IMG/VR virus record: IMGVR_UViG_3300031707_000001
Coordinates: 62,001-126,000 of that record
Length of the DNA: 64,000 bases
Direction: 5' to 3' (one strand)
Part shown: piece by piece, positions 1-64,000 of the stretch
Layout of the letters: every line of letters starts with the position of its first letter
Numbering within the stretch: position 1 is the first letter of the stretch
Notes under the pieces: generated by a model
Told to the model about the DNA's origin: nothing
Seen by the model: only the letters and a program-made list of their open reading frames with translations
Database searches by the model: none
Program-made: the position numbers and the translations under genes

Positions 1-308
1 TTCAACAGGCAAAGGTGCTGGAAATGATCAAGCACCAGCAGGAAGTCTATAGCTGGCAGTTCATGTTCCTCGGTGCGAATATTGACGCCATCAAGGTTGC
101 CGCAAGCATCGGCATCAACGTAAAGTCAGCCATGACGTTTGCAGCCAATCATGTCGGCACGTCATCAGCTTATGCTGGCGTATCCCGCTGCCTGACCTCC
201 TACCGTTCGGGTGATATGCAGAATCTGGAGTTTGACAAGCAAAGCTACGATGATCAAGCGAATGCTGGCGCCAATGCTAAACTCAAAGGCAAGAAAACAA
301 CAGCATGA
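1..308 (+). CDS. vWA-domain protein, C-terminal part (truncated by window start)
   Basis: Frame is open from base 3. WQFMFLGANIDA...A..IGI motif is typical of the C-terminus of phage vWA proteins. Confidence 0.6.
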   Translation, partial: QQAKVLEMIKHQQEVYSWQFMFLGANIDAIKVAASIGINVKSAMTFAANHVGTSSAYAGVSRCLTSYRSGDMQNLEFDKQSYDDQANAGANAKLKGKKTTA

Positions 309-514
309 GTGATATCCAAATACGAGGATCGAGTTGGCAGGAAGTGCCGGACAAAGATGTCCGGCACGTCTGGCAGTGTCGCAATGACGATTGCGACGAA
401 CAACCCAGCGTAAACGTTATGCCTGACTATTACCAGGAAAGCGGTACGCCAATGTGCACAGAGTGTAACAAGCATATGCAATACGTTCGAACAGAAGTAC
501 GGAGGAAAGTATGA
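305..514 (+). CDS. small Cys-containing hypothetical protein
   Basis: ATGA overlap coupling with neighbours; CxxxxC/CxxC pairs. Confidence 0.6.
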   Translation: MSDIQIRGSSWQEVPDKDVRHVWQCRNDDCDEQPSVNVMPDYYQESGTPMCTECNKHMQYVRTEVRRKV

Positions 515-819
515 CCAGTTGGGAACGACTCGTATCACAGACAACGTCAGGTCGGTGGTTGCTCACAATTACAGCGGGCATATGCTTGCTGGCGATGACA
601 GCAGCTGATTGCTGGTATGTATGGGTAGGCAAGTTTGCTGCAAACAGTCCCCTGCCCTTCAGCGTTGAAGCCCTGTTGACCATTATCACGGCCGTCTTCA
701 TGGCCTACTTCGGCAAGGAAGGCCAAGCTGGATCTACCAGCAGTAATGGGAATAGCAACGGCAATGGGAATGGCAATGGGAACGGGGATCCCAAACTTCT
801 GACCCAGCACCAGCCATGA
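511..819 (+). CDS. two-TM membrane protein (holin-like?) with (NG)n tail
   Basis: Two hydrophobic segments followed by SNGNSNGNGNGNGNG; translationally coupled. Confidence 0.55.
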   Translation: MTSWERLVSQTTSGRWLLTITAGICLLAMTAADCWYVWVGKFAANSPLPFSVEALLTIITAVFMAYFGKEGQAGSTSSNGNSNGNGNGNGNGDPKLLTQHQP

Positions 820-1040
820 AAGCCTATCTGGCGATCGGTAACAACGAGCTTGAGCATATGCCTAAGCTAAAGAAGACCGAGGAATGTCCATCCTGTGGTA
901 AGAGCCACAGGGTGGATTTCGGTAAAGACAAGGATGGCGACCCGACCGACCTAGGTTTTGTAAAGTGTCCCAAAAGCAAGAAAGCATACTTGGTCGCTAT
1001 TGCCGGGAAACGTATTCCGAACAAGAAGGGCAAGCTGTGA
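816..1040 (+). CDS. small Zn-ribbon protein
   Basis: CPSCG ... VKCP; ATGA overlap. Confidence 0.6.
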   Translation: MKAYLAIGNNELEHMPKLKKTEECPSCGKSHRVDFGKDKDGDPTDLGFVKCPKSKKAYLVAIAGKRIPNKKGKL

Positions 1041-1345
1041 GCGAAAAGCCCTTTTGCATCCACTTTAACGATCGTCGAAAGGTCCTTGAACGTTTGCCTA
1101 AAGACGCCATAGTCTTGGACAATCGCAGGGATTCCTGGATGATCGTACGCTTGCCCGGGATGACATGGGATCAAGCCCGGGACTATTTCAAAGATGATGC
1201 CTTGATTGGTATCTGCGAACAGAAGGAGTATTTGGCAAATGAAAAAGCAGAAGTCGAAGTCGAACCCCACAAAGTCGACGCCGTGTTGGATGCCCATGGG
1301 GGCGGAGATAAAGGACCATGCGGAAAACGTGGCTGTGTCGTATGA
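1037..1345 (+). CDS. hypothetical protein
   Basis: GTG start overlapping the previous TGA; in-frame part of track ORF 965..1345. Confidence 0.55.
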   Translation: MSEKPFCIHFNDRRKVLERLPKDAIVLDNRRDSWMIVRLPGMTWDQARDYFKDDALIGICEQKEYLANEKAEVEVEPHKVDAVLDAHGGGDKGPCGKRGCVV

Positions 1346-1637
1346 TGTTTTCCGTGGCTTCTATTCCCGGTTTCGCAGGAAAGCTGGACTTCCTCCAGCA
1401 CGCAAGGATGCCTATGAAATGACTACCGCCCTGGCCGATAAGCTGGGACGGCTTTGTCGAATCGTCAAGCATCTGGAGCGCAAAGATCCACTCAAGAATT
1501 CCACAGCGATGATGGAAGAATGCGTGGCTGGAATGGTTGTCTATCTGGAGATGTTGGCCCAGCGGTACAAGCTCGACTTGATGTCAGGGTTTGCCCGTGA
1601 GCTGATGAAGGCCGTAGTCCAGCACGGAAATAAATAA
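1296..1637 (+). CDS. MazG-like all-helical protein, apparently degenerate (start uncertain)
   Basis: LADKLGRLCRIVK...EECVAGMVVYLEMLAQRYKLDL follows the MazG pattern LxEExGEL..VK...EELAD..YL..LA...+DL but lacks the first acidic cluster. Confidence 0.4.
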   Translation: MGAEIKDHAENVAVSYDVFRGFYSRFRRKAGLPPARKDAYEMTTALADKLGRLCRIVKHLERKDPLKNSTAMMEECVAGMVVYLEMLAQRYKLDLMSGFARELMKAVVQHGNK

Positions 1638-1642
1638 ACATT

Positions 1643-1760
1643 GGCAGGGTAGCTCAGTTGGTAGAGCACGTAATCGTACAGTTTGTATGAACTGGCTACA
1701 GCAACCAAAATTACCCTTATAAGGTCGTGGTCGTGGGTTCGAATCCCACCCCTGCCACCA
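1643..1760 (+). tRNA. tRNA-like gene (Ile, anticodon TAT, if the insert is removed) with a 42-nt insert in the anticodon stem
   Basis: Acceptor GGCAGGG/CCCTGCC+A+CCA, D arm GCTC-AGTTGGTA-GAGC, T arm GTGGG-TTCGAAT-CCCAC. Removing 1671-1712 gives CGACC-CTTATAA-GGTCG. Confidence 0.75.
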
Positions 1761-1762
1761 AT

Positions 1763-1874
1763 CGGATCGGAGTGTAACGGTAGCACAGCGGTAAATATGT
1801 ACAGATTGTATAATCTGTCTACAGCCATCAAAATGGAACCGCAGGACCAGGTTCAATTCCTGGCGATCCGACCA
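1763..1874 (+). tRNA. tRNA-like gene (Pro-like C1:G72/A73 acceptor) with a 45-nt anticodon loop
   Basis: Acceptor CGGATCG/CGATCCG+A+CCA, D arm GTGT-AACGGTA-GCAC, anticodon stem GCGGT/ACCGC enclosing 1793-1837, T arm CCAGG-TTCAATT-CCTGG. Confidence 0.7.
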
Positions 1875-1876
1875 TT

Positions 1877-1914
1877 CTTAATTTCAGGTGCAAGTGCGTT
1901 ATAATACATGTAGG
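1877..1914 (+). promoter_or_regulatory. repeated promoter-like element CTTAAT-N17-TATAAT (copy 1)
   Basis: CTTAAT 1877-1882, 17-nt spacer, TATAAT 1900-1905, then ACATGTAGG. Same layout at 10384, 16282 and 16729. Confidence 0.6.
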
Positions 1915-2020
1915 AAATAATACTCTCGCCGACCCGGCAGATGAAATCACAAATACAGCTGCCACGGTTTTCGGCAGAGCATCCTACAGAAGAACAGCCG
2001 ATAGGCGTTCTTCTTTCCTA

Positions 2021-2050
2021 TTGACTATCCTAGTACCTACGTGGTACTGT
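2021..2050 (+). promoter_or_regulatory. sigma70-like promoter for the small-RNA/DUF2828 unit
   Basis: TTGACT 2021-2026, 18 nt, TG-n-TACTGT 2042-2050. Predicted start falls just before the first stem unit at ~2059. Confidence 0.5.
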
Positions 2051-2058
2051 TTCTCCTC

Positions 2059-2497
2059 AAAGGCTGTCTACAGCAGACAATCTACACGTAAGTATAGAGT
2101 GTACAGCCTGTTCTCCGATTTTGATGCGTAAGGGTGGATACTGCAAACAAATATCTGGGTAACCAGAATAAATGAAACATGACCGGTGCTTGAAACACTG
2201 GTCCACCCGAGGGTACCTCCGGGTGAGTGGGTACCTCCTGGCCACAGCCATAGGCAATCCTGTGGGACCACTCTGTGCATCGATACTTTTAAGGGTGTCT
2301 GCAGCAACCAATATAGCCTGAAAAGCTAACCATCTGTACACCCTGTTTATGAGCGTAAGGATAACTACCGCAACCTAAAAAATTTGCCTTCAACGCAAAC
2401 CAATGCGTATCCTGTGCTCACCCTCTATTTTTCATTTTAAGGCTGTCTGCAGCAACTCAAAATATCATACCATTCGCATGATATGTACAGCCTGTTT
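2059..2497 (+). ncRNA. cluster of five related small stem-closed RNAs (Y-RNA-like candidates)
   Basis: Units at 2061-2109 (AGGCTGT/ACAGCCT), 2132-2208 (GGGTGGA/TCCACCC), 2292-2344 (AGGGTGT/ACACCCT), 2358-2413 (AGGATA/TATCCT) and 2440-2493 (AGGCTGT/ACAGCCT). Each 5' stem is followed by a CT(A/G)CAGCA-like motif and an A-rich tract. Confidence 0.65.
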
Positions 2498-2544
2498 ATT
2501 TTGTCCACAATACATCAACCTAAACCTAAGGAAGGAGTTGGCCG

Positions 2545-4149
2545 ATGATCAGAGGACACAATAAGGATGTGCTCTACGAGCACACGTTAGACCATGCCCT
2601 GGAATTCTTCAGCAAGGCCGGCAGCTTATACGTCATGGGACCACGGGGTCGTAAGCCCTTTGAGCCCTATGGCGGCGAGCATGCTGAAACGTCTGCGCTG
2701 GCATTGTTCCAGGCCGTTTGGGCCGTCAACTACAGGGAAGCACACCTCGATGCTATGCGGCTGTTGTTCTGGCTGCGTGACTGTCGGGGAGGGGCGGGTA
2801 ACCGTTCCGGCTTCCGTTCTTGTCTTCACTGGCTGGCAACCGATGCCGGTCCGGAGGCCAGGGAGTGGTTGAAGCTAAACCTGTCTCGGATTCCCGAGCA
2901 TGGTCGTATGGATGATCTTGAATGCCTGTTTGGTACGCCTCTGGAACCGGAGGCTGCCAAGCTATGGGCAGCAGGCATCAAAGCAGCCGATCACTACGCC
3001 TTGAAATGGGCCAAGCGGAACATGCGTCCGCTGCAGAAGGTCCTGGGCGTGAACGAAGCCGGTCTGAGAAAGCTTTTGTCAAAGCCGGAGAGAAAGACAG
3101 TTGAGCAGCACATGTGCTCCAACTTGTCCATTTGTCCACATTGCAAGAAACTGACCCACTGGTCAAAGCCATCAACAAAGAACACAGGTAACCCGTGGGA
3201 TCGAGCAGGTGAAGGCACGTTGGCTACCGATCTTTATGCGTGTTCCGAATGCGGGACTATGCAACGAGGGCCAATCAAGTGGGAGCCGATCGAGTACAAA
3301 GCTGTGCCGTCCAAGGCCATGAAGGCATATGCAAAAGCATTTGCCAAGCACGACCCGGAAGGATTTACAGGCTTCAAGGATAAGCTGAAGAAGGGTGAGA
3401 CCAAGGTTAATGCTTCAGTCCTGTTTCCACACGACTGCAAGCATGGGGTTGACAACGGTGATCCCGAAATCGCCGATGCCCAGTTCGATGCTTTGCCCGA
3501 CTACATGGGCAAGACCAACCAGCGCATCATGTGCCTGGTGGATACTTCAGGCAGTATGAGCGCTGCCGTCGCAGGCGGTACAGTCATGCGGATCGACGTG
3601 TCGGTTTCGCTTGGCTTGTATTGCAGTGACCGATTGGGCAAAGAGAATCCACTGTACCGGAAGTATATGGAGTTCTCCTCCAATCCATCCTTCAAGGATT
3701 GGAAAGGCAAGAAGTTCTCTGAAGCTTGTCAGGACCAGGATGGGTGGTGTGGCTCGACTAACATCGAAGCCGCATTGGACTTCCTTCTGGCCTTCGCCAA
3801 GAAGCAGAAGATTCAGCCGGAATATATGATCAATACACTGTTGATCCTATCAGATATGCAATTCGATCAGGGTACGGGAGCAGGCAATACCAATCGAACC
3901 GTGGTAGAGAATTGCATGATACGTTGGGCAGACGCAGGTTACGACATACCTAAAATTGTTTACTGGAACCTCGCTGGGTACGCCGGACAGCCGGCAACTT
4001 CCCAGTCTGAGAATATCGGACTCGTGTCTGGTTTCTCGCCTTCTGTTCTGAAGGCGATCTTGGCCGGTGATGATTTTAGTCCTGTCGCTATCATGCGCCG
4101 AGCCCTGGATAAATACCAGGTAACGGCTCCCGCAAATAAGAGCCGATGA
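2545..4149 (+). CDS. DUF2828-family protein (TROVE/Ro60-like helical domain + C-terminal vWA)
   Basis: LFWLRDCRGGAGNR, IPEHGRMDDL, VEQHMC..W..IEYKAVPSKAM, CLVDTSGSM (MIDAS), GSTN, LILSDMQFD, IVYWNL, GLVSGFSP. RBS AAGGAG. Confidence 0.85.
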   Translation: MIRGHNKDVLYEHTLDHALEFFSKAGSLYVMGPRGRKPFEPYGGEHAETSALALFQAVWAVNYREAHLDAMRLLFWLRDCRGGAGNRSGFRSCLHWLATDAGPEAREWLKLNLSRIPEHGRMDDLECLFGTPLEPEAAKLWAAGIKAADHYALKWAKRNMRPLQKVLGVNEAGLRKLLSKPERKTVEQHMCSNLSICPHCKKLTHWSKPSTKNTGNPWDRAGEGTLATDLYACSECGTMQRGPIKWEPIEYKAVPSKAMKAYAKAFAKHDPEGFTGFKDKLKKGETKVNASVLFPHDCKHGVDNGDPEIADAQFDALPDYMGKTNQRIMCLVDTSGSMSAAVAGGTVMRIDVSVSLGLYCSDRLGKENPLYRKYMEFSSNPSFKDWKGKKFSEACQDQDGWCGSTNIEAALDFLLAFAKKQKIQPEYMINTLLILSDMQFDQGTGAGNTNRTVVENCMIRWADAGYDIPKIVYWNLAGYAGQPATSQSENIGLVSGFSPSVLKAILAGDDFSPVAIMRRALDKYQVTAPANKSR

Positions 4150-4161
4150 TTTGAACCTACC

Positions 4162-4197
4162 GTGTGGCTGGGGGTTTTCCCCAGCCACACTTACTTT
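4162..4197 (+). terminator. intrinsic terminator after the DUF2828 gene
   Basis: 12-bp stem GTGTGGCTGGGG/CCCCAGCCACAC followed by TTACTTT. Confidence 0.75.
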
Positions 4198-4247
4198 GCT
4201 ATTGCATTTTTATGGGTTGCAACCCACCAGCAGCAAGCTGGGTTCCT

Positions 4248-4276
4248 TTGAGTAGAACATCGAACCGTGCCATAAT
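4248..4276 (+). promoter_or_regulatory. sigma70-like promoter of the RAMP-array operon
   Basis: TTGAGT 4248-4253, 17 nt, TG-n-CATAAT 4268-4276. GAGGT RBS precedes GTG at 4300. Confidence 0.55.
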
Positions 4277-4299
4277 TACAAGGCACAATGAGGTGAACA

Positions 4300-5049
4300 G
4301 TGAGTAAGGAAAGCAAGTTGAGTAGTTTGACGAAGTGGGTAAAGGTCCGGTTGACGTTCATAGAAGACACGTTGGCCACGAATCCGGAAGACAAAGAACT
4401 CCACGATCGGTTCATTTCCAGCAAGGCGCCGGACGGTTCCGAGCGCAAGCTGGAGAACGACAGTCTGGAAGTTCGGGAGAAGATGGGCACAACCATCTTC
4501 CTGCGGGATCCCAAGACCGGTCAGTTCTGGATGGGAAACCATATGCTTAAGGGTTTCCTGAAAGCAGCCGGCGAAGTCTTCCGGGTCACCGAAGAAGAAC
4601 CGGAAGTCGCCGAAGAGAAGAAGCCTGAGGAAAATGGGAAGGACAAGAAGCCCAAGAAGGTGTCCAAGCAATGGGGCAACATCACGGGCAAGATCAACCA
4701 ATTGGTGAAAGTATACCCCAAGCAGATGTTCATCAATAGTCCGGGCGACAAACCCACCACGGCGCCGGATAGCATCTTGCAGAGAAGTCTGCGTGCTCAA
4801 ACCCAACAGGGACCCAGAGTAGCCCTGGCAAAATCCGAAGCCGTCCAAGCGGGATCGTATCTGGACGCCACAATCATGCTCATCGGCGACAAGCCGGTGA
4901 CCATGGCCATGATCAAGGAATGCCTTGACTATGGGCTGGTCCACGGTCTTGGACAGTGGAGAAATGCCGGCTACGGCGCCTTCACATACGAGATCCTGGA
5001 GGAAGGTGAAGGTCTTCCCGAGGAAGCCAGAGCTTTCTTGAAAGCGTAA
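4300..5049 (+). CDS. stand-alone Cas7/Csm3-like RAMP-superfamily protein
   Basis: N-terminal strand VRLTFIEDTLAT, helix MLKGFLKAA, thumb-like RSLRAQTQQGPRVALAKSEAV, C-terminal G-rich loop LDYGLVHGLGQWRNAGYGAF. No other cas gene in the window. Confidence 0.8.
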   Translation: MSKESKLSSLTKWVKVRLTFIEDTLATNPEDKELHDRFISSKAPDGSERKLENDSLEVREKMGTTIFLRDPKTGQFWMGNHMLKGFLKAAGEVFRVTEEEPEVAEEKKPEENGKDKKPKKVSKQWGNITGKINQLVKVYPKQMFINSPGDKPTTAPDSILQRSLRAQTQQGPRVALAKSEAVQAGSYLDATIMLIGDKPVTMAMIKECLDYGLVHGLGQWRNAGYGAFTYEILEEGEGLPEEARAFLKA

Positions 5050-5058
5050 CGCTACAAT

Positions 5059-5098
5059 GGGAATAGGGCCAGTCGCCTAGCGTTTGAGCCCTATTCCC
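5059..5098 (+). promoter_or_regulatory. hairpin between the RAMP stop codon and the array
   Basis: Perfect 11-bp inverted repeat GGGAATAGGGC (5059-5069) / GCCCTATTCCC (5088-5098). Confidence 0.7.
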
Positions 5099-5105
5099 TA
5101 CTCTC

Positions 5106-5940
5106 CTTGTGCAGTAAAGCCAATTAAGCGAGAGTTGTGTACGGTGAGGTTTGGTGATGGTGACGTTGGGTGGCGTTTGGTGCGGTGATGTCCGGTGTCG
5201 GTAAAGTGGGGTAACGTCACGTGCTGTATGAGTAGTGTTCGGTCTTGTCCTGCCACGTCTAGTAACAGTGTTGCGCTGCGTGGTTCGGTCTAGTTACAGT
5301 GGTGTGGGGCGCTCTGTAGTCCAGTACTGTCATGGTTATGTGAAATACTGTCTAGTTAAGGTGGAGTAAAGTCCTGTATCGTCAGGTTCTGGTGATGTGG
5401 AGTTTAGTCCCATATCGTCAGGGTGAGGTATTGCCGAGTGATGTGCGGTGACGTAGTGTCCGGTTTCGTGATGCGTAGGTAATGTCTAGCCCGGCATTGT
5501 CGAGCAATAGTGTTGTGTGGTCCGGTACTGCGTGGTCCGGTATAGGTAATGTATAGCACAGTGATGTGATGCATAGTTTTGGTGGTGTTTGCTAAAGCTA
5601 TGTGCAGTAATGGTGGAGTGCGGTCCAGCCATGTTTCGTGTGGGTCAAGTCAAGCCTTGCCAAGTCTCGTTTCGGTTCCTCATATGTGTAGTGATGCGGC
5701 GTTACGGTGGCGTCATGCCATGCGAGGTGATGTGATGGTAGCGTCAGGCAGCGTAAAGCTGAGTGTTGGTGTCGTAAAGTTCAGCCAAGTCCGTGTAGGG
5801 TTCTGTGCGGTCCTGTTGAGGTGTGGCAAAGCGCTGTTAGGCCATGGTTTGGTTGGGTCTAGTCGAGCGGTGTCACGGTCATGTGAAGCCAGGTCGACTA
5901 CAGTGATGGTGTAGTTGAGTCAAGTGTTGCGCCGTGGTGC
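5106..5940 (+). ncRNA. periodic NNN-GY pentamer array with NNN-RGT hexamer punctuation (putative guide-RNA array)
   Basis: Hand parse gives ~160 units. Over 90% of pentamers end in GT/GC (9 exceptions counted), and 24 hexamers end in GGT (20) or AGT (4), with modal spacing 31 nt. Confidence 0.85.
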
Positions 5941-5943
5941 TTC

Positions 5944-5976
5944 GGGCTCCCTGCTGTCGGGGAGCCCTTTCTTTTC
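5944..5976 (+). terminator. intrinsic terminator closing the array
   Basis: GGGCTCCC/GGGAGCCC 8-bp stem followed by TTTCTTTT, 3 nt after the last pentamer. Confidence 0.85.
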
Positions 5977-6016
5977 AAACATTCAACAATTGGTTTTTAA
6001 CTTAGAAAGGAACAGC

Positions 6017-6145
6017 ATGAAGAAAGGATATACGTTGGTTGAAGTAATGATTGCTGTTGTTTTCCTGGCTATAGCGATTGCTGTAGTAATGGGGGCAATA
6101 CAATCAACCGGGTGTGGCCGGTTTATAGGAGATATGCTTCGATGA
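6017..6145 (+). CDS. 42-aa peptide with a type IV prepilin N-terminal cleavage/methylation motif
   Basis: MKKG|YTLVEVMIAVVFLAIAIAVV matches the class III signal G|FTLxE followed by a hydrophobic helix. AAGGAA RBS. Confidence 0.7.
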   Translation: MKKGYTLVEVMIAVVFLAIAIAVVMGAIQSTGCGRFIGDMLR

Positions 6146-6339
6146 TTATAATCCAGGATGGTGTATGGAAATCCGAATGTATAGCTGCAATAGATATGGA
6201 AGACTGTTATGTCCATATCTTTCCATTAAACTGTGCCAATGCTGTGCCCTATGCATTTGATACCAAAGATGAAACTGTAAAAGCATACAAGCAGGCAGTA
6301 CAACAATGGAAGTTTGAGTTAGGATTAACCGAGAACTGA
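6142..6339 (+). CDS. hypothetical protein
   Basis: ATGA-coupled to the pilin-like ORF. Confidence 0.55.
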   Translation: MIIIQDGVWKSECIAAIDMEDCYVHIFPLNCANAVPYAFDTKDETVKAYKQAVQQWKFELGLTEN

Positions 6340-6543
6340 AGGAGTAAACGCTATAAAAACAGCCAAGCATAGCTTCTTGGATAGTAAGGGACGCTGCTGG
6401 ACTGCCTGCTCCGAGTGTGAGCGTGGTGGTAATGGATCTGACACGGACAAGTGTATGTGTGGTTATCACATAAGAAGATTCAATAAACTCGGATGTTTTA
6501 TTGGTATACTGTTAAAAGGAATAAAAGCAAAGGAGTGAAAGGT

Positions 6544-7701
6544 ATGAATTCATCTAGTATTGCAGGTCAAAGGAAGATATGGCCAACTCTCTACAAGAAA
6601 ACTTCTACTGGGGCTGATCAAGCGTGGACAGTTTCAGTAGTCGGGAACCAGATTATTACGAAGTACGGTCAGGTAGGTGGGAAGATACAAGAGACGCCTC
6701 CGACTACTTGTGAAGGCAAGAATATTGGCAAAGCCAACGAAACTACGGCCGAGGACCAGGCGTTGTCGGAAGCCCAGTCGCTGTGGGAGAAGAAGCTAAA
6801 GAAAGACTACAGTGAATCGTTGGACAAGGCTCGCAAAGGTGAAGCCAGTTCATTGATTGAGGGTGGTATCCTTCCCATGCTTGCGAAGCGCTATGACCAG
6901 GACGGTGAGAAGATCGTATGGCCCGCTGTCTGCCAACCAAAGTTGGATGGCCACAGATGTATTGCCATGGTAGACGACAAAGGCAAGTGCACGTTGTGGA
7001 GCCGTACTCGTAAGCCTATCAAGAGTATGCCTCATATTGTGGACGCTATTGAAAAACTGGGATGTGTTGGTATACTCGACGGTGAGCTGTACAACCACGA
7101 TTATCACAACAAGTTTGAAGAACTATGTCACTTCATACGGTCATCTGAATCGGTTAAAGGATGTGAAATTGTACAGTATCATATATACGATACGATTCCG
7201 TTGCCAGCTAACCAGTCAACGGCAACATTTATTCGTCGTATGGGACAACGTGATATAGTACTACGTAAAGCCGATAAAGACATATTGGTGTCCGTGGAAA
7301 CTATTAGGGTAGAAAACGAAGATGAACTTATGGTAGCCTTTGAAAAGTTTCGCAAGGACGGATATGAAGGCGCCATAATTCGTAACGCAGCCGGGTTGTA
7401 CGTGAACAAGCGCTCTTATGATCTGCAAAAGGTCAAAGAGTTTGAGGATACTGAGTTCAAGGTAGTCGATGTTATCGAAGGCAAGGGTAAACTTGCTGGC
7501 CACGGCATCTTTGTTTGCGAAACCAAAACTGGTATGCAGTTCGAAGCTAAGATGATTGGTGAACTGGAAGCACTGAAGAAATTCTGGAAGGATCCCAAGC
7601 TCGCCATTGGCAAGATGCTGACGGTTCAGTTCCAGGGGTATACAACCAAGAACAAGGTGCCTCGATTCCCGGTGGCGCTTAGGTTCCGTGAGGACATATG
7701 A
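6544..7701 (+). CDS. lig: ATP-dependent DNA ligase with WGR-like N-terminal domain
   Basis: PMLAK, motif I QPKLDGHRC (KxDG), LDGELY, YHIYD, GYEGAIIR, KRSYDLQKVKEF, TVQFQGYT...PRFPV. Confidence 0.92.
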   Translation: MNSSSIAGQRKIWPTLYKKTSTGADQAWTVSVVGNQIITKYGQVGGKIQETPPTTCEGKNIGKANETTAEDQALSEAQSLWEKKLKKDYSESLDKARKGEASSLIEGGILPMLAKRYDQDGEKIVWPAVCQPKLDGHRCIAMVDDKGKCTLWSRTRKPIKSMPHIVDAIEKLGCVGILDGELYNHDYHNKFEELCHFIRSSESVKGCEIVQYHIYDTIPLPANQSTATFIRRMGQRDIVLRKADKDILVSVETIRVENEDELMVAFEKFRKDGYEGAIIRNAAGLYVNKRSYDLQKVKEFEDTEFKVVDVIEGKGKLAGHGIFVCETKTGMQFEAKMIGELEALKKFWKDPKLAIGKMLTVQFQGYTTKNKVPRFPVALRFREDI

Positions 7702-7955
7702 GCAAACAAAAGAAGATACGAGGTTGGCGTCCTTGGAAACCAGAGGAAGCTATAGGTAAACGTATACGTGAGACAGATACAGATTGCCTTCACGTAATTA
7801 CTGATGCAGGTGTTGCAGGTTGCACAGTAGGTGGAGAGATTATTTCTTATACGGACATCTTGGACATGTACGAAAGATTAGACGGCACACGCTGTGGCGT
7901 CTATACGTGGATAAAGATACCTAAAGTAGAGCCTGGCTTGGGAGCCATGTGGTAA
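7698..7955 (+). CDS. hypothetical protein
   Basis: Coupled plus-strand ORF. Confidence 0.55.
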   Translation: MSKQKKIRGWRPWKPEEAIGKRIRETDTDCLHVITDAGVAGCTVGGEIISYTDILDMYERLDGTRCGVYTWIKIPKVEPGLGAMW

Positions 7956-7966
7956 AGGAGTAAAGC

Positions 7967-8236
7967 ATGGGTATGTATGATAACGTCAAGTATGAAGCTC
8001 CCTGCCCAAAGTGTGGGGAGAAGATCACGGCTTGGCAGAGCAAGGCTGGTCCTTGTTCGCTAGCTACCTTGGAGCCCTGGGAAGTGGCTAACTTCTATGC
8101 TCCTTGCCTCAAATGTCATGCATGGATAGATGCCAAGGTAAAAGCAGAGATAGAGCACGTTGTAAAACGCTGTGATGTAACACTGTCGGTGGATGAAGAC
8201 TTCTACCTGAGGAAACAAAATGACCAAAGAACGTAG
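7967..8236 (+). CDS. small Zn-ribbon protein
   Basis: MGMYD...CPKCG...WQSKAGPC...CLKC. AAGGAG RBS. Confidence 0.65.
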   Translation: MGMYDNVKYEAPCPKCGEKITAWQSKAGPCSLATLEPWEVANFYAPCLKCHAWIDAKVKAEIEHVVKRCDVTLSVDEDFYLRKQNDQRT

Positions 8237-8687
8237 TAAACAGATATTGGACTACATGGCCAAGCATTCTTCGCCAAAAGATGCCAGGGAAATCATACGC
8301 CGTTGCCAACGGGCCCTGAACAAGCTCTATCAACTTAAAAAGAGATACGATAAGTCTGGTAGATGGAATGCAAAACGTATCGACATTCCTGGTGGTTGTC
8401 CACATTGTCAATATCCCTTTGGAGCAGCCTGTGATGCTTGTCTTTGGACTGTGGCAGTAAATACAATCACAGCTACAAGCACGCATGAACCTTGTACACG
8501 TATTAGGTTCGGAGGATATACTTGGCACGAGGTATTCAACCTAGTAGCACTGAAACCAGATGGCATTAGAATCAACGAAAATTACTTTGATAGATTTTTT
8601 CCAAAGGTGCTGTTTGGAAAAGCTGTGAAGTTCTTACGAGGCCACATCAGATGGGCCAATAGAAAGGATTGGGGAAGTAAACTATGA
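8220..8687 (+). CDS. Cys-rich paralogue family member 1
   Basis: SPK..IIRR; GCPHC..C..CLW; C..IRFGG; FLRGHIRWA..K.WG, all shared with 12478, 13385 and 13858. Confidence 0.7.
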   Translation: MTKERSKQILDYMAKHSSPKDAREIIRRCQRALNKLYQLKKRYDKSGRWNAKRIDIPGGCPHCQYPFGAACDACLWTVAVNTITATSTHEPCTRIRFGGYTWHEVFNLVALKPDGIRINENYFDRFFPKVLFGKAVKFLRGHIRWANRKDWGSKL

Positions 8688-9658
8688 TTGTATTCCACCA
8701 CAACGACCTTGATGGAAGAATGTCTGCAGCGATCATTCATGGATGGGTTGGAATCAAAGATCCTCCTGAGATGGTACATGTAAATGAACACGGAAAAGCT
8801 ATTCTAGGTGCTATGTTCATTGAAATGGACTACGCCAAGCCTATTCCTTGGGATAAGATCAAACCCAACGATCAAGTTTGGATCGTAGACTTCAGTTTCA
8901 GTCCGGAGAACATGAAGAAGCTGTTTGAAATTACCCAGGATGTAACCTGGATCGACCACCACGTAACGGCCATTGAAGAGTTCAAGAATTGGCCCGGTAA
9001 GATCCGTGGTATCAGACAAGGTGGAACAGCTGCCTGTGTGCTGACTTGGAAGTATATCCATTGGTGGACAGCCCGGGGAGAAGGCGAAGAGAACTTTGGC
9101 CTGGGTTGCAAGCCTGGTTTGGAAGTTCCTCGTGCGGTAGCCATGATTGGCGACTACGATGCCTGGCTACATCAAATACCAGATTCAACTGCGTTCTACG
9201 AAGGATGCAAACTGCTCGACAGTACTCCAGGCAGCACTGATATGTGGGAACTGCTGACCGGAGAAGCAGAAGGTGTATTCGGTGATGGAACTCCGCTTCC
9301 CAAGCGAGACGTATGCGGTCCTATCATTGAAAAGGGCAAAGCTGCTATTGCATATCGAGATGCATACTGCAAAGACATGTGCGATTCATATGGCTTTGAA
9401 TCCGAGATCGACGGTATAAAGTGCTGGTTCACGAACATTTACAAGTTCGGATCATTTGGCTTCGCAGACAGGATGAAGAAGTATCCCATCTGTGCGGCCG
9501 GCGTATACAATGGGGAGAGGTGGACCATATCGCTTTACTCAACGACTGTAGACGTATCGGTGGTCTGCAAGAACCACGGCGGTGGAGGCCATACTGGCGC
9601 CGCCGGCTTTGTAACAAAGGACTTTCCCTTTGTAAAGAGTACGTTTGAATGCCTGTAA
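8684..9658 (+). CDS. DHH/DHHA1 phosphoesterase
   Basis: HHNDLDG, IVDFS, WIDHH, C-terminal GGGGHTGAAGF. Confidence 0.88.
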   Translation: MIVFHHNDLDGRMSAAIIHGWVGIKDPPEMVHVNEHGKAILGAMFIEMDYAKPIPWDKIKPNDQVWIVDFSFSPENMKKLFEITQDVTWIDHHVTAIEEFKNWPGKIRGIRQGGTAACVLTWKYIHWWTARGEGEENFGLGCKPGLEVPRAVAMIGDYDAWLHQIPDSTAFYEGCKLLDSTPGSTDMWELLTGEAEGVFGDGTPLPKRDVCGPIIEKGKAAIAYRDAYCKDMCDSYGFESEIDGIKCWFTNIYKFGSFGFADRMKKYPICAAGVYNGERWTISLYSTTVDVSVVCKNHGGGGHTGAAGFVTKDFPFVKSTFECL

Positions 9659-9882
9659 TGAACATATGGGCCCGGGGATGCTTAACTGTATCCTCGGGCC
9701 CTTAATACAGAATTGAGGAGCAATACAATGACTGTAGCTGAATTGAAAGATGAACTGGATGCATACCCAGGAGACTGGAAAGTCTTTATAGACTCCAGTG
9801 GATCGGTTGCAACACTCAAGGTAGAAAATACAAAAAAGCCAGGTGATAAAAACGATATCATCATGGAAGAAGATGACGAAGT

Positions 9883-10095
9883 ATGAAAAAGAAAGCTATG
9901 TGGCGGGACCCACAAAAGAAGATCGTGCCAAATCCAGGAAGCGATGAAGCTCTGGGAAAAGGTTGCAAGTGTCCAGTAATGGACAATGAACATGGAAAAG
10001 GATGGATGGGTCAACGAAATCTATTCGTCATGTCTGGTGATTGTCCACTTCACGGCAAGTTGATGGCTAAAGCCAAGCCAGTACGGAGGAATTAG
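9883..10095 (+). CDS. small Cys-containing phage protein
   Basis: PNPGSDEA..GCKCPVMDNEHGKG...CPLH. Confidence 0.6.
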   Translation: MKKKAMWRDPQKKIVPNPGSDEALGKGCKCPVMDNEHGKGWMGQRNLFVMSGDCPLHGKLMAKAKPVRRN

Positions 10096-10098
10096 ACG

Positions 10099-10482
10099 AT
10101 GTGTAGAGCACACTATTCAGGACCAGGATTGGTTGAGATAAAGCCATACAAGGAAAGGCTCAAACCCAACGGCAGACCGAATGGAACCTTTGTCATTTCC
10201 ATTGACGATGGTTATGTCGAGTACTCCTACGACCTGCGTCTTCGCAGCGAAAAGTATAGTATAGACTATGAAAAGATTTTCTTCAATGTCAGGGACAAGG
10301 ACGGCCGGTTGCACGAATCCAGTTTCATTAGGATGAATTTTGAATCAGATACGCTTTCGTTTGGAAGCTTAGCCCCCAAAGACCTTAATATTCACCCATA
10401 CCCGGCTATAATACATGTAGGTATTATATCTGTACAACTAACAACCAAAAGGAGACAGTGTTATGAAGATCATCGTTTCTAA
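10099..10482 (+). CDS. doubtful mosaic ORF containing sequence copied from the gene at 44025
   Basis: Contains exact copies of 44408-44480 and 44297-44326; runs through a promoter motif. Confidence 0.3.
   Translation: MCRAHYSGPGLVEIKPYKERLKPNGRPNGTFVISIDDGYVEYSYDLRLRSEKYSIDYEKIFFNVRDKDGRLHESSFIRMNFESDTLSFGSLAPKDLNIHPYPAIIHVGIISVQLTTKRRQCYEDHRF
10384..10421 (+). promoter_or_regulatory. CTTAAT-N17-TATAAT promoter-like element (copy 2)
   Basis: CTTAAT 10384-10389, TATAAT 10407-10412, then ACATGTAGG. Confidence 0.6.
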
Positions 10483-10600
10483 CATGACAGCAGCAGCTTC
10501 GGCATTCTCGGCTCAGACGATTGGGTTGCGGACTACAATGCAAAGTACTGCACGGTTGCCGACGTTCCCGTGGAACCGGTTCCCGTGGTCTAAACGTTAG
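10463..10600 (+). CDS. 45-aa small protein (not in ORF track)
   Basis: AAAGGAG RBS, MKIIVSNMTAAASAFSAQTIGLRTT...; lies between a promoter and a terminator. Confidence 0.5.
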   Translation: MKIIVSNMTAAASAFSAQTIGLRTTMQSTARLPTFPWNRFPWSKR

Positions 10601-10614
10601 GGTTGGAGGTGAAG

Positions 10615-10650
10615 GAACGTCCGGGGACTACAACCCGGGCGTTCTTTTCG
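10615..10650 (+). terminator. probable intrinsic terminator
   Basis: GAACGTCCGGG/CCCGGGCGTTC stem followed by TTTT. Confidence 0.55.
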
Positions 10651-10684
10651 CTATCGTAAGTTCAGTAAAGAAAGGAAGGATACT

Positions 10685-11203
10685 ATGAAGGAAAAGATCA
10701 GGCAGCGGTGTTTGGAGCAGGTCGTCAAAACGTGTCAGAGGTTGCGGCCCACAGAACTCTTCGAGAACAAGCAAGAGTTCGAGTTGGCCACGGCCGAACG
10801 AAACATGGCGCTTGAGGCTTGTTTCCCGCACATCACAGTTGAGGCTGTGGCCCGGGCGATCATTCGGGGTGAGCACAGTGTCTGTACAAGCTTGGCCGAC
10901 CACGGTCAATATCGGGATCTGTACGGTACAACGATGATGGTGCTGGAGAACATCTGGCGCAAAGCAACAGACCAGTTTCAAGTGCGTCGGAAGCTGTTCC
11001 TTGAGGAACGTCTAAGGCGCATCAATGCTGCTGAACAGAAGGCCAAGGAAGAAGAGGCTCTTGCAGTGGCAAAGGCCGCCGAAGCTTCCCTGGTAAAGCT
11101 GGTACCTGAAGTGCGGGTGGAGACGCCTGAGGTACTGCCTCCGGAGACAGACAGCGGACTGGGCACCTTGAAGAAGATGTTCAGCTGGATGAGACTGCTG
11201 TAG
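10685..11203 (+). CDS. hypothetical helical protein
   Basis: Strong RBS AAGGA, 172 aa. Confidence 0.65.
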   Translation: MKEKIRQRCLEQVVKTCQRLRPTELFENKQEFELATAERNMALEACFPHITVEAVARAIIRGEHSVCTSLADHGQYRDLYGTTMMVLENIWRKATDQFQVRRKLFLEERLRRINAAEQKAKEEEALAVAKAAEASLVKLVPEVRVETPEVLPPETDSGLGTLKKMFSWMRLL

Positions 11204-11212
11204 GAGGGGCAT

Positions 11213-11449
11213 ATGTGGAAGAGATGCCCAAAGTGTGGTGGACAGCATTGCAACTATGTTGCATGGTGCGCAACATGCATAGAACAAGAAGGGATAAAGG
11301 CACGTAAGCAGAGAGTAAGTACTAGCCTTAGCAAATTCGCTAAGGCTAGACGTGGACTCTTCAATGCCGATATCGAATTGGCTAAGTACGAAAAGGAAAA
11401 GGAAAAAGAGGCGATGGTACGTTACGTTCCAACGTATTCTGGAAACTGA
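11213..11449 (+). CDS. small Zn-finger protein
   Basis: CPKCGGQHC...CATC. GGAGG RBS. Confidence 0.6.
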   Translation: MWKRCPKCGGQHCNYVAWCATCIEQEGIKARKQRVSTSLSKFAKARRGLFNADIELAKYEKEKEKEAMVRYVPTYSGN

Positions 11450-11458
11450 AAGGAGTCA

Positions 11459-11662
11459 ATGCAGATGAAGACGGGAAAGCCCCAGCACGGTTCAGGAAAG
11501 ACCCGGGGAAACCGGATTAAGCGGCCAGGCCAGTCGTGGCTGGACGCAATAGGGAAGGGGTATAGCAAACCCCAACCGCCGGCCGAACCTGTGGAAGAAG
11601 TCATAGTGGAGGTCGTGGAACTGCAGAAGGTCATCGAACTTCCGAAACAAGAAGGAACATAA
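11459..11662 (+). CDS. hypothetical protein
   Basis: AAGGAG RBS. Confidence 0.55.
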   Translation: MQMKTGKPQHGSGKTRGNRIKRPGQSWLDAIGKGYSKPQPPAEPVEEVIVEVVELQKVIELPKQEGT

Positions 11663-11826
11663 ACGATGTCGGTTCCCGGTTGTCGAGGCAAACCGCCAGT
11701 GGCCGTGGATGGGTTCACTCCCATCTGCCCGCCCAAGAAAATAACTGGACTAGTATGCAAAGAGGGACTCCAAATCTTTTCTTTGTGCTGTCTTTAGTAA
11801 CCGCCTCACTCATTTCAAGGAGGACA

Positions 11827-12102
11827 ATGAAATTGCCGGAGAAGTACCAGAGAGTCATGGTGACAGGTTTGTTTGCGGGTATCTTTTCGTCTCACGTCTG
11901 TGTAGTCAAGGACGCCACGGACGAGGAGATATTGAGGGCTTGCAACAGAGAGGATCCCCGGGCAGCCGGGTTTTCCTGGACCAAAGTAATACGTACGAAG
12001 AAGGACATTCAGGATTTGAAGTTGAACGTGGCCAAAGGATTTCAAGGTATTCCGGTGCCTTGCGTGGAGTGTCCCGATCGGATACACATGGTTGTAAGGT
12101 AG
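11827..12102 (+). CDS. hypothetical protein
   Basis: AGGAGG RBS before ATG 11827; C-terminal CVEC...H. Confidence 0.6.
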   Translation: MKLPEKYQRVMVTGLFAGIFSSHVCVVKDATDEEILRACNREDPRAAGFSWTKVIRTKKDIQDLKLNVAKGFQGIPVPCVECPDRIHMVVR

Positions 12103-12214
12103 GCATTGAACGAGGTGGAGCGGCGGCTGCAGCGGCAACGTAACAGGGATCGATGTCAATAAGATCCTTTAACAAATACAATGCCGCTGTGGTCGTTCGC
12201 ACAAGGAGGAAACA

Positions 12215-12481
12215 ATGACAACAGAAGAGAAGATCCTAGCGCTTGTTGCACACTGGTATGATGTCAAGCAGAGGCAACGTCGTTTGCATACCGTAGACAT
12301 ACCCGCACTAATGCAGCGTATATCAGAATTGAAGCGTTCAGAGGGCGAATACCGGCATCAGTTAAAGGGCCAACTGAAGTCTGTGAAGGAAGATTATCGG
12401 CAGTTGCTTGAGTTGGAAGCGGACATACTGGTGCGGCTGGCAACGGTGATGGAGTTGGGGAAGGAAATCGAAAAGCTATGA
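12215..12481 (+). CDS. coiled-coil hypothetical protein
   Basis: AGGAGG RBS; heptad pattern. Confidence 0.6.
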   Translation: MTTEEKILALVAHWYDVKQRQRRLHTVDIPALMQRISELKRSEGEYRHQLKGQLKSVKEDYRQLLELEADILVRLATVMELGKEIEKL

Positions 12482-13026
12482 AAAGACTCACGTTAACAAG
12501 AGAACAACGTAATGCCAAGGTGCTACGCTATGTGGCCGAGCACAGTCCAAAGACGTGGGCTACAGCTATACGTAAGCGCTTCGAAACCGTGCTTAAAGCG
12601 CTGCGTCGGTACGAAGTTGAGCTCAACTCAATCTGCATAACTTTGTTGGGAAACGTTCGGACTAATCCGAACGGAAAGTACTATGATCAGGATCACTTTA
12701 GTTTGGGATGCCCACACTGCAATGACTTTCAGTGTCAGAGTGAAAATGGCAACTGCTTGTATGTTAAGGCGTGCAAGTTATATGGTATACGCTGTTATAC
12801 CTACGACTGTGCGTCGATTAGGTTTGGCGGGTTTACGTTGGATGATGTATCTGGTAGCGATGTTTCAGTTACATTGGCATCAGATGGTGTAAAAACAAGG
12901 GTCGCCGTATTGGGAACCGAAAGAACGACCCGTGTATTAAAGCAATTAGAGCAGTGCGTGGCGTTTTGCAAGGGTCACATTGCCTGGGCGAACAAACCTT
13001 ACTGGGGGAGGAAGTACAAGAAATGA
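12478..13026 (+). CDS. Cys-rich paralogue family member 2
   Basis: VLRYVAEHSPK; GCPHC; CASIRFGG; FCKGHIAWANKPYWG. Confidence 0.7.
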   Translation: MKRLTLTREQRNAKVLRYVAEHSPKTWATAIRKRFETVLKALRRYEVELNSICITLLGNVRTNPNGKYYDQDHFSLGCPHCNDFQCQSENGNCLYVKACKLYGIRCYTYDCASIRFGGFTLDDVSGSDVSVTLASDGVKTRVAVLGTERTTRVLKQLEQCVAFCKGHIAWANKPYWGRKYKK

Positions 13027-13388
13027 GAAGAATCACGATTAAGGAATACAAGGCCGAACTGAAGAAGCAAGGCGTATCACGCAACAACGTATGCTTCGTC
13101 TGTCCGGCCTGCGGCACGGTGCAGAGCGCCGACGACCTGATCAAGGCAGGCGCCGGCAAAAAGTTCGAGGACGTCAGGAAGTACCTGGGGTTCTCCTGCG
13201 TGGGAAGGTTCACCGGAATGAATCAACCTCCCAAGGTAAAGGGAACCCAGGTAGGGTGTGATTGGACCCTGGGAGGGTTGCTTGGCATTCACCAGTTGGT
13301 GGTGATAACTCCGGACGACGAATCGCATCCCTGCTTTGAGATAGCATCTCCGGAGCAGGCGCAGAAACACTTGGAGGCAAAAACGTGA
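13023..13388 (+). CDS. VVA0879-like Cys-rich protein
   Basis: FVCPACGTVQS...FSCVGRF...GCDWTLGGL pattern recalled for this family. Confidence 0.55.
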   Translation: MRRITIKEYKAELKKQGVSRNNVCFVCPACGTVQSADDLIKAGAGKKFEDVRKYLGFSCVGRFTGMNQPPKVKGTQVGCDWTLGGLLGIHQLVVITPDDESHPCFEIASPEQAQKHLEAKT

Positions 13389-13861
13389 ACAGGTACAAGA
13401 CAGACTGGAAGGTGTTGCGCTACATAGCAGAGCGGTCTCCGAAGCACTTTGCAACGCAGATTCGCAAGCGCAATCAGGGATTGCTGGATGCCTTGAACAA
13501 AAGACGGGATAGATTTATATCGTCCGTTGGATGTCCACACTGTGACGGTGATTGCTGTTCCTGCCTATGGTCGGAAGCGTATAAGCATTATCATTCTGAT
13601 AGGTTGCATATCATCATGAACGCCTGCGTTCTCGTGAACTTTGGTGGGTTGCATATCATGAACGCCTGCGTTCTCGTGAACTTTGGTGGGTACAGCATAC
13701 CCGATGTTCGGCAAGTCGTGAGTTATTGGAGTTTCCAGGAACAGGTTAAATCCATTCACGACAGCAACGTCCGGGAAATCATGAAAGCCAAGGCTTTCCT
13801 GAAAGCCCACATAGCGTGGACCAAAAAGCCCTACTGGGGCAGGAAGGTCAAGCATACATGA
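13385..13861 (+). CDS. Cys-rich paralogue family member 3 (with 14-aa tandem duplication)
   Basis: VLRYIAERSPK; GCPHC; HIMNACVLVNFGG duplicated; FLKAHIAWTKKPYWG. Confidence 0.7.
   Translation: MNRYKTDWKVLRYIAERSPKHFATQIRKRNQGLLDALNKRRDRFISSVGCPHCDGDCCSCLWSEAYKHYHSDRLHIIMNACVLVNFGGLHIMNACVLVNFGGYSIPDVRQVVSYWSFQEQVKSIHDSNVREIMKAKAFLKAHIAWTKKPYWGRKVKHT
13613..13691. repeat. in-frame tandem duplication, period 42 bp
   Basis: ATCATGAACGCCTGCGTTCTCGTGAACTTTGGTGGGT at 13613 and 13655. Confidence 0.9.
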
Positions 13862-14343
13862 AGCGAAAGACGCACAAGACAGACTGGGCCGTACTTCGAC
13901 GGGTAGCAGAGCGAAGCCCGAAGAGCTTTGCTCTGCGCATACGCAGGCGCAACGTTGGGCTATTGCGAGCCCTGGAGAAGCACAATTGGGTCTTCTCTTC
14001 CCACGTGGGATGTCCGCACTGTGTCGACTGCGAAACTTGCCTTTGGATAGAGGCAATGAAAGCAGTAAAGAACGTCAACGATGGATGTTGCGGAGTGCGT
14101 TTTGGTGGACTACCCCTACGTAGAATACATATGATTGCATATGATTCTACTTCAGAAAAGGTGTACTCACCAAACACCCTGCCCGGAGATCTGTTTCTAC
14201 GATACTTCAACGACGCAGTACGCTTCGTGAAAGCCCACATAGCGTGGACCAAAAAGCCCTACTGGGGCAGGAAGCTCAATAAACCAAAAAGCCCTACTGG
14301 GGCAGGAAGCTCAATAAACCATGAAGAAACTCAACACACGTGA
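13858..14343 (+). CDS. Cys-rich paralogue family member 4
   Basis: VLRRVAERSPK; GCPHC..C..CLW; CCGVRFGG; FVKAHIAWTKKPYWG. Confidence 0.7.
   Translation: MKRKTHKTDWAVLRRVAERSPKSFALRIRRRNVGLLRALEKHNWVFSSHVGCPHCVDCETCLWIEAMKAVKNVNDGCCGVRFGGLPLRRIHMIAYDSTSEKVYSPNTLPGDLFLRYFNDAVRFVKAHIAWTKKPYWGRKLNKPKSPTGAGSSINHEETQHT
14248..14320. repeat. 35-bp tandem duplication
   Basis: ACCAAAAAGCCCTACTGGGGCAGGAAGCTCAATAA at 14248 and 14283. Confidence 0.9.
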
Positions 14344-14506
14344 TGCACCTCCAGGGTATATGCCGATCGAGGCAACAACCCAAGCTCAGCGGGACTGCAA
14401 AGGATGTGCATTTTCACGTAGTCGTCGATGTGGAATTGACATGCGCTGTATTGCCGGTGAGCGGAAGGACGGCCGCAGCGTCATTTTCAAAAGTAGGTCA
14501 AAGTGA
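14321..14506 (+). CDS. small Cys-rich protein
   Basis: CKGCAF...C...C....RKDG.SVIF. Confidence 0.55.
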   Translation: MKKLNTRDAPPGYMPIEATTQAQRDCKGCAFSRSRRCGIDMRCIAGERKDGRSVIFKSRSK

Positions 14507-14697
14507 TTAAAGCAAGACACATAGCTATAGCCGTACTGTCGGCGATATACACGTCGGCCTGGTGGAGTCTGGCAATGTTTGGATTCCCCGGCAAGGAGCA
14601 GAATACTGGAATGATTCCGGTGATAGTCGTAGCGGTACTGGGATCAATAGGTATTCTGTTTTGTTTGGGTACTACGTTCACTATCGAGGGGGAGTAA
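14503..14697 (+). CDS. two-TM small membrane protein
   Basis: Two hydrophobic stretches. Confidence 0.55.
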   Translation: MIKARHIAIAVLSAIYTSAWWSLAMFGFPGKEQNTGMIPVIVVAVLGSIGILFCLGTTFTIEGE

Positions 14698-14905
14698 ACC
14701 AACAAAGTTTGCAGACTGATTCTCAGTCTAACAAATATTTCAGTCAATAGTCCAGACTGGCATATTTGTAGACCCTGCTTGTATAAGATGTAGGGCCTGA
14801 ACAGGATATGAAACTACACGAAACATAAGCATTTGGGGGCCGGCGTGGGGCAAACCCGGGGTGAAACCTGGGTTCCACGCCCACCCTCATGCGTAAGGAG
14901 GATAC

Positions 14906-15613
14906 ATGACAATGATATCAGGGTTTATCACATTTGGACTGCTGATGTTCCTATGCAAAGCACTCAACGATCTGGTATATCACTTCGTTCATAAGCACCG
15001 TGCCAAGAACGGGATATACTGGATGCTGGCCCACGAACCCTGGGTTCGATGGAGCGTAGGCGGGGCTGTGGGATTCCTGGTGGCATTCATTGTGATGACA
15101 GAGTTTCTAAATGCCAGTGCACCAAGGAATTACGTAGTTCCGGAACCGACTGTGGTAACAAAACCTATCAATAACGCTGTGTTTTGTTACAGTAACATGG
15201 AGAATGTTACCCTGCAAGATAATGTTATCGAGCAGGATAAGGCAGAGGCCCGCAAATGGGCAGCATACGCCATATGGTACGAAGCCAGGGGTGAAGGACC
15301 ACAGGGGCGCCTGGCGGTCGCCAGCGTGCTCTGGAACCGCTCTGGTGGCGAGCCTGGGAACATCCTGGGAGTGCTGCAGAACACCAATTGGCTGGGCCGG
15401 CCGGACCTGCTGGATCCATCCAAAGCCGATCCGGAATGTCCAATATACCAGGAATCCAAGGTATTGGCTCAAGATCTGATAGCTGGGACATTTCGGCCGA
15501 TCGGAAGGTGGACCCACTTCTATGCACCGGCGAAGGCAGATCCTCCCTGGAAGTGGCAGTTGAAGGGTAAGAAACAGATTGGAAACCACGTGTTTGGAGT
15601 ACTACCACAATGA
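14906..15613 (+). CDS. membrane-anchored SleB/Hydrolase_2 cell-wall hydrolase
   Basis: AIWYEARGEGPQGRLAVASVLWNR and THFYAP..PPW...IGNHVF; two N-terminal TM segments. Confidence 0.85.
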   Translation: MTMISGFITFGLLMFLCKALNDLVYHFVHKHRAKNGIYWMLAHEPWVRWSVGGAVGFLVAFIVMTEFLNASAPRNYVVPEPTVVTKPINNAVFCYSNMENVTLQDNVIEQDKAEARKWAAYAIWYEARGEGPQGRLAVASVLWNRSGGEPGNILGVLQNTNWLGRPDLLDPSKADPECPIYQESKVLAQDLIAGTFRPIGRWTHFYAPAKADPPWKWQLKGKKQIGNHVFGVLPQ

Positions 15614-16014
15614 GCAAGCTAGTTGAATATGTCATGACACATGCGGTGCGGGGAGCCTGCAATTGTGGGCGTTGCATTGATGCCCCAACCAATCCCAAGG
15701 AAGAACAACCTACCGGTCACGTGGTGGACCTGACGTTCTTCAAGGTAGCAGCAAGTGGGGGAGATAAAGAAAAGCTGCTGGAGTTGGTGAAAGATGAATA
15801 CCCGCACTACCTGGATGGCAAAGAGCACGGCTACATGGAGATCGGCGCCGAGCTTGGTGACCAGGGTACGGCCCTGATGCTGATCGGGCTGGGGCACGTA
15901 TTGGGAGCGTGGAGAGCCTTGTCCCCGGATACGATGATGCCCAAATTAGCAACAGAGTTGAAACAACAAATGGCTGGTACGGGGATGGTTGCCATGCGTA
16001 CCAAAAACGTGTGA
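15610..16014 (+). CDS. hypothetical protein
   Basis: Coupled ORF with CNCGRC. Confidence 0.6.
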   Translation: MSKLVEYVMTHAVRGACNCGRCIDAPTNPKEEQPTGHVVDLTFFKVAASGGDKEKLLELVKDEYPHYLDGKEHGYMEIGAELGDQGTALMLIGLGHVLGAWRALSPDTMMPKLATELKQQMAGTGMVAMRTKNV

Positions 16015-16024
16015 CGAGGGTACT

Positions 16025-16219
16025 ATGTACAAAGAACCGTTAGCATCAGCACGGACAAACCGTGCCATGGAGCAACGAATCAAACAGAAGATAGAAGCTA
16101 CAGCAGAGAAGATTGCTAATCCGAACTTGAGCGACGAGAAGTTTAATGCAGCACTCTTGGATCTGTGTACGCTCAACAGAATGCGTGACAGTCACAAGGC
16201 TGAAGCGGAAACGAAGTAA
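16025..16219 (+). CDS. small helical protein
   Basis: GAGG RBS; followed by a terminator. Confidence 0.5.
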   Translation: MYKEPLASARTNRAMEQRIKQKIEATAEKIANPNLSDEKFNAALLDLCTLNRMRDSHKAEAETK

Positions 16220-16244
16220 TTGCATGTTTCCTCCTGTTGTGTTG

Positions 16245-16272
16245 TGGGCCCTCCCGTGAGGGCCCATTCTTT
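16245..16272 (+). terminator. intrinsic terminator
   Basis: TGGGCCCTC/GAGGGCCCA followed by TTCTTT. Confidence 0.7.
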
Positions 16273-16281
16273 AGCTATTGC

Positions 16282-16320
16282 CTTAATATTGGATCATATT
16301 CGGCTATAAATATATGTAGG
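16282..16320 (+). promoter_or_regulatory. CTTAAT-N17-TATAAA promoter-like element (copy 3)
   Basis: CTTAAT 16282-16287, TATAAA 16305-16310, ATGTAGG. Confidence 0.6.
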
Positions 16321-16376
16321 AACCTACATTCATAACGATTGCAGGATAGACCTACAAGCCGATCGAAGGAGGACTG

Positions 16377-16643
16377 TTGATGGAAACGTTGTTTATGGGG
16401 AAGATCTTTTCGTGTCAGCGGTGTGGCAAGGTAAGCGTGCTGGCGCTCAAGCAAGAAGACGCCCTGTGCGTAGCCTGCAGGTACCGCAACGGTGGCAACA
16501 TAGCCGAGGATCGGGAACCGTACACTCGGGACCTGATCAGCTCTATGTGCCGGCCGGATGGCACGAAGCTGATAGATGCTTTTGCGTGGCAACAAGGCCA
16601 GGCGGATCATCTTACAGCCAGAGACTGCAGCCAGGACAACTGA
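16377..16643 (+). CDS. small Zn-finger protein
   Basis: CQRCG...CVAC. GGAGG RBS. Confidence 0.6.
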   Translation: MMETLFMGKIFSCQRCGKVSVLALKQEDALCVACRYRNGGNIAEDREPYTRDLISSMCRPDGTKLIDAFAWQQGQADHLTARDCSQDN

Positions 16644-16696
16644 CTGGGCTGCCGGGTTTGGCCAGCACCTGAGAACAGAAGCTGGATGCGAAACCA

Positions 16697-16719
16697 AAGG
16701 GGCGCCTGCCCCTTCTTTT
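16697..16719 (+). terminator. intrinsic terminator
   Basis: AAGGGGC/GCCCCTT followed by CTTTT. Confidence 0.6.
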
Positions 16720-16728
16720 AGCTATTGT

Positions 16729-16767
16729 CTTAATATCCATCCATACTCAGTTATAAGTATCTGTACA
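16729..16767 (+). promoter_or_regulatory. CTTAAT-N17-TATAAG promoter-like element (copy 4)
   Basis: CTTAAT 16729-16734, TATAAG 16752-16757; flanks closely resemble copy 3. Confidence 0.6.
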
Positions 16768-16799
16768 GTACAATATATTGTGTTTCATACACATTCCTG

Positions 16800-17220
16800 G
16801 GAGCCGACTATGAGACTTTGAATATGCTGATTGATATCTAACTAGTGTTTCCGGGGCAGCTGAAACTGCTTACACTGTTCAAACCGGAGTCGTCACCTGA
16901 TGGTCTGGAAAACCAAGTGGTGAGCCTGAGGAAGCAGAGCCTCGATTGATTTGTGATGTCTAATAGTTAGGTTTGCTGTTGGCGAGCTATGGAACCGCTG
17001 CTGAGACCGGCCTGGTATATCTGCATGGCACATGCAGTAATCACTTGCCTACAAAGTAAGTGAGGACGCCACTGCTGTCGGGGGTAAGCATGGATACCGC
17101 TATGGATCATAGGACGTAGTGCCTAAACCGTTTGTAGCAATACGAACGAGGTACGCTGTACTGCTAATCCTATGAGTTGAAGTAGCAGGACCCGGCCTGG
17201 TGTGAATCCGGGGCAGCAAA
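16800..17220 (+). ncRNA. candidate large structured non-coding RNA
   Basis: No plus-strand ORF >=60 aa; several hairpins including a GCAA tetraloop; possible pseudoknot; sits directly behind a promoter. Confidence 0.45.
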
Positions 17221-17250
17221 TCTTAAACATCTAAAGAAAGGAAAGAACGT

Positions 17251-17697
17251 ATGAACGAGGAATTCAAACCTGTATTCACATGTCCCGTGTGTGAGAAACA
17301 CAACCTGGAATATGAACACGATTACGTTGTTGTTATCCAGAAGAAGGAATCCGTATTTTGCAACTGTTATCGTAAAGAGAAGGTTGCTGCCACTCGCCAG
17401 GGTTCGTGCAGGGTTAAGGTATCCGAAAGCGGACACATCACGCCTACGCTGACATTGACCATGGACAAACGATCAAACGGGAAAGCTACAAAGATCGTAT
17501 GGTCCAAACCCAAAGTCTTCTGTTCCTGCTTCGGAAAGGAAGAGAACCCCGATTGGACTCTTACGCAAGAAGTGCCTACCCAAGACGTAGCGAGCCAGTA
17601 TTGGTGTGTGGGGTGTGCTGATTGCAAGGAGCAGATTCCGTTTGCCTGGGAATGTACTCCGAGCGACGGTCCTCGTCAGATTCGACTTCTGATCTAA
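17251..17697 (+). CDS. Cys-rich hypothetical protein
   Basis: CPVC, CNC, CSC, CVGCADC. AAGGA RBS. Confidence 0.6.
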   Translation: MNEEFKPVFTCPVCEKHNLEYEHDYVVVIQKKESVFCNCYRKEKVAATRQGSCRVKVSESGHITPTLTLTMDKRSNGKATKIVWSKPKVFCSCFGKEENPDWTLTQEVPTQDVASQYWCVGCADCKEQIPFAWECTPSDGPRQIRLLI

Positions 17698-17811
17698 TTC
17701 CTAGTGTTTTAGCCCAAGCGGGGTGGGCGGGATGAGTAATCATCCGATCGGCTGGGGAGGCACGGCGGCCCCCTAACCCTGTACCGCCCGTGGGTGTAGA
17801 AAGGAGCGTCC

Positions 17812-17994
17812 ATGAGCCAATGGACCAAAGAGCAAATCCTCAACCGTGTACGTTACGGTGGAGAAGACCCGGCCGAGCTGGGTCGTGCGGGTGGAAGGTC
17901 AACTGCCCGAAAGTGGAAGAAGGACCACCGCTATCGTTTGGTGGCGGAACGGCACAGCGATAAAGAAATACAGGGTATGCCCTGGAACAAGTAA
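17812..17994 (+). CDS. small basic protein
   Basis: AAGGAG RBS; ELGRAGGRST motif. Confidence 0.55.
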   Translation: MSQWTKEQILNRVRYGGEDPAELGRAGGRSTARKWKKDHRYRLVAERHSDKEIQGMPWNK

Positions 17995-18005
17995 GGAGTA
18001 CGCAT

Positions 18006-18335
18006 ATGACGACGGAACAGAAAAAGAGTCTCGAAGAGCGGATAGCGGCACTCGAAGCGAAGACTGAGGCCATGCCGGACCTGAGCAACGAAACCTTCCT
18101 GCAGACATTGGACAGCCATCTGCGGGTAGCCGTTGCCGAGATGGTGCACAACCATATCGAGAAGATCACCGACAAGCAGGCCGAAAGCATCGTCCTTCGG
18201 GGTCTGAAGAGCCTGGGCAAGGAGATCGTGCTCCTGCCGTTCGAGATCGGTAAGCAGTTCTACCTGGGCTGCCGGGACCTCGTGACCAAGAAGGCGCCGA
18301 AGGTTCAGCCCACCGTCGAACCAGCAAAGGCGTAA
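18006..18335 (+). CDS. hypothetical protein
   Basis: AAGGAG RBS. Confidence 0.6.
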   Translation: MTTEQKKSLEERIAALEAKTEAMPDLSNETFLQTLDSHLRVAVAEMVHNHIEKITDKQAESIVLRGLKSLGKEIVLLPFEIGKQFYLGCRDLVTKKAPKVQPTVEPAKA

Positions 18336-18397
18336 GTGGAGTTCAAGCGATAAACGAGAAGACGTCCCATGTGGGCGTCTTCTTTAGATAGGAGCCG

Positions 18398-19024
18398 ATG
18401 AAGCAACGAATTTATTTATCTGTGGATCTGGACTACTGGTGTGCTGGACTTGCTCTTTGGAGCGGTGCTATACGCACAATGCAGAAGCTGATAAAGCTTG
18501 GCAAGCCGATCATTATGGTGGCTGATCATGGAACCATGATAGAGCACATCAACAGTCATCCAGCCGATTGTCTGATTAACGTTGATGCTCACAGCGACAT
18601 CTGGGGCTACGACAGTGTAAGAAGGATCGGAAACAGCGTTGATTGCAGCAACTGGGTCAATGCGGTATCGTGGCAAAAAGGCAAAGAGTATATCTGGTTT
18701 CATCCACACAAGACTGGCGTATGGGATGAGGGATTTTGCCATGGAGAAGATCCAAATCCGTTTAGGAAAAAGAACAGGCCTAAGTATGCGTGGAAAGAAG
18801 CGCACTATCAACGTGGATTTCCTACACAGAAACAAATTGATGCTGCAATTGCTGTAGGTATAGCCATTAGCGAGGATTGGTTGGACAACGCCGATCAGGT
18901 GGAAGCAGCCATAAGATTTGCCTTAAAGCACAACATTAAGTTGCCAGACCTGTACAACCTTGGCCGGTATGAACAGAATCTAAACCAAAAACTATTGGAG
19001 AAAGCGAAGGAGAAGCTATCGTGA
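18398..19024 (+). CDS. UPF0489-like (arginase/deacetylase-fold) metallo-protein
   Basis: LSVDLDYW, VADH, LINVDAHSD motifs. Confidence 0.6.
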   Translation: MKQRIYLSVDLDYWCAGLALWSGAIRTMQKLIKLGKPIIMVADHGTMIEHINSHPADCLINVDAHSDIWGYDSVRRIGNSVDCSNWVNAVSWQKGKEYIWFHPHKTGVWDEGFCHGEDPNPFRKKNRPKYAWKEAHYQRGFPTQKQIDAAIAVGIAISEDWLDNADQVEAAIRFALKHNIKLPDLYNLGRYEQNLNQKLLEKAKEKLS

Positions 19025-19575
19025 TAACAGACCAGGAGATATTGGACGAAGGAAAACGCATCTTTGAGGTGCTGGGACAGAAGGTAGGAACATACAAGGA
19101 GTTCCCATCTTCTATGATTTTATTCCGCCAGGGCGGAGAAAGAATTCGAGTTCCGATTGACCATTTTGCCGGCGAGTTTGGGCAAGATCCCGGGACCATT
19201 GTAAAGACATTGCTTCCGCTTCTGCGTAAGGACAAGCAGTTGATGGGAATGCTGTTCTTTTCAGAGGGCTGGTCTCTCAAAGGAAATATCAAGCAAGTGG
19301 TAGACATGTCATCGGAGGCGAAAGAAGACCTAGAAAAGGTTATGCGTGGAGAGATGAGCGTCTCGGACTCACAGTTCAAGCAAGAATGCCTGATGGTCAA
19401 CGTCGAGACTCGCAGTGGACGAAGGCTCCATTTCATGCGTGAGATTGTTCACGATCAGAATGGAAAGCGTAGCATGGGTGAAGAACAGATATGTTTTTCT
19501 GAGAAAGACCATATGACAGGAAAAACAATTGGATTCTTTGAAGATCCGCCGCCCATGCCAACGAGGTTTGCATGA
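19021..19575 (+). CDS. hypothetical protein
   Basis: GTGA-coupled, 184 aa. Confidence 0.6.
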   Translation: MITDQEILDEGKRIFEVLGQKVGTYKEFPSSMILFRQGGERIRVPIDHFAGEFGQDPGTIVKTLLPLLRKDKQLMGMLFFSEGWSLKGNIKQVVDMSSEAKEDLEKVMRGEMSVSDSQFKQECLMVNVETRSGRRLHFMREIVHDQNGKRSMGEEQICFSEKDHMTGKTIGFFEDPPPMPTRFA

Positions 19576-19865
19576 CCGGTAAAATGTACCTGGTTCGGCG
19601 GACTGACACAGGGGAGTATTTTCGACAGTTATCTTCTGGTTATCTTAAGGACTGGGCTGTGGATGATCCTCGGCGTAAGAACTGGACGCTGGACATTGAG
19701 AAGGCCAAGCCATATTCCTTGAATGGTGCCATTAGCGTGGCGAGTAATCAGAGAAACGACTGCAGTGTTGAAGTCGTAAGGTTAAAGATAACCGTAGATG
19801 AGGTTGTCAGAACATGGAATAAAGGAATACAGAATGACAAAGTGGAAGCCAAGCAAAAGCGATAA
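19572..19865 (+). CDS. hypothetical protein
   Basis: ATGA-coupled. Confidence 0.55.
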   Translation: MTGKMYLVRRTDTGEYFRQLSSGYLKDWAVDDPRRKNWTLDIEKAKPYSLNGAISVASNQRNDCSVEVVRLKITVDEVVRTWNKGIQNDKVEAKQKR

Positions 19866-20076
19866 GAAGTGGATGGAAGACGTTGCCGGATCGCTCCGTG
19901 ACGGTGGCATGTGGGCGGTACCGGCAAACGGATCGTTGTGGTGTGTCCACAAGAATGATAAGGCGGTAAACGTCGTATGTCGTGGACTTGACGACGAACT
20001 GACGGAGAGAATTGTCGTGGCTTTCAAGGCCATTGGATATCAGGTGAAAGACTGTCCTCAACTACAAGAATCTTGA
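19834..20076 (+). CDS. hypothetical protein
   Basis: AAGGA RBS; ends just before a terminator. Confidence 0.55.
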   Translation: MTKWKPSKSDKKWMEDVAGSLRDGGMWAVPANGSLWCVHKNDKAVNVVCRGLDDELTERIVVAFKAIGYQVKDCPQLQES

Positions 20077-20085
20077 GAAGTCTTT

Positions 20086-20113
20086 AGGCGCCCCTTCGGA
20101 GGTGCCTTTTTTA
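20086..20113 (+). terminator. terminator marking the accessory/structural boundary
   Basis: AGGCGCC..TTCG..GGTGCCT followed by a T run. Confidence 0.75.
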
Positions 20114-20125
20114 CCTATTGCAGGA

Positions 20126-20155
20126 TTGACATACCTGGACGTATTAGGGTAACTT
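20126..20155 (+). promoter_or_regulatory. sigma70-like promoter upstream of the structural module
   Basis: TTGACA 20126-20131, 18 nt, TAACTT. Confidence 0.45.
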
Positions 20156-20196
20156 ATACTGTGCTGTAGAGTAACTATTAAACAAGGAGCTTTGCC

Positions 20197-20652
20197 ATGG
20201 AACTCATTCCTGCATCGGTCGATGAGATTGCTGTATTCAAACTTTCCGCCGTTGAAACCTACAAGAAGGCTGGTGTGGATCCCAAGAAAGCAGCTGCTCT
20301 GTTCGAGAAGACAATGGGCAAGCTGGCTGGGGAGCTTGGGTTGGTTACAGAAAAGAAAGCTATCGATCTTGCTCCGGTAGCATCTATAGCAGACGACGTA
20401 GCTACGCTTATTGCAACTCAGATGGGTAAGACCAGAAAGCAGGCCAAGGACAAAGTAGGCGGTCTTGCAGCTAAGATTGCTGAAGTAATCGCATCCAAGC
20501 GGGCCCAGGCCGCAACACCTCCGCAGCCGCCTACCGGGATTACAGCACCATCACAACAACCCATATCCAAACAAAATGTAATGGGCGGCACGGGCATCAC
20601 TGCACCTGCAGCTCCAAAGGCGCCAGCAGCTGCAATGCCCAAGCAGCAGTAA
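20197..20652 (+). CDS. hypothetical virion-module protein, Pro/Ala-rich C-terminus
   Basis: AAGGAG RBS; KxA motifs. Confidence 0.65.
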   Translation: MELIPASVDEIAVFKLSAVETYKKAGVDPKKAAALFEKTMGKLAGELGLVTEKKAIDLAPVASIADDVATLIATQMGKTRKQAKDKVGGLAAKIAEVIASKRAQAATPPQPPTGITAPSQQPISKQNVMGGTGITAPAAPKAPAAAMPKQQ

Positions 20653-20686
20653 CCGAATACAAACAACGAACAACGCAGAGGACGGT

Positions 20687-21202
20687 ATGCGAATAACAAA
20701 CATCCTACCGTGTCCTTCGTACCTTTCCTATGCAGGAACAGGTCCTGGAGGGCGCACACTAAATCCTGGAGAGGCTAGTCCTGTACTTCCGTTCAAAACA
20801 CTGTTAGTGGATCAGCTTTGGAAAGATCTACACAGCGACAAGATCCGGATTCGTCTGGACAAGGGCGACAAGGATTTTATATCGGATATGACAGCCGAGG
20901 ACATTCGTCCTATTGTTGTGAAGAAGATCCCTGTTCCTCCACCCAAGCCAAAGCCACTACCTCGTCCGTCTAATCCGGCGCCGAAAGCTGCTCAGCCTAA
21001 GAATCAAGCAATCAAGAAAGCGTACAAGCCTATTGATGCTATTACAGCCGAAAAGATCAGAAGTGGAGAAGTAAGCATAAAGGATTTGCAGATGCAGAAC
21101 GTTATCAATACCACACCGACGACATCGAGCATACCGTTGACTGATCCTGCGCAGAAAGCTACGCTTAAGGAAATACAAGCGCATATGCACGGGAGCATAT
21201 AA
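20687..21202 (+). CDS. hypothetical protein with Pro-rich linker
   Basis: Coupled ORF. Confidence 0.65.
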   Translation: MRITNILPCPSYLSYAGTGPGGRTLNPGEASPVLPFKTLLVDQLWKDLHSDKIRIRLDKGDKDFISDMTAEDIRPIVVKKIPVPPPKPKPLPRPSNPAPKAAQPKNQAIKKAYKPIDAITAEKIRSGEVSIKDLQMQNVINTTPTTSSIPLTDPAQKATLKEIQAHMHGSI

Positions 21203-21966
21203 TGCCAAAAGTAAAAGCATTCAGATCTGGATACGCCAAAGATGTCATGCCCAGTCGTGTGGAAGCGGAAGAGCAGGCCGGGCTGGCGGTGCCTGTGGCA
21301 TCCGAAAACGGAGCACAGGCGGGGATAGTATCCCCAACCCTGAGAATATACGGTAAAGCGAACTACAAAGCTGTAACTCTAAGAGAAGCGGAGATGAATA
21401 TGGCAAAACGAACACGAGGCGAAATGCCCCCAATCAAGGGTGGCTTGGATGACGACGATACTATGAAGTTCCCCGAGAGCAAGCGGGGTCAGAATAAAAT
21501 AACAGTGGGCAGGCCTGGGTTTGATCCATTGGGGGAAGTACCTGACCCTCAGCCTGGCGACCTGACAGCTGAGGAGCAAGCATTGGGTAGGGAACAACAG
21601 ATGGTGGTAGGCAGGGTTGTGCCTTTGGTGCAGGATCCTGGTGTGGTTACGTCTGCAGGTCCGCTTCAGACGTTTGTGACGGAAACACCTGAGCAGATCT
21701 ACCTGAGGCAGCGTGGCAGGGTTACGCTTGAGATGAATGATGGAACCATGTCCGTGGCTTGTATTGATGTGAAAGAGTCGCAGTATGGAATCACAATCTT
21801 ATTGCCATTGGCTACTGAAGGTGCTACATTTATTCCCAAGCCTGGGTCCGAGATTACAGTGGCCAGCGGATCAAATCGCTGGAAATGTTACTTCCCCGGC
21901 ACGTACTTCGAACTACCCGAACTATCACTGATTGGTCTGGTATTCGTAAAGGCCGAGGAGAAGTAA
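21202..21966 (+). CDS. hypothetical protein
   Basis: TAATG overlap, 254 aa. Confidence 0.65.
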   Translation: MPKVKAFRSGYAKDVMPSRVEAEEQAGLAVPVASENGAQAGIVSPTLRIYGKANYKAVTLREAEMNMAKRTRGEMPPIKGGLDDDDTMKFPESKRGQNKITVGRPGFDPLGEVPDPQPGDLTAEEQALGREQQMVVGRVVPLVQDPGVVTSAGPLQTFVTETPEQIYLRQRGRVTLEMNDGTMSVACIDVKESQYGITILLPLATEGATFIPKPGSEITVASGSNRWKCYFPGTYFELPELSLIGLVFVKAEEK

Positions 21967-21968
21967 CT

Positions 21969-22166
21969 ATGGCTATACAAGATGACATCAGGTTTCTTGC
22001 CAAGGAACATGGCGCCGACAATCTCACCGACGAACAGGTGACAGAACTACAAAAGAAGCTCGGCTGTGCTATAATTGACCAGTGGCTTGACAACTCACAG
22101 TTGTCAAGTATGCCTCCAATTCAAACTCCGGAGAATTCCCATGATGGAAAAGCGAAACGTGGTTGA
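21969..22166 (+). CDS. small hypothetical protein
   Basis: ATG 21969 directly after the previous stop. Confidence 0.45.
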   Translation: MAIQDDIRFLAKEHGADNLTDEQVTELQKKLGCAIIDQWLDNSQLSSMPPIQTPENSHDGKAKRG

Positions 22167-22311
22167 AGAACTTCGAACGCCCAAACAAGAACTGGAACGC
22201 CCTGATGAAGACTGGGACAAGCAGGCTGCTGACAAGTTTGTTCCCGTGATCAAGGTTGAGCCCAAACCAGTCGTACCTGAAACTCCGAAGGGAAGCGTGA
22301 CAAATGGGTGA
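22141..22311 (+). CDS. small hypothetical protein
   Basis: GGAG RBS; MMEKRNVVEE..RTP; overlaps the next start. Confidence 0.5.
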   Translation: MMEKRNVVEELRTPKQELERPDEDWDKQAADKFVPVIKVEPKPVVPETPKGSVTNG

Positions 22312-24295
22312 TTCACAAAGTCTATTTCCTTTTCCATATGAAGCTCCATCGGGTAGTCGCTCAGGGGCAAACAAATACCCCGATCCCTTTTGCGACATTG
22401 CCAGCACGTACGTTCCCCGGGACCTGAACATCATCTTTGAATGGATGGAGTATTTGTATCTGACCATGGGTACCTTCCGCACGGCCGCTCGCCGTGTAGT
22501 CCGCTATTTCCTTACCGAGATAGTTCTGGAAGGAGAATCAGATGCAGAACGTGATAAGTACGAAAAGTTCCTTCACGACGACTTAAACCTCATGAACAGT
22601 CTTGCCAATATTGGCGACGACTACATGGTTTATGGCAACGTATTTGTATCCATTTACTTTCCCTTTGATCGTTGGCTGATCTGTCCGCATTGCGGCATGG
22701 AATACCACTGCAAGACAGTAGACTACAAGTTCAACCTGGCCGACGGCAAGTTCAGCGGTAACTGTATCAAGTGTCACAAGGAACAGGTAGAATTCAAGCG
22801 TGAGGATCGCCGCTCACCCGATCGCAGCCGTGTACGTATCATTCGTTGGAACCCAAAGTTTATGCGTCTGCGTCATCATCCGATCAGCGGCAAGATCGAC
22901 TACTTCCTGGAAATGGAGCCGCTGTTCGTCAACCGCTTGCGTGCCGGCGAGAAGTTCTACATCGACGAGACACCGTGGTCCATGATCGAAGCCTGTCGCA
23001 CCAGCGCCAAGGATGCAGGCCGTGTACTGTTCAAGTTCCGAGACGATGCCATATTCCACTTCCGTGATGCTACCCTGTCTGGTATGGCGCCTACAGGCCC
23101 TCGTGGATGGGCTATTCCGCCTATGATGCCCAACTTCCGCTTGGCCTACTACATTCAATTGTTGCGCCGGTACGATGAAGCTATTGCATTGGACTTCATC
23201 ATGCCGTTCCGTGTGATCTACCCTGATCTGAACAAGGACAAGCAGGGAAGCGATCCGCTATCACTTATGAGCATGGGCAACTTCATTGGCCACATGACTC
23301 AGATGATCGAGAACAAGCGGCGCAACATTACGGATATTCAGATTGCGCCGTTTCCTATTGGCTACCAGATGTTGGGCGGCGAAGCCAAGGAGTTGGCGCC
23401 CAAGGATAGCATTGCCCAGGCTATTGACGAGCTTCTTAATGCCATGGGTTTCCCGGCTGAACTGTACCGGGGCAGCTTGTCCATACAGGCATTTCCAGTT
23501 GCGCTTCGACTGTTTGAAAAGAGCTGGGGCGCACTGGTGGATGGCATGAACGACTTCGTACGGTGGCTGCTTGAGCGTTTGTCCAGACACTTCATGTGGG
23601 GTCCGGTCACCGGGGAACTGCGCAGCGTAACGCTGGCAGATGACATTGAACGTAAGGCATTGGCTTTGCAGGCAGCAGCAGGAATGGATATCTCCAAGGC
23701 CACGGCTTACCGTCCGTTGGGTATCGACTATCTGGAAGAGCAGCGGCGTGTGGTCGAAGAGCAGGAAGAGATCATGAAGCTCCAGCAGGAAGCTATGGAG
23801 CGTCAACAGGCATCGCAGGGAGCGCCTCCAGGCGGTGGTGGCGGTGGACAGCCAGACCAAAGCGGTGGTGGTGGTGCTACTACGCAGCCTGGTGCAACTC
23901 CTGGCGACGTATACGAGCAGGGCAAGGCATTGGCACAGCAGCTATTGCTGCAGACTCCGCCTACAGCCCGTCGTGGCCAGTTGGTACAGATCAAGCATAC
24001 AAACCCAACGCTGCATGCTATCGTGTTGCAGGAGATGAACAACATGCGTCAGCAGTTTGCTTCCCAAGGACAGCAGGCCATGATGCAGCAAGCCGGTGCC
24101 AAGATGGCATCAGCCATAGACAAGCAGCTTGACAAGGTGCCTAGCCCATTCCTGATTGGCATATTGATTAGTGATCAGATATGCGATTATACCCGTAAGG
24201 ATTTGTCGAAGATAGCCATGGACGTAAAATATGGGGTGCCGTATGCCAAGGAAGCATTCCACTTCATATTCGAAAAAGTGAGAGGGCTGACGTGA
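22304..24295 (+). CDS. putative portal protein with Zn-ribbon insertion and Q/G-rich tail
   Basis: 663 aa near the head of the morphogenesis cluster; DYMVYGNVFV and IIRWNP resemble portal motifs; CPHC...CIKC insert. Confidence 0.5.
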   Translation: MGDSQSLFPFPYEAPSGSRSGANKYPDPFCDIASTYVPRDLNIIFEWMEYLYLTMGTFRTAARRVVRYFLTEIVLEGESDAERDKYEKFLHDDLNLMNSLANIGDDYMVYGNVFVSIYFPFDRWLICPHCGMEYHCKTVDYKFNLADGKFSGNCIKCHKEQVEFKREDRRSPDRSRVRIIRWNPKFMRLRHHPISGKIDYFLEMEPLFVNRLRAGEKFYIDETPWSMIEACRTSAKDAGRVLFKFRDDAIFHFRDATLSGMAPTGPRGWAIPPMMPNFRLAYYIQLLRRYDEAIALDFIMPFRVIYPDLNKDKQGSDPLSLMSMGNFIGHMTQMIENKRRNITDIQIAPFPIGYQMLGGEAKELAPKDSIAQAIDELLNAMGFPAELYRGSLSIQAFPVALRLFEKSWGALVDGMNDFVRWLLERLSRHFMWGPVTGELRSVTLADDIERKALALQAAAGMDISKATAYRPLGIDYLEEQRRVVEEQEEIMKLQQEAMERQQASQGAPPGGGGGGQPDQSGGGGATTQPGATPGDVYEQGKALAQQLLLQTPPTARRGQLVQIKHTNPTLHAIVLQEMNNMRQQFASQGQQAMMQQAGAKMASAIDKQLDKVPSPFLIGILISDQICDYTRKDLSKIAMDVKYGVPYAKEAFHFIFEKVRGLT

Positions 24296-25002
24296 ACAAA
24301 ATAGCAAGTTTTCGTTTAGATGCAGATTCTGCCTTGGTAAAGCTGTTAGACCAATTTTCGGCGAATCGGGCAGCGGCAAAAGCAAAGTCTGTCTATGACA
24401 ATGTAATGAAAGCTAAGGCTGTTCAAGACGCTGCAAGACAAGCTAAGGCCATTGAATCATCAGCAAAATCTAGAGTTGCAATGATAGCTCGGGCTATTCG
24501 AGAGGCCAACGAAAAGCTTCATCCTCAGGGAAATATCGGTTCTCAGGAATTAACTAAAGCGGTACCTGCAGTGCTTCCTTCAGAGAGTTTAGAAAAAGAG
24601 CGTATTGCTGCATTGCGTCGGGCTTATGCTGCCAAGACTCCAAGGAAGGAATTCAAACCTATTCCGACAACGTATCCGGTGAATCATGTTGTGGATACTT
24701 TCAAGCATATTGTAGGTACGCCACCGACTCCCACCGTACAGTTACCACCGGGAAAGAAGCCGCCGTTGGGTGATCTGCAAAGTTTGTTGATTACACCTAA
24801 GCAGGGAAGTGTAACACCTTACGAACAAGGTTTCATTACTAAAACGGCTGCGCTTCCACCTGAGGTTCGCTCAAGGCTGATGGTTTGGTTGCGTAAGATG
24901 TTTGGAATGGATAATACATCGCAGGCGCCCGGGGCTACACCTTTGGGATTGCCTGACGTTTCATCCGGATACGATCGTGTGTCGGCTATGCCTGTAAAAT
25001 AA
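24292..25002 (+). CDS. putative virion protein
   Basis: Contains YEQGFITKTAA motif. Confidence 0.6.
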   Translation: MNKIASFRLDADSALVKLLDQFSANRAAAKAKSVYDNVMKAKAVQDAARQAKAIESSAKSRVAMIARAIREANEKLHPQGNIGSQELTKAVPAVLPSESLEKERIAALRRAYAAKTPRKEFKPIPTTYPVNHVVDTFKHIVGTPPTPTVQLPPGKKPPLGDLQSLLITPKQGSVTPYEQGFITKTAALPPEVRSRLMVWLRKMFGMDNTSQAPGATPLGLPDVSSGYDRVSAMPVK

Positions 25003-25012
25003 GGAGCTTACC

Positions 25013-25456
25013 ATGATAATGGTTCTTGGACAGAATCCGCTAGGACATGTGATCCACATGATATCTGGGCCTGAAACTGATTTGTTCCAGGACATCCATG
25101 GAGCAAAGATAATGGATCTGACGGAGCTTATCAAAAGCTTTCAATTAGCAGATCATCTGTTTATGAGCTATACTCGATGCAAGTCTGAGCCTATGACAGA
25201 GGCCATGCTCAAGGCAGCCAACATTCCATACACAAGTTCTTTCAGCGGTATATCTGAAGCTATGCAGGTTGTCGGTGAGCAAAAGAAAGCAGAATCCAAA
25301 ATAGTTCACGAGACAAAGAGTAAGACCAAGTGCCAATACTGCAGTCGTGAAATTGAACTGTTGCCCGTACCGGGATTCAAGATTTGTGCCGTGTGCGCAC
25401 AGATAGAATTGGGACAACTGAAGACCAAGAAAGTAAAGGATACTTCGCATGCATAA
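25013..25456 (+). CDS. hypothetical protein with C-terminal Zn finger
   Basis: CQYC...CAVC. AAGGAG RBS. Confidence 0.6.
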   Translation: MIMVLGQNPLGHVIHMISGPETDLFQDIHGAKIMDLTELIKSFQLADHLFMSYTRCKSEPMTEAMLKAANIPYTSSFSGISEAMQVVGEQKKAESKIVHETKSKTKCQYCSREIELLPVPGFKICAVCAQIELGQLKTKKVKDTSHA

Positions 25457-26747
25457 GCAGGGACAGTATGCTCCGGTACCGCTACCACCCAACCCATTGA
25501 CCAATACTAATCCATTAACTACAGGGTTGCAGGTTGGAGCATTGGGTGCTGCGGCCGGTATGGGTTGGGCTGCCATCCATCGCTCTATTCGAATGAATGC
25601 AGGTAACAATACACCTGTTGCTGTGGTAAAACCACTTATCGTAGGTGCTTTAATAGGATCAGCACTTGGCACAGCTGCAGGGATGGCGGGAAGTGGACGA
25701 ATCGGACCTACGAGGGAACCAACTTGGGAAGGCGTGGAAGAAGACATCATGAACAAAGCATCCAAATACTCCGGACTGAATACTATCGTTGAGAAGCGGG
25801 CAATGACCAAATATGGACTGGGGCCAATCGGTACAGCAGCAGACATTGGAACGTACTTCATTCCCGGTGTAGGTCAAGCACGTATGGGATGGGATGCCGT
25901 GCGTAGTTTTGGAGGATCTTTGGGTTCGTTGTTTAAGGGACAGTTTCGACAGGCAGGCGGCAAACTGCTATCTGGATTGGGTAGCACAGCCATGCTTGGT
26001 GCCTCATTGATTCCTGGTGGACAGCTGTTGACTGGTGCCGGTAAAGCATTGCGTGCAGGGAAAGCTGTAGCTGCAGCAGGCAAAGCAGCAAAACCAGCAT
26101 TTGGATTAGCGGAGCGCATGGGCCGAGTATTTGGTCCACGTGTAGGCGAAGGAGCCATAAGTGGAATGGAACAAGCCGGCGAAGGCATGAAGAATCTGTT
26201 AACCAAGGGGCAGCGCACAGCTGCGGGTTGGGGTTCCGTGCCATTAGCAGTTGGTGGATCTTTGGCTGAAGGATCGCCGACGCAGCAAATGTCTTCTGTG
26301 CCTGGTGCTATGACTCAGGCCCTTGCTTCAAACCGTTGGGGTAGGCGTCCAATACAAATGCCGGAAATGGAAATGCCTGAGATCTTTCGAAAGCGCTCCC
26401 AAGACTACTCTTCGCTGATGTATAACCCGGCGATTGGAAGCCGTACGCTTACGGATTTGTACATGGCCATTAGGGCTGATGCTGGGTTGGAGCCTATGGA
26501 CAAAGGCGAACTAGTAAACCAGATCAAGGCCATGACCGGATACGCCAACGAAAGTACTCCTTTGTCGGCCCTTATGATTAAGGGTCTTGGGGGCACGATT
26601 GGGTGGCTAATTTCAAAGTATTTTGGCATGGGGCCTGTTGGACAGGTTCTATCGGCAATTGGAGGATTCGGTTTGGGTACGGTGATAAATAACCAGTTGA
26701 ACAAGCCGCCTGATCAATACCCGGGTTATCGGACGTTTGGAAATTAA
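25449..26747 (+). CDS. Gly/Ala-rich amphipathic virion (ejection?) protein
   Basis: Several G-rich hydrophobic segments, KRA/KRS motifs and a PT-TG-like stretch. Confidence 0.6.
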   Translation: MHKQGQYAPVPLPPNPLTNTNPLTTGLQVGALGAAAGMGWAAIHRSIRMNAGNNTPVAVVKPLIVGALIGSALGTAAGMAGSGRIGPTREPTWEGVEEDIMNKASKYSGLNTIVEKRAMTKYGLGPIGTAADIGTYFIPGVGQARMGWDAVRSFGGSLGSLFKGQFRQAGGKLLSGLGSTAMLGASLIPGGQLLTGAGKALRAGKAVAAAGKAAKPAFGLAERMGRVFGPRVGEGAISGMEQAGEGMKNLLTKGQRTAAGWGSVPLAVGGSLAEGSPTQQMSSVPGAMTQALASNRWGRRPIQMPEMEMPEIFRKRSQDYSSLMYNPAIGSRTLTDLYMAIRADAGLEPMDKGELVNQIKAMTGYANESTPLSALMIKGLGGTIGWLISKYFGMGPVGQVLSAIGGFGLGTVINNQLNKPPDQYPGYRTFGN

Positions 26748-27291
26748 GATAGGTAAACGTACCATCTTTGGCCAATAGGTGTTCAATATCATGACAGTTG
26801 GGACATACTACTTCGATGTTGTTTGGATCACTGTTTGCGTGGTTATGATCTTTGTGGTGGCGTTTCAATATTTCCGGATATTTATTGAATCCACAGCGTT
26901 CGCATTTAAGCATTTTACTTCTAGGCATGACATCGGAAGGACGAATTGGTTTTGGGGGTTCGTGCGCCCAGCGATACTGATCTGCACAACGCCTAGAGCA
27001 AAATTGTCTAGTTGGTTTGTGGCTTCGATTTACAAACGATTTTTGACATTGAATGCAAATCCATATTTTTATGGGTTTTTTAGGTTTGCAGGCGCAGGCT
27101 CTAGAACAGAACTTGGAAGTTGGAAGTCGTCCAATGAAAATCTTTCCACAACGCAGGCATGCCTTTGGCTTACGAGGTTGTTTCCAACAACTAAAAGAAC
27201 AGTATTTGGAATGTTTTCTACCGATAAATTCAGATCCACACTTCAGGCATATTTTTACGTATTTAACTCGTGGTTTGGTTTTCGTGGTCAT
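26578..27291 (-). CDS. free-standing HNH endonuclease with repeated CxxC..F..(F/Y)CS..C modules
   Basis: CERCGF...RHHKDHNHANSDPNNIEVVCPNCHDIEH; three Zn-binding repeats; antisense to its surroundings. Confidence 0.85.
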   Translation of the reverse strand: MTTKTKPRVKYVKICLKCGSEFIGRKHSKYCSFSCWKQPRKPKACLRCGKIFIGRLPTSKFCSRACACKPKKPIKIWICIQCQKSFVNRSHKPTRQFCSRRCADQYRWAHEPPKPIRPSDVMPRSKMLKCERCGFNKYPEILKRHHKDHNHANSDPNNIEVVCPNCHDIEHLLAKDGTFTYLNFQTSDNPGIDQAACSTGYLSPYPNRILQLPIEPVQQAPCQNTLKLATQSCPQDP

Positions 27292-27397
27292 ATTTGTAGA
27301 CTTGCTATTTGAAAGATGTTTGTGCATACTATGTATCAAGTTACCGTTAAAAGAGTAGTATATTTCTGTTGACTAGTAAAGATAAAAGGGCGTAGTT

Positions 27398-27787
27398 ATG
27401 CTACCGAACATGACAAACGAGGAAGCTTATATGCAGGGATTCAACCATCGGTGTGGTGGAATGGGCGTCGATCCACGTAAACTCCTGGCCAAGTACGGAG
27501 CCCTGGCGCCGATCGGAGATCCGGCACAGCAGCAGATAAGTGGAAATTCGTCGTTGTTGGCAGCCGGAGGTATTTCGAATGCCACACAGGAAGCTATGAA
27601 GCCCGAGCTGTTGAAGAAGCAGTTGCCTGAAATATATCCCCAAGTCAAGATGCCCAAGATTGCCGACCACATCGAGAAACTGAAGAGAGACAGGCTTCTC
27701 AAGGACAGAAAGCCGGAGAGTCAAACTCCTGCAAATTCTATTGCACGTAAATCAATTGGAATGGCCGCAGGGCCCTATGGAACGTAA
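27398..27787 (+). CDS. putative internal head protein (GF..C..G+DP leader)
   Basis: AYMQGFNHRCGGMGVDPRKLLAKYGA. Confidence 0.6.
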   Translation: MLPNMTNEEAYMQGFNHRCGGMGVDPRKLLAKYGALAPIGDPAQQQISGNSSLLAAGGISNATQEAMKPELLKKQLPEIYPQVKMPKIADHIEKLKRDRLLKDRKPESQTPANSIARKSIGMAAGPYGT

Positions 27788-27796
27788 GGAGATACC

Positions 27797-28309
27797 ATGA
27801 TCAAGTTAGCACAGTTGGAAGCTGCGTTGTCGAAGGTTAAGGGCGAAGTTAAAATCAAGAAGAGTTCAGCCAACTCTTTTTACCTGCAAGGTTTCATCCA
27901 GAAGTGTGCTGAAGCAGGTATGGATGCGGGACAGATCAAGCAGGCACTCGTTGACAAATTGATTAATGCGGGCCGACAGGTGGGAAAATATTTTGGTGGT
28001 TTGAAACATCAGTTTCGAGCAGGCAGGGATTATAACAAACTTTGGGGTAAAGATACTTGGGGAAAACAAGGTCCTTTCCGACCAAAAGATTTACCGGATG
28101 TAGCATACGGAGCTGGACACAAATATGACCAAATGCTTCAGAGTCCTGTCGGACAAGCTGTTGGATCAGCAGCCCACGGAGTCAGAGAAAATATGTCCCC
28201 ACTGATCCAATGGATAAAGCAGCATCCTATCTATGCTGGAGGTGTTGGTGTAGGTACCGCTGGAGCCGGCGCTGGACTACAAGCAGGTATTGGTGAAATG
28301 GGGGAATAA
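27797..28309 (+). CDS. putative internal head protein (leader family)
   Basis: FYLQGFIQKCAEAGMDAGQIKQA. Confidence 0.6.
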   Translation: MIKLAQLEAALSKVKGEVKIKKSSANSFYLQGFIQKCAEAGMDAGQIKQALVDKLINAGRQVGKYFGGLKHQFRAGRDYNKLWGKDTWGKQGPFRPKDLPDVAYGAGHKYDQMLQSPVGQAVGSAAHGVRENMSPLIQWIKQHPIYAGGVGVGTAGAGAGLQAGIGEMGE

Positions 28310-29634
28310 TGCCTCAGCCACCATCATATAGGAAAGCAGACGAACCCGGTAAGAACTGTGGTACGTGTAAGTACTTCTATCGGTTGGCCAACAATTGCCG
28401 CCGGTACAACTCTAAAGCGTTTGCCAGCATGGTATGCAGGACTTGGAAAGCAGGAATGCAGAAAGGTGCAGAGATGAAAGAATACTTTGAGACGTTGAGC
28501 AATACTGATCTTTCTTTCCAGGAAGGCTTCATTAAGGAATGCGTTGAGCGTGGAGTAGACCCGGAAGAGATGCTGAAAGTTGCACAGTTTTCTATAACAC
28601 CATCTCCAGGTTGGACGACACCCGTTGGTTCAAATCGAGGTGCTTTAGCTAATGCAGGAAGTGCATGGACAGCTCCTGGCCGAGCTTTAGGCCGTGGATT
28701 TCAAAGAATGAATCCACTCGGTTCGATGCGTTCTCAAGCAGCCGTTTATAACCAACCTATGCCTGGAGCAGGCTTTTCACAAGCAGCGGGATCAACAGCT
28801 GCAGGAACCAGTTCAGCTGATTTAAGAGGTATTCGGCGTAACGTTCAAGCAGGGAAGGCATCTCAGCTGGAACGTGGAATGTATTCTAATGTTCAACGTC
28901 AGGCTCCCGCAGTACCCGGCAAAGCAGCGCCAGCTCCAATTAACCCAACTAATCCACGAGGGGGTATGACTGCTCCAACTGCTGTTGCAGCAAAATCTTT
29001 GTCGCCTACAGCCATACCTGCACCAGCCGTGGCAAAGACGCCAGCTCCAGTTGTTGCTCCAACGCCAGCTGCAGTACCTACGGCACAAGCAGCGCCGGCA
29101 CAGCGAACTACAGGCGTATTCCAAGGTAATACTCCGTGGAGTCCTGGCCAATCGTTTACTCCGAAAAATTTGGGTACATCGCCAGCAGGTGGCGGCTACG
29201 CATATGGTACACGCCCAACTGCTGCACCGATGGCTGCACCACAACAACCTACCCAAACTCCTGCCGTTGCACAAGCAGCACAGCCAAAGCCAGGTCTGAC
29301 GTACCCGGCCGGCCATCTGGTCAATCAAGGAAAGAGTTTTCGTAAGCTGAGTCAGACCCTTGACGTAGACTATCTACGTAAGACGGCCGAGAAGCTTTGG
29401 GGAAAGAAAGCACAGGCTATTGATCCTATAAGAAATGGTGTATACGCAAACCCAAAGGCTATGGCAGTGTGGGGACAAGTGCCTCCGCAGGAACAGCAAA
29501 TGCAAAGCGCAAAGATGCCCGTAGAAGGAAAGCCCAATATGGTCGGTAGCGGAACAGCACCCGCACAGCAATTCAAAGCACAGCTTGCACAGGCAGGACA
29601 GAAGCCTACGCAACTTGACACCCCAACGTACTAA
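28309..29634 (+). CDS. putative internal head protein: 4-Cys N-domain, leader, long Ala/Pro/Thr-rich region
   Basis: CGTCKYF...C...VCRTW; FQEGFIKECVERGVDPEEMLKVA. Confidence 0.65.
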   Translation: MPQPPSYRKADEPGKNCGTCKYFYRLANNCRRYNSKAFASMVCRTWKAGMQKGAEMKEYFETLSNTDLSFQEGFIKECVERGVDPEEMLKVAQFSITPSPGWTTPVGSNRGALANAGSAWTAPGRALGRGFQRMNPLGSMRSQAAVYNQPMPGAGFSQAAGSTAAGTSSADLRGIRRNVQAGKASQLERGMYSNVQRQAPAVPGKAAPAPINPTNPRGGMTAPTAVAAKSLSPTAIPAPAVAKTPAPVVAPTPAAVPTAQAAPAQRTTGVFQGNTPWSPGQSFTPKNLGTSPAGGGYAYGTRPTAAPMAAPQQPTQTPAVAQAAQPKPGLTYPAGHLVNQGKSFRKLSQTLDVDYLRKTAEKLWGKKAQAIDPIRNGVYANPKAMAVWGQVPPQEQQMQSAKMPVEGKPNMVGSGTAPAQQFKAQLAQAGQKPTQLDTPTY

Positions 29635-29643
29635 GGAGACAGC

Positions 29644-30294
29644 ATGAAATTTGATAAGATGACAACTCGACAGTTGGACTACGTGGAAGGCTTCATTAAG
29701 AAGTGTGTTGCGCTGGGGGTGGACCCGGAAGTTGCAATAAAGAGTGCTGCTACCCCATACGATATCCCGGGTATGCCATGGGCAAACAATATGAGTGGCT
29801 CGTCTTCTTTGGAGACGGCACCAACATTTTCACAACAGCTGGGAAGAGGTTGGGGAAACGCAATGTCTTCATTGGGTAAAAGAATGGCCAAGCCGGATGT
29901 AAGCGGAAGCGTTGAAGGTTCTGGATGGGATCCACGTACCTGGGGAAGACGTTTGGGAAGAGGAATGTATAATTTATCCGAAGAGGGACGATTCCTGGAA
30001 GGTGCCAGAAATCCCACAGAACAGAAGAGCATGTTCAACATTGCTGGGCAGCAGGGTGCTGAATCTGGAACCCGGGCCGTAAGACAGATGTCAGATCTGG
30101 CAAGACGCCAGAAGGAATACGAGAGAACCACGGGCGGATTGTCCGGCCGTCAGTTCGTAAAAGGATCGCCCTATGCTCTTGGCCAGCCCAAGGCGCAATA
30201 TGGTGGCAAATTGCAACAGTACGAACCGCCAAAGAGAGTTGAACCGCCCAAGCTGCCATCCAAGCGTACGCCTGGGGCGCCTGTAGCGTTTTAA
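29644..30294 (+). CDS. putative internal head protein (leader family)
   Basis: YVEGFIKKCVALGVDPEVAIKSAA. Confidence 0.6.
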   Translation: MKFDKMTTRQLDYVEGFIKKCVALGVDPEVAIKSAATPYDIPGMPWANNMSGSSSLETAPTFSQQLGRGWGNAMSSLGKRMAKPDVSGSVEGSGWDPRTWGRRLGRGMYNLSEEGRFLEGARNPTEQKSMFNIAGQQGAESGTRAVRQMSDLARRQKEYERTTGGLSGRQFVKGSPYALGQPKAQYGGKLQQYEPPKRVEPPKLPSKRTPGAPVAF

Positions 30295-30308
30295 CCAAGG
30301 AGACACAA

Positions 30309-30827
30309 ATGAAGTTAGCAGAAATGAGCAATATGGACCTGGCCTACATCGAAGGATTCATTGAGAAGTGTGCTGCACACAAAGTGGATCCAGAACTGTT
30401 CTTGGAAGCATTGATGAGAAAATCGGCACAGGTTGAAGTACAGAAGCCTATGCCTGGTGGATCAGATACAGGACCCGCACAGTCTCCAGCCAAAGATCCG
30501 TCTACATACGTGCCATCTAACAAAGGTATTGGACGGAAAGTCAGCAAAGTTATAACGCTTCCCAAGTTGGGCGCCGCCGAGGAAGACGGACCTGATTATG
30601 AAGGTAGACGTCGGAAGACAATCGTAGGACTTGGTGCCGGACTTGGTGCAATTCCGGGAGGAATGGCGGGTGCTGCAGCAGGCGGCCGTCATCCTGGAAC
30701 TGGCGCACTTGTAGGTGCTGGAGTCGGAGCAGGATTGGGCGGAGGTGCAGCAATGATCTACAACGCAATCCGGAACTCTCTTGGATTCAGTGCTATGGGT
30801 ATGCCAGTCACAGAACAGAAGAAGTAA
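30309..30827 (+). CDS. putative internal head protein (leader family) with glycine-zipper segment
   Basis: YIEGFIEKCAAHKVDP...RKSA; GLGAGLGAIPGGMAGAAAG. Confidence 0.6.
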   Translation: MKLAEMSNMDLAYIEGFIEKCAAHKVDPELFLEALMRKSAQVEVQKPMPGGSDTGPAQSPAKDPSTYVPSNKGIGRKVSKVITLPKLGAAEEDGPDYEGRRRKTIVGLGAGLGAIPGGMAGAAAGGRHPGTGALVGAGVGAGLGGGAAMIYNAIRNSLGFSAMGMPVTEQKK

Positions 30828-30829
30828 CT

Positions 30830-31174
30830 ATGAACAAACCAGCATACATTTCATTGTTGACCCCCGAGGAACGTGCCGCATCTGTAAAGATGGGTGCTAT
30901 GCTGAAGTGCTCTGAACTAGGCATCAAGCAATCGGCCGTATCAGACGTAATCAATCCCACTAATGCTATGAAAGCCGTGGCTGTTGCCAGTTTGCTTACT
31001 GGCGTGCCCTTGGGCGTTGCCGCTCACATTATCGGGCGTCGGCTTACCGGTGTTGAGAATCGTGAGAAAGAGATGCAAGAGAAAATCAAATACTATCGAA
31101 ATGCAACACGTGGCCTGGAGACGGGTTTGGAAGCACCGGCCCGAGAAGATACGACTGAGAGCAGCGCTACGTAG
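30830..31174 (+). CDS. putative virion protein (degenerate leader)
   Basis: VKMGAMLKCSELGIKQSA followed by an amphipathic helix. Confidence 0.6.
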   Translation: MNKPAYISLLTPEERAASVKMGAMLKCSELGIKQSAVSDVINPTNAMKAVAVASLLTGVPLGVAAHIIGRRLTGVENREKEMQEKIKYYRNATRGLETGLEAPAREDTTESSAT

Positions 31175-31197
31175 TTCCGAACACGAAGAGGTGAACC

Positions 31198-31563
31198 ATG
31201 CTCGCAGGAATGGGCGGTCCGTCAATGTTCGAAAACCTTATGCCGAATCTCGAACCTACGGCAAAGGACATGGAAGACCAGGCGAAAGAGATTCAGTATC
31301 AGCGTACGATAAAGCTGACTGGCGCATACGTAAAGACGTACGACACTGGTAACGCAGACGAGGCCAAGAAATATGCCAAACTTCTGGAGGAAATATTTCA
31401 TGGTATTCAGGCTCGCACCCATGTTATCATTCATAATGATAGACAGTTTGTAAGCACCGACGGGAATCCTCGATGGATTGCCCACATCGAATGGTTGGAA
31501 TTTGAACTGAAGGTAAAGCCAAACCCAGCGGTTGGCAAAGCCAAGGAGAATAGCGATGTATAA
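31198..31563 (+). CDS. hypothetical protein
   Basis: GAGGTG RBS. Confidence 0.6.
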   Translation: MLAGMGGPSMFENLMPNLEPTAKDMEDQAKEIQYQRTIKLTGAYVKTYDTGNADEAKKYAKLLEEIFHGIQARTHVIIHNDRQFVSTDGNPRWIAHIEWLEFELKVKPNPAVGKAKENSDV

Positions 31564-32992
31564 GCAGTCTGTAGATTGGCCAACTGTGGGACGTTATGCT
31601 ACTGGCGGACTGGTGACAGGAGCTGGTACGGCAGCATTGTTGAATCTCATGCGTTACATCCACGAGATGTATAGGGAAAAGAAGGAGCAAGAGGTTCCTG
31701 CAGAAACCAGTGAGAATACGATCGTCGTAAATTTACCAAGGAAGGTTGCCGAAATTAACCCGAGCAAGACGACTACAATGACCAAGACGCTTACCGGGCT
31801 GGGAAAACCTGCAATGCAGCCACGCCGCCACTCAGGTCAGCTGGGACCCAGTACAGTTTCGAATACAAACAGTGCTATGAAGCTGGCAGCTGGATGGCCC
31901 ACACTCACGTTGTCGGCTGTTGCTGCGCTTGGCGGTGGTACATTGGGCGCCATGCTGGTCAATAAGATCTATCAGAATCGTCGCATGAGTCAATTGGAAG
32001 ATGAACTGAATGCAACACAACAGCAATACCTGTCCAGCCTGCCAATGAAAGGTGCTGAGTTCCTGGGAGGTATGTTCGATCTTCCCGCAAAGATGGCTGA
32101 CAGCGATGGTAGTGTATTCGGCTTTGTAAACTATCCGTTGGCAACTATGGCCTTATTGGGTCTGCTGGGAACAGGTGGATCAGCCTACATCACCAAGCGT
32201 GTGCTGGATGAGAAACTGCGTGCGGCTTCGGAAGAGGGTTTGGAACTGCCTAAGGTCAAGCGTATTGTATTTCGATCACAACCGGGGACTGAACCGGCTA
32301 AGCAGGCTTCGGCCGAAGACATTGAGTGCGTAAAAGCAGCTGTAGGCGTCATGTTGGACCGGCTGGACAGTACGACAAAAGTACTGAATATGCCCTATGT
32401 CAAATTGGCTATGGACAAGGCCAATACCAGCGCCATGATGCTGATGAAGGAGGCTAGCGATATTGATACGCTGATGGCACACCTGCAAAGCAATCCAGAA
32501 CTGCGCAAGATGATCATACGTGCGGGTATGGAATCGCATCCTATGCTTAAGCATTTCAAGTGGGCATATGGTCTTCCTGGGGTTCAGGGAATGGCTGACA
32601 AGGCGCTCTACGGTCGTGTTGGACAGGCACTCAATCCTCAAATGCAGAACAGTGCTAGAGCTATTGGTGGCAGCGAAGGCCATACCAACATGGCGGAAGC
32701 CCGGGCAGAGGGCAGTGAGAAGCAGGCCGACCTGGCTGGCAGTGCATTGGCAGGCATGGTGGGTTCAGCCATCTCCGGTCAGAATGCCCGCAAGGAACTG
32801 GTCAGTGCTTTAGCTGAAGCTGAAAAGTCCATTGAAACAGAACGTCAGCGAAAGAAGAGACTTCCGCCGGCGGAAACTGCCGCACAAGTACAACTTGAAG
32901 CCAAAGATCCTGCCGCACAGGCTTACCTGGATGCCAACAAGCAGAAGGTGATGAAGGTCCTCCAAGGTCTGGCAGCTGCCGGCAAGATATAG
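31556..32992 (+). CDS. putative virion protein with several amphipathic G/A-rich helices
   Basis: AAGGAG RBS before ATG 31556; recurring KQS/KVA/KLA/KGA/KMA/KQA motifs. Confidence 0.65.
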   Translation: MYKQSVDWPTVGRYATGGLVTGAGTAALLNLMRYIHEMYREKKEQEVPAETSENTIVVNLPRKVAEINPSKTTTMTKTLTGLGKPAMQPRRHSGQLGPSTVSNTNSAMKLAAGWPTLTLSAVAALGGGTLGAMLVNKIYQNRRMSQLEDELNATQQQYLSSLPMKGAEFLGGMFDLPAKMADSDGSVFGFVNYPLATMALLGLLGTGGSAYITKRVLDEKLRAASEEGLELPKVKRIVFRSQPGTEPAKQASAEDIECVKAAVGVMLDRLDSTTKVLNMPYVKLAMDKANTSAMMLMKEASDIDTLMAHLQSNPELRKMIIRAGMESHPMLKHFKWAYGLPGVQGMADKALYGRVGQALNPQMQNSARAIGGSEGHTNMAEARAEGSEKQADLAGSALAGMVGSAISGQNARKELVSALAEAEKSIETERQRKKRLPPAETAAQVQLEAKDPAAQAYLDANKQKVMKVLQGLAAAGKI

Positions 32993-33001
32993 GGAGGATC
33001 C

Positions 33002-36000
33002 ATGCCTCAGCTTCCGGAAAATCTCCGTGAGTTCGACGATACGGATAAGACCAGGGAACTCATTTACTCCAACGTAATGGATTCGCTGCAGAAGCGTTTT
33101 CCTATTGAGGACAACGAGTATCGTTTGGAACTATCCGGCCTGAAGTATTCTGGTCCTCAGCACTTTTCCCTTGACCAACAGAAACAAGCCCTGATGAAGG
33201 ATCGGCACTTGCACACTCCGATTACAGGGAAGTGGCGCTTGATGGACAAGGCCAACAATGCTGTACTTGGCGAGAAGGAAGACGTTGTAATGAACGTCCC
33301 GTACTACACGCCACGGGGAACATTCATCTTCAATGGCAACGAGTACAGTACAGTCAATCAGTCCCGTTTGAAGCCTGGTGCCTATACTCGTAAGCGTAAG
33401 ACGGGCGAAGTGGAAACGCAATTCAACGTACGGCCTGGGACCGGCCGGCCGTTCCATTTGCGTCTGGAACCAGAAACGGGTATCTTCCGCATCAGCGTTG
33501 AACAATCGAACATTCCTCTCTATACCCTGTTGAATACACTGGGCGTATCTGATAAGGAACTCATGCAGGCATGGGGTCCAGAGATGCTTGAAGCCAATAT
33601 CAAGAAGCAAGATAAGCGGGCCCTTCCAAAGATGTACGAACGTTTTTCGGGGTATAAGTACGATCCCAATGCCCGGGAAGACCAGATGAAGCAGTACATC
33701 AACGAGGCTTTGGCAAAGTTTGAATTGGACCCGGACGTCATGGCTCGTACGCTTGGCATTCGTGACACGAAGAACGTTACGCCACAGGCTCTTATTAGAG
33801 CCACGCAGAAGATGTTGAATGTATCCAAAGGCACAGAGGAGCCAGACGATCGTGATGCTCCAATGTACAGCAACATCTACAGCGTTGAAGATTTACTTCA
33901 GGAGCGCATAGACAAGGATGCCGGAAGACTGGCCAAGACATTACTGTATAAAGCACGTCGTACAAAGAACTTAGACCATGTACGTCGTGGGGCACTAGAT
34001 CCATACATCATGGGACAGAACGGGTTCCTTCTGGCCTCTCGATTGACAATGCCGTTGGAAGAAACCAATCCGCTGCATACGCTGGAGCAATCCGCCCGCA
34101 TTACCAAGTTGGGACAGGGCGGTATAAGCTCTGCCGAATCCATTACTGATGCAGCCCGGGACGTGAACAATGGGCAGTTTGGATTCGTTGACCCGATCAC
34201 TGGACCAGAGCACATCAACGTGGGTATTGACGTGCGTGCCGCTTACAAGAGTTTCAAGGGCAAAGACAAACAGATCTATGGGGAGTTCAGACATCCTGGA
34301 AGCGGAAAGATGTTCTACCTAAGACCTGAAGACGTAGCAGACAAAGCCGTGGCGTTTCCTGGCGAAATGAAGAAGCCAGGAGATACGGCTGTCGTTATGC
34401 AAAACGGGAAAATCAAACGAGTTGCGAAGCCAGAGGTTGACTTTGAGGTTCCATCCTTTGGTCACATGATGTCTTCGCATACGAACATGAATCCTATGCC
34501 AACAGCCGTCCTTCCTGGTCGGCAATTCTATGGCGCAAAATTCTGGAGTCAGTATCTGCCTATGGTAGACGGGGAAACCCCGTTGGTGGATTCTTTAACG
34601 CCAGAAGGCAAACAGACATTCGGTGAATACTACGGACGTAAGGTAGGAGCGCTGAATTCGAAGGTTGCGGGAACTGTAGCGAAAATCACAGATAACAGCA
34701 TTACCGTTGTTGGTGATGATGGTCAAAAACACGTTACTGAATTGGTGAAGGACTTCCCGTTTAACCGACTGACCGGGATCAGTTATTTCCCGGCCGTGAA
34801 GCCTGGAGACAGGGTGAATGTAGGTGATATGGTAGCTCACTCCAACTTCACGGACTCCAAGACGGGAGGGATTAACATGGGCCGCAACCTGAAGACCCTG
34901 ATGATGCCGGCCCGAGGTATGTCTTACGAAGATGCATATGTTATCAGCGAATCGGCCTCAAAGAAAATGACAACGGAGCGACTATATGGATTCGACCAGG
35001 AAAGCAGACAGGGCGTCGATATTGGAAAGAACAAGTTCATTTCAACCTTTGCCCAGAAATTCACCAAGGACCAGGTGTCCAACATTGACGACGAAGGCGT
35101 GGTCAAGCCCGGCACCGTTGTCAGCAAGGGCGATCCTCTCATCCTCGCTGTTGGACCTAAACTCCTTACCTCCGCCGACGCACAACTGGGCAAGCTGCAT
35201 AAAGTGCTGCGAAACGCCTTTACCGACAAATCCGTGATATGGGAATCCAACTATCCTGGTACAGTTACAGATGTGGCTATGACCGGGCATGGTGCCCGTG
35301 TGAACGTAAAGAGCATTCCGCCCGTTCAAGTCGGCGACAAGTTGTCCACACGGTTTGGACTGAAGGGTGTGGTTGGCCGTATTCTACCGGACGATCAGAT
35401 GCCCCGGGATCTGGTAACCAATGACCCCTATGATATGCTGCTCAATCCTATGGGCGTGCTGTCCCGTGTGGCGCCAAATCAGATCATTGAAATGAATCTG
35501 GCCAAGATTGCCAAGAAGACCGGCCAGCCTATTCGTTTACCCCAGGAGCCTCCTCCAGAAGGTTGGGCTGCTTGGGCCAAGAAGCAAATGGATGCAGCTG
35601 GCATCAAGGAAGACAATGACATCTTCGATCCAGTTACGGGAAAGACCATTAAGGGCGTATCAGATGGGTTTGTGTATACAGCGGCATTCCACCACTTGGC
35701 GGAAAAGAAGCTGTCTGCCCGTGGAGAGTCGGGTGCCTATACAATCGACGAACAGCCAGCCAAGGGTGGATTCGAAGGCGCCAAGCGATTCAGCCAGATG
35801 GACGTGAATGCTACGCTGGCACACGGTGCGCCCGAAGTCATTCGGGACGTACAGTTGATTCGTGGTACCAAGAATGAAGAGTTCTGGAAGGCCCTGAAGT
35901 TGGGCCGGCCACTACCCGAACCAACAGTTCCTTTTATCTATGACAAGTTCCTCAATACGCTTCGAGCAGGTGGCGTCAACGTGCAGGAAAAGGGGGACAT

Positions 36001-37393
36001 AGTATCGCTCATGCCTATGACCGATGCTGACGTAGATAGCTTGTCTAAAGGCAAACTGGAGAGCAAGCGTCCATTCGATATGGTAACGCCTGACTTTGAA
36101 CCTATACCTGGTGGGCTGTTCGACATGGGCAAGACAGGTGGCATGAACGGCAATCGCTGGACCCATATCGATCTTGTTGAACCTTTGCCCAACCCTGTGA
36201 TGGAGGAGCCTATTCGCCGAATACTTGGCTTGAAGGTACAGGAACTCAGGGATGTAGTTTCCGGCAAAGCATCCATCAATGGCTTGGCCGGTGGACGTGG
36301 ACTGCAGGAAGCCCTAAAGAATATAGACATTGATGCTGCCATTGAAGAGCACAAGGACAAGGTCAAGTCGCTGCGTGGATCCAACCGTGACAATTCCGTA
36401 AAGGTATTGGGATATTTGTCAGCAGCGAAGAAGCAGGGTGTGCATCCTTCAGCCTGGATGATCACCAAGGTACCCGTACTTCCACCTAAGTTTCGACCCG
36501 TATCACGTATGGGCGACGTTGCATTGATTACCGATCTAAATGAGCTATATGCCTCAGTCATGGAAGTAAACAATAACATCCGTGACATGCGCAAGGTATT
36601 GCCGGAGAGTGAGACAGCAGAACAGAAAGAGTTGCTATATGATGCAGTCTCGGCCGCATTTGGTTTGGGCGATCCCATTACTACAGAAGGTAAGTCCAAG
36701 CGTTTGAAGGGCGCCATTCGTCAGATTATTGGGGCCAGCCCAAAGTCTGGAATGTTCCAATCCCGGGTTATCTCTAAGACTGTAAGCGATGTAGGGCGTG
36801 GCGTAGTAACGCCCGATCCTAATCTGGATATGGACAGCATTGGCATTCCAGAGGATTCAGCGTGGAGTCTCTATAAAGACTTTGTAATGCGCCGACTGGT
36901 ACGTCGGGGTTATCCGTCCGTACGATCGTTGGAACTGATTGAGAAGAAAGATCCAGTTGCCAAGGAAATGTTGGAAGCTGAAATGGCTAGCCGGCCTGTA
37001 TTGGTGGACCGGGCCCCAACGTGGCACAAGTTCAATCTGTTGGCTATGTATCCACACATTTCGGACGGCAATACTATCCGTGTATCGCCACTGGTGACCA
37101 AGGGATTCAACATGGACTTCGACGGCGACCAGGCCAACTTCCACGTTCCCGTGAGCGATAAAGCTGTTGAACAAGCCAAGAACAAAATGCTACCATCACG
37201 CAATTTGTTCAGCTTGACCGATTTGAAATCGGTACGTCACTCTCCATCCATGGAGATGACATTGGGTCTATATTGGCTGACCCGGGAAAAGACAGGTAAG
37301 GCACCGTTGCGGTTTGCTTCGCTTACAGATGCTAAGAAAGCATACCACGAAGGCAAGATTGGGTTGAACGATCCGATCACAATAGGAGCATAA
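33002..37393 (+). CDS. rpoB: phage multisubunit RNA polymerase: beta subunit fused to the N-terminal half of beta' (contains the catalytic DFDGD)
   Basis: Beta motifs GTFIFNG, MSYEDAYVISE, GDKLSTRFGLKGVV, LLNPMGVLSR, HLAEKKLSARG. Beta' motifs WMITKVPVLPPKFRP, DLNELY, VLVDRAPTWHK, FNMDFDGDQANFHVP. Confidence 0.95.
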   Translation: MPQLPENLREFDDTDKTRELIYSNVMDSLQKRFPIEDNEYRLELSGLKYSGPQHFSLDQQKQALMKDRHLHTPITGKWRLMDKANNAVLGEKEDVVMNVPYYTPRGTFIFNGNEYSTVNQSRLKPGAYTRKRKTGEVETQFNVRPGTGRPFHLRLEPETGIFRISVEQSNIPLYTLLNTLGVSDKELMQAWGPEMLEANIKKQDKRALPKMYERFSGYKYDPNAREDQMKQYINEALAKFELDPDVMARTLGIRDTKNVTPQALIRATQKMLNVSKGTEEPDDRDAPMYSNIYSVEDLLQERIDKDAGRLAKTLLYKARRTKNLDHVRRGALDPYIMGQNGFLLASRLTMPLEETNPLHTLEQSARITKLGQGGISSAESITDAARDVNNGQFGFVDPITGPEHINVGIDVRAAYKSFKGKDKQIYGEFRHPGSGKMFYLRPEDVADKAVAFPGEMKKPGDTAVVMQNGKIKRVAKPEVDFEVPSFGHMMSSHTNMNPMPTAVLPGRQFYGAKFWSQYLPMVDGETPLVDSLTPEGKQTFGEYYGRKVGALNSKVAGTVAKITDNSITVVGDDGQKHVTELVKDFPFNRLTGISYFPAVKPGDRVNVGDMVAHSNFTDSKTGGINMGRNLKTLMMPARGMSYEDAYVISESASKKMTTERLYGFDQESRQGVDIGKNKFISTFAQKFTKDQVSNIDDEGVVKPGTVVSKGDPLILAVGPKLLTSADAQLGKLHKVLRNAFTDKSVIWESNYPGTVTDVAMTGHGARVNVKSIPPVQVGDKLSTRFGLKGVVGRILPDDQMPRDLVTNDPYDMLLNPMGVLSRVAPNQIIEMNLAKIAKKTGQPIRLPQEPPPEGWAAWAKKQMDAAGIKEDNDIFDPVTGKTIKGVSDGFVYTAAFHHLAEKKLSARGESGAYTIDEQPAKGGFEGAKRFSQMDVNATLAHGAPEVIRDVQLIRGTKNEEFWKALKLGRPLPEPTVPFIYDKFLNTLRAGGVNVQEKGDIVSLMPMTDADVDSLSKGKLESKRPFDMVTPDFEPIPGGLFDMGKTGGMNGNRWTHIDLVEPLPNPVMEEPIRRILGLKVQELRDVVSGKASINGLAGGRGLQEALKNIDIDAAIEEHKDKVKSLRGSNRDNSVKVLGYLSAAKKQGVHPSAWMITKVPVLPPKFRPVSRMGDVALITDLNELYASVMEVNNNIRDMRKVLPESETAEQKELLYDAVSAAFGLGDPITTEGKSKRLKGAIRQIIGASPKSGMFQSRVISKTVSDVGRGVVTPDPNLDMDSIGIPEDSAWSLYKDFVMRRLVRRGYPSVRSLELIEKKDPVAKEMLEAEMASRPVLVDRAPTWHKFNLLAMYPHISDGNTIRVSPLVTKGFNMDFDGDQANFHVPVSDKAVEQAKNKMLPSRNLFSLTDLKSVRHSPSMEMTLGLYWLTREKTGKAPLRFASLTDAKKAYHEGKIGLNDPITIGA

Positions 37394-37394
37394 C

Positions 37395-37610
37395 ATGACG
37401 GTAAAGCAAGCATACTTGTGTGGGTTTATTGAGAAACTGGCTGCTCCCCTGCTTGGCCTGGGATCATCTGATCCCCGGTTGATAAAGCAGATTGCAGATC
37501 AGCTACGTACGCTTATGCGAACCAACCCGATTGTTCCTCGTCCGGCATTACATCCAGCATACGCACAATTGGAGAACAAATACAGACCCGTCAAACTTTC
37601 GGACAGGTAA
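37395..37610 (+). CDS. small protein with leader-family motif
   Basis: KQAYLCGFIEKLAA. Confidence 0.55.
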   Translation: MTVKQAYLCGFIEKLAAPLLGLGSSDPRLIKQIADQLRTLMRTNPIVPRPALHPAYAQLENKYRPVKLSDR

Positions 37611-38057
37611 GTGAAATTCATAACTACGAACATGTGCACGGCCCGGCAGTACTGCCTGGTGTGCCGGCAGAAAGACGAAGGACGTGAATGGCGGACGCTG
37701 ATAGGTCGCATTTACGAAACGGAAGGTATTGACTTTCCTTGTCCAAATGGAATGCCGTGGATTGAACAAGGACAGACATTCGATCCGTTTGCCGTCGAGG
37801 TAAAGCCCCAGATTCAGTTGCCGATGGACTACGGAAACCTGGGTGACCTGGTTAGAAAACACGCAATCGAACTGAAAAAGCTGTTGCCTGATAGCCGGCT
37901 GAATGTAGCTTTGGATGAAGTCATAGCCTCCGAGAATAGTGGTACCTGTACCGGTTGCGTGAGGGGAAAGATGTTGCGGAAACTAGGTGAATTCGTGCGG
38001 ACGTTGCCTGAAGAAGAGAAGTTGGTTATCAGCAAGATAGTTGCCTATAAACCATAA
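37611..38057 (+). CDS. Cys-rich hypothetical protein
   Basis: CTARQYCLVCR, FPCP, CTGC. Confidence 0.6.
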   Translation: MKFITTNMCTARQYCLVCRQKDEGREWRTLIGRIYETEGIDFPCPNGMPWIEQGQTFDPFAVEVKPQIQLPMDYGNLGDLVRKHAIELKKLLPDSRLNVALDEVIASENSGTCTGCVRGKMLRKLGEFVRTLPEEEKLVISKIVAYKP

Positions 38058-38305
38058 TGAGGCATACAATGTGTAAGTGTGGCGTAAACAAGCTGTGCTT
38101 GGTGCCGATAGATGCCCGGGATTCACATATTAAGCTTGCGTATTGGACACTAAAGGGTATAGATGCCTGCATAGCCGATAAGGTGAATGCATTGAACAGA
38201 GCAGGCAAGCTTACACGGTGTTCCTGTTGTGGGCACGGAAAGGTATCCGGAAGTATAATGCTGCACGACAACACGGTCATCTCAACAGGTATGGCTAAAG
38301 TTTAG
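38057..38305 (+). CDS. small Cys-rich protein
   Basis: CKCG..CLVP; CSCCG. Confidence 0.5.
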   Translation: MRHTMCKCGVNKLCLVPIDARDSHIKLAYWTLKGIDACIADKVNALNRAGKLTRCSCCGHGKVSGSIMLHDNTVISTGMAKV

Positions 38306-38360
38306 CCTTGTAGCTGAATATACGTTTGAAGTATAGTATTGTTGAAAAAGGAGAAGCTGA

Positions 38361-38945
38361 ATGAATAATGTAAATCGTTTGGACCGAACTCTGCTGGAAG
38401 AAGTCAAGAAAGCTTTTGTATCTATGCCTGGCGGTGCTGATCCCTCCATGGGTGCTGGACCTGTAGCTGGTGGCGGAATGCTTACCCAGGCACAAGCTTC
38501 TCCAATGGGCGGAACTCCGCCTATGGATCCTTCCATGATGGGTGGTGCTGGCGGCGGTGGGGCACCTATGGACCCCTCAATGGCCGGCGGTGGAGCACCT
38601 ATGGATCCTTCCATGATGGGTGGCGCTGGTGGACCTCCACCTGATGCTGGTGGTGGAATGCCTCCTCCAGATGCAGGAGCTATGCCGCCTGATGCAGGCG
38701 CAATGCCTCCTCCTCAAAGTCAGATCACAATGTCTGTTCCTGATCTCATTAGTTTGATACAAGCTCTGGGCCCGGCCGGAGCCAAAGCGAAAACACCCAA
38801 AGCCGAAGGCGGAGGCGCTGCCCCAGCCGCTGGTGGCGGTAATACATCAGGACTTGAAGCCAAGATCGATCAGTTGACTCAGATGTTGGCTGGACTTGGC
38901 GGACCTGCTGCTGGTGGATCTGCTGGTGGTGCTCCGGCACAATAA
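38361..38945 (+). CDS. low-complexity Gly/Pro/Met-rich protein
   Basis: Repeated PMDPSM(M/A)GG and MPPDAG units. Confidence 0.65.
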   Translation: MNNVNRLDRTLLEEVKKAFVSMPGGADPSMGAGPVAGGGMLTQAQASPMGGTPPMDPSMMGGAGGGGAPMDPSMAGGGAPMDPSMMGGAGGPPPDAGGGMPPPDAGAMPPDAGAMPPPQSQITMSVPDLISLIQALGPAGAKAKTPKAEGGGAAPAAGGGNTSGLEAKIDQLTQMLAGLGGPAAGGSAGGAPAQ

Positions 38946-39205
38946 TGTCCGAACTAGGAAAAAGCCGAATAGTCGTTCGTGGGTCGAATATTCTCAAGCC
39001 GCCGTTGTTAGAGACTTCGGATGCCAGCATCATAGAATTCTACGACGGCTACAACGAATTGATGGCACTATTGGTGCGGGTGCTTTCAACTAATGCTTGG
39101 GGATTGGTAACCAAGAACGATCCAGACTGGAACGAAACCAAGATCCGTTACGGCTACATGAACGTATCGAAACCCTTTGGTGAAGTTATACGCACAGGAC
39201 TGTGA
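38945..39205 (+). CDS. hypothetical protein
   Basis: TAATG coupling. Confidence 0.55.
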   Translation: MSELGKSRIVVRGSNILKPPLLETSDASIIEFYDGYNELMALLVRVLSTNAWGLVTKNDPDWNETKIRYGYMNVSKPFGEVIRTGL

Positions 39206-39215
39206 GGTAATACTT

Positions 39216-39746
39216 ATGGACAACCCACAATTGGGATTTACCCAAAGGCTCGATGTTGAATTGAAATCTTGTAGTATGCCATCGCACGATCCTCGAAGAG
39301 GTTCAACGGAAGAATTGATTCGTGACATGCATAGGATCCTCACAGGCAACGGAGACTTCAACCACGGTTTGATCTTCAAGGTGGCGTCTGCCAATACCAA
39401 CCTGGGAATGCTACAGGAAAGTGTAAATGGTATGTCAACCAAACTAGATGGTCAGATTACAAAATGTCTGGCGATACAGAATGCCCACGCACTTGAGGCG
39501 GCAGAGAGGACGACAGTAGCCAAGGTAGGAAGAGCCATATGGGAAAACAAGTCCTTGATTTTTGTGATTGTTCTTGGAGCTTTAGTATACTGGGGAACTA
39601 TTACCAAACAGGCAGCGGCGGGCATTGGAGAAGAAAAGCTGGCGAAGTTGGTTGATGCTCGAATAGAGAAAATTCTTCCCGGCGGCACTTCGTTATTGCC
39701 ATCCAAACAGCAACCCAATCCAACCAAACAAATCAAGACACCTTGA
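39216..39746 (+). CDS. coiled-coil protein with one C-proximal TM helix
   Basis: SLIFVIVLGALVYWGTI. GAGGT RBS. Confidence 0.55.
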   Translation: MDNPQLGFTQRLDVELKSCSMPSHDPRRGSTEELIRDMHRILTGNGDFNHGLIFKVASANTNLGMLQESVNGMSTKLDGQITKCLAIQNAHALEAAERTTVAKVGRAIWENKSLIFVIVLGALVYWGTITKQAAAGIGEEKLAKLVDARIEKILPGGTSLLPSKQQPNPTKQIKTP

Positions 39747-41602
39747 TGAAGCCTACCACCCTCGGACAAATCCTAGTCAATGACGCTCTTCCAGAAAAGT
39801 TCAGGAACTATGATCGTGTCCTGACCAAGGCAGAAGCAGATACGTTATTGACACAGATAGCCAAGGAAGTTCCCGATCAGTACAAGCATATTTCGTGGGA
39901 ACTTGTACAATTGGGAAAGGAAGCTGCTTTCACAGAAGGAAGCACACTCAAACTATCCGATCTACAGCCTGTATTCGACAAGACTGATCTACTCAAGCAT
40001 GTTGAACAGCAGGAGAAAAAGATCAAAGCCAGCAAAAGCATGACCGAGGAAGAAAAGCAGCAAGCCCTGGAAACAGTTTATACAGAAGTGCAGAAACTTA
40101 TCGTGGATCAAACATATGATTCGGCTTTAGCCAACAACAATCCGTTTGCCATTCAAGTAAAGTCAAAAGCTCGTGGTAACAAGTCGCAGTTGACGGCACT
40201 ACTGTCAACCCCATCTGTCTATCAGGATGCACAGGAACGCACCATACCGGTATTCATTCGTCGGAGCTATTCCGAAGGACTCGATCCTCACGAATACTGG
40301 GCATCTACATATGGCGCCCGCAAGGCCATTATCGCCACCAAGTTTGCAACCCGGGATGCTGGTGCGTTGGGTAAGCAGCTGGGAGTAGCTGTATCCAACT
40401 TGGTTGTGACTCAAGACGATTGTGGTACACCAGCCGGCATTCCGGTACCTACGGACGATAAAGACAATGTCGGAGCAGTTTTGTCCAGGAATACTGGACG
40501 CTATCCAGCCGGAACTGTAATTACCAAAGAAGTCTTAGCCGATTTGAAGCAGAAGAAAATGGACGAGATTGTTGTGCGTTCACCTATGACCTGTAGTTTG
40601 GCGGAAGGCGTTTGCAAACGGTGTGCCGGCTTACGGGAAGATGGAAACTTCCCACCAATCGGTTATCATCTGGGATTGAATGCTTCATCGGCTTTAGCTG
40701 AACGTATTGCACAGGCATCTCTTAATCAGAAGCATACAGGTGGACAACGTGATCCCAAAGGACACATCGTTTATGCTGGATTCGATGTGATTAACAACCT
40801 GGCCCAGGTTCCAAAGAATTTCCCAAATCGTGCTACAGTTGCAGAACACGAAGGTACAGTCGATAAGATTGAGGAAGCGCCACAGGGTGGTTGGAACGTA
40901 ATCATTGATAACAACGCCCACTACGTTCCGGCCGATCGGCCATTGCTTGTGAAGGAAGGTGACAAAGTAGAGCAAGGCGATACGCTTTCCGAAGGTATTG
41001 TCAATCCCGCTGATGCGGTACGTTTGAAGGGTATAGGAGAAGGCAGACGCTATTTTGCTGAGCGGTTTACCAAAGCTTTCAGGGAATCAGACTTTGAAGT
41101 CAACCGAAGAAACGTTGAAGCTGTAGCCAGGGCATCCATCGATCATGTAAGCGTAGACGATCCAGAAGGCGTCGGTGACTTCCTGCCCGGAGACATCATT
41201 TCGTATAGCGGGGTTGCACATTCTTATCGTCCTCGTGCAGATGCCCAGCAGTTGGATCCAGCCAAAGCCAAAGGTATGTATCTGGAACAGCCCGCATTAC
41301 ACTATACGATTGGTACACGGCTTACAGGTAAAATGGCTGAGGCATTAAAGAAGCACGGAGTGGGTAGTGTAATCGTACATCCACAGCCTGCAGGGTTCAG
41401 TTCTACCATGGTTGGTGTAACCAAGGTTCCGGCGTATACAGACGACTGGATGGCCAGATTGGGCTCTACATACTTGGAATCCCGCCTACTTGAAGATGTT
41501 CAACGTGGTGCAAAATCCAACGTGCACGGGCTAGAACCGTTGCCTGGTATTGCGAAAGGTGTTGAATTCGGTCAGCCGAAAGGTTCAAAATTTACTTACT
41601 AG
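39746..41602 (+). CDS. rpoC: phage RNA polymerase beta' C-terminal half
   Basis: TTLGQILVN, SKARGNKSQ, SYSEGL..EYWASTYGARK (bridge-helix region), VTQDDCGT, VRSPMTC..VCKRC, ASSALAERIAQASLNQKHTGG (trigger-loop region). Confidence 0.93.
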   Translation: MKPTTLGQILVNDALPEKFRNYDRVLTKAEADTLLTQIAKEVPDQYKHISWELVQLGKEAAFTEGSTLKLSDLQPVFDKTDLLKHVEQQEKKIKASKSMTEEEKQQALETVYTEVQKLIVDQTYDSALANNNPFAIQVKSKARGNKSQLTALLSTPSVYQDAQERTIPVFIRRSYSEGLDPHEYWASTYGARKAIIATKFATRDAGALGKQLGVAVSNLVVTQDDCGTPAGIPVPTDDKDNVGAVLSRNTGRYPAGTVITKEVLADLKQKKMDEIVVRSPMTCSLAEGVCKRCAGLREDGNFPPIGYHLGLNASSALAERIAQASLNQKHTGGQRDPKGHIVYAGFDVINNLAQVPKNFPNRATVAEHEGTVDKIEEAPQGGWNVIIDNNAHYVPADRPLLVKEGDKVEQGDTLSEGIVNPADAVRLKGIGEGRRYFAERFTKAFRESDFEVNRRNVEAVARASIDHVSVDDPEGVGDFLPGDIISYSGVAHSYRPRADAQQLDPAKAKGMYLEQPALHYTIGTRLTGKMAEALKKHGVGSVIVHPQPAGFSSTMVGVTKVPAYTDDWMARLGSTYLESRLLEDVQRGAKSNVHGLEPLPGIAKGVEFGQPKGSKFTY

Positions 41603-41679
41603 TGCTTGCAAATGGCTAGAAGCTTATGATATAAATAGAGTTGGCATATAGCTTGGATCAGAACAAGGAGCACCGTAAC

Positions 41680-44025
41680 ATGTCAAAGTTTACTTCGTTG
41701 CTAGCGAATCTGCCCGTCGGACTTACCAAGAACGCCGATATTGAAAGTCCAGATGAGGTACAACTGGAACAAGATTTTGCACGTCTGGCCTATACATTCC
41801 TCAAGGACCGGGCTGCAGGTTTGATTCCATATCTGTTGGGATTTGAAGTCGTCGAACGTGAAGAGGACGGATCGAAGGCCGTAGGAATGTTTGGTTTCAA
41901 GATCGGTAAGGACTATTACTACGTGCCGGCTTTCTTCGTGAACAACCAGATCAAAGGCATGGATCTGCTATTTTCGAAGAGCACTAATATGTTCGTGCCG
42001 CTTCGTGAGCCGTGGATCAACCACATCATCAATCGGCAGACCATTCAGTTGGGCGGACCTATTTCTGAGCCAGAGCCTCTTCTTCGCCGGCAGTTTGAGC
42101 GTCCCCGTTTCGACTTCCTGGCCACACCACCTACGTTTCCTACAGGTATTCCAAAGGCATCAGAAGTCAAGTCAGCTGAAGCTATCCAAGCTGGGTTCAG
42201 TGCTTGGAATGACTTGCAGCAAGCTATTATAGATTCCGTCGAAAAAGATGCCGAGTTTCAGAAGGCGTGGGCAGGTGCTATTGCTCGTCTGGAGGGCACA
42301 CCGCTACCGTTCGAAAAGACGGCCGAAGGAAGCCGGTTGATCGATTGGATTGAAAAGAAGGGTGGAGTAAAAGCCGTCAACGTATTGTTCAAGACGATCA
42401 CAGAGAATCCAGGATTTGCCAAAGCAGCGTTGACGTTCTATCCCAATATTGAATCCTTGTTCGTAACGAAGTTTGCTGCTGAACTGGCGCCAGTGAAACA
42501 AGCTGCGAAGATTACAGTGATCACTGAAAAGACTGATTGGGTAGACGGTAAGGAAAAGAAACGCTTGGTGCGGGACGGGTTTACTATCCACGATACACGG
42601 GAACCTTCGGAGAAGTCCGAGACCTACGAGGTGGATTATGTCAAACGCTTCACAGCTCCAGATAAACCGGGTTTGTACAACGTGCTGCTACGTAACGGTG
42701 GGACGACACAGGCTTGGGTCTTCATGCCCTCTGCAGCGGCAAAGAACAAGTATTTGCTCGTTGTCGATACCGACGCCAAGAACTACTTCATGGCCGAACC
42801 CGGAGCACTATTTGTCCGAGATTCAGACATTATCGAAGGTCCCAATGCTTACTCAAAGGCCATAGATTTGTCTGATATGAAGATTGGGCACAAGTACATT
42901 ATGATCAATGCCCACGGGGAAGCATCTGTGCCAGTTGAAATCCGAAGCATCGTTGCTGAAGACGGTAAACGCATAAAGATGCACGTATACCATTTGAGTG
43001 GACCAAAGTATGAACGCCCAACTTACGGGCACGACTTCTCCACGCTGAAGACACACAGCAATATGGAACTGCAGAACGGGCCTGGCATTTGTGATCGGGA
43101 CTACATCCAGTTGGCTGACTATGAAGGCCGCAACTTGGCACAGGCTGGCCGTGATACAATCATTGTTCCAAGCAATTGGAAAGCATTGGAGATTCAGCCG
43201 GGCAACAAGGACATGGAAAGTTATGAGGCCAAGAACGTACAGGAAGACATGTTCCAGCCTGGCTCACAAACTGACGTAATGGATGCTTTGGCAAAGAACG
43301 CCTTCCACAAGGTTACGGTTGGATCCGATGACAAACTAGAGTATTACATCCAGATGGACGATAGCTTCGTGGACGGTAAGCCCATGAACTATAAGACAGC
43401 CATGGTTCGACTCGTATCCAAGTATGGCCTGGGTGTGGATGATTCAGAAACCATGCTCAAGGAAGCCAAGGATAACTTCAAGTCCAAGCGTCTCGTCAAG
43501 TTTGCACAGAGCCCAATGGTTGGTGTATACATGCCTCCAGAACAGCCTGTGACATATGGAATAGACGAGTTCAGTGGCGTAACAGAACAGCCGGCGCAGA
43601 ATCAGTTTATGCATGGCCAGATGACCGGCGTAGTTCCTCCACAGAACACAATGCGTCCTGGGTTCAACATTGGTGGTGAAACAGCCATGGACCTACAGGC
43701 AGCAGGGTTAGGCCAGGAAGCCGCAGGCGCCGGGCAGAAACAAGTATTCGACCACTCTACAATCGGGGGGCTGTCCAAGGTCTACGATTCCGGTGCAGTG
43801 ATTGATTCCTATGTTCCGGAACTGATGAAGTCCTTGGACCGTTTGGGACGTATCCTGTTCTTGTTCTATTGGAAGAACGAAGAGTTTACAGAACGCTATG
43901 GCAACGAAGACATGGCGGAAATGGAAGATACCATTCGGGGCGTGTTCAAGAGCTTTGGCGACCTGGTACTGCAGCTTCGTGAGAAGACCATTGGTTCCGA
44001 GGAATCAACGAACACGATCATATAA
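41680..44025 (+). CDS. large putative head/core structural protein
   Basis: AAGGAG RBS; KNA/KAS/KQA/KFA motifs; position in the head cluster. Confidence 0.6.
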   Translation: MSKFTSLLANLPVGLTKNADIESPDEVQLEQDFARLAYTFLKDRAAGLIPYLLGFEVVEREEDGSKAVGMFGFKIGKDYYYVPAFFVNNQIKGMDLLFSKSTNMFVPLREPWINHIINRQTIQLGGPISEPEPLLRRQFERPRFDFLATPPTFPTGIPKASEVKSAEAIQAGFSAWNDLQQAIIDSVEKDAEFQKAWAGAIARLEGTPLPFEKTAEGSRLIDWIEKKGGVKAVNVLFKTITENPGFAKAALTFYPNIESLFVTKFAAELAPVKQAAKITVITEKTDWVDGKEKKRLVRDGFTIHDTREPSEKSETYEVDYVKRFTAPDKPGLYNVLLRNGGTTQAWVFMPSAAAKNKYLLVVDTDAKNYFMAEPGALFVRDSDIIEGPNAYSKAIDLSDMKIGHKYIMINAHGEASVPVEIRSIVAEDGKRIKMHVYHLSGPKYERPTYGHDFSTLKTHSNMELQNGPGICDRDYIQLADYEGRNLAQAGRDTIIVPSNWKALEIQPGNKDMESYEAKNVQEDMFQPGSQTDVMDALAKNAFHKVTVGSDDKLEYYIQMDDSFVDGKPMNYKTAMVRLVSKYGLGVDDSETMLKEAKDNFKSKRLVKFAQSPMVGVYMPPEQPVTYGIDEFSGVTEQPAQNQFMHGQMTGVVPPQNTMRPGFNIGGETAMDLQAAGLGQEAAGAGQKQVFDHSTIGGLSKVYDSGAVIDSYVPELMKSLDRLGRILFLFYWKNEEFTERYGNEDMAEMEDTIRGVFKSFGDLVLQLREKTIGSEESTNTII

Positions 44026-45014
44026 TGGAAATAGGTACTAAAACCGACAATGTTGTGGTTTGGACCCCATACGATGCGCTGTATCCGCAATTCGATTCAA
44101 GTTGGCGACATGGCGTGGCAAAAGGCATGGTCGACCATTCGAATTGGATATGTGCACTCCCAGAAATTGGTAAAGATCCTTGGGTCAGGGATCTCAAGGA
44201 CTATTTGGCTCAGTGTCGTAAATGGGGGCCTGATAGTTGTTTGGATAAAAGACTTTGGCCTTACCGCTATGTTATGGCCTGGCATGATCCAGGAAATTTG
44301 AATCAGATACGCTTTCGTTTGGAAGCGTTGTTGCTGACTGGAGCACCGTTCGATGTTATCAGCATGGACCTATCAGGTGGAGAATTGCCACCACAGCTAT
44401 TTCAGCTCTATGAAAAGATTTTCTTCAATGTCAGGGACAAGGACGGCCGGTTGCACGAATCCAGTTTCATTAGGATGAATGCGGCGCTGCCTGGAGGCCA
44501 GGCGTTGGATCGGAATACCCCGGCTGATGTGCTGTGGAAGTACATTGGCATGCGTTACGGGTATACCGGGTTGGTGTGGTACTGGGGAATGCCCAATCCA
44601 CACGGTAAATTGGAACACGATACGTTGATTATGGACGAGTTATGGCGTACAGCCCAGGCTATCATGATGGAAAGCGTGTTGCGACGAACCATAAATAACT
44701 TTGACCTGAACCACAATTTAGGCCAATATATAGATTATCAGCGTATGAGACACGAAACCGGAAAATCGACCGCAAAAGAAAATCAGGCCGAACTTGTTCT
44801 GTTGCAAGTCCTGCAGAAGTTTGCGCCCACTATGTTGGCAGCAAGCACCGAAATTGATAAGCAGCACGAGCGCACGGAGGCTATACGTAATCGACTGGCT
44901 GCCCAGGCGAATGTGGCGCAGCAGGTCATACCTGATTTTGGTAAGGATGTCGGGATGATTGGAATTGACAATTACATCAAACAGCACTTCAAAGAGGCTG
45001 ATCCGCAGAAGTAA
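44025..45014 (+). CDS. hypothetical protein (source of the sequence duplicated at 10266-10368)
   Basis: 329-aa coupled ORF. Confidence 0.7.
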   Translation: MEIGTKTDNVVVWTPYDALYPQFDSSWRHGVAKGMVDHSNWICALPEIGKDPWVRDLKDYLAQCRKWGPDSCLDKRLWPYRYVMAWHDPGNLNQIRFRLEALLLTGAPFDVISMDLSGGELPPQLFQLYEKIFFNVRDKDGRLHESSFIRMNAALPGGQALDRNTPADVLWKYIGMRYGYTGLVWYWGMPNPHGKLEHDTLIMDELWRTAQAIMMESVLRRTINNFDLNHNLGQYIDYQRMRHETGKSTAKENQAELVLLQVLQKFAPTMLAASTEIDKQHERTEAIRNRLAAQANVAQQVIPDFGKDVGMIGIDNYIKQHFKEADPQK

Positions 45015-45025
45015 GGAGCAAACTC

Positions 45026-46495
45026 ATGCCAGTACCAACGTTCAAAGAATCATTGATGAATGCACTGCATTCGTCGGTTCGTTATTTCAATGAAGGGGTA
45101 GATCCGAACCGGGCCGTTATCAAAGCGGCACAGGATTTTGATTTCAATCCTGATCAGACTACTCGTTTGGTGGAAACGTTCAACACAGCCCGTACGATCT
45201 ATCATTATAAGAGTGCTGCCGATCGTACACTGCCATTCAGCATTGCTGACTCTGCAGTAGTAATTCCTGCCATTTTCGAGACGAAGAAAACAGCAGAAAA
45301 ACCGTCTCAATCTACGCACGATTATTCGGGATATGAAATTCCTGAAGCCGATTATCGTGACAGTACGATGATCAAGGCTTCCGTTGGTGTGAATGATGTT
45401 GATATCCCTGCACCTCGTGAATATCTCGATACCAACCTGAACTCACAGGGCATTCGAGCCATGGAGATGATCCGGACACAGCGCAAACTGGCGGAAGCAG
45501 CCCGTGATGAATCTAGGGTCCATGCTACCAAGGCAGCCACAATTTTCACAGCCGTGGCTAATGAACTGTCCCGGGGCTACGAAGAACAATGCCAGGATAA
45601 GTACAACCGTCTGGTTGGCGGTTACCAGAAATATGCATCCAAAGACATGGTAGAGTTCTGGAACCCAGTATTGACCAAGCTGGGTGAATTCATGCCCAAG
45701 TGGATGGTCAAAGGCGCCGAGGCCGTAAAAGAGGAAACGGTATATGATGATCGTGATCTTACGGCGTATACGGACTTGTTGAAAGAAGCCAAGGGGCTTA
45801 TGGAGATCGAAGCTGAAATGTTGGCCGTGGCCAGTGTCCTGGAAAAGGAAGCTTCTGATTTCGAACGGGAATGGATGGAAGCAATTGCTCCCGTTCTGCC
45901 AAAGGTGACTAAGAAGGAGGCCGCCTCCCTCACGGATTTTATTGATTCTCGTCTGCTGAAGGCGGCAGACGAGACTGTTTCTACCGAACGTGATACCCAA
46001 AGTTGGTTGACGGGTGAACCGGTCAAGATCAAGACGCAGAAGACGACAGGTAAGCCCAGTGATTCCGTGGTAGGCAAGGCAATGACTGAAGCTGTTACTG
46101 AACCTGTATCCGGTATGGTAGGCACGGGCATTGATTCTGCTTTGCGGAGTATAGTGATGGCGCCCTCCAAGAAACAGAATGTACAGTTGTCTGAACGTCT
46201 AAAGAACGTGCAGCGCCAGCTCATACTTGAAGATTTGATGACCAATGATCCAGTATTGAGCGAAGAGAATCCCGAGACCGTATCACAGGCGTATTCAGCT
46301 GTGCTGAACATGGCGCCGGAGCTGTCTGCCAATAAGGAAATTGTGCGGGCCATTCTTCGCCAGGCCGTTCATTCCGTGGCTATCAGCCCATTCGAAGCTG
46401 AGACCTGGACCAAGCTGGAACAGAATATTCGCAACATAGCCGGGAAGACAGATGTTCGTGGCCGGCCGATAGAAACTGGGGGAGAACGCAAATGA
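45026..46495 (+). CDS. putative head structural protein
   Basis: AV.KAAQDFDFNPDQTTRLVETFN N-terminus; KSA/KTA/KEA/KAA motifs. Confidence 0.65.
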   Translation: MPVPTFKESLMNALHSSVRYFNEGVDPNRAVIKAAQDFDFNPDQTTRLVETFNTARTIYHYKSAADRTLPFSIADSAVVIPAIFETKKTAEKPSQSTHDYSGYEIPEADYRDSTMIKASVGVNDVDIPAPREYLDTNLNSQGIRAMEMIRTQRKLAEAARDESRVHATKAATIFTAVANELSRGYEEQCQDKYNRLVGGYQKYASKDMVEFWNPVLTKLGEFMPKWMVKGAEAVKEETVYDDRDLTAYTDLLKEAKGLMEIEAEMLAVASVLEKEASDFEREWMEAIAPVLPKVTKKEAASLTDFIDSRLLKAADETVSTERDTQSWLTGEPVKIKTQKTTGKPSDSVVGKAMTEAVTEPVSGMVGTGIDSALRSIVMAPSKKQNVQLSERLKNVQRQLILEDLMTNDPVLSEENPETVSQAYSAVLNMAPELSANKEIVRAILRQAVHSVAISPFEAETWTKLEQNIRNIAGKTDVRGRPIETGGERK

Positions 46496-46851
46496 AGATT
46501 CGCACCTTTTACAGACTTGAAAACGATGTTTACTCCGTGAGTATCTATACTCAGGATTGGAGTGAGGGAGATAAGAATTTGATGCAGGAGTTTGGTGAAC
46601 CTCAGATCGATCTTGGTGGTACCTTTGGTACAGGACCTAACACCTTCACATTACCCAATCGTTTGGCAAGTATTCTTACCAACAGCCCGTTTACCCAGAA
46701 TTTTGATTCTCGTGATTATCCGACAACTCCGACAGCCGAGGATTGTGCTAATACGTGGGCGACAACAATTGCATCCAGATTAGCGTCTGCTGTTACAACT
46801 CTTCGTGCCAACGTTGACGACTATAGTCGGGAAACTGTGGAGACAGTCTGA
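46492..46851 (+). CDS. putative virion protein
   Basis: Coupled ORF in the head cluster. Confidence 0.6.
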   Translation: MKIRTFYRLENDVYSVSIYTQDWSEGDKNLMQEFGEPQIDLGGTFGTGPNTFTLPNRLASILTNSPFTQNFDSRDYPTTPTAEDCANTWATTIASRLASAVTTLRANVDDYSRETVETV

Positions 46852-47762
46852 TGAAAGAAAAATCTGCTCAAGACTTCATGGAATCTATGCGCCGTGGCGT
46901 ATCGCAGGTTCCTGGTATGGCTTCCCAGGCTGGCGGGGCCATAAAGGATTGGTACAAGAATTTGAATCCAGATGCCCGCAATGCTGTCATGCGTGGTTTG
47001 ATGGGTGCTGGCATTGGTGCGGGGGTGACAGGCGGACTTTCTGCTTTGTCCCCACACGATCCCGAAGAAAAACGGCCTATAATGGGCCCGGCATTGATAG
47101 GTGCTTTGATGGGCGGCGGCGCCGCAGCCGGCATACCTTATGGCTTGAAACTACTGGCCAATAAGGCGCAGTTGCCTGGGGAAGAAAGCCGTCCGCTTGG
47201 GGCAAACATACTCGAAAAAGCAACAGGGCCTATTTTTACCCATCCTGCAACAACAGCCGGAGCCGCACTCGGAGGTGGAGCTCTTTATGCAGCCGGAAGA
47301 AAAGTCAAAGGTGAAAAACCAGGAACATACGTTCAGAGTGAATTGGGAAGAACGTGGGAATCAACTAAGGCACCTGTTGTTTCCAAACCTTCAATAGTCG
47401 AGTTGGCAAATAAGCTTAAGACTATGTATCACGGGGAAAAGGGGGAATTGGAAACTATGTGGGAATTGGCTTCTCGTTCCCCATCCGAATTGTTATCGTT
47501 GACTGTGCACGAAGATCCTACAATAAGAAATGTTGCCAAAACTATACTGTCGAATAAGGCTAAGCAATTGGCAAATCCTCAGACCTATACATCAGCGGCT
47601 AGGAAAGCACCCGGACAAATAACTCGGGGAGCGTTGGATTTGACTCGACGAATTAGGGATACCTGGAGGGCTAAGCCCGCAGGTAGAGCGTCCATGTTGG
47701 CGATTCCTGGAGGTATGGCCGCAGGAGCACTTCTGGATAGATATCTCAAAGGAGAATACTAA
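46851..47762 (+). CDS. Gly/Ala-rich amphipathic virion protein
   Basis: KSA at the N-terminus; glycine-zipper segments. Confidence 0.6.
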   Translation: MKEKSAQDFMESMRRGVSQVPGMASQAGGAIKDWYKNLNPDARNAVMRGLMGAGIGAGVTGGLSALSPHDPEEKRPIMGPALIGALMGGGAAAGIPYGLKLLANKAQLPGEESRPLGANILEKATGPIFTHPATTAGAALGGGALYAAGRKVKGEKPGTYVQSELGRTWESTKAPVVSKPSIVELANKLKTMYHGEKGELETMWELASRSPSELLSLTVHEDPTIRNVAKTILSNKAKQLANPQTYTSAARKAPGQITRGALDLTRRIRDTWRAKPAGRASMLAIPGGMAAGALLDRYLKGEY

Positions 47763-49183
47763 TGATTAAGTTGATTTACTCATCGGCGTTTGACACAACC
47801 GTGGACGTTGGTATGCGGTTGATTGAGGATCCTAGACAACTTAGCAAGTCTGCTTCAACAGTGTTTGATTGTGACTATGATACGATAAAGCCCGATAAGG
47901 ATCACCTGGGGATTCATTTGGTGGCCTTGGGTGACTTCGAGCACTATGGTATCAATCGCAATGGGGACGGATTCCCGAAAGCAGCATGCGCTAAGTATCA
48001 CGATACGTTTGTAAAGAATGGCGCTCTTTTCCGTCATCACCGCAATAAGGATCGTGAAGCCCGTTTGGGACAAGTCGTAAAGTCAGCTTACAATGAGCCA
48101 ATGGGACGCATCGAATTGTTCATTCATGCACATAAGGAAAAGGCTCGTGATGAATTGCAGAAGCTGGCGACTGAGGGTGATATCCCATTCAGCATGGCTT
48201 GCAAAGTAGCTTTTGATCGGTGTACAGTATGTAACACACTTCGGAAATCCTCAAAAGATCCAGATCAGTGCGAACACGTACTCATGAATTTAGGTAAGGT
48301 GGCCGACGACGGCAAAGTGACTGGCACCCAAAACGATGAACCTAACTTCTTTGACATCAGTTTCGTAACACGGCCGGCTGACCGGATTGCGTGGCATCTA
48401 AAGGCCGCATCCAACGAGATCATTGATTCAGTAAAACTGGCAGAAGCAGAAGGAATCTGGGTGCCAGATCACCTCGTCATTGTATCCCCGGAAGCACAGG
48501 ACAAGTTGGAACTGTTGAAGAAGTTGGCTGAGGAAGAACTCCACTATAAAGGCAGGGTTTGTGGTTGGATTGGTGCCACTGCCCGTCAACGCTACGATTG
48601 GGAGCTTCGAAAGGCAGCATCAACTCCAATGGATGACAAGTTGATTGAGGAATTACGTAAGCATGAACCCAAAGACGTCTTTTACAAATTGGCGTCAAAG
48701 GGCATCATCATGGATGTACGTTCTTTCTTTAAGTATGCCATGGGTTTGGATTTTGGTGATATCGCCGGATATGTGGATCAGGTACAGAAGCGAGCAGGAG
48801 GCGTATATACCCGAATGGTTGAATCCGGCCGTTGTCAGGAAGCATGCAACGATCGATTATTCGATGTTGATGTTTCTACCGGCGGTAACGACGTGCCGTC
48901 TATTACGACCAAAATAGCAGAGGAACTTACATTAGTTGGTCCTTGTATGGAACAACGCATTATCGAAACAACGATTAAGTATGGTGAAGAATTCAAACCA
49001 CAGATAGTGGTTGACACGAAACACGAAATAGAGTCTAATGATACTTTGACGGTAGATGCATTGGCTGAAAAATATGCTGCCTACAAATTGGCAGCCATTC
49101 AGGCCGTGCGAGCTATCAATAAGAATACTGATACGGATGCGCTGATTGCGATTGCGGCAGCGCAGAACTTGTTCACTAACTAA
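47762..49183 (+). CDS. putative prohead maturation protease with Zn finger
   Basis: NRNGDGFP, LFRHHRNKD, FSMACKV..D.CTVC...C.H, FFDISFV..PAD; directly upstream of scaffold, decoration and capsid genes. Confidence 0.65.
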   Translation: MIKLIYSSAFDTTVDVGMRLIEDPRQLSKSASTVFDCDYDTIKPDKDHLGIHLVALGDFEHYGINRNGDGFPKAACAKYHDTFVKNGALFRHHRNKDREARLGQVVKSAYNEPMGRIELFIHAHKEKARDELQKLATEGDIPFSMACKVAFDRCTVCNTLRKSSKDPDQCEHVLMNLGKVADDGKVTGTQNDEPNFFDISFVTRPADRIAWHLKAASNEIIDSVKLAEAEGIWVPDHLVIVSPEAQDKLELLKKLAEEELHYKGRVCGWIGATARQRYDWELRKAASTPMDDKLIEELRKHEPKDVFYKLASKGIIMDVRSFFKYAMGLDFGDIAGYVDQVQKRAGGVYTRMVESGRCQEACNDRLFDVDVSTGGNDVPSITTKIAEELTLVGPCMEQRIIETTIKYGEEFKPQIVVDTKHEIESNDTLTVDALAEKYAAYKLAAIQAVRAINKNTDTDALIAIAAAQNLFTN

Positions 49184-49196
49184 CGGAGATAGATCC

Positions 49197-50645
49197 ATGT
49201 CAACAATGCAGGAAATTCTCGCTTCTACACGTAAACTTATCGAAGTCAAGAAAGCAGAGTTCAATAGTACTCTGAAGAAGGCTGACGATAAGGCACTGAA
49301 CAACACAGGGGCGGGCGATGATAGCCCAATCACTCGTGGTCATGCGTTGGATGCTACGCAGTCAGCGCTTGAACCTACAAAGAAGCCCTTGATTACTTCT
49401 GATGCTATGACAGCACAGCCTCCTTCGGACGGTAAAGGCACAAAGGCTGATCTGAAGGGCAAGAACGAAGGCAACGTGACAGACCGTGCTGACAAGTTGG
49501 AAGCCGGCGATGCCGTTCTGGAGCCTAAGAAAGAGCCCTTGATTACATCAGATGCAAAGGCCGATCCCGAAGCAGGAGCCTCGGGTCAGACAGCAAAGCA
49601 AGCCACAGCAAAGTTGGCCAATGAGATCCTGAAGGACATTCGGGAATATCAGCAGAAGCAAGCTGCGCCGAAGGCTAAGCAGGACGTGAAAGCGGATGCA
49701 AAAGTAGCTTCGACGAAGAAAGCTGATCCAGATCCGGACCCCGATCCAGATCCCGATCCAGATCCGGACCCTGATCCCGATCCAGATCCGGACCCTGATC
49801 CAGGCAAGGGAAAGAAAGGCAAGAAGGTTGTAAAAGAGGAAGATAAGAAGGAAGCTTCTGGTCCTCAGCTTGAGTTGACAACTGACGTGTTGGCCAAGAT
49901 TGCCTCGATCGTACTTTCTTCTGAAGAAGGTGCACAGTTTGTGGAAGGCCAGCTTGCCAAGGCAGCCGGTGCAGAAGCTGCACAGGAGACTTTGGCTTTT
50001 TTGGCAGAACAGTCCGAACTGGCTGAAAAACAGGCTGCTTTCGAGCAGGGTCAGGCGGACGCCGAAGCATTGATTCAGCAAGCGCTGTATCAGGCCGGTC
50101 GGGAAGCGGGCCAAAAAGAAGCAGCGGCAGCTCAACAGAATAAGTTGATGGCGGGTCTGGGACAGAAAGTTGCCCAGGCAGGCATCGATGAAATGATGGG
50201 CGCTGGTGCTGCTCCTATGGAAGGTGGCGCTGGTGGAGCCGGCGGACCGGATGTTGGCGCCGCAGAACTAGCTGGTGGAGCTGGTGGAGCTGGTGGCGTT
50301 GGTGGAGCCGGCGAAGCTGGTGGGGAAATCACAGAAGAAGATCTGATGATGGCTCTTCAAGCATTGGTGCAGGAAGGCACAATTCAGCCCGAGGAAGCTC
50401 AGGCGGTTGTGGAGGCCTTGACGGGCGGCGGAGCGGGTGGTGAAGCGGCAGGAGCAGCTCCTGCAGCAGCCCCTGAGGCAGCTCCTGCGGAAGCACCAGC
50501 TGCAGTAGGTGGTGCAGAACACGAGGCATCTGAAACTCCTGAAAAGGAAAAGAAAGAAGAGAAGGAATCTTCTGAAAAGTCAGTTGAGAAGAAAGCCGCT
50601 GCTCTTCTGGATGCCATCCGTCAGGTCCGTGCAAGTCGTAAGTAA
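49197..50645 (+). CDS. putative scaffolding protein with (DP)13 repeat
   Basis: Charged, low-complexity helical protein between protease and capsid genes; duplicated LE....LEP.K.PLITSDA. Confidence 0.6.
   Translation: MSTMQEILASTRKLIEVKKAEFNSTLKKADDKALNNTGAGDDSPITRGHALDATQSALEPTKKPLITSDAMTAQPPSDGKGTKADLKGKNEGNVTDRADKLEAGDAVLEPKKEPLITSDAKADPEAGASGQTAKQATAKLANEILKDIREYQQKQAAPKAKQDVKADAKVASTKKADPDPDPDPDPDPDPDPDPDPDPDPDPGKGKKGKKVVKEEDKKEASGPQLELTTDVLAKIASIVLSSEEGAQFVEGQLAKAAGAEAAQETLAFLAEQSELAEKQAAFEQGQADAEALIQQALYQAGREAGQKEAAAAQQNKLMAGLGQKVAQAGIDEMMGAGAAPMEGGAGGAGGPDVGAAELAGGAGGAGGVGGAGEAGGEITEEDLMMALQALVQEGTIQPEEAQAVVEALTGGGAGGEAAGAAPAAAPEAAPAEAPAAVGGAEHEASETPEKEKKEEKESSEKSVEKKAAALLDAIRQVRASRK
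49725..49802 (+). repeat. 13 x 6-bp GAY-CCN coding repeat (Asp-Pro)
   Basis: gat cca gat ccg gac ccc ..., 13 dipeptides counted. Confidence 0.95.
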
Positions 50646-50677
50646 TTGATAGGTCCTACTTAAAGGAGGGCCTAGCT

Positions 50678-51049
50678 ATGGACCAGGATACAAAGGCCAT
50701 TATGACAAAGGTAGCTGCGTACATCGAAAGTACGCAACCTTTGCTTGACAAACAGAACGAAACGAGAGACAATTTTCTTAAAAGGGCACACCAGGTAGCT
50801 GGTGTCCTGGCGAACAGGGGGCTAATCTCCCACGATGCCATCGAGGCATTCGTCGAGAAAGTAGCCTCTGACGAAGGTGAAAACGAGGTCTGGAAACTGG
50901 TGGAAGTGCTGGCCAGCGCAGTAAGACCCGACGAGTTCGGGGCAGTTGCAAAGGTAGCGGCTTCCGGTAAGATCACGGATCCTTTTGAGAGGCTTGTACT
51001 CTTTGGGGATGCGAGAGCTGAAACCAGAGTTTCAGGTATGGTAGACTAA
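50678..51049 (+). CDS. small head-associated protein
   Basis: GGAGG RBS; KVA motifs. Confidence 0.6.
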   Translation: MDQDTKAIMTKVAAYIESTQPLLDKQNETRDNFLKRAHQVAGVLANRGLISHDAIEAFVEKVASDEGENEVWKLVEVLASAVRPDEFGAVAKVAASGKITDPFERLVLFGDARAETRVSGMVD

Positions 51050-51067
51050 CAACTAAGGAGCAAAACC

Positions 51068-51598
51068 ATGGGATGGTTTAATGTACTGAAGGGTGCGTAT
51101 CCCACTTTGCAGCAGATCGACAAGACCTTGGATGTCGGTGCTCGCACGGTAGGAATTGTGCGTGGCTCTCTCATGTATCAAGCCTCCACCAACGTATGGG
51201 CGCTCGCCGGTGCGGGAGACGATTCGGATGCTGAAAAGTATCTGTATTTCGCTCTCCAAGCACAGACAGACCTGGTAGCAGGTATGGCGGGTACCATCGG
51301 ACAGGGTGTGGCTGGTGGCGTAGCCCGGGTAACGGGCCTCGCAGTGGGAATGCCATTCGAGTTCGAAACAGATCAGTTCGTAATGCCGGCTTCGTATTAC
51401 ATCGGTCAGTTGCTGACCGTGGCGAATGGCGGCAAACTGGCCGATCACTCATCGGGGAAGAATTGCGTGGCGCAGGTCACGAAGGCTGTATTCTCCCGTT
51501 ACGTCAACGATGCAGTGGCGGTTACAGGTTGGAGAACTGGTGCCAATGTAAACGTGCTTACAGCACGTACACTTTGGATTCCTAAATTGGTGGCGTAA
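51068..51598 (+). CDS. putative capsid decoration/cement protein
   Basis: 176 aa, beta-rich, immediately upstream of the major capsid gene. Confidence 0.55.
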   Translation: MGWFNVLKGAYPTLQQIDKTLDVGARTVGIVRGSLMYQASTNVWALAGAGDDSDAEKYLYFALQAQTDLVAGMAGTIGQGVAGGVARVTGLAVGMPFEFETDQFVMPASYYIGQLLTVANGGKLADHSSGKNCVAQVTKAVFSRYVNDAVAVTGWRTGANVNVLTARTLWIPKLVA

Positions 51599-51622
51599 GC
51601 CTCTAAAAGGAGTATAGATACA

Positions 51623-52576
51623 ATGGATACACAGAATGTACCAGTATCAGTCATCAATGCGAGAATCCTGGAGCACCTGGATCGTGATGAGGTAAAGAAG
51701 GCTCAGGACGCTGCTACGGATTACACCCGTATGCAAGTCCGTGAAGAGTCTTTTGCCTTCAAGATTCTTCCGCCTGAAAAGGCGACAGACGACATGCTCG
51801 ATAGAGATATCGACGAACGTCTGCGTATCATCTGGGAAAAAGAACCAGACAACCCACCTTCTAAGTGGGTGCCTCTGCAAACGATTCCGGACGGTGAATA
51901 TATCACGGGAAGCCGTTATATCATTCCGTTCGCTCGTGTTCTGACTCCCAAGTTCGTAAAGGACATCGATGAGTTGCGTACTTATCGGTTGGACATCCGC
52001 AAGATTCTGACCGACAACTCGATCAAGGACGCTTTGGCCGAGATCGACAGCAAGTTCATCGCCACGGTCAACTCGATCGTACGGAATACGATGAGTGGTG
52101 GAGCTGGATCGCCTCAGAAAGAGACGAAAAAGGTCCAGTGGATCGACGTGACGGATCCGTTGAATCGTCAGTCCTTTGCGGAAGCAAAGAAAATGCTGCC
52201 TCGTGGCAACGCTAACGGCAAGTACCGTCTGCGCAACTACATCGCTCTGATGAACGATGTAACCGCACAGGACTGGCTGAAGCTTGACAGGTTGGCAGTC
52301 GGCGGTGATCTGGCCCAGGACTTCTTCAAGAACGGTCTGACAACAGATACGTTCTTCGGCGTGAAGGCAATCTTCACGATCAAGGATAACCTGGTTCCAG
52401 ATAACTACGTGTACTTCTTCGCAGCACCGGAATTTCTGGGCAAGTGCTTCTACTTGACAGACTGGACGATGTTCATGAAGAAGGAAGCGTATTTCATCGA
52501 AATGTTCAGCTACTGGCTGGGCGGATTTGCATTCGGTAACATCGCAGGATGTGCCCTTTGCCGGTTCAATCAGTAA
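51623..52576 (+). CDS. major capsid protein (HK97-like fold, inferred)
   Basis: 317 aa, AAAGGAG RBS, C-ending codon bias, follows protease/scaffold/decoration, and is followed by a strong terminator. Confidence 0.7.
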   Translation: MDTQNVPVSVINARILEHLDRDEVKKAQDAATDYTRMQVREESFAFKILPPEKATDDMLDRDIDERLRIIWEKEPDNPPSKWVPLQTIPDGEYITGSRYIIPFARVLTPKFVKDIDELRTYRLDIRKILTDNSIKDALAEIDSKFIATVNSIVRNTMSGGAGSPQKETKKVQWIDVTDPLNRQSFAEAKKMLPRGNANGKYRLRNYIALMNDVTAQDWLKLDRLAVGGDLAQDFFKNGLTTDTFFGVKAIFTIKDNLVPDNYVYFFAAPEFLGKCFYLTDWTMFMKKEAYFIEMFSYWLGGFAFGNIAGCALCRFNQ

Positions 52577-52595
52577 GTACTGGATTCGGTGAAGT

Positions 52596-53306
52596 TCAAA
52601 CACGAATATATCGGGGAGCCAGGACAGCCTGGCTCCCCTTTTTAATCGAAAGCCATGCTTTGAACTTTCCATCCTTCGCTAGAAGGTGATCGATGCTATG
52701 ACAGTTAGGGCAAACAACTTCTATGTTTATTGGATCGTTGTTGCTATGGTTTCGATCTTTATGATGTCGTTCCAAAATTTCAGGATATTTGTCAAAACCG
52801 CAACGGTCACATTCGATCATTTGTGTTCGAGGAACCGTTTTGGCAGGATCTGTTTTTCGAATATACCCTACGAACCGGTGAAGAGATCCACAACGCCGAG
52901 AACAGTATCTATGGGTTTTTCTGGAAGTTGTAAATATCTTATTACAGTATTCACACGTTTTTGTTATGAGTGGTTTTCGCAAGCGTTGAGTTCGGCATTC
53001 TTGACTACAACAGAATTGTTTCGAACTACTAGGAACAGTTGCGAATTGTTTACCACAAACAATACAGTTCTTTGTTATTTTCGTAAGTATCTTTCCACGT
53101 CTGGAAGCAAAACTTGGCCGGGCACAGGCAATAGAACAGAACTTGTTCTTAGATGTAAATTCCTTGTTGCATGTCGGACACCTTTTAGTTATGATGTTCT
53201 TGCGCTTGAAAAGGCCGGCGCACTTTCGTGAACAGGCTCGTTTGTGAGGATGCTTGGAATCCACAAACGGAAGATGACAGGTGATACATAGTTTAGTAGT
53301 TTTCAT
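52596..53306 (-). CDS. free-standing HNH endonuclease, paralogue of 26578-27291
   Basis: CDRCGFDKYPEILERHHKDRNHSNNDPINIEVVCPNCHSIDH; four CxxC..F..CS..C repeats. Confidence 0.85.
   Translation of the reverse strand: MKTTKLCITCHLPFVDSKHPHKRACSRKCAGLFKRKNIITKRCPTCNKEFTSKNKFCSIACARPSFASRRGKILTKITKNCIVCGKQFATVPSSSKQFCCSQECRTQRLRKPLITKTCEYCNKIFTTSRKTHRYCSRRCGSLHRFVGYIRKTDPAKTVPRTQMIECDRCGFDKYPEILERHHKDRNHSNNDPINIEVVCPNCHSIDHLLAKDGKFKAWLSIKKGSQAVLAPRYIRV
52613..52643 (+). terminator. intrinsic terminator after the major capsid gene
   Basis: GGGGAGCCAGG/CCTGGCTCCCC followed by TTTTT. Confidence 0.8.
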
Positions 53307-53323
53307 GATAGGAGATTACCAGT

Positions 53324-53941
53324 ATGCCACTAACAAGTAAAGGTAAAAAGATACTTTCTGCTATGGAGCGCCCGGAATCTGAGGGCGGCTATGGTACTAA
53401 GAAGGGTAAGGAAGTATTCTACGCTTCGCAGAACAAGGGCACCATCGAAGGTACGCACAAGACCAGTGAAGTACACAGCCCACAATGGCTTGAAGGATTT
53501 ACCAAAGCCGCCAACGATTTAGGTCTGACAGATCCGGATCAGGTTGTAGCACTATTGAAGACAGCACAGCGTTTGCACTTCATGCATACGCATCCTGATG
53601 CTTTTGACGCCGGCTATACAGCTGAGATGACAAAGAAGGGAATGAACAAAGAAGCCGGTCCTTGGGGTGCTATGAAGACTTTGGGTCTTTTGGGCGCCGG
53701 CGCAGCGGGCATGGTGGGAGCACAGGCCGCAGGACGTAACATGGGCATACGGCCATTCAATCGTCAGCTTTGGACAGTCGAAGATTTTCAAAATGCTGCA
53801 AAAGAATATCAGGACATTGCCGGCCGAGTACGTCCGCATACGAGTCCGTTTGGAATGATGGGGCAGCAGGGTATGTACGGTGGCCCGAATCGCATGGGTT
53901 ATTTCTCTCCGACCGGCGGCTACTACACCAGTCCATACTAA
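53324..53941 (+). CDS. putative internal head protein (MPLT.KGKKI N-module + leader motif)
   Basis: WLEGFTKAANDLGLTDPDQVVALLKTA; KEA followed by an amphipathic segment. Confidence 0.6.
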   Translation: MPLTSKGKKILSAMERPESEGGYGTKKGKEVFYASQNKGTIEGTHKTSEVHSPQWLEGFTKAANDLGLTDPDQVVALLKTAQRLHFMHTHPDAFDAGYTAEMTKKGMNKEAGPWGAMKTLGLLGAGAAGMVGAQAAGRNMGIRPFNRQLWTVEDFQNAAKEYQDIAGRVRPHTSPFGMMGQQGMYGGPNRMGYFSPTGGYYTSPY

Positions 53942-53955
53942 GCTAAGGTGCAGTC

Positions 53956-54402
53956 ATGGCAGAGCCAGTACCTCTCGGTAACAAGGGGTACATTACCGAG
54001 CTGGATATTCGAATCTGGCTTAGGGATAATGACCCCGATGCCAACAATCTAATCAAGGACTATGAATTTTCGCCCGAGGAAATTCGTACAGCAATGACCT
54101 TGGTTGTAGATCGTTGGAACGATACTCCGCCACACTTAGTCAATCACAACTTTACCATCAATACATTTCCCTATCGCAGTGCGTTTATTCGGGGTACTGC
54201 CGCCAATTTGTTGTTCATTGCTGCCAATCGCTTTCGTAGAAATTCACTGAAGTACAACGTGCCCGGGGGTGTAGTGGCTGATCAAGAGAAGTATCAGGAA
54301 TACGATTCAGCCGGCGAAAGACTGTGGCAGGATTATACACAGTGGATATTCAGCGAAAAGCGGTCGATTAACATGGAAGAAGGATTTGCAGTGGTTCACT
54401 GA
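53956..54402 (+). CDS. putative head-tail adaptor/neck protein
   Basis: Position after the capsid gene; helical 148 aa. Confidence 0.5.
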   Translation: MAEPVPLGNKGYITELDIRIWLRDNDPDANNLIKDYEFSPEEIRTAMTLVVDRWNDTPPHLVNHNFTINTFPYRSAFIRGTAANLLFIAANRFRRNSLKYNVPGGVVADQEKYQEYDSAGERLWQDYTQWIFSEKRSINMEEGFAVVH

Positions 54403-55220
54403 TGAACGACGTGTTCACACAATTCCAAATCCTTCCGGGGTATGCTACCGGTTTTACGTTCACGTGGGCAATTACTCAGTCTCTTACCGATCCATTACCC
54501 TGGAAGTTCTACATTGACGAAGGTCCCTCAAGCGTGGGTCCATGGGACACTATTTCTCCTGCTTTAACCAATCTCTATTCCTGGTTCGACGGCAAGAAGA
54601 GAGTCGTCAACAAGGATCCTGTCCTGTACTTCAGGATAAGACTACAAACACCGAAAAACGAATACATATCCTTCATCAAAACACCGTACGCTGACGTGAC
54701 CCGTCGTGAATACCTTATTGTTCAAGACATCATGCGGCGAGAACTTCTGCAACAAAAAGACATGGCGGCCGTTCCAGGTAAGCTATGGATCAGGGCGACG
54801 TTTGGTCCAAAGTGTCCGTACTGCAAAGATCCGGTGACTGGTGAGGTAACATCGTCGAACTGCAAGTATTGCTTGGGTGTGGGCCGGCTGCCGCCCTTTA
54901 ATGGTCCTTATGACATGTGGGTTACATTCTCGCCCACACAACGAAACTTGGAATTGAAACCGGACGGCACCGGCCTTGCCCAACCTTACACCTGGTACCT
55001 GCGCATCATTGGAACTGTGCTTGCAAAAGATAATGACATCGTTATTGATACTCGATCCGATAAACGGTATATTGTTGATGGGGTAAATAACGAATTGGAG
55101 ATTCGGCGTGTACCTGTGATTCAAATGGCACATGCACGAGAGTTACCGGTAAGTGATCCTCTGTATCGTTTGGGAACCTCTGCACAAAGCGAGGAAGGTT
55201 GCGTTTTAGATAATGTCTGA
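54402..55220 (+). CDS. putative head-closure/neck protein with Zn finger
   Basis: CPYC...CKYCLGVG; D.VID..SDKRY.V; position. Confidence 0.5.
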   Translation: MNDVFTQFQILPGYATGFTFTWAITQSLTDPLPWKFYIDEGPSSVGPWDTISPALTNLYSWFDGKKRVVNKDPVLYFRIRLQTPKNEYISFIKTPYADVTRREYLIVQDIMRRELLQQKDMAAVPGKLWIRATFGPKCPYCKDPVTGEVTSSNCKYCLGVGRLPPFNGPYDMWVTFSPTQRNLELKPDGTGLAQPYTWYLRIIGTVLAKDNDIVIDTRSDKRYIVDGVNNELEIRRVPVIQMAHARELPVSDPLYRLGTSAQSEEGCVLDNV

Positions 55221-55914
55221 TCCAACTGCCAGATTAGCATCCAATACCCCGTTGCCCGTCAAAGACGAACGGCTGATGCCAGAGGGTATTTCGGAAAAGG
55301 TAGATATGCTATGTCATATCCGGAAGACACCCGTTGTATTGTATGGTATCTTCCTAGAATTGACTCGACAGTTTTACTCCAATGCCGCTAATCTATCCAA
55401 CGACGTTTGCGCTACCTGGGACCCCGATCCAGCCAAGACTCAAATATGGCTTGATACAGAATACAATTGGGACGAGGCGGTAGTAGAATTTCGTCCAGCA
55501 ATCTATATCAAGTTGGGGCCTATAACCTATGCCTCGATTACCGGAAGGCATGACAGCCTTTACAGCATTGATCTTGAGCAAGGCGAATATCATTTTACAC
55601 GAAGTGGAACAGGCACTGCCATGTGGGTTCACGTTGCCACAACTAAATCCGAAGCCGTAACGCTTTCAGGCACAACATTGGACTACTTGGATGCGTTTTC
55701 CAAAATCATCAAGGAAGATTTCAAATTTCAAACGTTTGAACTCGTCCAGATGGGTAGTTTGGAGACAGAAAAGGAGTCCAGAGAGAGATACAGAAGTACG
55801 GTAACAATGTCGTTTTCATTCCAAGATGCCTGGTCCTTGAAGCTGGAAAGTCCGAAGTTAAAGAGAATAGTCTTTAACGCTGGACAAGCTTTGTTGGATC
55901 GTGGTATATTGTGA
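55213..55914 (+). CDS. putative tail terminator/completion protein
   Basis: RPAIYIKLG motif; directly upstream of the sheath gene. Confidence 0.5.
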   Translation: MSDPTARLASNTPLPVKDERLMPEGISEKVDMLCHIRKTPVVLYGIFLELTRQFYSNAANLSNDVCATWDPDPAKTQIWLDTEYNWDEAVVEFRPAIYIKLGPITYASITGRHDSLYSIDLEQGEYHFTRSGTGTAMWVHVATTKSEAVTLSGTTLDYLDAFSKIIKEDFKFQTFELVQMGSLETEKESRERYRSTVTMSFSFQDAWSLKLESPKLKRIVFNAGQALLDRGIL

Positions 55915-55954
55915 TGATTGAATGTTGAAAATTAACTCGTAAAGGAGTATTGAA

Positions 55955-58900
55955 ATGCCATACGTTCTACCACAAGTTCAGGTATTCCAGGAATTCCGTG
56001 TTCTTCCCTCTGTCGTGGTGAGGAACCTTAACGCCTTTGTGTTTGGCCCGCACTATCAGCTGTTCCGCTATGAAGAAGCAGCTGAGAAAGCATTGATCGG
56101 CCTGGGGGCATACGACAAGAGCAACGACACGGATTATTCTTATCCAAATTTGCCAAGTGGATCAACCGTTGATCAAAGCTACGTAAAGCTCTACATGGAA
56201 AACGTGTGGGCGCAGTACGCAGCCATTTCGGCAAGCAGCGCCAATCCCCTTAACGTAGTCAGCACAGCTGAGCTGAACAAGCTGCGTGCTGCACCCGTAA
56301 TCGGGGCATGCGTAGTTGGCACCAACGGCGGATCACCCATTGCGGGTGTAAATCCCGTTTCTGGTGGGTATCTTCGGGCTGGCGTCACAGCCGCAGAAGA
56401 CTACTATATGTGGCCTTACGGAGGTTGGGATGGCGGAGCCAGTGCATGGTCGGCTTCCAAGTTGGTTATGGCTGTGGACAGTGCCGCTCAGCAAGGCCGC
56501 ATGAAGTTCCTGACCAACACGGGCGCCAATGGCACATTCGTTGTTACAGGCAATGCTACGATGCCTCATTGGGATATTGGCCCGGCCGGCATTCGTCTTC
56601 AAATGGTAGCAGGTGTCGACAACGACATCCACGCTCCGGTTAAAGTCACTTTCGGTGATGGCGCCGGCAACGAATTGCTTGTTGAATTGGACGAGAGCAA
56701 GATGGCCACGCTAATTAACTGGGCCATCGATCTGCAGAAGCCAGTAAAGATCATAATCAACCTGGCAGCAGGAACAACGTCTATAGTTTGGGAAGCAGTT
56801 GCAGGCAGCAAAACGCTGACCGTTAATCTGAAGCCGGCAGACGCAACAACGTTGAACGGTTTGAAATCGGCGTTGGAAGGTATCAGCACTGTTGCTACCT
56901 ACTTCAACATCACGTTGACTGGTTCAGGCACGGGTGTTGTTAGTACAGCTGTAGATCAGGTTGGTACGGACATTTCGGCCGCAACGACTACGTTACTGCG
57001 TGATTCGTTCCGTATTCACGTCACGCCGAATCCTTACGTGTTCAAGACGGCAAACGGAGTCAATCACTCCGTACAGTTCTTCAACCGTGATGTGCAGGTC
57101 GGCGATCGGGTACGCTATACAGTAACGGACGGCAGTTCGGTGGTTCATACCGGTACAACCAAGGTTGTAGGGTTTGAAGCCGATCCGGCACTGGCCTATC
57201 TGGGCGATCCTACTCCAAAAGATACGAATGCAGCATCACAGGCTGCTGACGATCTTTCTGCAGTGGTTGCTTCGCTCGTTCCAGCAGCAGGCAATGCCCG
57301 CACAATGGATAACACAGGTGCAGGCGTTATTGCATTGGATGGTACAATCCAGCAATACCCGGTCGATTTGAAGAACGGTGTATTGAGCGAGAGCGTTACG
57401 ATCACGATTACCAAGGACGGTCTGAAGGACGTTGCTGAAGCCACGGTTGAAAGCGCCAGCGGAAACTATGTTCGTACAGGCGTAAAGATCGAAACTGGAG
57501 TCGGTGGCGATGATGGCGAAATCTACGTCGGACAGAATATGGTTGTGCGTTTCGTCCAGGGCGGAACCGATCCGGATGCAATATTCCAGGTTGGTGACGT
57601 CTATACGCTTGATCCCAAAGTCAAGGGCGGATACACGGTAATTGATAACCGCTTTGTGGTCAAAGGTGGCGCATATGCGGGTCCGATCGATACTACCTAT
57701 GTAGTTGAAGTCGTTCGTGGTGGAGTATTCAACCGGACAGTCAACGTGATTAAGGGTCTGCAGGACCCCTATCCCGCTGTAGCGGTGCTCAGTGCCAGCG
57801 TAAACTGGGATGATTGGTTGGGTGGTGATGTGGACGACGAATACGTATTGGTCTGCACATCAGCCGGTGACATTGCCAGTGCACAGTTCCACCTTAGCTC
57901 GCAGTTGGGCGAGTTGGAATCTGGCATCGTATTCGGTGTAGCAGCGACGGACATTGCCTTGGGTGATAAAGGCTTGATGGCACAGTTCGATGTTGATGAT
58001 ACCTTTTCAGTAGGCGACTACTGGATCATCAAGGTAAACGGCTGCCGTCCCCAGGTTAAGATATTCGATACGGCCGGCGTGGACACTGGTGGTTATTTCA
58101 CAGTGGAAGCCGGTGGTGTATTGGATCTGGGCGGATACGGCGGAACCATAACGTTCGAGGCAAACCTGAACGAATTGGGTGGTTTTGCTCCGGATGGTGG
58201 TCTGGTTGTCGGAGACGTATTCTACGTCGAAGCGGTTGCAGCAACTGACGGAGCAATCCGGACGTTGGTGCTTGCAGACGATCTGCCTTCAGAAGCAATC
58301 CCGGGTATCGACTCGGCAACAGATATGACCAATACAGCGCCCGATAAGTTTGGTTCGTGGTTGTATCTCGTACAGGCAACCACGGCGATCGAGTCTGAAC
58401 GTATTCAGTCTCCGCCAGATTACAACTGGTTGGCTGATGCTGGTGGCATAACCGTCTATAAGAACCTGCAAGTTCAGGATTCTTCTTGGACGAATTTGCT
58501 TGGCGAGATGATGTGGATGAATGTCTACAGTGCTGATATGTACGTTGAGTACAGAGCATTGCTGTCAACCTACACAGATACGCTGCATTTCATTGCAGAC
58601 ATCGCCAACGTGCCAACAGAGTTGGGCACCGTATCTCCGGATAATCCGTTGTCACAGGGTGTGTATAACGCTCTAAGCAACAGCGGAAACCGTGGCGTAT
58701 GGTACATGGGTGTTCCAAGCGTTGACCTGGCTGGTTTCAGCACGGTGCTGGATCGGGCCTCGTTGACTGATGAGGTTTATAACTTCGCTCCGTTAACACG
58801 AGATATGCAGATTCTCGATGCTGTAGAAGCGCACGTCAACGACATGAGTTCGGAATCGAACAAGCGTTGGCGTATTGCCTTCGTTGGTACAGATATGCCA

Positions 58901-59893
58901 ACGATTCATGCGGTCTACAACAAAGCGGACAATCCGGTCAACAAGGAATTCTATGCTTTGGTCAGCGATGATCCAAGCGTTCCTGGTACCCAATACACAG
59001 TGGTAACGTTCGTTCCGGCTTCTGGTGAAAGTTCGCCTTACACGAACTGCTTGGCAGACGTGAAGGCTGGTGACAAGGTCCGGATCAACTTTGCTACCGA
59101 TGCATGGGGTACAGCCAGCTATGAGGAATACACGGTGGCTTCAGTTTCGTCCAATACGCAACTGAAGTTGACAACGGGCCTCGCAGCCCCGGTGATCGTG
59201 GCAACAAAGATTGAAGTATGGCATCCATACAGCGTGGCTGAAATGGCTACAGCTGTGGCAGCCATCTCGTCTGGGTTTGCCAACCGCCGCATGTATCACG
59301 TCTTCCCGTCTCGCTTGGGCGCCTTTGGTGTCCAGGAGACAGCGGAATTCGGAGCAGCAGCAATTGCAGGGCTATGCAGTTCAGTGGCTCCGCAGCAGGG
59401 TCTAACGAATATCGAAGTAAACGGATTCGATGATCTGCCGATGGTGTACAGCATGTTCAATCGTGCTCAGCTTAATGAAATGGCTGGAGCAGGTACGTTG
59501 ATTATCATGCAGGACATCGCTGGTGGTACAATCTACGTCCGTCATCAGGTGTCGACGAAGGCCGCAGATGAAGACCTGAATACGACAGAACTGAGCATAA
59601 CAAAGAATCTGGACAGTATCAGTTACTTCTTTGACACTCGGTTGAAGCCGTATATCGGCCGGTTTAACATCACTCAGGCGTTGATCGATGTTATCGAAAC
59701 AGAGATTAACGATGGTTTGATGTACCTCGGCTCGCTCACGAGCGTGGGCTTGCTTGGGCCGCAGATCGTTCTGAACGGCACGTCGATCAGAAGTATTCAA
59801 CAGCATCCGGTGTTGCTGGATCACCTGATCGCATATGTGGACGTGGTACTGCCTTATCCGTTGAACGTGATGGAACTGCATTTGGTTGTATAA
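55955..59893 (+). CDS. contractile tail sheath protein (1312 aa)
   Basis: N-terminal PQVQVFQE; C-terminal PQQGLTN...LN..AGAG.LII.Q...YVRHQVST...ELSITKNLD...YIGRFNI. Confidence 0.8.
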   Translation: MPYVLPQVQVFQEFRVLPSVVVRNLNAFVFGPHYQLFRYEEAAEKALIGLGAYDKSNDTDYSYPNLPSGSTVDQSYVKLYMENVWAQYAAISASSANPLNVVSTAELNKLRAAPVIGACVVGTNGGSPIAGVNPVSGGYLRAGVTAAEDYYMWPYGGWDGGASAWSASKLVMAVDSAAQQGRMKFLTNTGANGTFVVTGNATMPHWDIGPAGIRLQMVAGVDNDIHAPVKVTFGDGAGNELLVELDESKMATLINWAIDLQKPVKIIINLAAGTTSIVWEAVAGSKTLTVNLKPADATTLNGLKSALEGISTVATYFNITLTGSGTGVVSTAVDQVGTDISAATTTLLRDSFRIHVTPNPYVFKTANGVNHSVQFFNRDVQVGDRVRYTVTDGSSVVHTGTTKVVGFEADPALAYLGDPTPKDTNAASQAADDLSAVVASLVPAAGNARTMDNTGAGVIALDGTIQQYPVDLKNGVLSESVTITITKDGLKDVAEATVESASGNYVRTGVKIETGVGGDDGEIYVGQNMVVRFVQGGTDPDAIFQVGDVYTLDPKVKGGYTVIDNRFVVKGGAYAGPIDTTYVVEVVRGGVFNRTVNVIKGLQDPYPAVAVLSASVNWDDWLGGDVDDEYVLVCTSAGDIASAQFHLSSQLGELESGIVFGVAATDIALGDKGLMAQFDVDDTFSVGDYWIIKVNGCRPQVKIFDTAGVDTGGYFTVEAGGVLDLGGYGGTITFEANLNELGGFAPDGGLVVGDVFYVEAVAATDGAIRTLVLADDLPSEAIPGIDSATDMTNTAPDKFGSWLYLVQATTAIESERIQSPPDYNWLADAGGITVYKNLQVQDSSWTNLLGEMMWMNVYSADMYVEYRALLSTYTDTLHFIADIANVPTELGTVSPDNPLSQGVYNALSNSGNRGVWYMGVPSVDLAGFSTVLDRASLTDEVYNFAPLTRDMQILDAVEAHVNDMSSESNKRWRIAFVGTDMPTIHAVYNKADNPVNKEFYALVSDDPSVPGTQYTVVTFVPASGESSPYTNCLADVKAGDKVRINFATDAWGTASYEEYTVASVSSNTQLKLTTGLAAPVIVATKIEVWHPYSVAEMATAVAAISSGFANRRMYHVFPSRLGAFGVQETAEFGAAAIAGLCSSVAPQQGLTNIEVNGFDDLPMVYSMFNRAQLNEMAGAGTLIIMQDIAGGTIYVRHQVSTKAADEDLNTTELSITKNLDSISYFFDTRLKPYIGRFNITQALIDVIETEINDGLMYLGSLTSVGLLGPQIVLNGTSIRSIQQHPVLLDHLIAYVDVVLPYPLNVMELHLVV

Positions 59894-59947
59894 TGATTTG
59901 TGGTGGCGGGGGTATATGCCTCCGCCACCCAATTAAGGAGAACTGAA

Positions 59948-60538
59948 ATGGCTGGACTAGGAAATGATATCTTTGGATATAAGAGACAGCCGAAGCCTTC
60001 TGGCGTATTCTCGTCTGAAGACTCCGTGTTGATCATCGGCGGCGGTAATAACCAATCAACGGACGTGAGTGCCAAGAACAAGCTGGGCTACCTTGTACAG
60101 AACTGGAACGTCAGTTATGCACAACAGGTCCAGGAACTGTTTGAACTTGGTTCGAACACCTTGTATTGGGCAAAGGGTCGCCCGGTTGGACAGGGGGCCC
60201 TGGGACGTGTACTGGGAGGCCAGGACGCTGAAGGATCAGGCGAAACCGACAGAGCCGGATTCATGCCACAGGAAGCTTACGACATTTGCGACGGTGGTGC
60301 AACAATGACGTTGCAGGCTCGTGGCGGCGCTTGCGAAACACCGATCAAATCTACGGATGGTGTACCTGTAGTTCAGGGTGGCCTGAAGAAGGGTATTGAG
60401 ATCACCATGTCGGGTGTAGTCGTAACAAGTATTGGATTCACGATGCAGGTTGGCGACGTCCGATTGTGGGAAAATATCACATGGCGTTTTGCCTTCATGA
60501 ATCTCAAGAGCAAGAACAATCTGCATCCGCAGACTTAA
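59948..60538 (+). CDS. tail tube protein
   Basis: LVQNWNVSYAQQVQELFELGS...GRP.G..LGRVLG; follows the sheath gene; AAGGAG RBS. Confidence 0.7.
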   Translation: MAGLGNDIFGYKRQPKPSGVFSSEDSVLIIGGGNNQSTDVSAKNKLGYLVQNWNVSYAQQVQELFELGSNTLYWAKGRPVGQGALGRVLGGQDAEGSGETDRAGFMPQEAYDICDGGATMTLQARGGACETPIKSTDGVPVVQGGLKKGIEITMSGVVVTSIGFTMQVGDVRLWENITWRFAFMNLKSKNNLHPQT

Positions 60539-60596
60539 TGTTTGGCTGATTACAGCATAGCTGGGGCCGAAATACGAAATCGTCCGTTTGAGCACT

Positions 60597-60633
60597 AACC
60601 CCAGCCTGGATACTTTCTAGGCTGGGGTTTTTC
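60597..60633 (+). terminator. intrinsic terminator after the tail tube gene
   Basis: AACCCCAGCCT/AGGCTGGGGTT followed by TTTCTTT. Confidence 0.75.
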
Positions 60634-60634
60634 T

Positions 60635-63124
60635 TTGGAGCCCGTATCGATGTGGTACGTAGATACATATCTTCGAGACTTAACTAATTCTCTGCCTCGT
60701 ACTGCCCGTGGCGGCAACCAATCTGAAAATATTGCCGCCCAGTCACAACATGAAGTGCTTTCGACCTATCCGGGGCAGTTGTTTTCCGGCGTAGTTACCC
60801 GAGCAGGTGCCGGCACATACGACGTAGCAGTGATGGTTTCCAAAGATGGAAAACCGATTGGCTGCAACGTTGTTTGCAGTACGGTTTCATATCTGCAAGG
60901 CACCTCAGACTGTCATCTTCCAACTGAAGGTTCGGAAGTTATCGTATTCAAGAGTTTCGAGAATACGGGGTACGGTGTGATTATAGGTACTGTACCGCCA
61001 TCAGATAAACTGTCACCTTTGAGCGCAGACAACAAGATGCCGCAAAGCTATGTGCATTTGTGGGATTGTGAACCGGGTGCCGGCGGAGGGACGGAAGCCG
61101 CATATGTTGTTCCGTTTCAAGATGCTAAGAATCCCGGATCTGTTAATGCCCACGCTGGACGGCCAAATGACATACTTCCAGGCAACCAGGCCTGGATTAA
61201 CGAGCAGGGCGTGGGGATGGCCGTCCTGAACCTCATATTGAGCCTTAAAGGCTCCGACAGGGCCCGAATAGACCTGTCCTGCCTGGATGATACCATAAGG
61301 CTTATATCGGGCTATTATAGGCATATACACGCCCAGGGAGAGGACCAGGTCTATAATGACGGAGGCCGGCTGACCCGGGAAGTGTACGGAACGTCAAATC
61401 AGTGGGAAAAATACGGGCAATCCAGTTTGGGACCCAACCTGTGGGCATATCAGAAAGACGATCCGGCATTCCTCGGAACCGCCCGGGAAGCCGTATGGGA
61501 GTCGGTAGCAGCACAGCCTTTGGCGTCCAAAAAACGTTTCCAGATCTTTACAGGTTACTTAGGCGATCTAATCAACCTGTTTATAGCTACACCTGATCCT
61601 ACCGTTAAGCAAGAGACCCAGGATAACGATTCTATGGATCAGGGCCTCATGCACACGCATATAGACGAGACAGGTAGAATGCAGGTTCGAAGTGCGTCTG
61701 GGATATCCATTGAGCGTTGCGATCGTATTCCGGTGCCCAAGAAAAAGCACGAACCGTGGGATCCGGAAGGCGACAAGATGGAGGATATAGATAAGGTTGA
61801 GGCAAAAGGTCCGTATGTCTTTACCAAGGATTATCCTGGGGCCCGGGCCTTACAAATGCAGAATGCCCGGGCCTGGCGCAACAAGCAGGCCTACCAGCGA
61901 CTGCATGAGCAGGCACAATCTTCCGGTCGTAAGGATTTCTATTTGCCGGAAGAAAAGGAGATGCGAACTCCCGACGATCTGGTTGACGAGGCCAATCAGG
62001 TTACGGCCGACTTCAGTAAGAATGCCAATCGCAAGGCGTATATCAATGTCGAGGACGATGGCAGTATTATCATGCGGGATGCTTGGGGCTCTGAGATCAT
62101 CATGGGCTATGGTGGTATTACCATCAACTGTGCCGGCAACATTATGATTCGAAGTGGACAGAGTACGGTAGTATTGGCCGGAAAAGACTTCATTGGCAAA
62201 GCTAAGAATTGCATGGACCTGTCAGCGACAGACAAGGATGTACGTATCAAGGCCGAGAACAATATGCAGATTCATGGCAAGGGTGTATTGGTGGAAAGTA
62301 CAGCTACGGTTGAATCTGCAGCAGCTGACAACCCTACTGGAGTTATTTTGAAGGCCAAAGATTCTCGTATCCTGGCAATCGGTAAGAAGGTGCATCTTGC
62401 CGGTAAGGAATCTGTGCTTGTTGACGGGAAAGACGATCAAGGCAAGATGCAAGGTAATATGTATGTGGCAGTGAAAGAATTCAATGTCATAGCTACAGAG
62501 ATGGCAAACGTTATAGCGGGCAAGGAAGCCGGGTTGCTTATGACGCCTCGTTCTGCCGCTCTCGCTGGCGGAGATGCTTCCCTTGTTGGTGGTGCCAACG
62601 TTGCCGTATTGCATGGTGCAAAGGCGTGGGTTCCTTTGTACGAAGCAGATATGACTAGTAATTTCTATGCGATCTTAGCACAATATTTCGTCACCATATA
62701 CAACATCTATATCACAGGAAACGGCTGGCTTGATCCGTTCAATCCTAGTAACCGGTACAACGTGGAGTTTTTGTTCCGTTCATCTTCAGAATATGGTACA
62801 TTACAAGCAATGACGTTGGAAGGCGCCAGTGAGTTTCATGTCTATCAGGCTACGTGGACTTGCTTGGCTAACCAACACCAATCGATGCTTTCAGGTGTTA
62901 CGGTTGTACCATGGAAAGAAAATAGTGTGAACGATACATATCCGTGGCCGGGTGCGGATATCTATGACAGAGAATCAGGATATGTAAAAGTCGATCCTGA
63001 ATCCAATAAGTCAAATATCGAGGATTTTCAAAACGAAATAGCAAAAATACGGAAGGAGGTTGTCAATCAGGTTGACAATCTCAAAGCAGTAGGATTCGAC
63101 GAATACGAAGTCGCACAAACATAA
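60635..63124 (+). CDS. gp5/VgrG-like baseplate spike protein
   Basis: OB-like HLPTEGSEVIVF and short beta-repeat region DDGSIIMRDAWGSEIIMGYGGITINCAGNIMIRSG. Confidence 0.55.
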   Translation: MEPVSMWYVDTYLRDLTNSLPRTARGGNQSENIAAQSQHEVLSTYPGQLFSGVVTRAGAGTYDVAVMVSKDGKPIGCNVVCSTVSYLQGTSDCHLPTEGSEVIVFKSFENTGYGVIIGTVPPSDKLSPLSADNKMPQSYVHLWDCEPGAGGGTEAAYVVPFQDAKNPGSVNAHAGRPNDILPGNQAWINEQGVGMAVLNLILSLKGSDRARIDLSCLDDTIRLISGYYRHIHAQGEDQVYNDGGRLTREVYGTSNQWEKYGQSSLGPNLWAYQKDDPAFLGTAREAVWESVAAQPLASKKRFQIFTGYLGDLINLFIATPDPTVKQETQDNDSMDQGLMHTHIDETGRMQVRSASGISIERCDRIPVPKKKHEPWDPEGDKMEDIDKVEAKGPYVFTKDYPGARALQMQNARAWRNKQAYQRLHEQAQSSGRKDFYLPEEKEMRTPDDLVDEANQVTADFSKNANRKAYINVEDDGSIIMRDAWGSEIIMGYGGITINCAGNIMIRSGQSTVVLAGKDFIGKAKNCMDLSATDKDVRIKAENNMQIHGKGVLVESTATVESAAADNPTGVILKAKDSRILAIGKKVHLAGKESVLVDGKDDQGKMQGNMYVAVKEFNVIATEMANVIAGKEAGLLMTPRSAALAGGDASLVGGANVAVLHGAKAWVPLYEADMTSNFYAILAQYFVTIYNIYITGNGWLDPFNPSNRYNVEFLFRSSSEYGTLQAMTLEGASEFHVYQATWTCLANQHQSMLSGVTVVPWKENSVNDTYPWPGADIYDRESGYVKVDPESNKSNIEDFQNEIAKIRKEVVNQVDNLKAVGFDEYEVAQT

Positions 63125-63134
63125 GGAGCAGGTC

Positions 63135-63842
63135 ATGGACCTAAAAGAAAAACTAGCAGAAAGACTGGCACAAGGTGGAGCAATTGGTTCAGCAGACGTG
63201 GCTGAATTTTCCACCCCTGCCAAAGATAAAAAAGAGGTTAGTGGTGATGTTAAAACGCCTCTAACCGAGAATGCCAAAAAGGATCCTATCCTGAAAGCAT
63301 CAAATGATGGCGGAGTTGCCAGGGCGTTGGCGGATGAAGTTTCAACGTCTGCAATTTCCGAACCTGTGGTAATTTCGGACAAGGATAGAGAGGCGTTCTT
63401 GGATGCCTTGGTATCAGGCGCCCGGTTCGAATTGCCTTTCGAACTATTCAGAGGAAAAATCAAAGGACGTTTTCGTTCCCGTACTCAAGCTGAGACAGGG
63501 GCCGTTATATCCTATGTCAGCTATGAATGTAGGAAAGAAAAGGTCATCACAGGTATTGAATATTCCAATCGCCTGCGTAATATGCTGCTAGCAACACAGG
63601 TGAAGGAACTCAATGGTTTGGCATTTCTACCATTGAAGGATCCGCTCTTACGCACTATGGATGGCGAAAAGGCTATTGAACCTGGGTGGTTGGATCAGGT
63701 AACATATTGGGAAAAGCAGGGTGATGGTTTGGTCAACGCAATTTACAAGGAATTGCAAATATTTGAGCGGAAGTATTGGACAATGGTCGACAACGCCGGA
63801 GATCAAAATTTCTGGAATCCCGCAGGATCTACCTCCAAGTAG
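63135..63842 (+). CDS. putative tail assembly chaperone with a -1 slippery site near its 3' end
   Basis: Position in the tail cluster; A AAT TTC at 63806-63812; -1 frame is open to the window end. Confidence 0.5.
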   Translation: MDLKEKLAERLAQGGAIGSADVAEFSTPAKDKKEVSGDVKTPLTENAKKDPILKASNDGGVARALADEVSTSAISEPVVISDKDREAFLDALVSGARFELPFELFRGKIKGRFRSRTQAETGAVISYVSYECRKEKVITGIEYSNRLRNMLLATQVKELNGLAFLPLKDPLLRTMDGEKAIEPGWLDQVTYWEKQGDGLVNAIYKELQIFERKYWTMVDNAGDQNFWNPAGSTSK

Positions 63843-64000
63843 CGACTCTCCTGCGGGCAAGCCATGCTCCATTACAATTTGAGCATAGACACTCAGCATT
63901 GAGTATGCAGCTGAGAATGGACGTACACGAGTCGGTACTGTACCAGGAAGCCGGGCTAAGTTACATGATAGCCCTGGCGGCCTTGCATGCTCATGAAGAT

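What the first reader, a model, noticed from the sequence alone, without database searches (positions are those of the whole stretch)
10266..10368. 103-bp mosaic of two exact copies taken from a gene 34 kb away
Seen: 10266-10338 (73 bp) is identical to 44408-44480, and the adjoining 10339-10368 (30 bp) is identical to 44297-44326. The two source segments are joined in swapped order, directly upstream of a promoter. The first piece stays in its original reading frame (YEKIFFNVRDKDGRLHESSFIRMN). Inference: recent capture of self-sequence by microhomology-mediated recombination; it could supply an antisense or decoy RNA against the 44025 gene, or be a misassembly.
Basis: seen in the sequence. Interest (0 to 1): 0.6.

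Follow-up and report, generated by a model that had tools for sequence, protein, structure and literature searches.

The report
Self-copied DNA patch in phage gene
A 103-base patch stitched from two pieces of one of the phage's own late genes really does sit at the end of a small early gene of this uncultivated 211-kb phage, and it looks like a recent repair or replication scar, not a regulatory device.

Summary
Window 10266-10338 equals 44408-44480 (73 bp) and 10339-10368 equals 44297-44326 (30 bp), both exact, on the same strand and in swapped order. It is the only such dispersed repeat in the 210,732-bp jumbo-phage genome.

It is not a misassembly. The identical arrangement appears in three JGI samples, in ENA re-assemblies and in Logan contigs of two further studies. 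The 73-bp unitig has about twice the depth of its flanks.

The patch lies inside a real gene (10099-10482, 127 aa, good ribosome-binding site). Residues ~14-56 of that gene belong to an uncharacterised family of small phage proteins. The patch replaces the family's conserved C-terminal segment, including its invariant arginine, and makes the frame run over the next gene's start.

The donor is a conserved 329-aa late gene of unknown function. Its orthologues carry both pieces in natural order, so the copying went from late gene to early gene.

Best reading: a recent, fixed mutational scar from break repair or replication with two template jumps, or from capture of fragments. Two other perfect tandem duplications lie 3-4 kb away. 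Microhomology is not shown at the one junction that can be read. Antisense or decoy RNA has no support, because the copy has the same sense as its source. Low interest.

The parts
10266..10338 (+). Patch piece 1: exact copy of donor 44408-44480, read in the donor's frame (residues 57-80 of the chimeric ORF)
10339..10368 (+). Patch piece 2: exact copy of donor 44297-44326, read out of the donor's frame
10099..10482 (+). Chimeric 127-aa ORF with GGAGG 9 nt before its ATG. Residues ~14-56 are a member of a small phage protein family; the C-terminus is the patch plus read-through over the promoter-like site and the next gene's start
   Evidence: family profile E 1e-19 on window 10141-10308
44025..45014 (+). 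Donor gene: conserved 329-aa late-block protein of unknown function, next to a 794-aa ORF and downstream of RNA polymerase subunit genes
44408..44480 (+). Donor segment for piece 1 (residues 129-152, mostly invariant among orthologues)
44297..44326 (+). Donor segment for piece 2 (within the conserved stretch at residues 92-101)
10385..10412 (+). Sigma-70-like consensus match (10 of 12), unverified
10463..10600 (+). Next small ORF (45 aa) with an AGGAG ribosome-binding site; its start is overlapped by the extended chimeric ORF

Best explanation
The patch is a real, recent mutational scar that is fixed, as far as the contigs can show, in this uncultivated jumbo-phage population. A break or stalled fork at the 3' end of a small early gene was repaired with DNA copied from the phage's own late gene 34 kb away. 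My preferred mechanism is copy-choice synthesis with two template jumps. Synthesis entered the donor at 44408 and copied to 44480. It then slipped back 184 nt to 44297, copied to 44326, and returned to the broken locus. Equivalently, the patch is one continuous 103-nt read across the joint of a 184-bp tandem duplication or circle of 44297-44480. The patch replaced or cut off the conserved C-terminal segment of the small protein and shifted the frame, so the ORF now runs on to 10482. It probably persists because the 3' end of a dispensable accessory gene tolerates it, not because it has a function. Shown: identity, position, reality in several samples, direction of copying, loss of the family's C-terminus. 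Inferred: the repair mechanism, neutrality and recency.
For: Exact copies on the same strand, from within 184 bp of one gene. Present in Ga0315291, Ga0315274 (L009, 1 mismatch in 4,335 bp) and Ga0315273 (L012, 100% over 1,318 bp), in ENA contigs, and in Logan contigs of runs X2 and X5 that cross the junctions. In X2 the left-flank contig runs unbranched through 10265|10266, and the 73-bp unitig has depth 127 against 61-79 for the four flanks. The donor's orthologues hold both segments in natural order. The recipient's N-terminal domain matches a family of 60-130-aa phage proteins, whose conserved C-terminal segment with an invariant Arg is missing here; His stands in that column. Two further perfect tandem duplications lie in the same early block. 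One is 35 bp x 2.1 at 14248-14321, flanked by ACCA, which also frameshifts a gene's 3' end over the next start. The other is 45/42 bp at 13605-13691, flanked by GGT. So backward slippage is active in this genome. No reverse transcriptase, no known RNA family and no unusual RNA fold.
Against: The internal junction shows no perfect microhomology (GAAT|TTTG; only 3 of 4 imperfect), which fits blunt ligation of fragments at least as well as template switching. No insertion-free allele or close relative with this locus was found, so the outer junctions and any deleted ancestral sequence are unknown. Removing the 103 bp recreates codon GAT followed directly by TAG. That could mean a pure insertion next to an already premature stop (chance about 3 in 64). 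Zero variation among samples gives no test of selection, so a function cannot be excluded. Contig-level data drop rare variants.
Confidence: 0.68

Rival explanations
1. The scar is the same, but it was made by end joining. Two short fragments (73 and 30 bp) of locally shredded phage DNA were ligated blunt into a double-strand break, for example by the phage's own ATP-dependent DNA ligase or by a host end-joining system.
For: There is no perfect microhomology at the one readable junction. An ATP-dependent DNA ligase gene lies 2.6 kb upstream (6493-7701; PF01068 and PF14743). Both fragments come from one 184-bp region, as expected from local degradation.
Against: Both pieces kept the same orientation (1 in 4 by chance for random ligation). 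The internal joint is exactly what a backward slip gives. The tandem duplications nearby show slippage, with 3-4 nt microhomology. No Ku-like gene was looked for.
Confidence: 0.2
2. The chimeric protein is functional. An early-expressed small protein displays 24 conserved residues of a late-block protein and acts as a decoy or dominant-negative partner, towards a host defence sensor or towards the donor protein's binding partners.
For: Piece 1 is in frame and comes from one of the most conserved stretches of the donor (invariant Y129, E130, F134-R137, D140, G141, S146-S147, I149-M151). The gene has a good ribosome-binding site inside a tight operon. The allele appears in every sample seen.
Against: In-frame joining has a 1 in 3 chance. 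Piece 2 is out of frame, and the ORF ends in read-through of a promoter-like spacer. The family's invariant Arg is lost. The resemblance of piece 1 to the family's C-terminus is not significant (hhalign E 0.069, probability 0.8%; rank 529 of 1,907 in a six-frame scan of the genome). The AF2 model gives no confident fold for residues 81-127. There is no variation on which to test selection.
Confidence: 0.07
3. The patch is a regulatory RNA element, either antisense or decoy, acting against the 44025 gene.
For: 103 nt of perfect identity to the target. Weak minus-strand promoter-like matches at 10292-10265 and 10286-10258 (9 of 12).
Against: It is a direct repeat inside a plus-strand coding operon, so its main transcript has the same sense as the target. 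No terminator-like site flanks it. The fold is no better than shuffles (z 0.81). No Rfam match. No RNA runs hold the sequence.
Confidence: 0.03
4. Assembly chimera or artefact.
For: Short-read metagenome assembly; the 73-bp repeat breaks k=31 unitigs.
Against: The exact 127-aa product was read on 6 contigs from separate assemblies. Identical DNA is in L009 and L012 from other samples. Logan contigs of X2 and X5 cross all three junctions. The whole patch (103 bp) is shorter than the 127-bp overlap of the assembly, so single k-mers span it (inference).
Confidence: 0.02

Closest known systems
Template-switch / templated-insertion rearrangements (FoSTeS, MMBIR, polymerase-theta-type templated insertions; bacterial slipped-strand duplication)
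   Same: A short insertion made of several segments copied from elsewhere in the same genome, with a backward jump on the same template and the same orientation. Neighbouring tandem duplications have 3-4 nt junction microhomology. This class of event is reviewed in PMC12426944 and PMC5120786, which I found but did not read in full.
   Different: The donor is 34 kb from the recipient, not nearby. The one junction that can be read lacks perfect microhomology. The setting is an uncultivated jumbo phage, where I know of no described example (own knowledge; one literature search only).
Capture of DNA fragments at double-strand breaks by end joining (filler DNA)
   Same: Blunt junction; small fragments; no homology needed.
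   Different: Both fragments come from one 184-bp region in the same orientation, and no end-joining machinery was identified beyond a DNA ligase.
Phage genome mosaicism by illegitimate recombination (Hendrix model; own knowledge)
   Same: A novel joint at a gene's 3' end or gene boundary, tolerated by selection.
   Different: Here the incoming DNA is the phage's own, is only 103 bp long, and is itself a two-piece mosaic. It is not a foreign gene module.
Diversity-generating retroelement template/variable repeat pair
   Same: Two roughly 100-bp near-identical repeats in one phage genome, one of them inside a structural-block gene.
   Different: No reverse transcriptase, no adenine-specific differences (100% identity), segments in swapped order, and the donor segments lie mid-gene.

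Membership tests
Templated insertion by template switching (MMBIR/FoSTeS type) | Inserted DNA is identical to another locus of the same genome | tested here: met
Templated insertion by template switching (MMBIR/FoSTeS type) | Two or more template segments joined in one insertion | tested here: met
   73 bp + 30 bp, donor order swapped
Templated insertion by template switching (MMBIR/FoSTeS type) | Microhomology (2 nt or more) at the junctions | tested here: not met
   Internal junction 10338|10339: 0 nt perfect, 3 of 4 imperfect. Outer junctions cannot be tested without the ancestral allele.
Small phage protein family (KPNG...ISIDDGYVEY; no Pfam, one member hits phrog_17352) | N-terminal conserved domain | tested here: met
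   Profile E 1e-19 on window 10141-10308; 24 small-protein hits
Small phage protein family (KPNG...ISIDDGYVEY; no Pfam, one member hits phrog_17352) | Conserved C-terminal segment (IR.AFR...G.IR) with an Arg invariant in all 22 members | tested here: not met
   Replaced by the patch; His in the Arg column. The resemblance is not significant.
Diversity-generating retroelement | Reverse transcriptase gene in the genome | tested here: not met
   PF00078: no match in the 210,732-bp genome
Diversity-generating retroelement | Template and variable repeat differ at adenines | tested here: not met
   100% identity
cis-antisense regulatory RNA | Transcribed from the strand opposite to its target's sense | tested here: inconclusive
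   Direct repeat inside a plus-strand operon; only weak minus-strand promoter matches; no RNA runs
Assembly artefact | Junctions absent from independent data | tested here: not met

The most novel reading that the evidence does not exclude
The chimera is kept because it works. It would be an early-expressed small protein presenting a 24-residue, highly conserved peptide of a late-block protein, used as a molecular decoy against a host defence sensor that recognises that late protein, or as a timing brake on the late protein's partners. That would be a case of a phage building a decoy from a piece of its own gene.
Probability: 0.06. Interest if true: 0.65.

Novelty: new member of a known kind. 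Interest (0 to 1): 0.25.

Why it matters
The patch is a clean, dated-to-recent example of a multi-segment self-templated insertion in a natural phage population. With the two neighbouring perfect tandem duplications, it shows that small duplicative rearrangements at the 3' ends of accessory early genes are an ongoing source of new coding sequence in jumbo phages. It also warns annotators that the 127-aa ORF is a chimera and not a novel protein. It does not open a long-standing question.

Tried and rejected
1. Homology between donor and recipient, which would mean gene conversion between paralogous domains. MAFFT aligned piece 1 to the family's C-terminal motif, and hhalign's best local match fell exactly there, but with E 0.069 and probability 0.8%. 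A C-terminal profile scanned over all six frames of the genome ranked the donor 529th of 1,907. Rejected as not significant.

2. Ancestral allele. There was no DNA or protein match in the phage collection. The viral-contig scan found only 29%-identical relatives of the donor and none of the recipient. The closest DHH-gene relatives (68-77%) have different genes downstream. The word search found no closer family member. The left-flank pattern in JGI metagenomes returned only another assembly of the same phage, with the patch.

3. Donor function. No Pfam or PHROG match. The Atlas gave only low scores. The AF2 model had pLDDT 45 and was not searched further.

4. Recipient family function. No Pfam; one member hits an unnamed PHROG. 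The Atlas gave only unnamed viral clusters, below the lead threshold. The AF2 model is confident only for a beta-hairpin at residues 30-47.

5. Other checks, all negative: reverse transcriptase or DGR, known RNA families, tRNAs, RNA structure, a shared early-promoter motif (only two sites).

6. Family members' contexts. They lie in replication or early modules of unrelated phages and are not positional orthologues.

Full report
**Observation**

Reading the window directly and running the repeat finder confirm two exact matches. Window 10266-10338 is identical to 44408-44480 (73 nt). The adjoining 10339-10368 is identical to 44297-44326 (30 nt). The second match extends to 34 nt with one mismatch.

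Both copies lie on the plus strand, and the two donor pieces are joined in swapped order. The window is bases 62001-126000 of a 210,732-bp IMG/VR virus record. A self-comparison of that whole genome finds no other dispersed exact repeat. The only longer repeat is the 127-bp terminal overlap, which looks like the k-mer overlap of a circular assembly (inference).

**Is it an artefact? No.**

- The exact 127-aa product that contains the patch was read on six contigs from separate assemblies.
- A 4,335-bp contig from another JGI sample (L009) matches window 8983-13317 with one mismatch and carries the patch.
- A 211,586-bp contig from a third JGI sample (L012) is 100% identical over 1,318 bp across the patch.
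- In run X2, one Logan contig runs unbranched from 8600 to 10295. Another runs from 10309 through both remaining junctions to 12600.
- In X2 the 73-bp repeat is its own unitig at depth 127, against 61-64 for the early-locus flanks and 75-79 for the donor flanks. That is what two copies per genome predict.
- In run X5, from a different study, a 182-bp contig covers 10266-10447 without a difference and a 151-bp contig covers 10132-10282.
- No insertion-free joint was seen, but contigs drop rare variants.

**Context**

The genome is a jumbo phage. Its gene content includes:

- split multisubunit RNA polymerase genes (33002-37393 and 39743-41602);
- a protein with a weak tail-sheath match (55955-59893, PHROG E 4.5e-08);
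- an ATP-dependent DNA ligase (6493-7701);
- a DHH phosphoesterase (8684-9658).

All runs that hold it are sediment metagenomes.

The patch lies in a block of small, tightly packed plus-strand genes. It is not intergenic. It lies inside ORF 10099-10482 (127 aa), which has GGAGG nine bases before its ATG.

**The recipient gene**

An exhaustive HMMER search shows that residues ~14-56 of this ORF belong to a family of small phage proteins of 60-130 aa. The same domain also occurs in multiple copies in a few large proteins (P0129; several matched stretches in P0135 and P0148). The family has no Pfam model, and only one member hits an unnamed PHROG.

The family profile, built without the window's sequence, hits the genome once, at window 10141-10308 with E 1e-19. 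All 22 aligned members continue after the conserved Ser-Ile with a C-terminal segment that ends in an invariant arginine. In the window's ORF that segment is gone:

- the patch starts two residues after the Ser-Ile;
- His stands in the arginine column;
- piece 2 is read out of the donor's frame;
- the ORF then reads through the promoter-like spacer and 17 nt past the ATG of the next gene (10463).

**The donor gene**

ORF 44025-45014 (329 aa) lies in the late block, after a 794-aa ORF. It has orthologues at 91, 83, 79, 78 and 44% identity. All of them carry both segments in natural order, and both segments fall in strongly conserved stretches. The late gene is therefore the source.

A co-occurring relative's donor differs at 10 of 73 positions (record 3), while the patch matches this genome's own donor exactly. 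The copying was therefore intragenomic. The donor's function stayed unknown.

**A tempting lead that failed**

Piece 1, read in frame, aligns with the family's lost C-terminal motif. That would suggest homology-guided conversion or a selected functional mimic. Two tests rejected it:

- The profile-profile comparison places its best local match exactly there, but at E 0.069 and probability 0.8%.
- A profile of the family's C-terminus, scanned over every six-frame ORF of the genome, ranks the donor 529th of 1,907 hits.

The resemblance is within chance, and in-frame joining has a prior of one in three.

**Junctions**

Only the internal junction has both parents known. It is blunt, with donor 1 ending GAAT and donor 2 beginning TTTG. 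The base after donor 1 and the base before donor 2 both mismatch the patch. Only an imperfect 3-of-4 match lies one base back.

The internal joint (44480 to 44297) is exactly the joint that a 184-bp backward slip, tandem duplication or circle of 44297-44480 would create. The patch is one continuous 103-nt read across that joint.

Removing the 103 bp gives GAT followed by TAG. The event was therefore either a pure insertion two bases before a stop that had already cut off the family's C-terminus, or, which I think slightly more likely, a deletion of the native C-terminal coding sequence filled in with the patch. Without an ancestral allele this stays open.

**Supporting pattern**

The same early block holds two more perfect, evidently recent duplications.

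- A 35-bp unit is present 2.1 times at 14248-14321 and is bounded by ACCA. It frameshifts the 3' end of ORF 13816-14343 over the next gene's ATG.
- A 45/42-bp tandem duplication lies at 13605-13691, bounded by GGT, in frame inside ORF 13385-13861.

Backward slippage is therefore active in this lineage, and its products survive at the 3' ends of small accessory genes.

**Mechanism and rivals**

I commit to a repair or replication scar made by copy-choice synthesis with two template jumps. Blunt capture of two fragments by ligation is the main mechanistic rival.

Functional readings have no positive evidence:

- The copy is same-sense, so antisense pairing with the donor mRNA is excluded unless a minus-strand transcript exists. 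Only 9-of-12 promoter matches support one.
- There is no RNA family, no fold signal, no reverse transcriptase and no RNA run.
- A decoy-protein role for the chimera cannot be excluded, but it rests only on the in-frame conserved peptide.

**Comparison and verdict**

The patch works like the templated or filler insertions known from template-switch and end-joining repair. The class is reviewed in PMC12426944 and PMC5120786, which one search found and which I did not read in full. It meets the defining features of self-identity and multi-segment structure, but not junction microhomology at the one testable joint.

It is a real feature and a new example of a known kind of mutation, and most likely not a device. 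Interest is low to moderate.

Noticed in passing
window 14248-14321: A perfect 35-bp tandem duplication (2.1 copies) bounded by ACCA. It frameshifts the C-terminus of ORF 13816-14343 and carries it over the ATG of the next gene (14321).
   Followed up: partly
window 13605-13691: A 45/42-bp near-perfect in-frame tandem duplication inside ORF 13385-13861. It duplicates about 14 residues and is bounded by GGT.
   Followed up: partly
window 8220-8687, 12478-13026, 13385-13861, 13816-14343: Four paralogous small early proteins share a Cys-rich middle and a C-terminal HIAW.KKPYWGRK-like motif. Their 3' ends form repeat family D1.
   Followed up: no
window 33002-37393 and 39743-41602: Split multisubunit RNA polymerase beta/beta-prime-like genes (PHROG and Pfam Rpb1 domain 5 hits) in a 211-kb phage that also has a weak tail-sheath match at 55955-59893. 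It is a divergent jumbo myovirus with no DNA or protein match in the INPHARED phage set for the regions tried.
   Followed up: partly
window 27428-30396: A run of paralogous genes shares a repeated 31-47-nt block (repeat families D3 and D5; peptide like EGFIKKCV), which suggests a tandemly expanded gene family.
   Followed up: no
window 49725-49814 and 50202-50323: Low-complexity Asp-Pro and Ala-Gly repeat tracts inside ORF 49146-50645.
   Followed up: no
proteins P0129, P0135, P0148: The small KPNG...ISIDDGYVEY domain also occurs twice in a 329-aa protein and gives 6 and 5 matched stretches in proteins of 3,930 and 890 aa. It is therefore a reusable module of unknown function without a Pfam entry.
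   Followed up: no
L010:179-778 (relative of the DHH locus): A relative with a 68%-identical DHH gene carries an Endonuclease VII-family gene on the opposite strand just upstream. The gene content downstream of DHH differs between relatives, so this is a variable region.
   Followed up: no

What the first reader, a model, noticed from the sequence alone, without database searches (positions are those of the whole stretch)
24292..53941. Shared leader motif (Y/F)x(Q/E)GF..KC...G+DP....KxA on at least nine virion-module proteins
Seen in ORFs 24292, 27398, 27797, 28309, 29644, 30309, 30830 (degenerate), 37395 and 53324. It is usually followed by K-x-A and then an unrelated G/A/P-rich segment; K-x-A also recurs in the scaffold and other head proteins. 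Established: T4 internal proteins use a short capsid-targeting sequence removed by the prohead protease. Inference: a modular capsid-targeting/processing tag used to package and inject a cargo of peptides, potentially usable for protein delivery.
Basis: partly seen in the sequence, partly recalled or inferred. Interest (0 to 1): 0.6.

Follow-up and report, generated by a model that had tools for sequence, protein, structure and literature searches.

The report
Shared hairpin tag on phage head proteins
A 210-kb uncultured phage puts the same undescribed 28-residue helical hairpin on six to nine otherwise unrelated, positively charged proteins encoded among its head genes; this most likely marks them for loading into the capsid, as T4 does with a shorter tag, but nothing here shows packaging or cleavage.

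Summary
The motif is real. Five adjacent ORFs (27398, 27797, 28309, 29644, 30309) match a profile built only from other genomes at E 3e-9 to 5e-13. ORF 37395 is significant (E 0.006). ORFs 24292 and 53324 are supported only through orthologues or profile-profile comparison. ORF 30830 has no statistical support.

The motif belongs to a large family absent from Pfam and the searched literature. At least 581 protein clusters share the consensus MNEAYxQGFIxKCAExGVDPExLxKxA. Every genomic context examined belongs to one uncultured clade of 180-210 kb phages. No match was found in Arash or Vibrio phage D69 (profile search), GenBank phages (tblastn, one member) or 185,579 prokaryote genomes (one exact 8-residue pattern).

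AlphaFold2 models it confidently as helix-turn-helix; the rest is disordered. The tails are mutually unrelated, rich in G/A/P, and net positive in 146 of 150 cases. Copies (6-10 per genome) lie inside the portal-to-capsid gene block. That block also encodes a protease with the T4 gp21/herpesvirus fold (Z 11.3).

The best reading is a docking module for internal or ejected head proteins, functionally like the T4 capsid-targeting sequence. It is not always N-terminal. "K-x-A" is simply the end of helix 2, and cleavage there is unsupported. One complex prediction gave no verdict.

The parts
27419..27502 (+). Canonical motif copy in ORF 27398-27787 (129 aa), residues 8-35: EEAYMQGFNHRCGGMGVDPRKLLAKYGA
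   Evidence: Independent HMM E 2.8e-9; coordinates
27872..27949 (+). Canonical motif copy in ORF 27797-28309 (170 aa), residues 26-51, after an N-terminal helix. The tail ends in a glycine-zipper stretch.
   Evidence: HMM E 8e-11. Orthologues P0007 and P0008 keep the motif internally at about residue 135
28507..28587 (+). Canonical motif copy in ORF 28309-29634 (441 aa), residues 67-93. It is preceded by a Cys-rich module (28321-28446) and followed by a 338-aa A/P/Q-rich tail of net charge +24.
   Evidence: HMM E 1.7e-11; the L003 orthologue keeps it; tail statistics
29671..29751 (+). Canonical motif copy in ORF 29644-30294 (216 aa), residues 10-36
   Evidence: HMM E 4.5e-13. In orthologues P0002-P0004 (43-63% identity) the N-terminal motif is the best-conserved part
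30336..30413 (+). Canonical motif copy in ORF 30309-30827 (172 aa), residues 10-35. The tail has six overlapping GxxxGxxxG matches.
   Evidence: HMM E 8e-13. AlphaFold2: residues 1-40 have pLDDT 83-95 (block means), with helix 8-23, a turn, then helix 28-41; the rest is below 70
37404..37496 (+). Degenerate copy in ORF 37395-37610 (71 aa), directly after the RNA polymerase beta gene: AYLCGFIEKL...SDPRLIKQIA. Cys is replaced by Leu and the turn carries an insertion of about six residues.
   Evidence: HMM E 0.0064
24814..24879 (+). Degenerate half-copy (PYEQGFITKTAALPPEV) near the C-terminus of ORF 24292-25002, the gene directly after the portal
   Evidence: HMM E 0.073. The post-portal ORF of G001 (L012 3828-4400) has two weak copies
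53480..53569 (+). Divergent motif-like hairpin (WLEGFTKAANDLGLTDPDQVVALLKTAQ) in ORF 53324-53941, downstream of the major capsid protein
   Evidence: Not found by the HMM. The orthologue profile (window, L008, L014) against the motif profile gives hhalign probability 79%, E 1.6e-5
30875..30949 (+). Possible remnant copy (VKMGAMLKCSELGIKQSAV) in ORF 30830-31174, followed by a hydrophobic segment
   Evidence: Visual similarity only; no HMM support
22304..24295 (+). Portal protein
   Evidence: tblastn to Arash gp204, annotated portal: 27% identity over 595 aa, E 1e-78
33002..37393 (+). Multisubunit RNA polymerase beta / beta-prime N-terminal fusion (1463 aa), probably packaged in the virion
   Evidence: PHROG RNA polymerase beta hits. 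30% identical to Arash gp206, the protein with the most spectra in Arash virions (PMC10585845)
39743..41602 (+). RNA polymerase beta-prime C-terminal subunit (619 aa)
   Evidence: PHROG hits; similarity to Arash gp216; PF04998 on orthologues
47762..49183 (+). Prohead protease. The N-domain (residues 44-205) has the T4 gp21/herpesvirus assemblin fold; invariant Ser144 lies in IPFSMACKV; the C-terminal domain is helical.
   Evidence: AlphaFold2 mean pLDDT 79.6. VIA-align: 5jbl_B T4 gp21 Z 11.3, rmsd 2.8 A, 127 aligned residues; herpesvirus proteases Z 7-9. Invariant columns
49197..50645 (+). Probable scaffolding protein: acidic, Ala/Glu-rich and helical, with a (DP)n run and a basic C-terminal helix
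   Evidence: Position between protease and capsid protein, and composition; conserved blocks in three orthologues. This is an inference, not a family match.
51623..52576 (+). Major capsid protein (317 aa)
   Evidence: tblastn to Arash gp226, annotated major capsid protein, E 4e-39; 62-65% identical orthologues

Best explanation
The motif is a small autonomous helix-turn-helix docking module of about 28 residues. Its consensus is MNEAYxQGFIxKCAExGVDPExLxKxA, with near-invariant G, F, K, C, A, G, D and P. It is carried by a set of otherwise unrelated, basic, largely disordered proteins, some of which have glycine-zipper hydrophobic stretches. I propose that it tethers these proteins to a common component of the assembling prohead core (scaffold, protease or inner shell surface). 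They would then be enclosed in the capsid, lie with the DNA through their basic tails, and leave with it at infection. In function this resembles the T4 capsid-targeting sequence and the conserved N-termini of internal and ejection proteins in phiKZ/SPN3US-type giant phages. What is shown: the motif exists and is significant; its fold is predicted with high confidence; the family is wide; the tails are modular and basic; the genes lie inside the head module; and a gp21-fold protease is present. What is inferred: presence in the virion, the binding partner, ejection, and any proteolytic removal. If removal happens, its site is unknown.
For: 1. Significance: five copies score E 3e-9 to 5e-13 with a profile that contains no sequence of this genome.
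2. Family: 581 clusters at E<=1e-3 among 1.84 billion representatives. The motif lies within the first 15 residues in 81% of the best 145, and conservation ends sharply after K-x-A.
3. Fold: AlphaFold2 block-mean pLDDT 83-95 for residues 1-40 as a two-helix hairpin, with the remainder disordered.
4. Modularity: the window paralogues' tails share no significant similarity. The same motif is fused to a Cys-rich module in either order (ORF 28309 and P0037) and to DUF3008.
5. Tails: 146 of 150 are net positive (median +7 over a median 108 aa), against 56 of 86 window ORFs (median +2). G+A+P is 0.33 against 0.23.
6. Context: in G000, G001 and the contigs behind L004, L008, L010, L015, L023 and L024, copies lie between the portal and the major capsid protein, at varying positions among the conserved genes. 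In L006 two copies sit beside a terminase-like gene. G001 has 9 copies, 8 of them in its head block.
7. Machinery: ORF 47762 has the T4 gp21 fold (Z 11.3), and a scaffold-like gene follows it.
8. Precedent: T4 internal proteins carry a 10-19-residue targeting propeptide on diverse basic proteins (PMC9026906, PMC3012670). SPN3US gp53 and gp54 share identical N-termini on diverged internal proteins (PMC5694885).
Against: 1. There is no proteomic or structural evidence that any motif protein is in a virion. The clade has no cultured member, and the motif is absent from the nearest cultured phages, Arash and Vibrio phage D69.
2. The complex prediction of the motif against capsid protein plus scaffold fragment scored 0.02 and gave no verdict.
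3. The motif is internal in 24 of the best 145 family members and occurs in 2-3 copies in 16 of them. It is internal in several window proteins. A pure cleavable leader would not behave like this.
4. At least one borderline copy in G000 (33955-34662), and one copy in G001 (80.9 kb), lie outside the head block.
5. No conserved (L/I/S/A/G)-x-E site marks the motif boundary, unlike substrates of the phage proteases of this fold (PMC5694885).
6. Glycine-zipper tails would equally fit membrane proteins acting in the infected cell.
Confidence: 0.5

Rival explanations
1. The hairpin is a homo- or hetero-oligomerisation module. It bundles the different carriers with each other, possibly locked by the invariant cysteine as a disulfide once the particle leaves the reducing cytoplasm. 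The result would be one complex, such as an inner body or ejection channel, rather than binding to scaffold or shell. This overlaps with the best explanation as to location but differs in the partner.
For: The amphipathic two-helix hairpin is too small to hold a core of its own. Cys is 98% conserved, which ordinary helix packing does not require. Tandem copies occur within single proteins (P0013, P0014, P0025, P0090). There are 6-10 carriers per genome. The structural neighbours, all weak (Z <= 4.2), include several dimerisation or docking hairpins.
Against: The Cys is replaced in the divergent copies 37395, 24292 and 53324. Fold matches at Z <= 4.2 carry no weight.
Confidence: 0.2
2. The carriers are not virion proteins. 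They are late-expressed proteins that act in the infected cell, for example on the membrane or in host takeover. The hairpin would be a shared interaction domain for a phage or host factor, for instance the phage RNA polymerase whose genes they flank.
For: The tails include glycine-zipper and hydrophobic stretches (46 of 150 with GxxxGxxxG; 38 with a 19-residue hydropathy of 1.2 or more). Motif genes directly abut RNA polymerase genes in the window (37395) and in L004, L010, L015, L024 and G001. Copies occur outside the head block.
Against: The RNA polymerase genes themselves lie inside the head block, and their Arash homologues are the most abundant virion proteins by spectra, so adjacency does not separate the two models. 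The uniformly basic, disordered tails fit DNA-associated internal proteins better. Positions vary among head genes but almost never leave that block.
Confidence: 0.15
3. The architecture is that of leader plus core, as in ribosomally made peptides or bacteriocins: a conserved leader, a hypervariable Gly/Ala-rich core and many paralogues.
For: There is a formal resemblance: conserved N-terminal segment, variable tail, multiple tandem genes. One member gave a weak hit to the double-glycine bacteriocin family (E 0.0016).
Against: The tails are 70-340 residues, not peptides. No modification enzyme or export gene is nearby. The genes are embedded in head-morphogenesis operons of a lytic phage clade. 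The exact pattern GFIDKCAE found no confirmed relative in 185,579 prokaryote genomes.
Confidence: 0.03

Closest known systems
T4 capsid-targeting sequence (CTS) of internal proteins IPI, IPII, IPIII and Alt
   Same: A short conserved segment, usually N-terminal, is shared by otherwise diverse, basic proteins. There are several carriers per genome. The phage has a gp21-fold prohead protease and a separate scaffold. The concept of a portable packaging tag applies (PMC9026906, PMC3012670).
   Different: It is 28-30 residues and predicted to fold as a helix-turn-helix, not 10-19 residues. No homology has been shown. It is sometimes internal or in tandem. No (L/I)-x-E site lies at its end. It has a near-invariant Cys. 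Neither packaging nor cleavage is demonstrated.
Internal and ejection protein paralogue families of phiKZ/SPN3US-type giant phages (PF12699 family; gp53/gp54 N-termini)
   Same: These are large phages with a virion multisubunit RNA polymerase and a gp21-like protease. They have variable numbers of head-internal paralogues whose N-termini are conserved while the rest diverges (PMC5694885).
   Different: No Pfam hit of any kind, so none to PF12699 either. Here the tails are unrelated rather than paralogous. Propeptides there are often longer than 100 residues and end in A/S/G-x-E. The RNA polymerase architecture also differs: a 1463-aa fusion plus a 619-aa subunit.
C-terminal helix-turn-helix coat-binding domain of the P22 scaffolding protein
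   Same: It is a small two-helix hairpin acting as a docking unit during procapsid assembly (from general knowledge; not tested here).
   Different: The position in the protein and the charge pattern differ. No sequence or significant structural match was obtained (best fold matches Z <= 4.2).
Encapsulin cargo-loading peptides
   Same: A short portable tag directs diverse cargo into an HK97-fold shell (general knowledge).
   Different: Those tags are C-terminal, extended and about 10 residues long, and no protease is involved. No similarity was tested or seen.

Membership tests
T4-type capsid-targeting sequence | Located at the extreme N-terminus of the carrier | tested here: inconclusive
   81% of the best 145 family members carry it within the first 15 residues. 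In the window that holds for only 4 of 9 copies; the others are internal or C-terminal.
T4-type capsid-targeting sequence | Short propeptide of 10-19 residues ending in the protease site (L/I)-x-E | tested here: not met
   The conserved block is about 28 residues, is predicted to fold as a hairpin and ends in K-x-A-(Q). No conserved Glu marks the boundary.
T4-type capsid-targeting sequence | The phage encodes a gp21-family prohead protease and a core/scaffold | tested here: met
   The ORF 47762 model matches T4 gp21 (5jbl_B) with Z 11.3, rmsd 2.8 A over 127 residues. A scaffold-like ORF follows at 49197-50645.
T4-type capsid-targeting sequence | The tag is sufficient to package a protein into proheads and is then removed | not testable with these tools
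   This needs virion or procapsid biochemistry. The only computational attempt gave no verdict.
phiKZ/SPN3US inner-head paralogue family (PF12699) | Sequence match to the family profile | tested here: not met
   Pfam scans of the five canonical window carriers plus 24292 and 53324 (E <= 0.1), and of 142 family members, returned no PF12699 hit.
Any curated protein family covering the motif (Pfam-A, PHROGs v4) | Profile match over the motif | tested here: not met
   Pfam gave no family on the five canonical carriers. PHROGs gave none over the motif; its only hit, phrog_5880, falls on the tail of ORF 30309. Across 142 members no Pfam family recurs in more than four.
Prohead protease of the T4 gp21 / herpesvirus assemblin fold (for ORF 47762) | Assemblin fold with a conserved Ser and His residues | tested here: met
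   Fold match. Ser144 and His52, 80, 93, 122 and 172 are invariant in 34 homologues. Which of them are catalytic was not assigned residue by residue.

The most novel reading that the evidence does not exclude
The hairpin is a self-contained, portable capsid-loading tag of a widespread uncultured clade of 180-210 kb phages. It would be a second, independently evolved and structurally different counterpart of the T4 CTS. The phage would use it to load a changeable set of basic DNA-associated and membrane-active proteins, and perhaps adaptors for the virion RNA polymerase. Its invariant cysteine would act as a redox latch: cross-linked in the oxidised particle and released in the reducing host cytoplasm.
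Probability: 0.25. Interest if true: 0.75.

Novelty: new variant of a known kind. Interest (0 to 1): 0.55.

Why it matters
How giant phages choose which proteins go into the head is largely unknown outside T4. Here a single, sharply defined and confidently folded 28-residue module marks the candidate internal proteins of a whole abundant environmental phage clade. There are more than 580 protein clusters carrying it and more than 1,300 clusters of the clade's protease. That gives a concrete handle in three ways. It lets candidate packaged proteins be listed from sequence alone in uncultured genomes. It offers a defined peptide to test for binding to scaffold, protease or shell in a recombinant procapsid system. 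If it works as proposed, it would be a new tag for loading proteins into large capsids. If the carriers turn out not to be virion proteins, the family is still a new, strongly constrained interaction domain with an unexplained invariant cysteine.

Tried and rejected
- Complex prediction of the motif (ORF 30309, residues 1-45) against major capsid protein plus scaffold residues 230-499: score 0.02, no verdict. I do not use it as evidence either way.
- Fold search with the hairpin model: only generic two-helix matches, Z <= 4.2. The ESM Atlas look-up of the motif was uninformative.
- K-x-A as a general cleavage signal: [LVIM]K.AQ occurs 10 times against 3.5 expected genome-wide, with 5 in the head block. 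Two of those five are motif or motif-like copies; the other three include the N-termini of ORFs 27797 and 45026. The crude gene set also missed the capsid protein. The head-protein sites show no consistent position. I treated this as not established.
- C-A-E inside KCAE as a phiKZ-like small-x-Glu site: the Glu is absent from three of the five window copies (27398, 29644, 30309) and from the 29644 orthologues P0002-P0004. Rejected as a general site.
- The N-terminus of ORF 45026 (GVDPNRAVIKAAQ) as a further copy: its orthologues lack the pattern. Rejected.
- A weak motif-like stretch in Arash gp220 (E 0.19): not significant, kept only as a lead.
- Plus-strand ORFs 26779-27312 and 52686-53231: these are shadows of minus-strand HNH genes.
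- L016-L021 are false positives.
- No reads tools were used, and no other genetic code was needed.

Full report
**Setting.** The window is bases 62001-126000 of a single 210,732-bp virus contig, G000. Almost all genes are on the + strand, and there are no tRNAs. I located the head genes by similarity to Salmonella phage Arash:
- portal, 22304-24295 (Arash gp204, E 1e-78)
- a 1463-aa RNA polymerase beta / beta-prime N-terminal fusion, 33002-37393 (gp206, 30% identity)
- beta-prime C-terminal subunit, 39743-41602 (gp216)
- homologues of the Arash structural proteins gp218, gp220 and gp222 at 41641, 45026 and 47762
- major capsid protein, 51623-52576 (gp226)

In Arash virions gp206 gave the most spectra (PMC10585845), so this polymerase is probably packaged. 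Arash and Vibrio phages D69, D148 and D181 are the nearest cultured relatives, at only about 30% identity. Metagenomes, by contrast, hold a large clade. The protease ORF 47762 alone has 1,302 homologous clusters, many on contigs of 190-211 kb.

**Is the motif there?** Yes. Reading the translations shows [YF]x[QE]GFxxKCxxxG[VM]D[PA] in five consecutive ORFs: 27398, 27797, 28309, 29644 and 30309. To avoid circularity I built a profile from 157 motif segments taken only from other genomes and searched all 3,991 six-frame segments of G000. The results were:
- the five canonical ORFs: E 4.5e-13 to 2.8e-9
- ORF 37395: E 0.0064
- ORF 24292: E 0.073
- an ORF outside the window (G000:33955-34662): E 0.075
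- ORF 53324: not significant
- ORF 30830: not detected

ORF 24292 follows the portal directly. Its positional counterpart in the complete 190-kb relative G001 carries two recognisable copies. For 53324, a profile of three orthologues (conserved WLEGF..AAE..G....L[LI]K.A) aligns with the motif profile at hhalign probability 79%, E 1.6e-5. I therefore count six solid copies, two probable ones and one unsupported (30830). Chance is excluded for the core.

**What the motif is.** A profile of 12 copies was searched against 1.84 billion representative proteins. It found 581 clusters at E <= 1e-3 and 20 at E <= 1e-10. The family consensus is M-N-E-A-Y-V-Q-G-F-I-D-K-C-A-E-x-G-V-D-P-E-x-L-V-K-x-A-Q. 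Conservation is G 100%, F 99%, C 98%, A 93%, D 93%, G 91%, K 90%, P 90%, and it collapses immediately after K-x-A-(Q).

In the best 145 members, the Tyr lies within six residues of Met1 in 75 and within fifteen in 117. Twenty-four carry the motif beyond residue 40. Sixteen have two or three copies.

No curated family covers it. Pfam gave nothing on the window carriers. PHROGs gave nothing over the motif. Pfam over 142 members gave only scattered tail hits (DUF3008, Gly-zipper families). The motif strings occur in no searchable paper.

AlphaFold2 on ORF 30309, with an 87-row alignment, models residues 1-40 at block-mean pLDDT 83-95. The model is helix 8-23, a four-residue turn at the G-x-D-P position, then helix 28-41. 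The other 130 residues are below 70. The "K-x-A" of the finding therefore sits inside helix 2 of a folded hairpin. A fold search with so small a unit gave only generic matches (Z <= 4.2).

**What it is attached to.** The tails of the window carriers share no significant similarity with each other (best E 0.048 in a ten-sequence database). This is a shared module on different proteins, not a set of whole-gene duplicates. The exception is the 29644/30309 pair, which also share the residues before the motif.

The module recombines with other mini-domains:
- The Cys-rich segment at the N-terminus of ORF 28309 lies C-terminal to the motif in P0037.
- DUF3008 is fused to the motif in L010 and in one family member.

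Across 150 tails the median length is 108 residues and G+A+P is 0.33, against 0.23 for the window proteome. Forty-six have a GxxxGxxxG pattern. Most strikingly, 146 are net positive (median +7), whereas only 56 of 86 window ORFs are positive (median +2). Among orthologues of ORF 29644 (43-63% identity) the motif is the most conserved part.

**Where the genes lie.** In the window the copies run from just after the portal to just after the capsid protein. The five canonical ones lie in a 9-kb stretch between portal and RNA polymerase beta. Arash and D69 have only a single ~95-aa ORF in that interval.

Other clade members also keep the copies inside the same conserved block, but at different places:
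- after the gp218-like gene in L008, L010, L014 and L023
- after RNA polymerase beta-prime in L024 and G001
- before beta-prime in L004 and L015
- before and after the portal in G001
- in L006, two copies beside a terminase-like gene

G001 has nine distinct copies, eight of them in its first 26 kb.

No match was found in the complete records of Arash and D69 (profile search), in 50,697 GenBank phage records by tblastn with one member, or in 185,579 prokaryote species genomes using one exact 8-residue pattern. These last two searches are narrow, so they show that close copies are missing, not that the motif is absent everywhere. Within those limits, every context found belongs to an uncultured, apparently lytic sub-clade.

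**Assembly machinery.** ORF 47762 had no sequence-level family. Its AlphaFold2 model (mean pLDDT 79.6) superposes on the T4 prohead protease gp21 with Z 11.3, rmsd 2.8 A over 127 residues. Herpesvirus assemblins follow at Z 7-9 (Foldseek alone was not significant). Ser144 and five His residues are invariant in 34 homologues. The next ORF (49197-50645) is acidic, Ala/Glu-rich and helical, with a basic C-terminal helix, and is conserved in blocks. I read it as the scaffold. So the phage has the T4 type of core-plus-protease head maturation.

**Explanation.** T4 loads about 1,000 copies of diverse basic internal proteins into the prohead core through a shared 10-19-residue N-terminal propeptide, which gp21 then removes. 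Related T-even phages carry other basic proteins with similar tags (PMC9026906, PMC3012670). SPN3US/phiKZ-type giant phages, which also have a gp21-like protease and a virion RNA polymerase, have variable paralogue families of internal and ejection proteins with conserved N-termini (PMC5694885).

The present family reproduces that logic. There is one conserved module, many unrelated basic tails, genes inside the head block, and a gp21-fold protease. I therefore consider a docking or capsid-loading role the most likely (about 0.5).

It is not a member of the T4 CTS family:
- it is longer and folded
- it has an invariant Cys
- it is not always terminal
- it lacks the Glu-P1 site

Whether it is cleaved is open. 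K-x-A is the end of helix 2. Enrichment of K-x-A-like patterns in head proteins is weak and largely self-generated. The alternative site C-A-E is not conserved in the window copies.

Internal and tandem copies, together with the invariant Cys, keep an oligomerisation-hub model alive (about 0.2). A non-virion role in the infected cell is also possible (about 0.15). A bacteriocin-like leader is very unlikely.

The one complex prediction allowed (motif against capsid protein plus scaffold fragment) returned no verdict. It is not used as evidence.

**Verdict.** It now has better circumstantial support but no direct evidence, and its cleavage claim is unsupported. The family itself appears undescribed. 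As a system it is a new variant of a known kind, a capsid-targeting or docking tag. Interest is moderate to high (0.55), because it offers a precise, testable handle on protein loading in an abundant, uncultured group of large phages.

Noticed in passing
window 26578-27339 (-) and 52596-53306 (-): Two paralogous free-standing HNH homing-endonuclease-like genes (43% identity, E 1e-42; motif HHKDxNHxNxDPxNIEVVCPNCH, with repeated Cys-rich zinc-finger-like units). They are the only clear minus-strand genes in the head block. Each lies just upstream of a motif gene (27398 and 53324). The long + strand ORFs 26779-27312 and 52686-53231 are their shadows.
   Followed up: partly
G000:33955-34662 (outside the window, about 28 kb upstream of its start): A tenth, borderline motif copy (KEAYWIGFSLRCTSHGTTPEVIFAAGT; E 0.0024 with the first profile, 0.075 with the independent one). 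It sits in the middle of a 235-aa protein encoded among non-structural-looking genes.
   Followed up: partly
window 28321-28446; L008 10001-10213: A Cys-rich mini-module (YRKAD...C..C.........C.........C..W) precedes the motif in ORF 28309 but follows it in the 70-aa protein P0037 of a 176-kb relative. Small modules are shuffled among these proteins.
   Followed up: partly
window 53324-53470: The N-terminus of ORF 53324 (MPLTSKGKKILSAMERPESEGGYGTKKGKEVFYASQNKGTIEG) looks like another portable mini-domain. It is absent from the orthologues in L008 and L014, which start directly with the motif-like hairpin.
   Followed up: no
window 49146-50645: The scaffold-like protein contains an uninterrupted run of about 16 Asp-Pro dipeptides and two copies of a conserved LEP.K.PLITSDA element in its N-terminal half.
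   Followed up: no
window 38361-38945; L004 1092-1631: A conserved Gly/Pro/Met-rich protein with repeated 'APMDPSMMGGAGG' units and a C-terminal helix is encoded upstream of the RNA polymerase beta-prime gene, both in the window and in a relative.
   Followed up: no
L001 35490-35560 (Arash gp220, annotated structural protein): A weak motif-like stretch (VEGLLKTAAAVGKDPDALSKIAA), E 0.19 and not significant. It may hint at an older, Cys-less relative of the hairpin inside a conserved head protein.
   Followed up: no
window 33002-37393 and 39743-41602: The RNA polymerase is arranged as one 1463-aa beta plus beta-prime N-terminal fusion and a 619-aa beta-prime C-terminal subunit, both embedded in the head block. 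This arrangement is conserved across the clade, and in Vibrio phages D181 and D148 it is interrupted by a homing endonuclease.
   Followed up: partly
P0245: One protease homologue is deposited under a Verrucomicrobiota metagenome-assembled genome (78-kb contig). This is a possible but unreliable host hint for the clade.
   Followed up: no

What the first reader, a model, noticed from the sequence alone, without database searches (positions are those of the whole stretch)
33002..41602. Unusual RNA polymerase architecture: beta fused to beta'(N), with beta'(C) encoded five genes downstream
Seen: the 1463-aa ORF runs from beta motifs straight into beta' motifs through FNMDFDGD. The 39746 ORF starts at TTLGQILVN and carries the bridge-helix and trigger-loop regions. 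No alpha, omega or sigma genes are recognisable in the window. Established: cellular enzymes are beta + beta' (beta' is split in cyanobacteria and archaea; beta-beta' is fully fused in Helicobacter and Wolbachia), and some Caudovirales encode deeply branching multisubunit RNAPs. Inference: a minimal two-chain enzyme with both double-psi barrels on one chain. Its location among virion genes suggests it may be packaged.
Basis: partly seen in the sequence, partly recalled or inferred. Interest (0 to 1): 0.7.

Follow-up and report, generated by a model that had tools for sequence, protein, structure and literature searches.

The report
Phage RNA polymerase, fused then split
A 211-kb sediment phage encodes its only RNA polymerase as a beta–beta' fusion protein, with the back half of beta' in a separate gene; this layout is real, is typical of a large and little-described group of big phages, and comes with the phage's own sigma factor.

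Summary
ORF 33002-37393 (1463 aa) is a complete beta joined directly to the N-terminal part of beta', ending about 90 residues after the NMDFDGD catalytic loop. ORF 39746-41602 (618 aa) is the rest of beta', with the bridge helix and trigger loop. Contigs from several independent metagenome runs show no indels here.

The layout is not peculiar to this genome. At least 521 IMG/VR contigs and 767 protein clusters hold relatives, including cultured Salmonella phage Arash and Vibrio phages D69/D148/D181. Among the closest relatives, about 50 loci carry one fully fused beta-beta' ORF of about 2050 aa. About 25 share the window's split at exactly the same residue.

Trees rooted on bacteria put all split forms in one clade. 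The fusion is therefore probably ancestral to the group, and the beta' split a later single fission. The genes inserted in the gap vary between relatives and are unlikely to be subunits.

The genome has one RNAP set and no alpha or omega. It does have a sigma-70-family gene, outside the window, conserved in 10 of 10 relatives and predicted to bind the beta' clamp helices.

Arash virion proteomics detected the homologues of both RNAP chains and of sigma. Packaging is therefore plausible but unproven.

The parts
33002..37393 (+). Gene for the beta-beta'(N) fusion protein (1463 aa)
   Evidence: The ORF is open. It has Pfam Rpb2 and Rpb1 domains and PDB matches to beta and beta'. There are no indels in independent runs, and hundreds of homologues span the junction.
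33002..36046 (+). Beta portion (residues ~1-1015). It includes the beta double-psi barrel lysines (GDK...GLKGV, residues ~778-790) and the YEDA motif (~641-645).
   Evidence: Alignment with Salmonella beta and other bacterial beta sequences; PDB beta chains match residues 22-1014.
36035..36160 (+). Beta/beta' junction. The beta C-terminal tail runs straight into beta' at about residue 15, with no linker. The beta' N-terminal zinc finger (about 32 residues) is missing.
   Evidence: Junction alignment with Salmonella beta C-terminus and beta' N-terminus; zinc-finger gap in all phage members.
36515..36634 (+). Beta' clamp helices (residues 1172-1211), the predicted docking site for the phage sigma-like protein
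   Evidence: Alignment to Salmonella beta' 258-312; interface residues in complex prediction.
37109..37129 (+). NMDFDGD catalytic Mg-binding loop of the beta' double-psi barrel (residues 1370-1376)
   Evidence: Translation. D1372, D1374 and D1376 are invariant in alignments A1 and A3.
37395..39746 (+). Six tightly packed ORFs (71, 148, 82, 194, 86 and 189 aa) inserted at the beta' fission point. They are variable cargo of unknown function.
   Evidence: No Pfam or PHROG hit. Only the 194-aa and 86-aa ORFs have homologues, and only in the closest relatives L007 and L008. No intron or other RNA family is found. The gap content differs in every relative.
39746..41602 (+). Gene for beta'(C) (618 aa). 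It holds the bridge helix (residues ~180-218, nt 40283-40399), the trigger loop (residues ~304-339, nt 40655-40762) and the second zinc site (DDCGT...TC..GVCKRC).
   Evidence: Pfam Rpb1_5, PDB beta' 579-1116, NCBIfam rpoC positions 549-1069, motif alignment.
41641..44025 (+). Conserved 794-aa protein directly downstream of beta'C. It is a homologue of Arash gp218, which was detected in virions. Function unknown.
   Evidence: tblastn to L002, L003, L007, L008 and L013; Arash proteome table; no family or fold lead.
22304..24295 (+). Portal protein homologue (context: virion module)
   Evidence: tblastn to Arash gp204 portal, E 2.8e-78.
55955..59893 (+). 1312-aa virion protein with a tail-sheath-like C-terminal part (context: virion module)
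   Evidence: Homologue of Arash gp236; phrog_279 tail sheath, E 4.5e-8.

Best explanation
These two genes encode the catalytic core of the phage's only RNA polymerase. It is a bacterial-type two-barrel enzyme. Beta is covalently joined, end to start and without a linker, to a beta' that lacks the N-terminal zinc finger. In this subclade that beta' has since been cut into two genes, in the surface linker about 90 residues after the catalytic DFDGD loop. The ancestral form in this phage group was most likely one beta-beta' polypeptide of about 2050 aa. One fission event produced the split, and unrelated genes were later inserted at the break. The two chains are inferred to reassemble non-covalently, as gamma and beta' do in cyanobacteria. 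They do so without alpha or omega, and the covalent beta-beta' tether is inferred to replace the alpha-dimer assembly platform. Promoter recognition is inferred to come from the phage's own sigma-70-family protein (232 aa, G000:132222-132920, outside the window), docked on the beta' clamp helices. The genes sit in the virion module, and the homologues in phage Arash were found in purified virions. The holoenzyme is therefore probably packaged and injected to transcribe early genes independently of the host RNA polymerase. As the only phage RNAP, it may also transcribe later genes. Shown here: the gene architecture, its conservation, its phylogenetic pattern, retention of the catalytic motifs, presence of sigma, and absence of alpha and omega. 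Inferred: assembly, sigma usage, packaging and timing.
For: Architecture and integrity are shown. Catalytic motifs are kept: beta GDK/KG lysines and YEDA, beta' DFDGD, bridge helix, trigger-loop His and the second zinc site. The junction has no linker and the zinc finger is deleted across the clade. The split falls at the same residue in all 8 aligned split members, and fully fused relatives have only 3-4 residues there. Distribution: 767 protein clusters, with the top 120 spanning the junction; at least 521 IMG/VR contigs; about 50 fully fused and about 25 split loci. Trees: the phage clade is supported at 100, and the split forms make one clade at 98 in both FastTree (81 rows) and IQ-TREE LG+C20 (35 rows), with fully fused lineages nearest the bacterial root. 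The genome has a single RNAP set, as do 5 complete relatives. No alpha or omega was found. Sigma: Pfam Sigma70_r3 scores 36.9 bits against a cut-off of 25.3, NCBIfam sigma models match, and the top Foldseek hits are all sigma-70-family chains at E ~1e-7. Sigma is present in 10 of 10 relatives of both architectures. Complex prediction gave ipSAE 0.76 against a best control of 0.00; that mark was reached by 58 of 80 solved complexes and 2 of 110 mismatched pairs. The runs shared at least 31% of contacts and partner pLDDT was at least 70. The interface joins clamp helices 1172-1211 to sigma residues 15-52. Virion link: the Arash homologues gp206, gp216 and sigma gp10 were all detected in virion mass spectrometry, with gp206 giving the most spectra (PMC10585845). 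Synteny with Arash virion genes is shown.
Against: There are no biochemical or expression data for this phage. The Arash preparation listed 88 'structural' proteins, including nucleotide-metabolism enzymes, and its authors say abundant non-virion proteins may have been carried over. The complex prediction may only reflect likeness to solved sigma-beta' complexes, and it used my own shallow alignments. No phage-specific promoter motif was found, and sigma-70-consensus sites are not enriched. The branch that nests the split clade inside the fused grade has only 90-95% SH-like support. The polarity argument therefore rests mainly on outgroup comparison, since bacterial beta' is unsplit. The loci analysed were the 80 best hits to a fused query, which favours fused genes. 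Unfused phage relatives such as mReC were not in the trees.
Confidence: 0.75

Rival explanations
1. The fusion or the split is an assembly or sequencing artefact (a frameshift or a chimeric join), or one of the genes is a decaying pseudogene.
For: The genome is a metagenome-assembled virus record.
Against: Contigs from four or five independent runs show no indels across 32900-41700. The same junction occurs in hundreds of homologues, including cultured phages. All split relatives share the same stop and start positions. The catalytic residues are intact.
Confidence: 0.02
2. The split is only apparent. The 2.35-kb gap is removed by RNA splicing (an intron) or bridged by protein trans-splicing (a split intein) to give one beta-beta' chain. 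Alternatively, the intervening ORFs are obligatory extra subunits.
For: Mobile elements do invade these genes. A group I intron with a homing endonuclease interrupts the fused gene of Vibrio phage D181 (Rfam RF00028, 100.7 bits; annotation). Inteins sit in the genes of L007, L088 and L100.
Against: No intron family is found in 32500-42000 or in six other split loci. The gap holds six packed ORFs. The fused chain ends, and beta'C begins, within 1-3 residues of the homologous positions, which leaves no room for split-intein halves. The intervening genes differ in number, strand and sequence between relatives and are absent from fully fused relatives.
Confidence: 0.05
3. The enzyme is a non-virion RNA polymerase made after infection. 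Host RNA polymerase transcribes the early genes, and the sigma-like protein may redirect the host core rather than serve the phage core.
For: The Arash authors themselves allow that abundant enzymes contaminate the virion preparation. Many large phages without their own RNAP use phage sigma factors with host core (PMC7824862). There is only one RNAP set, unlike phiKZ, which has separate virion and non-virion enzymes.
Against: The RNAP genes lie in the same-strand virion module in both this phage and Arash. The sigma homologue gp10 is also in the Arash virion list and sits among virion genes. Sigma co-occurs with the fused RNAP in 10 of 10 genomes and is predicted to bind the phage clamp helices. 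The rifampicin-pocket residues are changed, as expected for a host-independent enzyme.
Confidence: 0.2

Closest known systems
Salmonella phage Arash (OQ632216) gp206 + gp216, and Vibrio phages D69/D148/D181
   Same: They share the architecture: a 1525-1527-aa beta-beta'(N) protein plus a 606-609-aa beta'(C), split at the same residue. They also share the sigma gp10 homologue and the synteny with the portal and virion genes. They fall in the same split clade in the trees.
   Different: Identity is only about 30%. The genes inserted in the gap differ, and in Arash they are mostly on the opposite strand. Arash has a second sigma (gp196) and a virion helicase (gp217) that have no detectable homologue here. 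The records and the paper label the proteins simply 'beta' and 'beta''. The passages of the paper I retrieved with RNA-polymerase and sigma search terms do not mention the fusion; I did not read the whole paper.
phiKZ / AR9-type jumbo-phage multisubunit RNA polymerases
   Same: They are phage-encoded two-barrel RNAPs without alpha or omega. Beta' is split just after its double-psi barrel, and one enzyme is packaged in the virion (PMC7598289). Weak PHROG matches to their subunit families were found.
   Different: In those phages beta is also split, into 2-3 pieces, and nothing is fused. There are two enzyme sets per genome and no recognisable sigma homologue. Here beta is intact and fused to beta', there is one enzyme set, and a clear sigma-70-family gene is present.
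mReC phages (Weinheimer & Aylward 2020, PMC7481178)
   Same: They are large uncultured tailed phages whose RNAP is alignable with cellular beta/beta' and branches outside bacteria. They come partly from the same metagenomes (for example 3300017987 and 3300017989).
   Different: Every mReC entry I read in their Supplementary Data 2 (parts 9 and 10) has separate beta and beta' proteins of about 1000/905 or 1360/1005 aa, often two sets per contig. None is fused and none has a ~1460/~620 pair. The relationship between the two groups was not tested.
Helicobacter / Wolbachia beta-beta' fusion (NCBIfam NF007172, NF011417)
   Same: The beta C-terminus is joined to the beta' N-terminus in one ORF. These models are the best NCBIfam hits because they cover both halves.
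   Different: The scores are far below the equivalog cut-offs (321 against 5372 bits). To my knowledge the cellular fusions keep the zinc finger, alpha and omega. The phage clade is separate from all 16 bacterial sequences in the tree, so the fusion arose independently.
Cyanobacterial / plastid gamma (rpoC1) + beta' (rpoC2) split
   Same: Beta' is divided after the catalytic barrel into two separately encoded chains. The fused protein's beta' part matches gamma up to position ~552-556 of ~620.
   Different: The break lies roughly 45-65 residues upstream of the cyanobacterial one. It maps to Salmonella beta' ~553-570, whereas the gamma chain runs about 65 residues further. In cyanobacteria the N-terminal piece is not fused to beta.

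Membership tests
Two-barrel (bacterial-type) multisubunit RNA polymerase catalytic core | Beta' double-psi barrel with the DxDxD Mg-binding loop (NADFDGD) | tested here: met
   NMDFDGD lies at residues 1370-1376, and the three Asp are invariant in A1 and A3.
Two-barrel (bacterial-type) multisubunit RNA polymerase catalytic core | Beta double-psi barrel with the two conserved lysines, plus the ED motif | tested here: met
   GDKLSTRFGLKGV and SYEDA align with Salmonella beta 1058-1080 and 806-820.
Two-barrel (bacterial-type) multisubunit RNA polymerase catalytic core | Bridge helix and trigger loop in beta' | tested here: met
   Both align in beta'C (residues ~180-218 and ~304-339). The trigger-loop His is kept, and the positions of Met and Arg are changed to Leu and Asn.
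Cellular bacterial RNA polymerase core (alpha2-beta-beta'-omega) | Alpha dimer assembly platform and omega subunit | tested here: not met
   PF01000, PF01193 and PF01192 give no hit at E<=1 in the whole genome, while the controls hit in 14 of 14 genomes. Use of host alpha or omega cannot be excluded.
Cellular bacterial RNA polymerase core (alpha2-beta-beta'-omega) | Beta' N-terminal zinc finger | tested here: not met
   A 32-residue gap replaces Salmonella beta' ~67-98 in all phage members.
Sigma-70-dependent holoenzyme | A sigma-70-family factor with regions 2, 3 and 4 that binds the beta' clamp helices | tested here: inconclusive
   The gene is present and conserved, the fold matches sigma chains, and binding is predicted with ipSAE 0.76 against 0.00 for the controls. 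No binding or promoter data exist.
phiKZ/AR9-type jumbo-phage RNAPs | Beta split into two or three polypeptides | tested here: not met
   Beta is one uninterrupted segment fused to beta'.
phiKZ/AR9-type jumbo-phage RNAPs | Two paralogous enzyme sets (virion and non-virion) | tested here: not met
   One set is found by Pfam, PHROG, phmmer and profile searches. Five complete relatives also have one set.
phiKZ/AR9-type jumbo-phage RNAPs | Beta' split after its double-psi barrel | tested here: met
   The split lies 87 residues after DFDGD. I did not align it directly with phiKZ subunits to test whether the position is the same.
phiKZ/AR9-type jumbo-phage RNAPs | Packaging of the enzyme in the virion | not testable with these tools
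   Only indirect evidence is available: Arash virion mass spectrometry and the position in the virion module.
mReC RNAP lineage (PMC7481178) | Separate full-length beta and beta' genes that cluster in the mReC clade | tested here: not met
   The gene layout differs from all the mReC entries I read in their table. Clade membership was not tested because no mReC sequence was retrieved.
Helicobacter/Wolbachia beta-beta' fusion equivalogs | Score above the NCBIfam equivalog cut-off, with the whole of beta' in the same chain | tested here: not met
   The score is 321 bits against a cut-off of 5372. In the window, beta' is truncated at residue 1463, while fully fused relatives exist.
Cyanobacterial gamma/beta' split | Break at the rpoC1/rpoC2 boundary | tested here: inconclusive
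   The break is in the same inter-domain region, but the fused chain ends at gamma position ~556 of ~620 and beta'C residue 51 aligns with rpoC2 position ~33-41. The phage break is therefore estimated to lie 45-65 residues upstream.

The most novel reading that the evidence does not exclude
A very large and essentially undescribed clade of 160-225-kb phages carries a self-sufficient, sigma-70-dependent RNA polymerase built from one polypeptide (a beta-beta' fusion of about 2050 aa) or two (as in this window), plus a small sigma. It has no alpha, no omega and no beta' zinc finger, and it is delivered with the virion. That would make it the simplest natural bacterial-type holoenzyme known. It would also be a natural experiment showing that tethering beta to beta' can replace the alpha assembly platform, and that beta' can then be re-split without loss of function.
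Probability: 0.45. Interest if true: 0.75.

Novelty: new variant of a known kind. Interest (0 to 1): 0.6.

Why it matters
Phage multisubunit RNA polymerases are used to ask what the minimal two-barrel transcription machine looks like and how it assembles without alpha. The characterised examples (phiKZ, AR9) are fragmented into 4-5 pieces and use non-sigma specificity factors.

This clade goes the other way. It has a single tethered catalytic chain, or two chains, together with a recognisable sigma-70-type factor, and it has cultured members (Arash on Salmonella, D69/D148/D181 on Vibrio). It therefore offers a compact, experimentally tractable holoenzyme for structural and mechanistic work.

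It also gives a clean evolutionary series: separate subunits in bacteria, full fusion, then secondary fission with gene insertion. The series can be used to study gene fusion and fission and the part played by mobile introns, inteins and homing endonucleases.

For annotation, the database labels 'beta subunit' and 'hypothetical protein' hide the architecture.

Tried and rejected
(1) Promoter discovery. No exact 8-10-mer recurs in the 97 intergenic regions. GTTATAA is mildly enriched, with 7 of 14 copies intergenic, but a two-part pattern built from it matches only 2-3 sites. Sigma-70-consensus promoter-like sites are not in excess over 28000-46000 (16 against 19.3±4.3). No promoter is claimed.

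(2) Function of neighbours and gap ORFs. Pfam and PHROG give nothing. ESM-Atlas look-ups for the 794-aa and 486-aa proteins return only low-confidence models and scores under 0.8.

(3) mReC membership. The metagenome ids of my loci are absent from their supplements. Their tables list only unfused pairs. I could not fetch mReC sequences for a joint tree.

(4) Exact comparison with the cyanobacterial split. A PDB search with the first 100 residues of beta'C gave no gamma hit, so the offset is estimated from profile coordinates only.

(6) Intron or intein bridging of the split was rejected.

(7) A second RNAP set or a second sigma in this genome was not found.

(8) Literature searches for a described phage beta-beta' fusion of this kind found none in the searchable library. 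This is not proof that none exists.

Full report
**Where the window lies.** The window is positions 62001-126000 of a 210,732-bp IMG/VR virus record with direct terminal repeats, rated complete. Nearly all long ORFs are on the + strand. Logan contigs of at least 13 sediment-metagenome runs hold the region.

**Checking the observation.**
- ORF 33002-37393 is open for 1463 codons.
- Pfam places Rpb2 domains 2, 3 and 6 at residues 145-922, and Rpb1 domains 1 and 2 at residues 1111-1394, of the same chain.
- Solved bacterial beta chains match residues ~22-1014. Beta' chains and cyanobacterial gamma chains match ~1080-1462.
- ORF 39746-41602 (618 aa) matches beta' 579-1116 of 8i23_D and positions 549-1069 of the rpoC profile. 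The fused chain stops at position 533 of that profile.
Two details differ. Six ORFs, not five, fill the gap. The ATG of beta'C overlaps the stop of the preceding ORF as ATGA.

**Is it an artefact?** Contigs assembled independently from runs X2, X3, X4 and X5 cover 32900-41700. That includes the beta/beta' junction near 36046, the stop at 37391-37393 and the beta'C start. They differ from the window only by substitutions, with no inserted or deleted letters and no alternative joints. These are assembler contigs rather than raw reads, so rare variants would be missed. Together with the conservation described below, a frameshift error is excluded.

**Anatomy of the junction and the split.**
- I aligned the window protein with Salmonella beta and beta' (locus L018). 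The last residues of beta (…[21 protein letters not shown]) align with …FIYDKFLNTLRAGGVNVQEKGD. The next residues align with beta' from about residue 15. The fusion is therefore end to start, with no linker.
- The 32-residue beta' zinc finger is missing in every phage member.
- The fused chain ends at …NDPITIGA and beta'C starts at MKPTTLGQILVN. All eight split relatives aligned end and restart at the same two positions. Fully fused relatives have only 3-4 residues there.
- The break maps to Salmonella beta' ~553-570. That is after the catalytic barrel, and by profile coordinates about 45-65 residues upstream of the cyanobacterial gamma/beta' boundary.
- The catalytic equipment is intact: the beta lysines and ED motif, beta' DFDGD, the bridge helix, the trigger-loop histidine and the second zinc site.
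- The rifampicin-pocket positions equivalent to D516, H526 and S531 read E, Q and T. I take this, by inference only, to predict insensitivity to rifampicin.

**How common is it?**
- tblastn against GenBank phages finds four cultured phages whose match covers 98% of the fused protein: Salmonella phage Arash and Vibrio phages D69, D148 and D181. For Arash and D69 I found a separate beta'C gene 0.7-4.8 kb downstream.
- A protein search restricted to the junction (residues 880-1300) returns 767 clusters at E≤1e-5. The best 120 all span the junction and carry both Rpb2 and Rpb1 Pfam domains.
- A profile-guided scan of IMG/VR finds at least 521 contigs.
- In the best 80 loci plus the earlier ones, about 50 carry a single ORF of 2020-2190 aa holding all of beta and beta'. 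About 25 show the window's layout, with gaps of 0.7-5.9 kb.
- Two 'bacterial' hits in GTDB genomes are evidently phage contigs of this group binned into MAGs: a 162-kb contig of a Leptolyngbyaceae MAG and a 204-kb contig of a Bacteroidales MAG.

**Order of events.**
- A FastTree tree used 81 concatenated beta+beta' sequences over 2007 columns, rooted on 16 bacterial rpoB+rpoC pairs. An IQ-TREE LG+C20+F+G4 tree used 35 of them.
- Both trees recover the phage group (support 100) and put every split form in one clade (98). Fully fused lineages (L047/L072 and others) lie nearest the root.
- The branch that nests the split clade inside the fused grade has only 90-95% support.
- Because bacterial beta' is unsplit, outgroup comparison alone still favours this order: a beta-beta' fusion at the base of the group, then one later fission of beta'.
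- The loci were chosen as best hits to a fused query. Unfused phage RNAPs (mReC, phiKZ-type) were not included, so the origin of the fusion itself remains open.

**What lies in the gap.**
- The six window ORFs have no family hits.
- Only two of them recur, and only in the closest relatives.
- Arash has different genes there, mostly on the other strand. D69 has two tiny ORFs. Fully fused relatives have nothing.
- No intron family is detected in the window region or in six other split loci. There is no room for split-intein halves.
- These ORFs are therefore cargo inserted at a break point, not conserved subunits.
- Mobile elements do attack these genes. In Vibrio phage D181 the fused gene is interrupted by a group I intron (RF00028, 100.7 bits) followed by a homing-endonuclease gene. 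Inteins with LAGLIDADG endonucleases sit in L007, L088 and L100, in the last two inside the DFDG|D catalytic loop.
- This fits the published idea that phage RNAP genes are fragmented through intron or endonuclease mobility (cited in PMC7598289). It does not show that this particular split arose that way.

**Other subunits.**
- The genome has one RNAP set, as do five complete relatives.
- Alpha and omega profiles find nothing in the whole genome, while they ring in all 14 control genomes.
- A 232-aa ORF at G000:132222-132920 (window coordinate ~70222, outside the window) is a sigma-70-family protein. Its Sigma70_r3 score is above the Pfam cut-off, with weaker region 2 and region 4 signals.
- Several NCBIfam sigma models (FliA/WhiG, SigB/F/G, RpoD C-terminal) match it at E~1e-6. 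All of these are below their own family cut-offs.
- An AlphaFold model (mean pLDDT 80) has top Foldseek matches that are all sigma-factor models or chains: sigma A, sigma S, sigma B and WhiG among others. They align over essentially its whole length at E~1e-7.
- It is the homologue of Arash gp10. It is present in 10 of 10 relatives examined, five split and five fully fused.
- A complex prediction with fused residues 1000-1463 gave ipSAE 0.76 against a best control of 0.00. That mark was reached by 58 of 80 solved complexes and 2 of 110 mismatched pairs. The runs shared at least 31% of contacts, and partner pLDDT was at least 70.
- The predicted interface joins clamp helices 1172-1211 to sigma residues 15-52, which is the canonical sigma region 2 contact. 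The tool warns that this may only reflect memory of solved holoenzymes. I read it as likeness, not proof.

**Packaging.**
- The RNAP genes lie on the same strand between the portal homologue (22304-24295) and a tail-sheath-like gene (55955-59893).
- They are flanked by homologues of Arash proteins gp218, gp220, gp222 and gp234-237, all of which appear in the Arash virion proteome table.
- The Arash paper reports gp206 (the fused chain) as the protein with the most spectra in virion preparations. It also lists gp216, sigma gp10 and helicase gp217.
- The same list holds 88 proteins, including nucleotide-metabolism enzymes, and the authors allow for carry-over (PMC10585845).
- Packaging is therefore plausible, at perhaps 60-70%, but not shown.

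**Comparison with known systems.**
- The enzyme works like other host-independent phage two-barrel RNAPs.
- It is not a phiKZ/AR9-type enzyme. Beta is intact, there is one set, and sigma is present.
- It is not an mReC-type pair. All the mReC entries I read in their table have separate beta and beta'.
- It is not a member of the Helicobacter/Wolbachia fusion equivalogs. Its score is far below their cut-off, and it falls in a separate clade from the 16 bacterial sequences sampled, which did not include those fusion genomes.
- The searchable literature describes no phage beta-beta' fusion of this bacterial-like kind. It mentions only the crAss-like fused enzyme, which is too divergent to align.
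- I class the finding as a new variant of a known kind. It is clade-wide rather than unique to this window.

Noticed in passing
L189:4958-5238 and 5252-5869 (Vibrio phage D181, OZ196140): The fused beta-beta'(N) gene of D181 is interrupted by a group I intron (Rfam RF00028, 100.7 bits, E 1.4e-26) followed by an annotated homing-endonuclease gene. The record annotates the two exons as separate hypothetical proteins. The sister phage D69 has the gene intact.
   Followed up: yes
L088:8884-16665, L100:4914-13532, L007:16563-19520, L008:9974-15370: Relatives carry in-frame insertions in the RNAP genes. In L088 and L100, inteins with LAGLIDADG endonucleases sit inside the catalytic NADFDG|D loop. 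L007 beta'C has one at the position of window residue ~197. L008 has an unassigned 336-aa insertion at residues 403/404. Many database homologues carry PF14528, PF14890, PF03161 or PF18823.
   Followed up: partly
L091:9001-15042 (IMGVR_UViG_3300025602_000002, 205.5 kb) and L093:11044: The L091 RNAP reading frame contains five in-frame TGA codons, and L093 contains one. One aligns with the conserved Trp962 of the window protein and one with Tyr174. This suggests that these relatives read TGA as a sense codon (code 4-like).
   Followed up: partly
L099 (CBDHHL010000046.1, Leptolyngbyaceae MAG, 162.5-kb contig) and L100 (DAOQAF010000001.1, Bacteroidales MAG, 204-kb contig): These contigs, filed under bacterial MAGs, carry fully fused phage-type beta-beta' genes and branch inside the phage clade. 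They are probably phage genomes binned with, or infecting, those bacteria.
   Followed up: partly
G000:132222-132920 (= L004:1351-2049; window coordinate ~70222-70920, outside the window): This is a sigma-70-family gene of 232 aa, homologous to the virion-associated Arash gp10. It sits next to a homologue of the Arash virion protein gp13. It is the only sigma-like gene I could detect in the genome.
   Followed up: yes
window 34025-34120 and 34190-34240 (fused-protein residues ~342-374 and ~398-413): The rifampicin-binding clusters of beta are diverged. The positions of E. coli D516, H526 and S531 read E, Q and T. I take this, by inference, to predict a rifampicin-insensitive enzyme.
   Followed up: no
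whole genome G000; within the window near 1898 and 16750: GTTATAA is over-represented in intergenic DNA: 7 of 14 + strand copies lie in the ~6% of the genome that is intergenic. In some copies it is preceded about 14 nt upstream by CTAAAT-like sequence. There are too few sites to call it a promoter.
   Followed up: partly
window 41641-44025: A 794-aa protein of unknown fold lies directly after beta'C in several relatives examined (L007, L008, L013, D69). In Arash its homologue gp218 lies one gene further on, after helicase gp217, and is abundant in virion mass spectrometry. It might be functionally linked to the RNAP or to its delivery.
   Followed up: partly
window 33782-33826: There is a sub-threshold Rfam match to the histone 3' UTR stem-loop (24.9 bits against a gathering score of 34) inside the beta coding region. 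It is almost certainly a chance hairpin.
   Followed up: no
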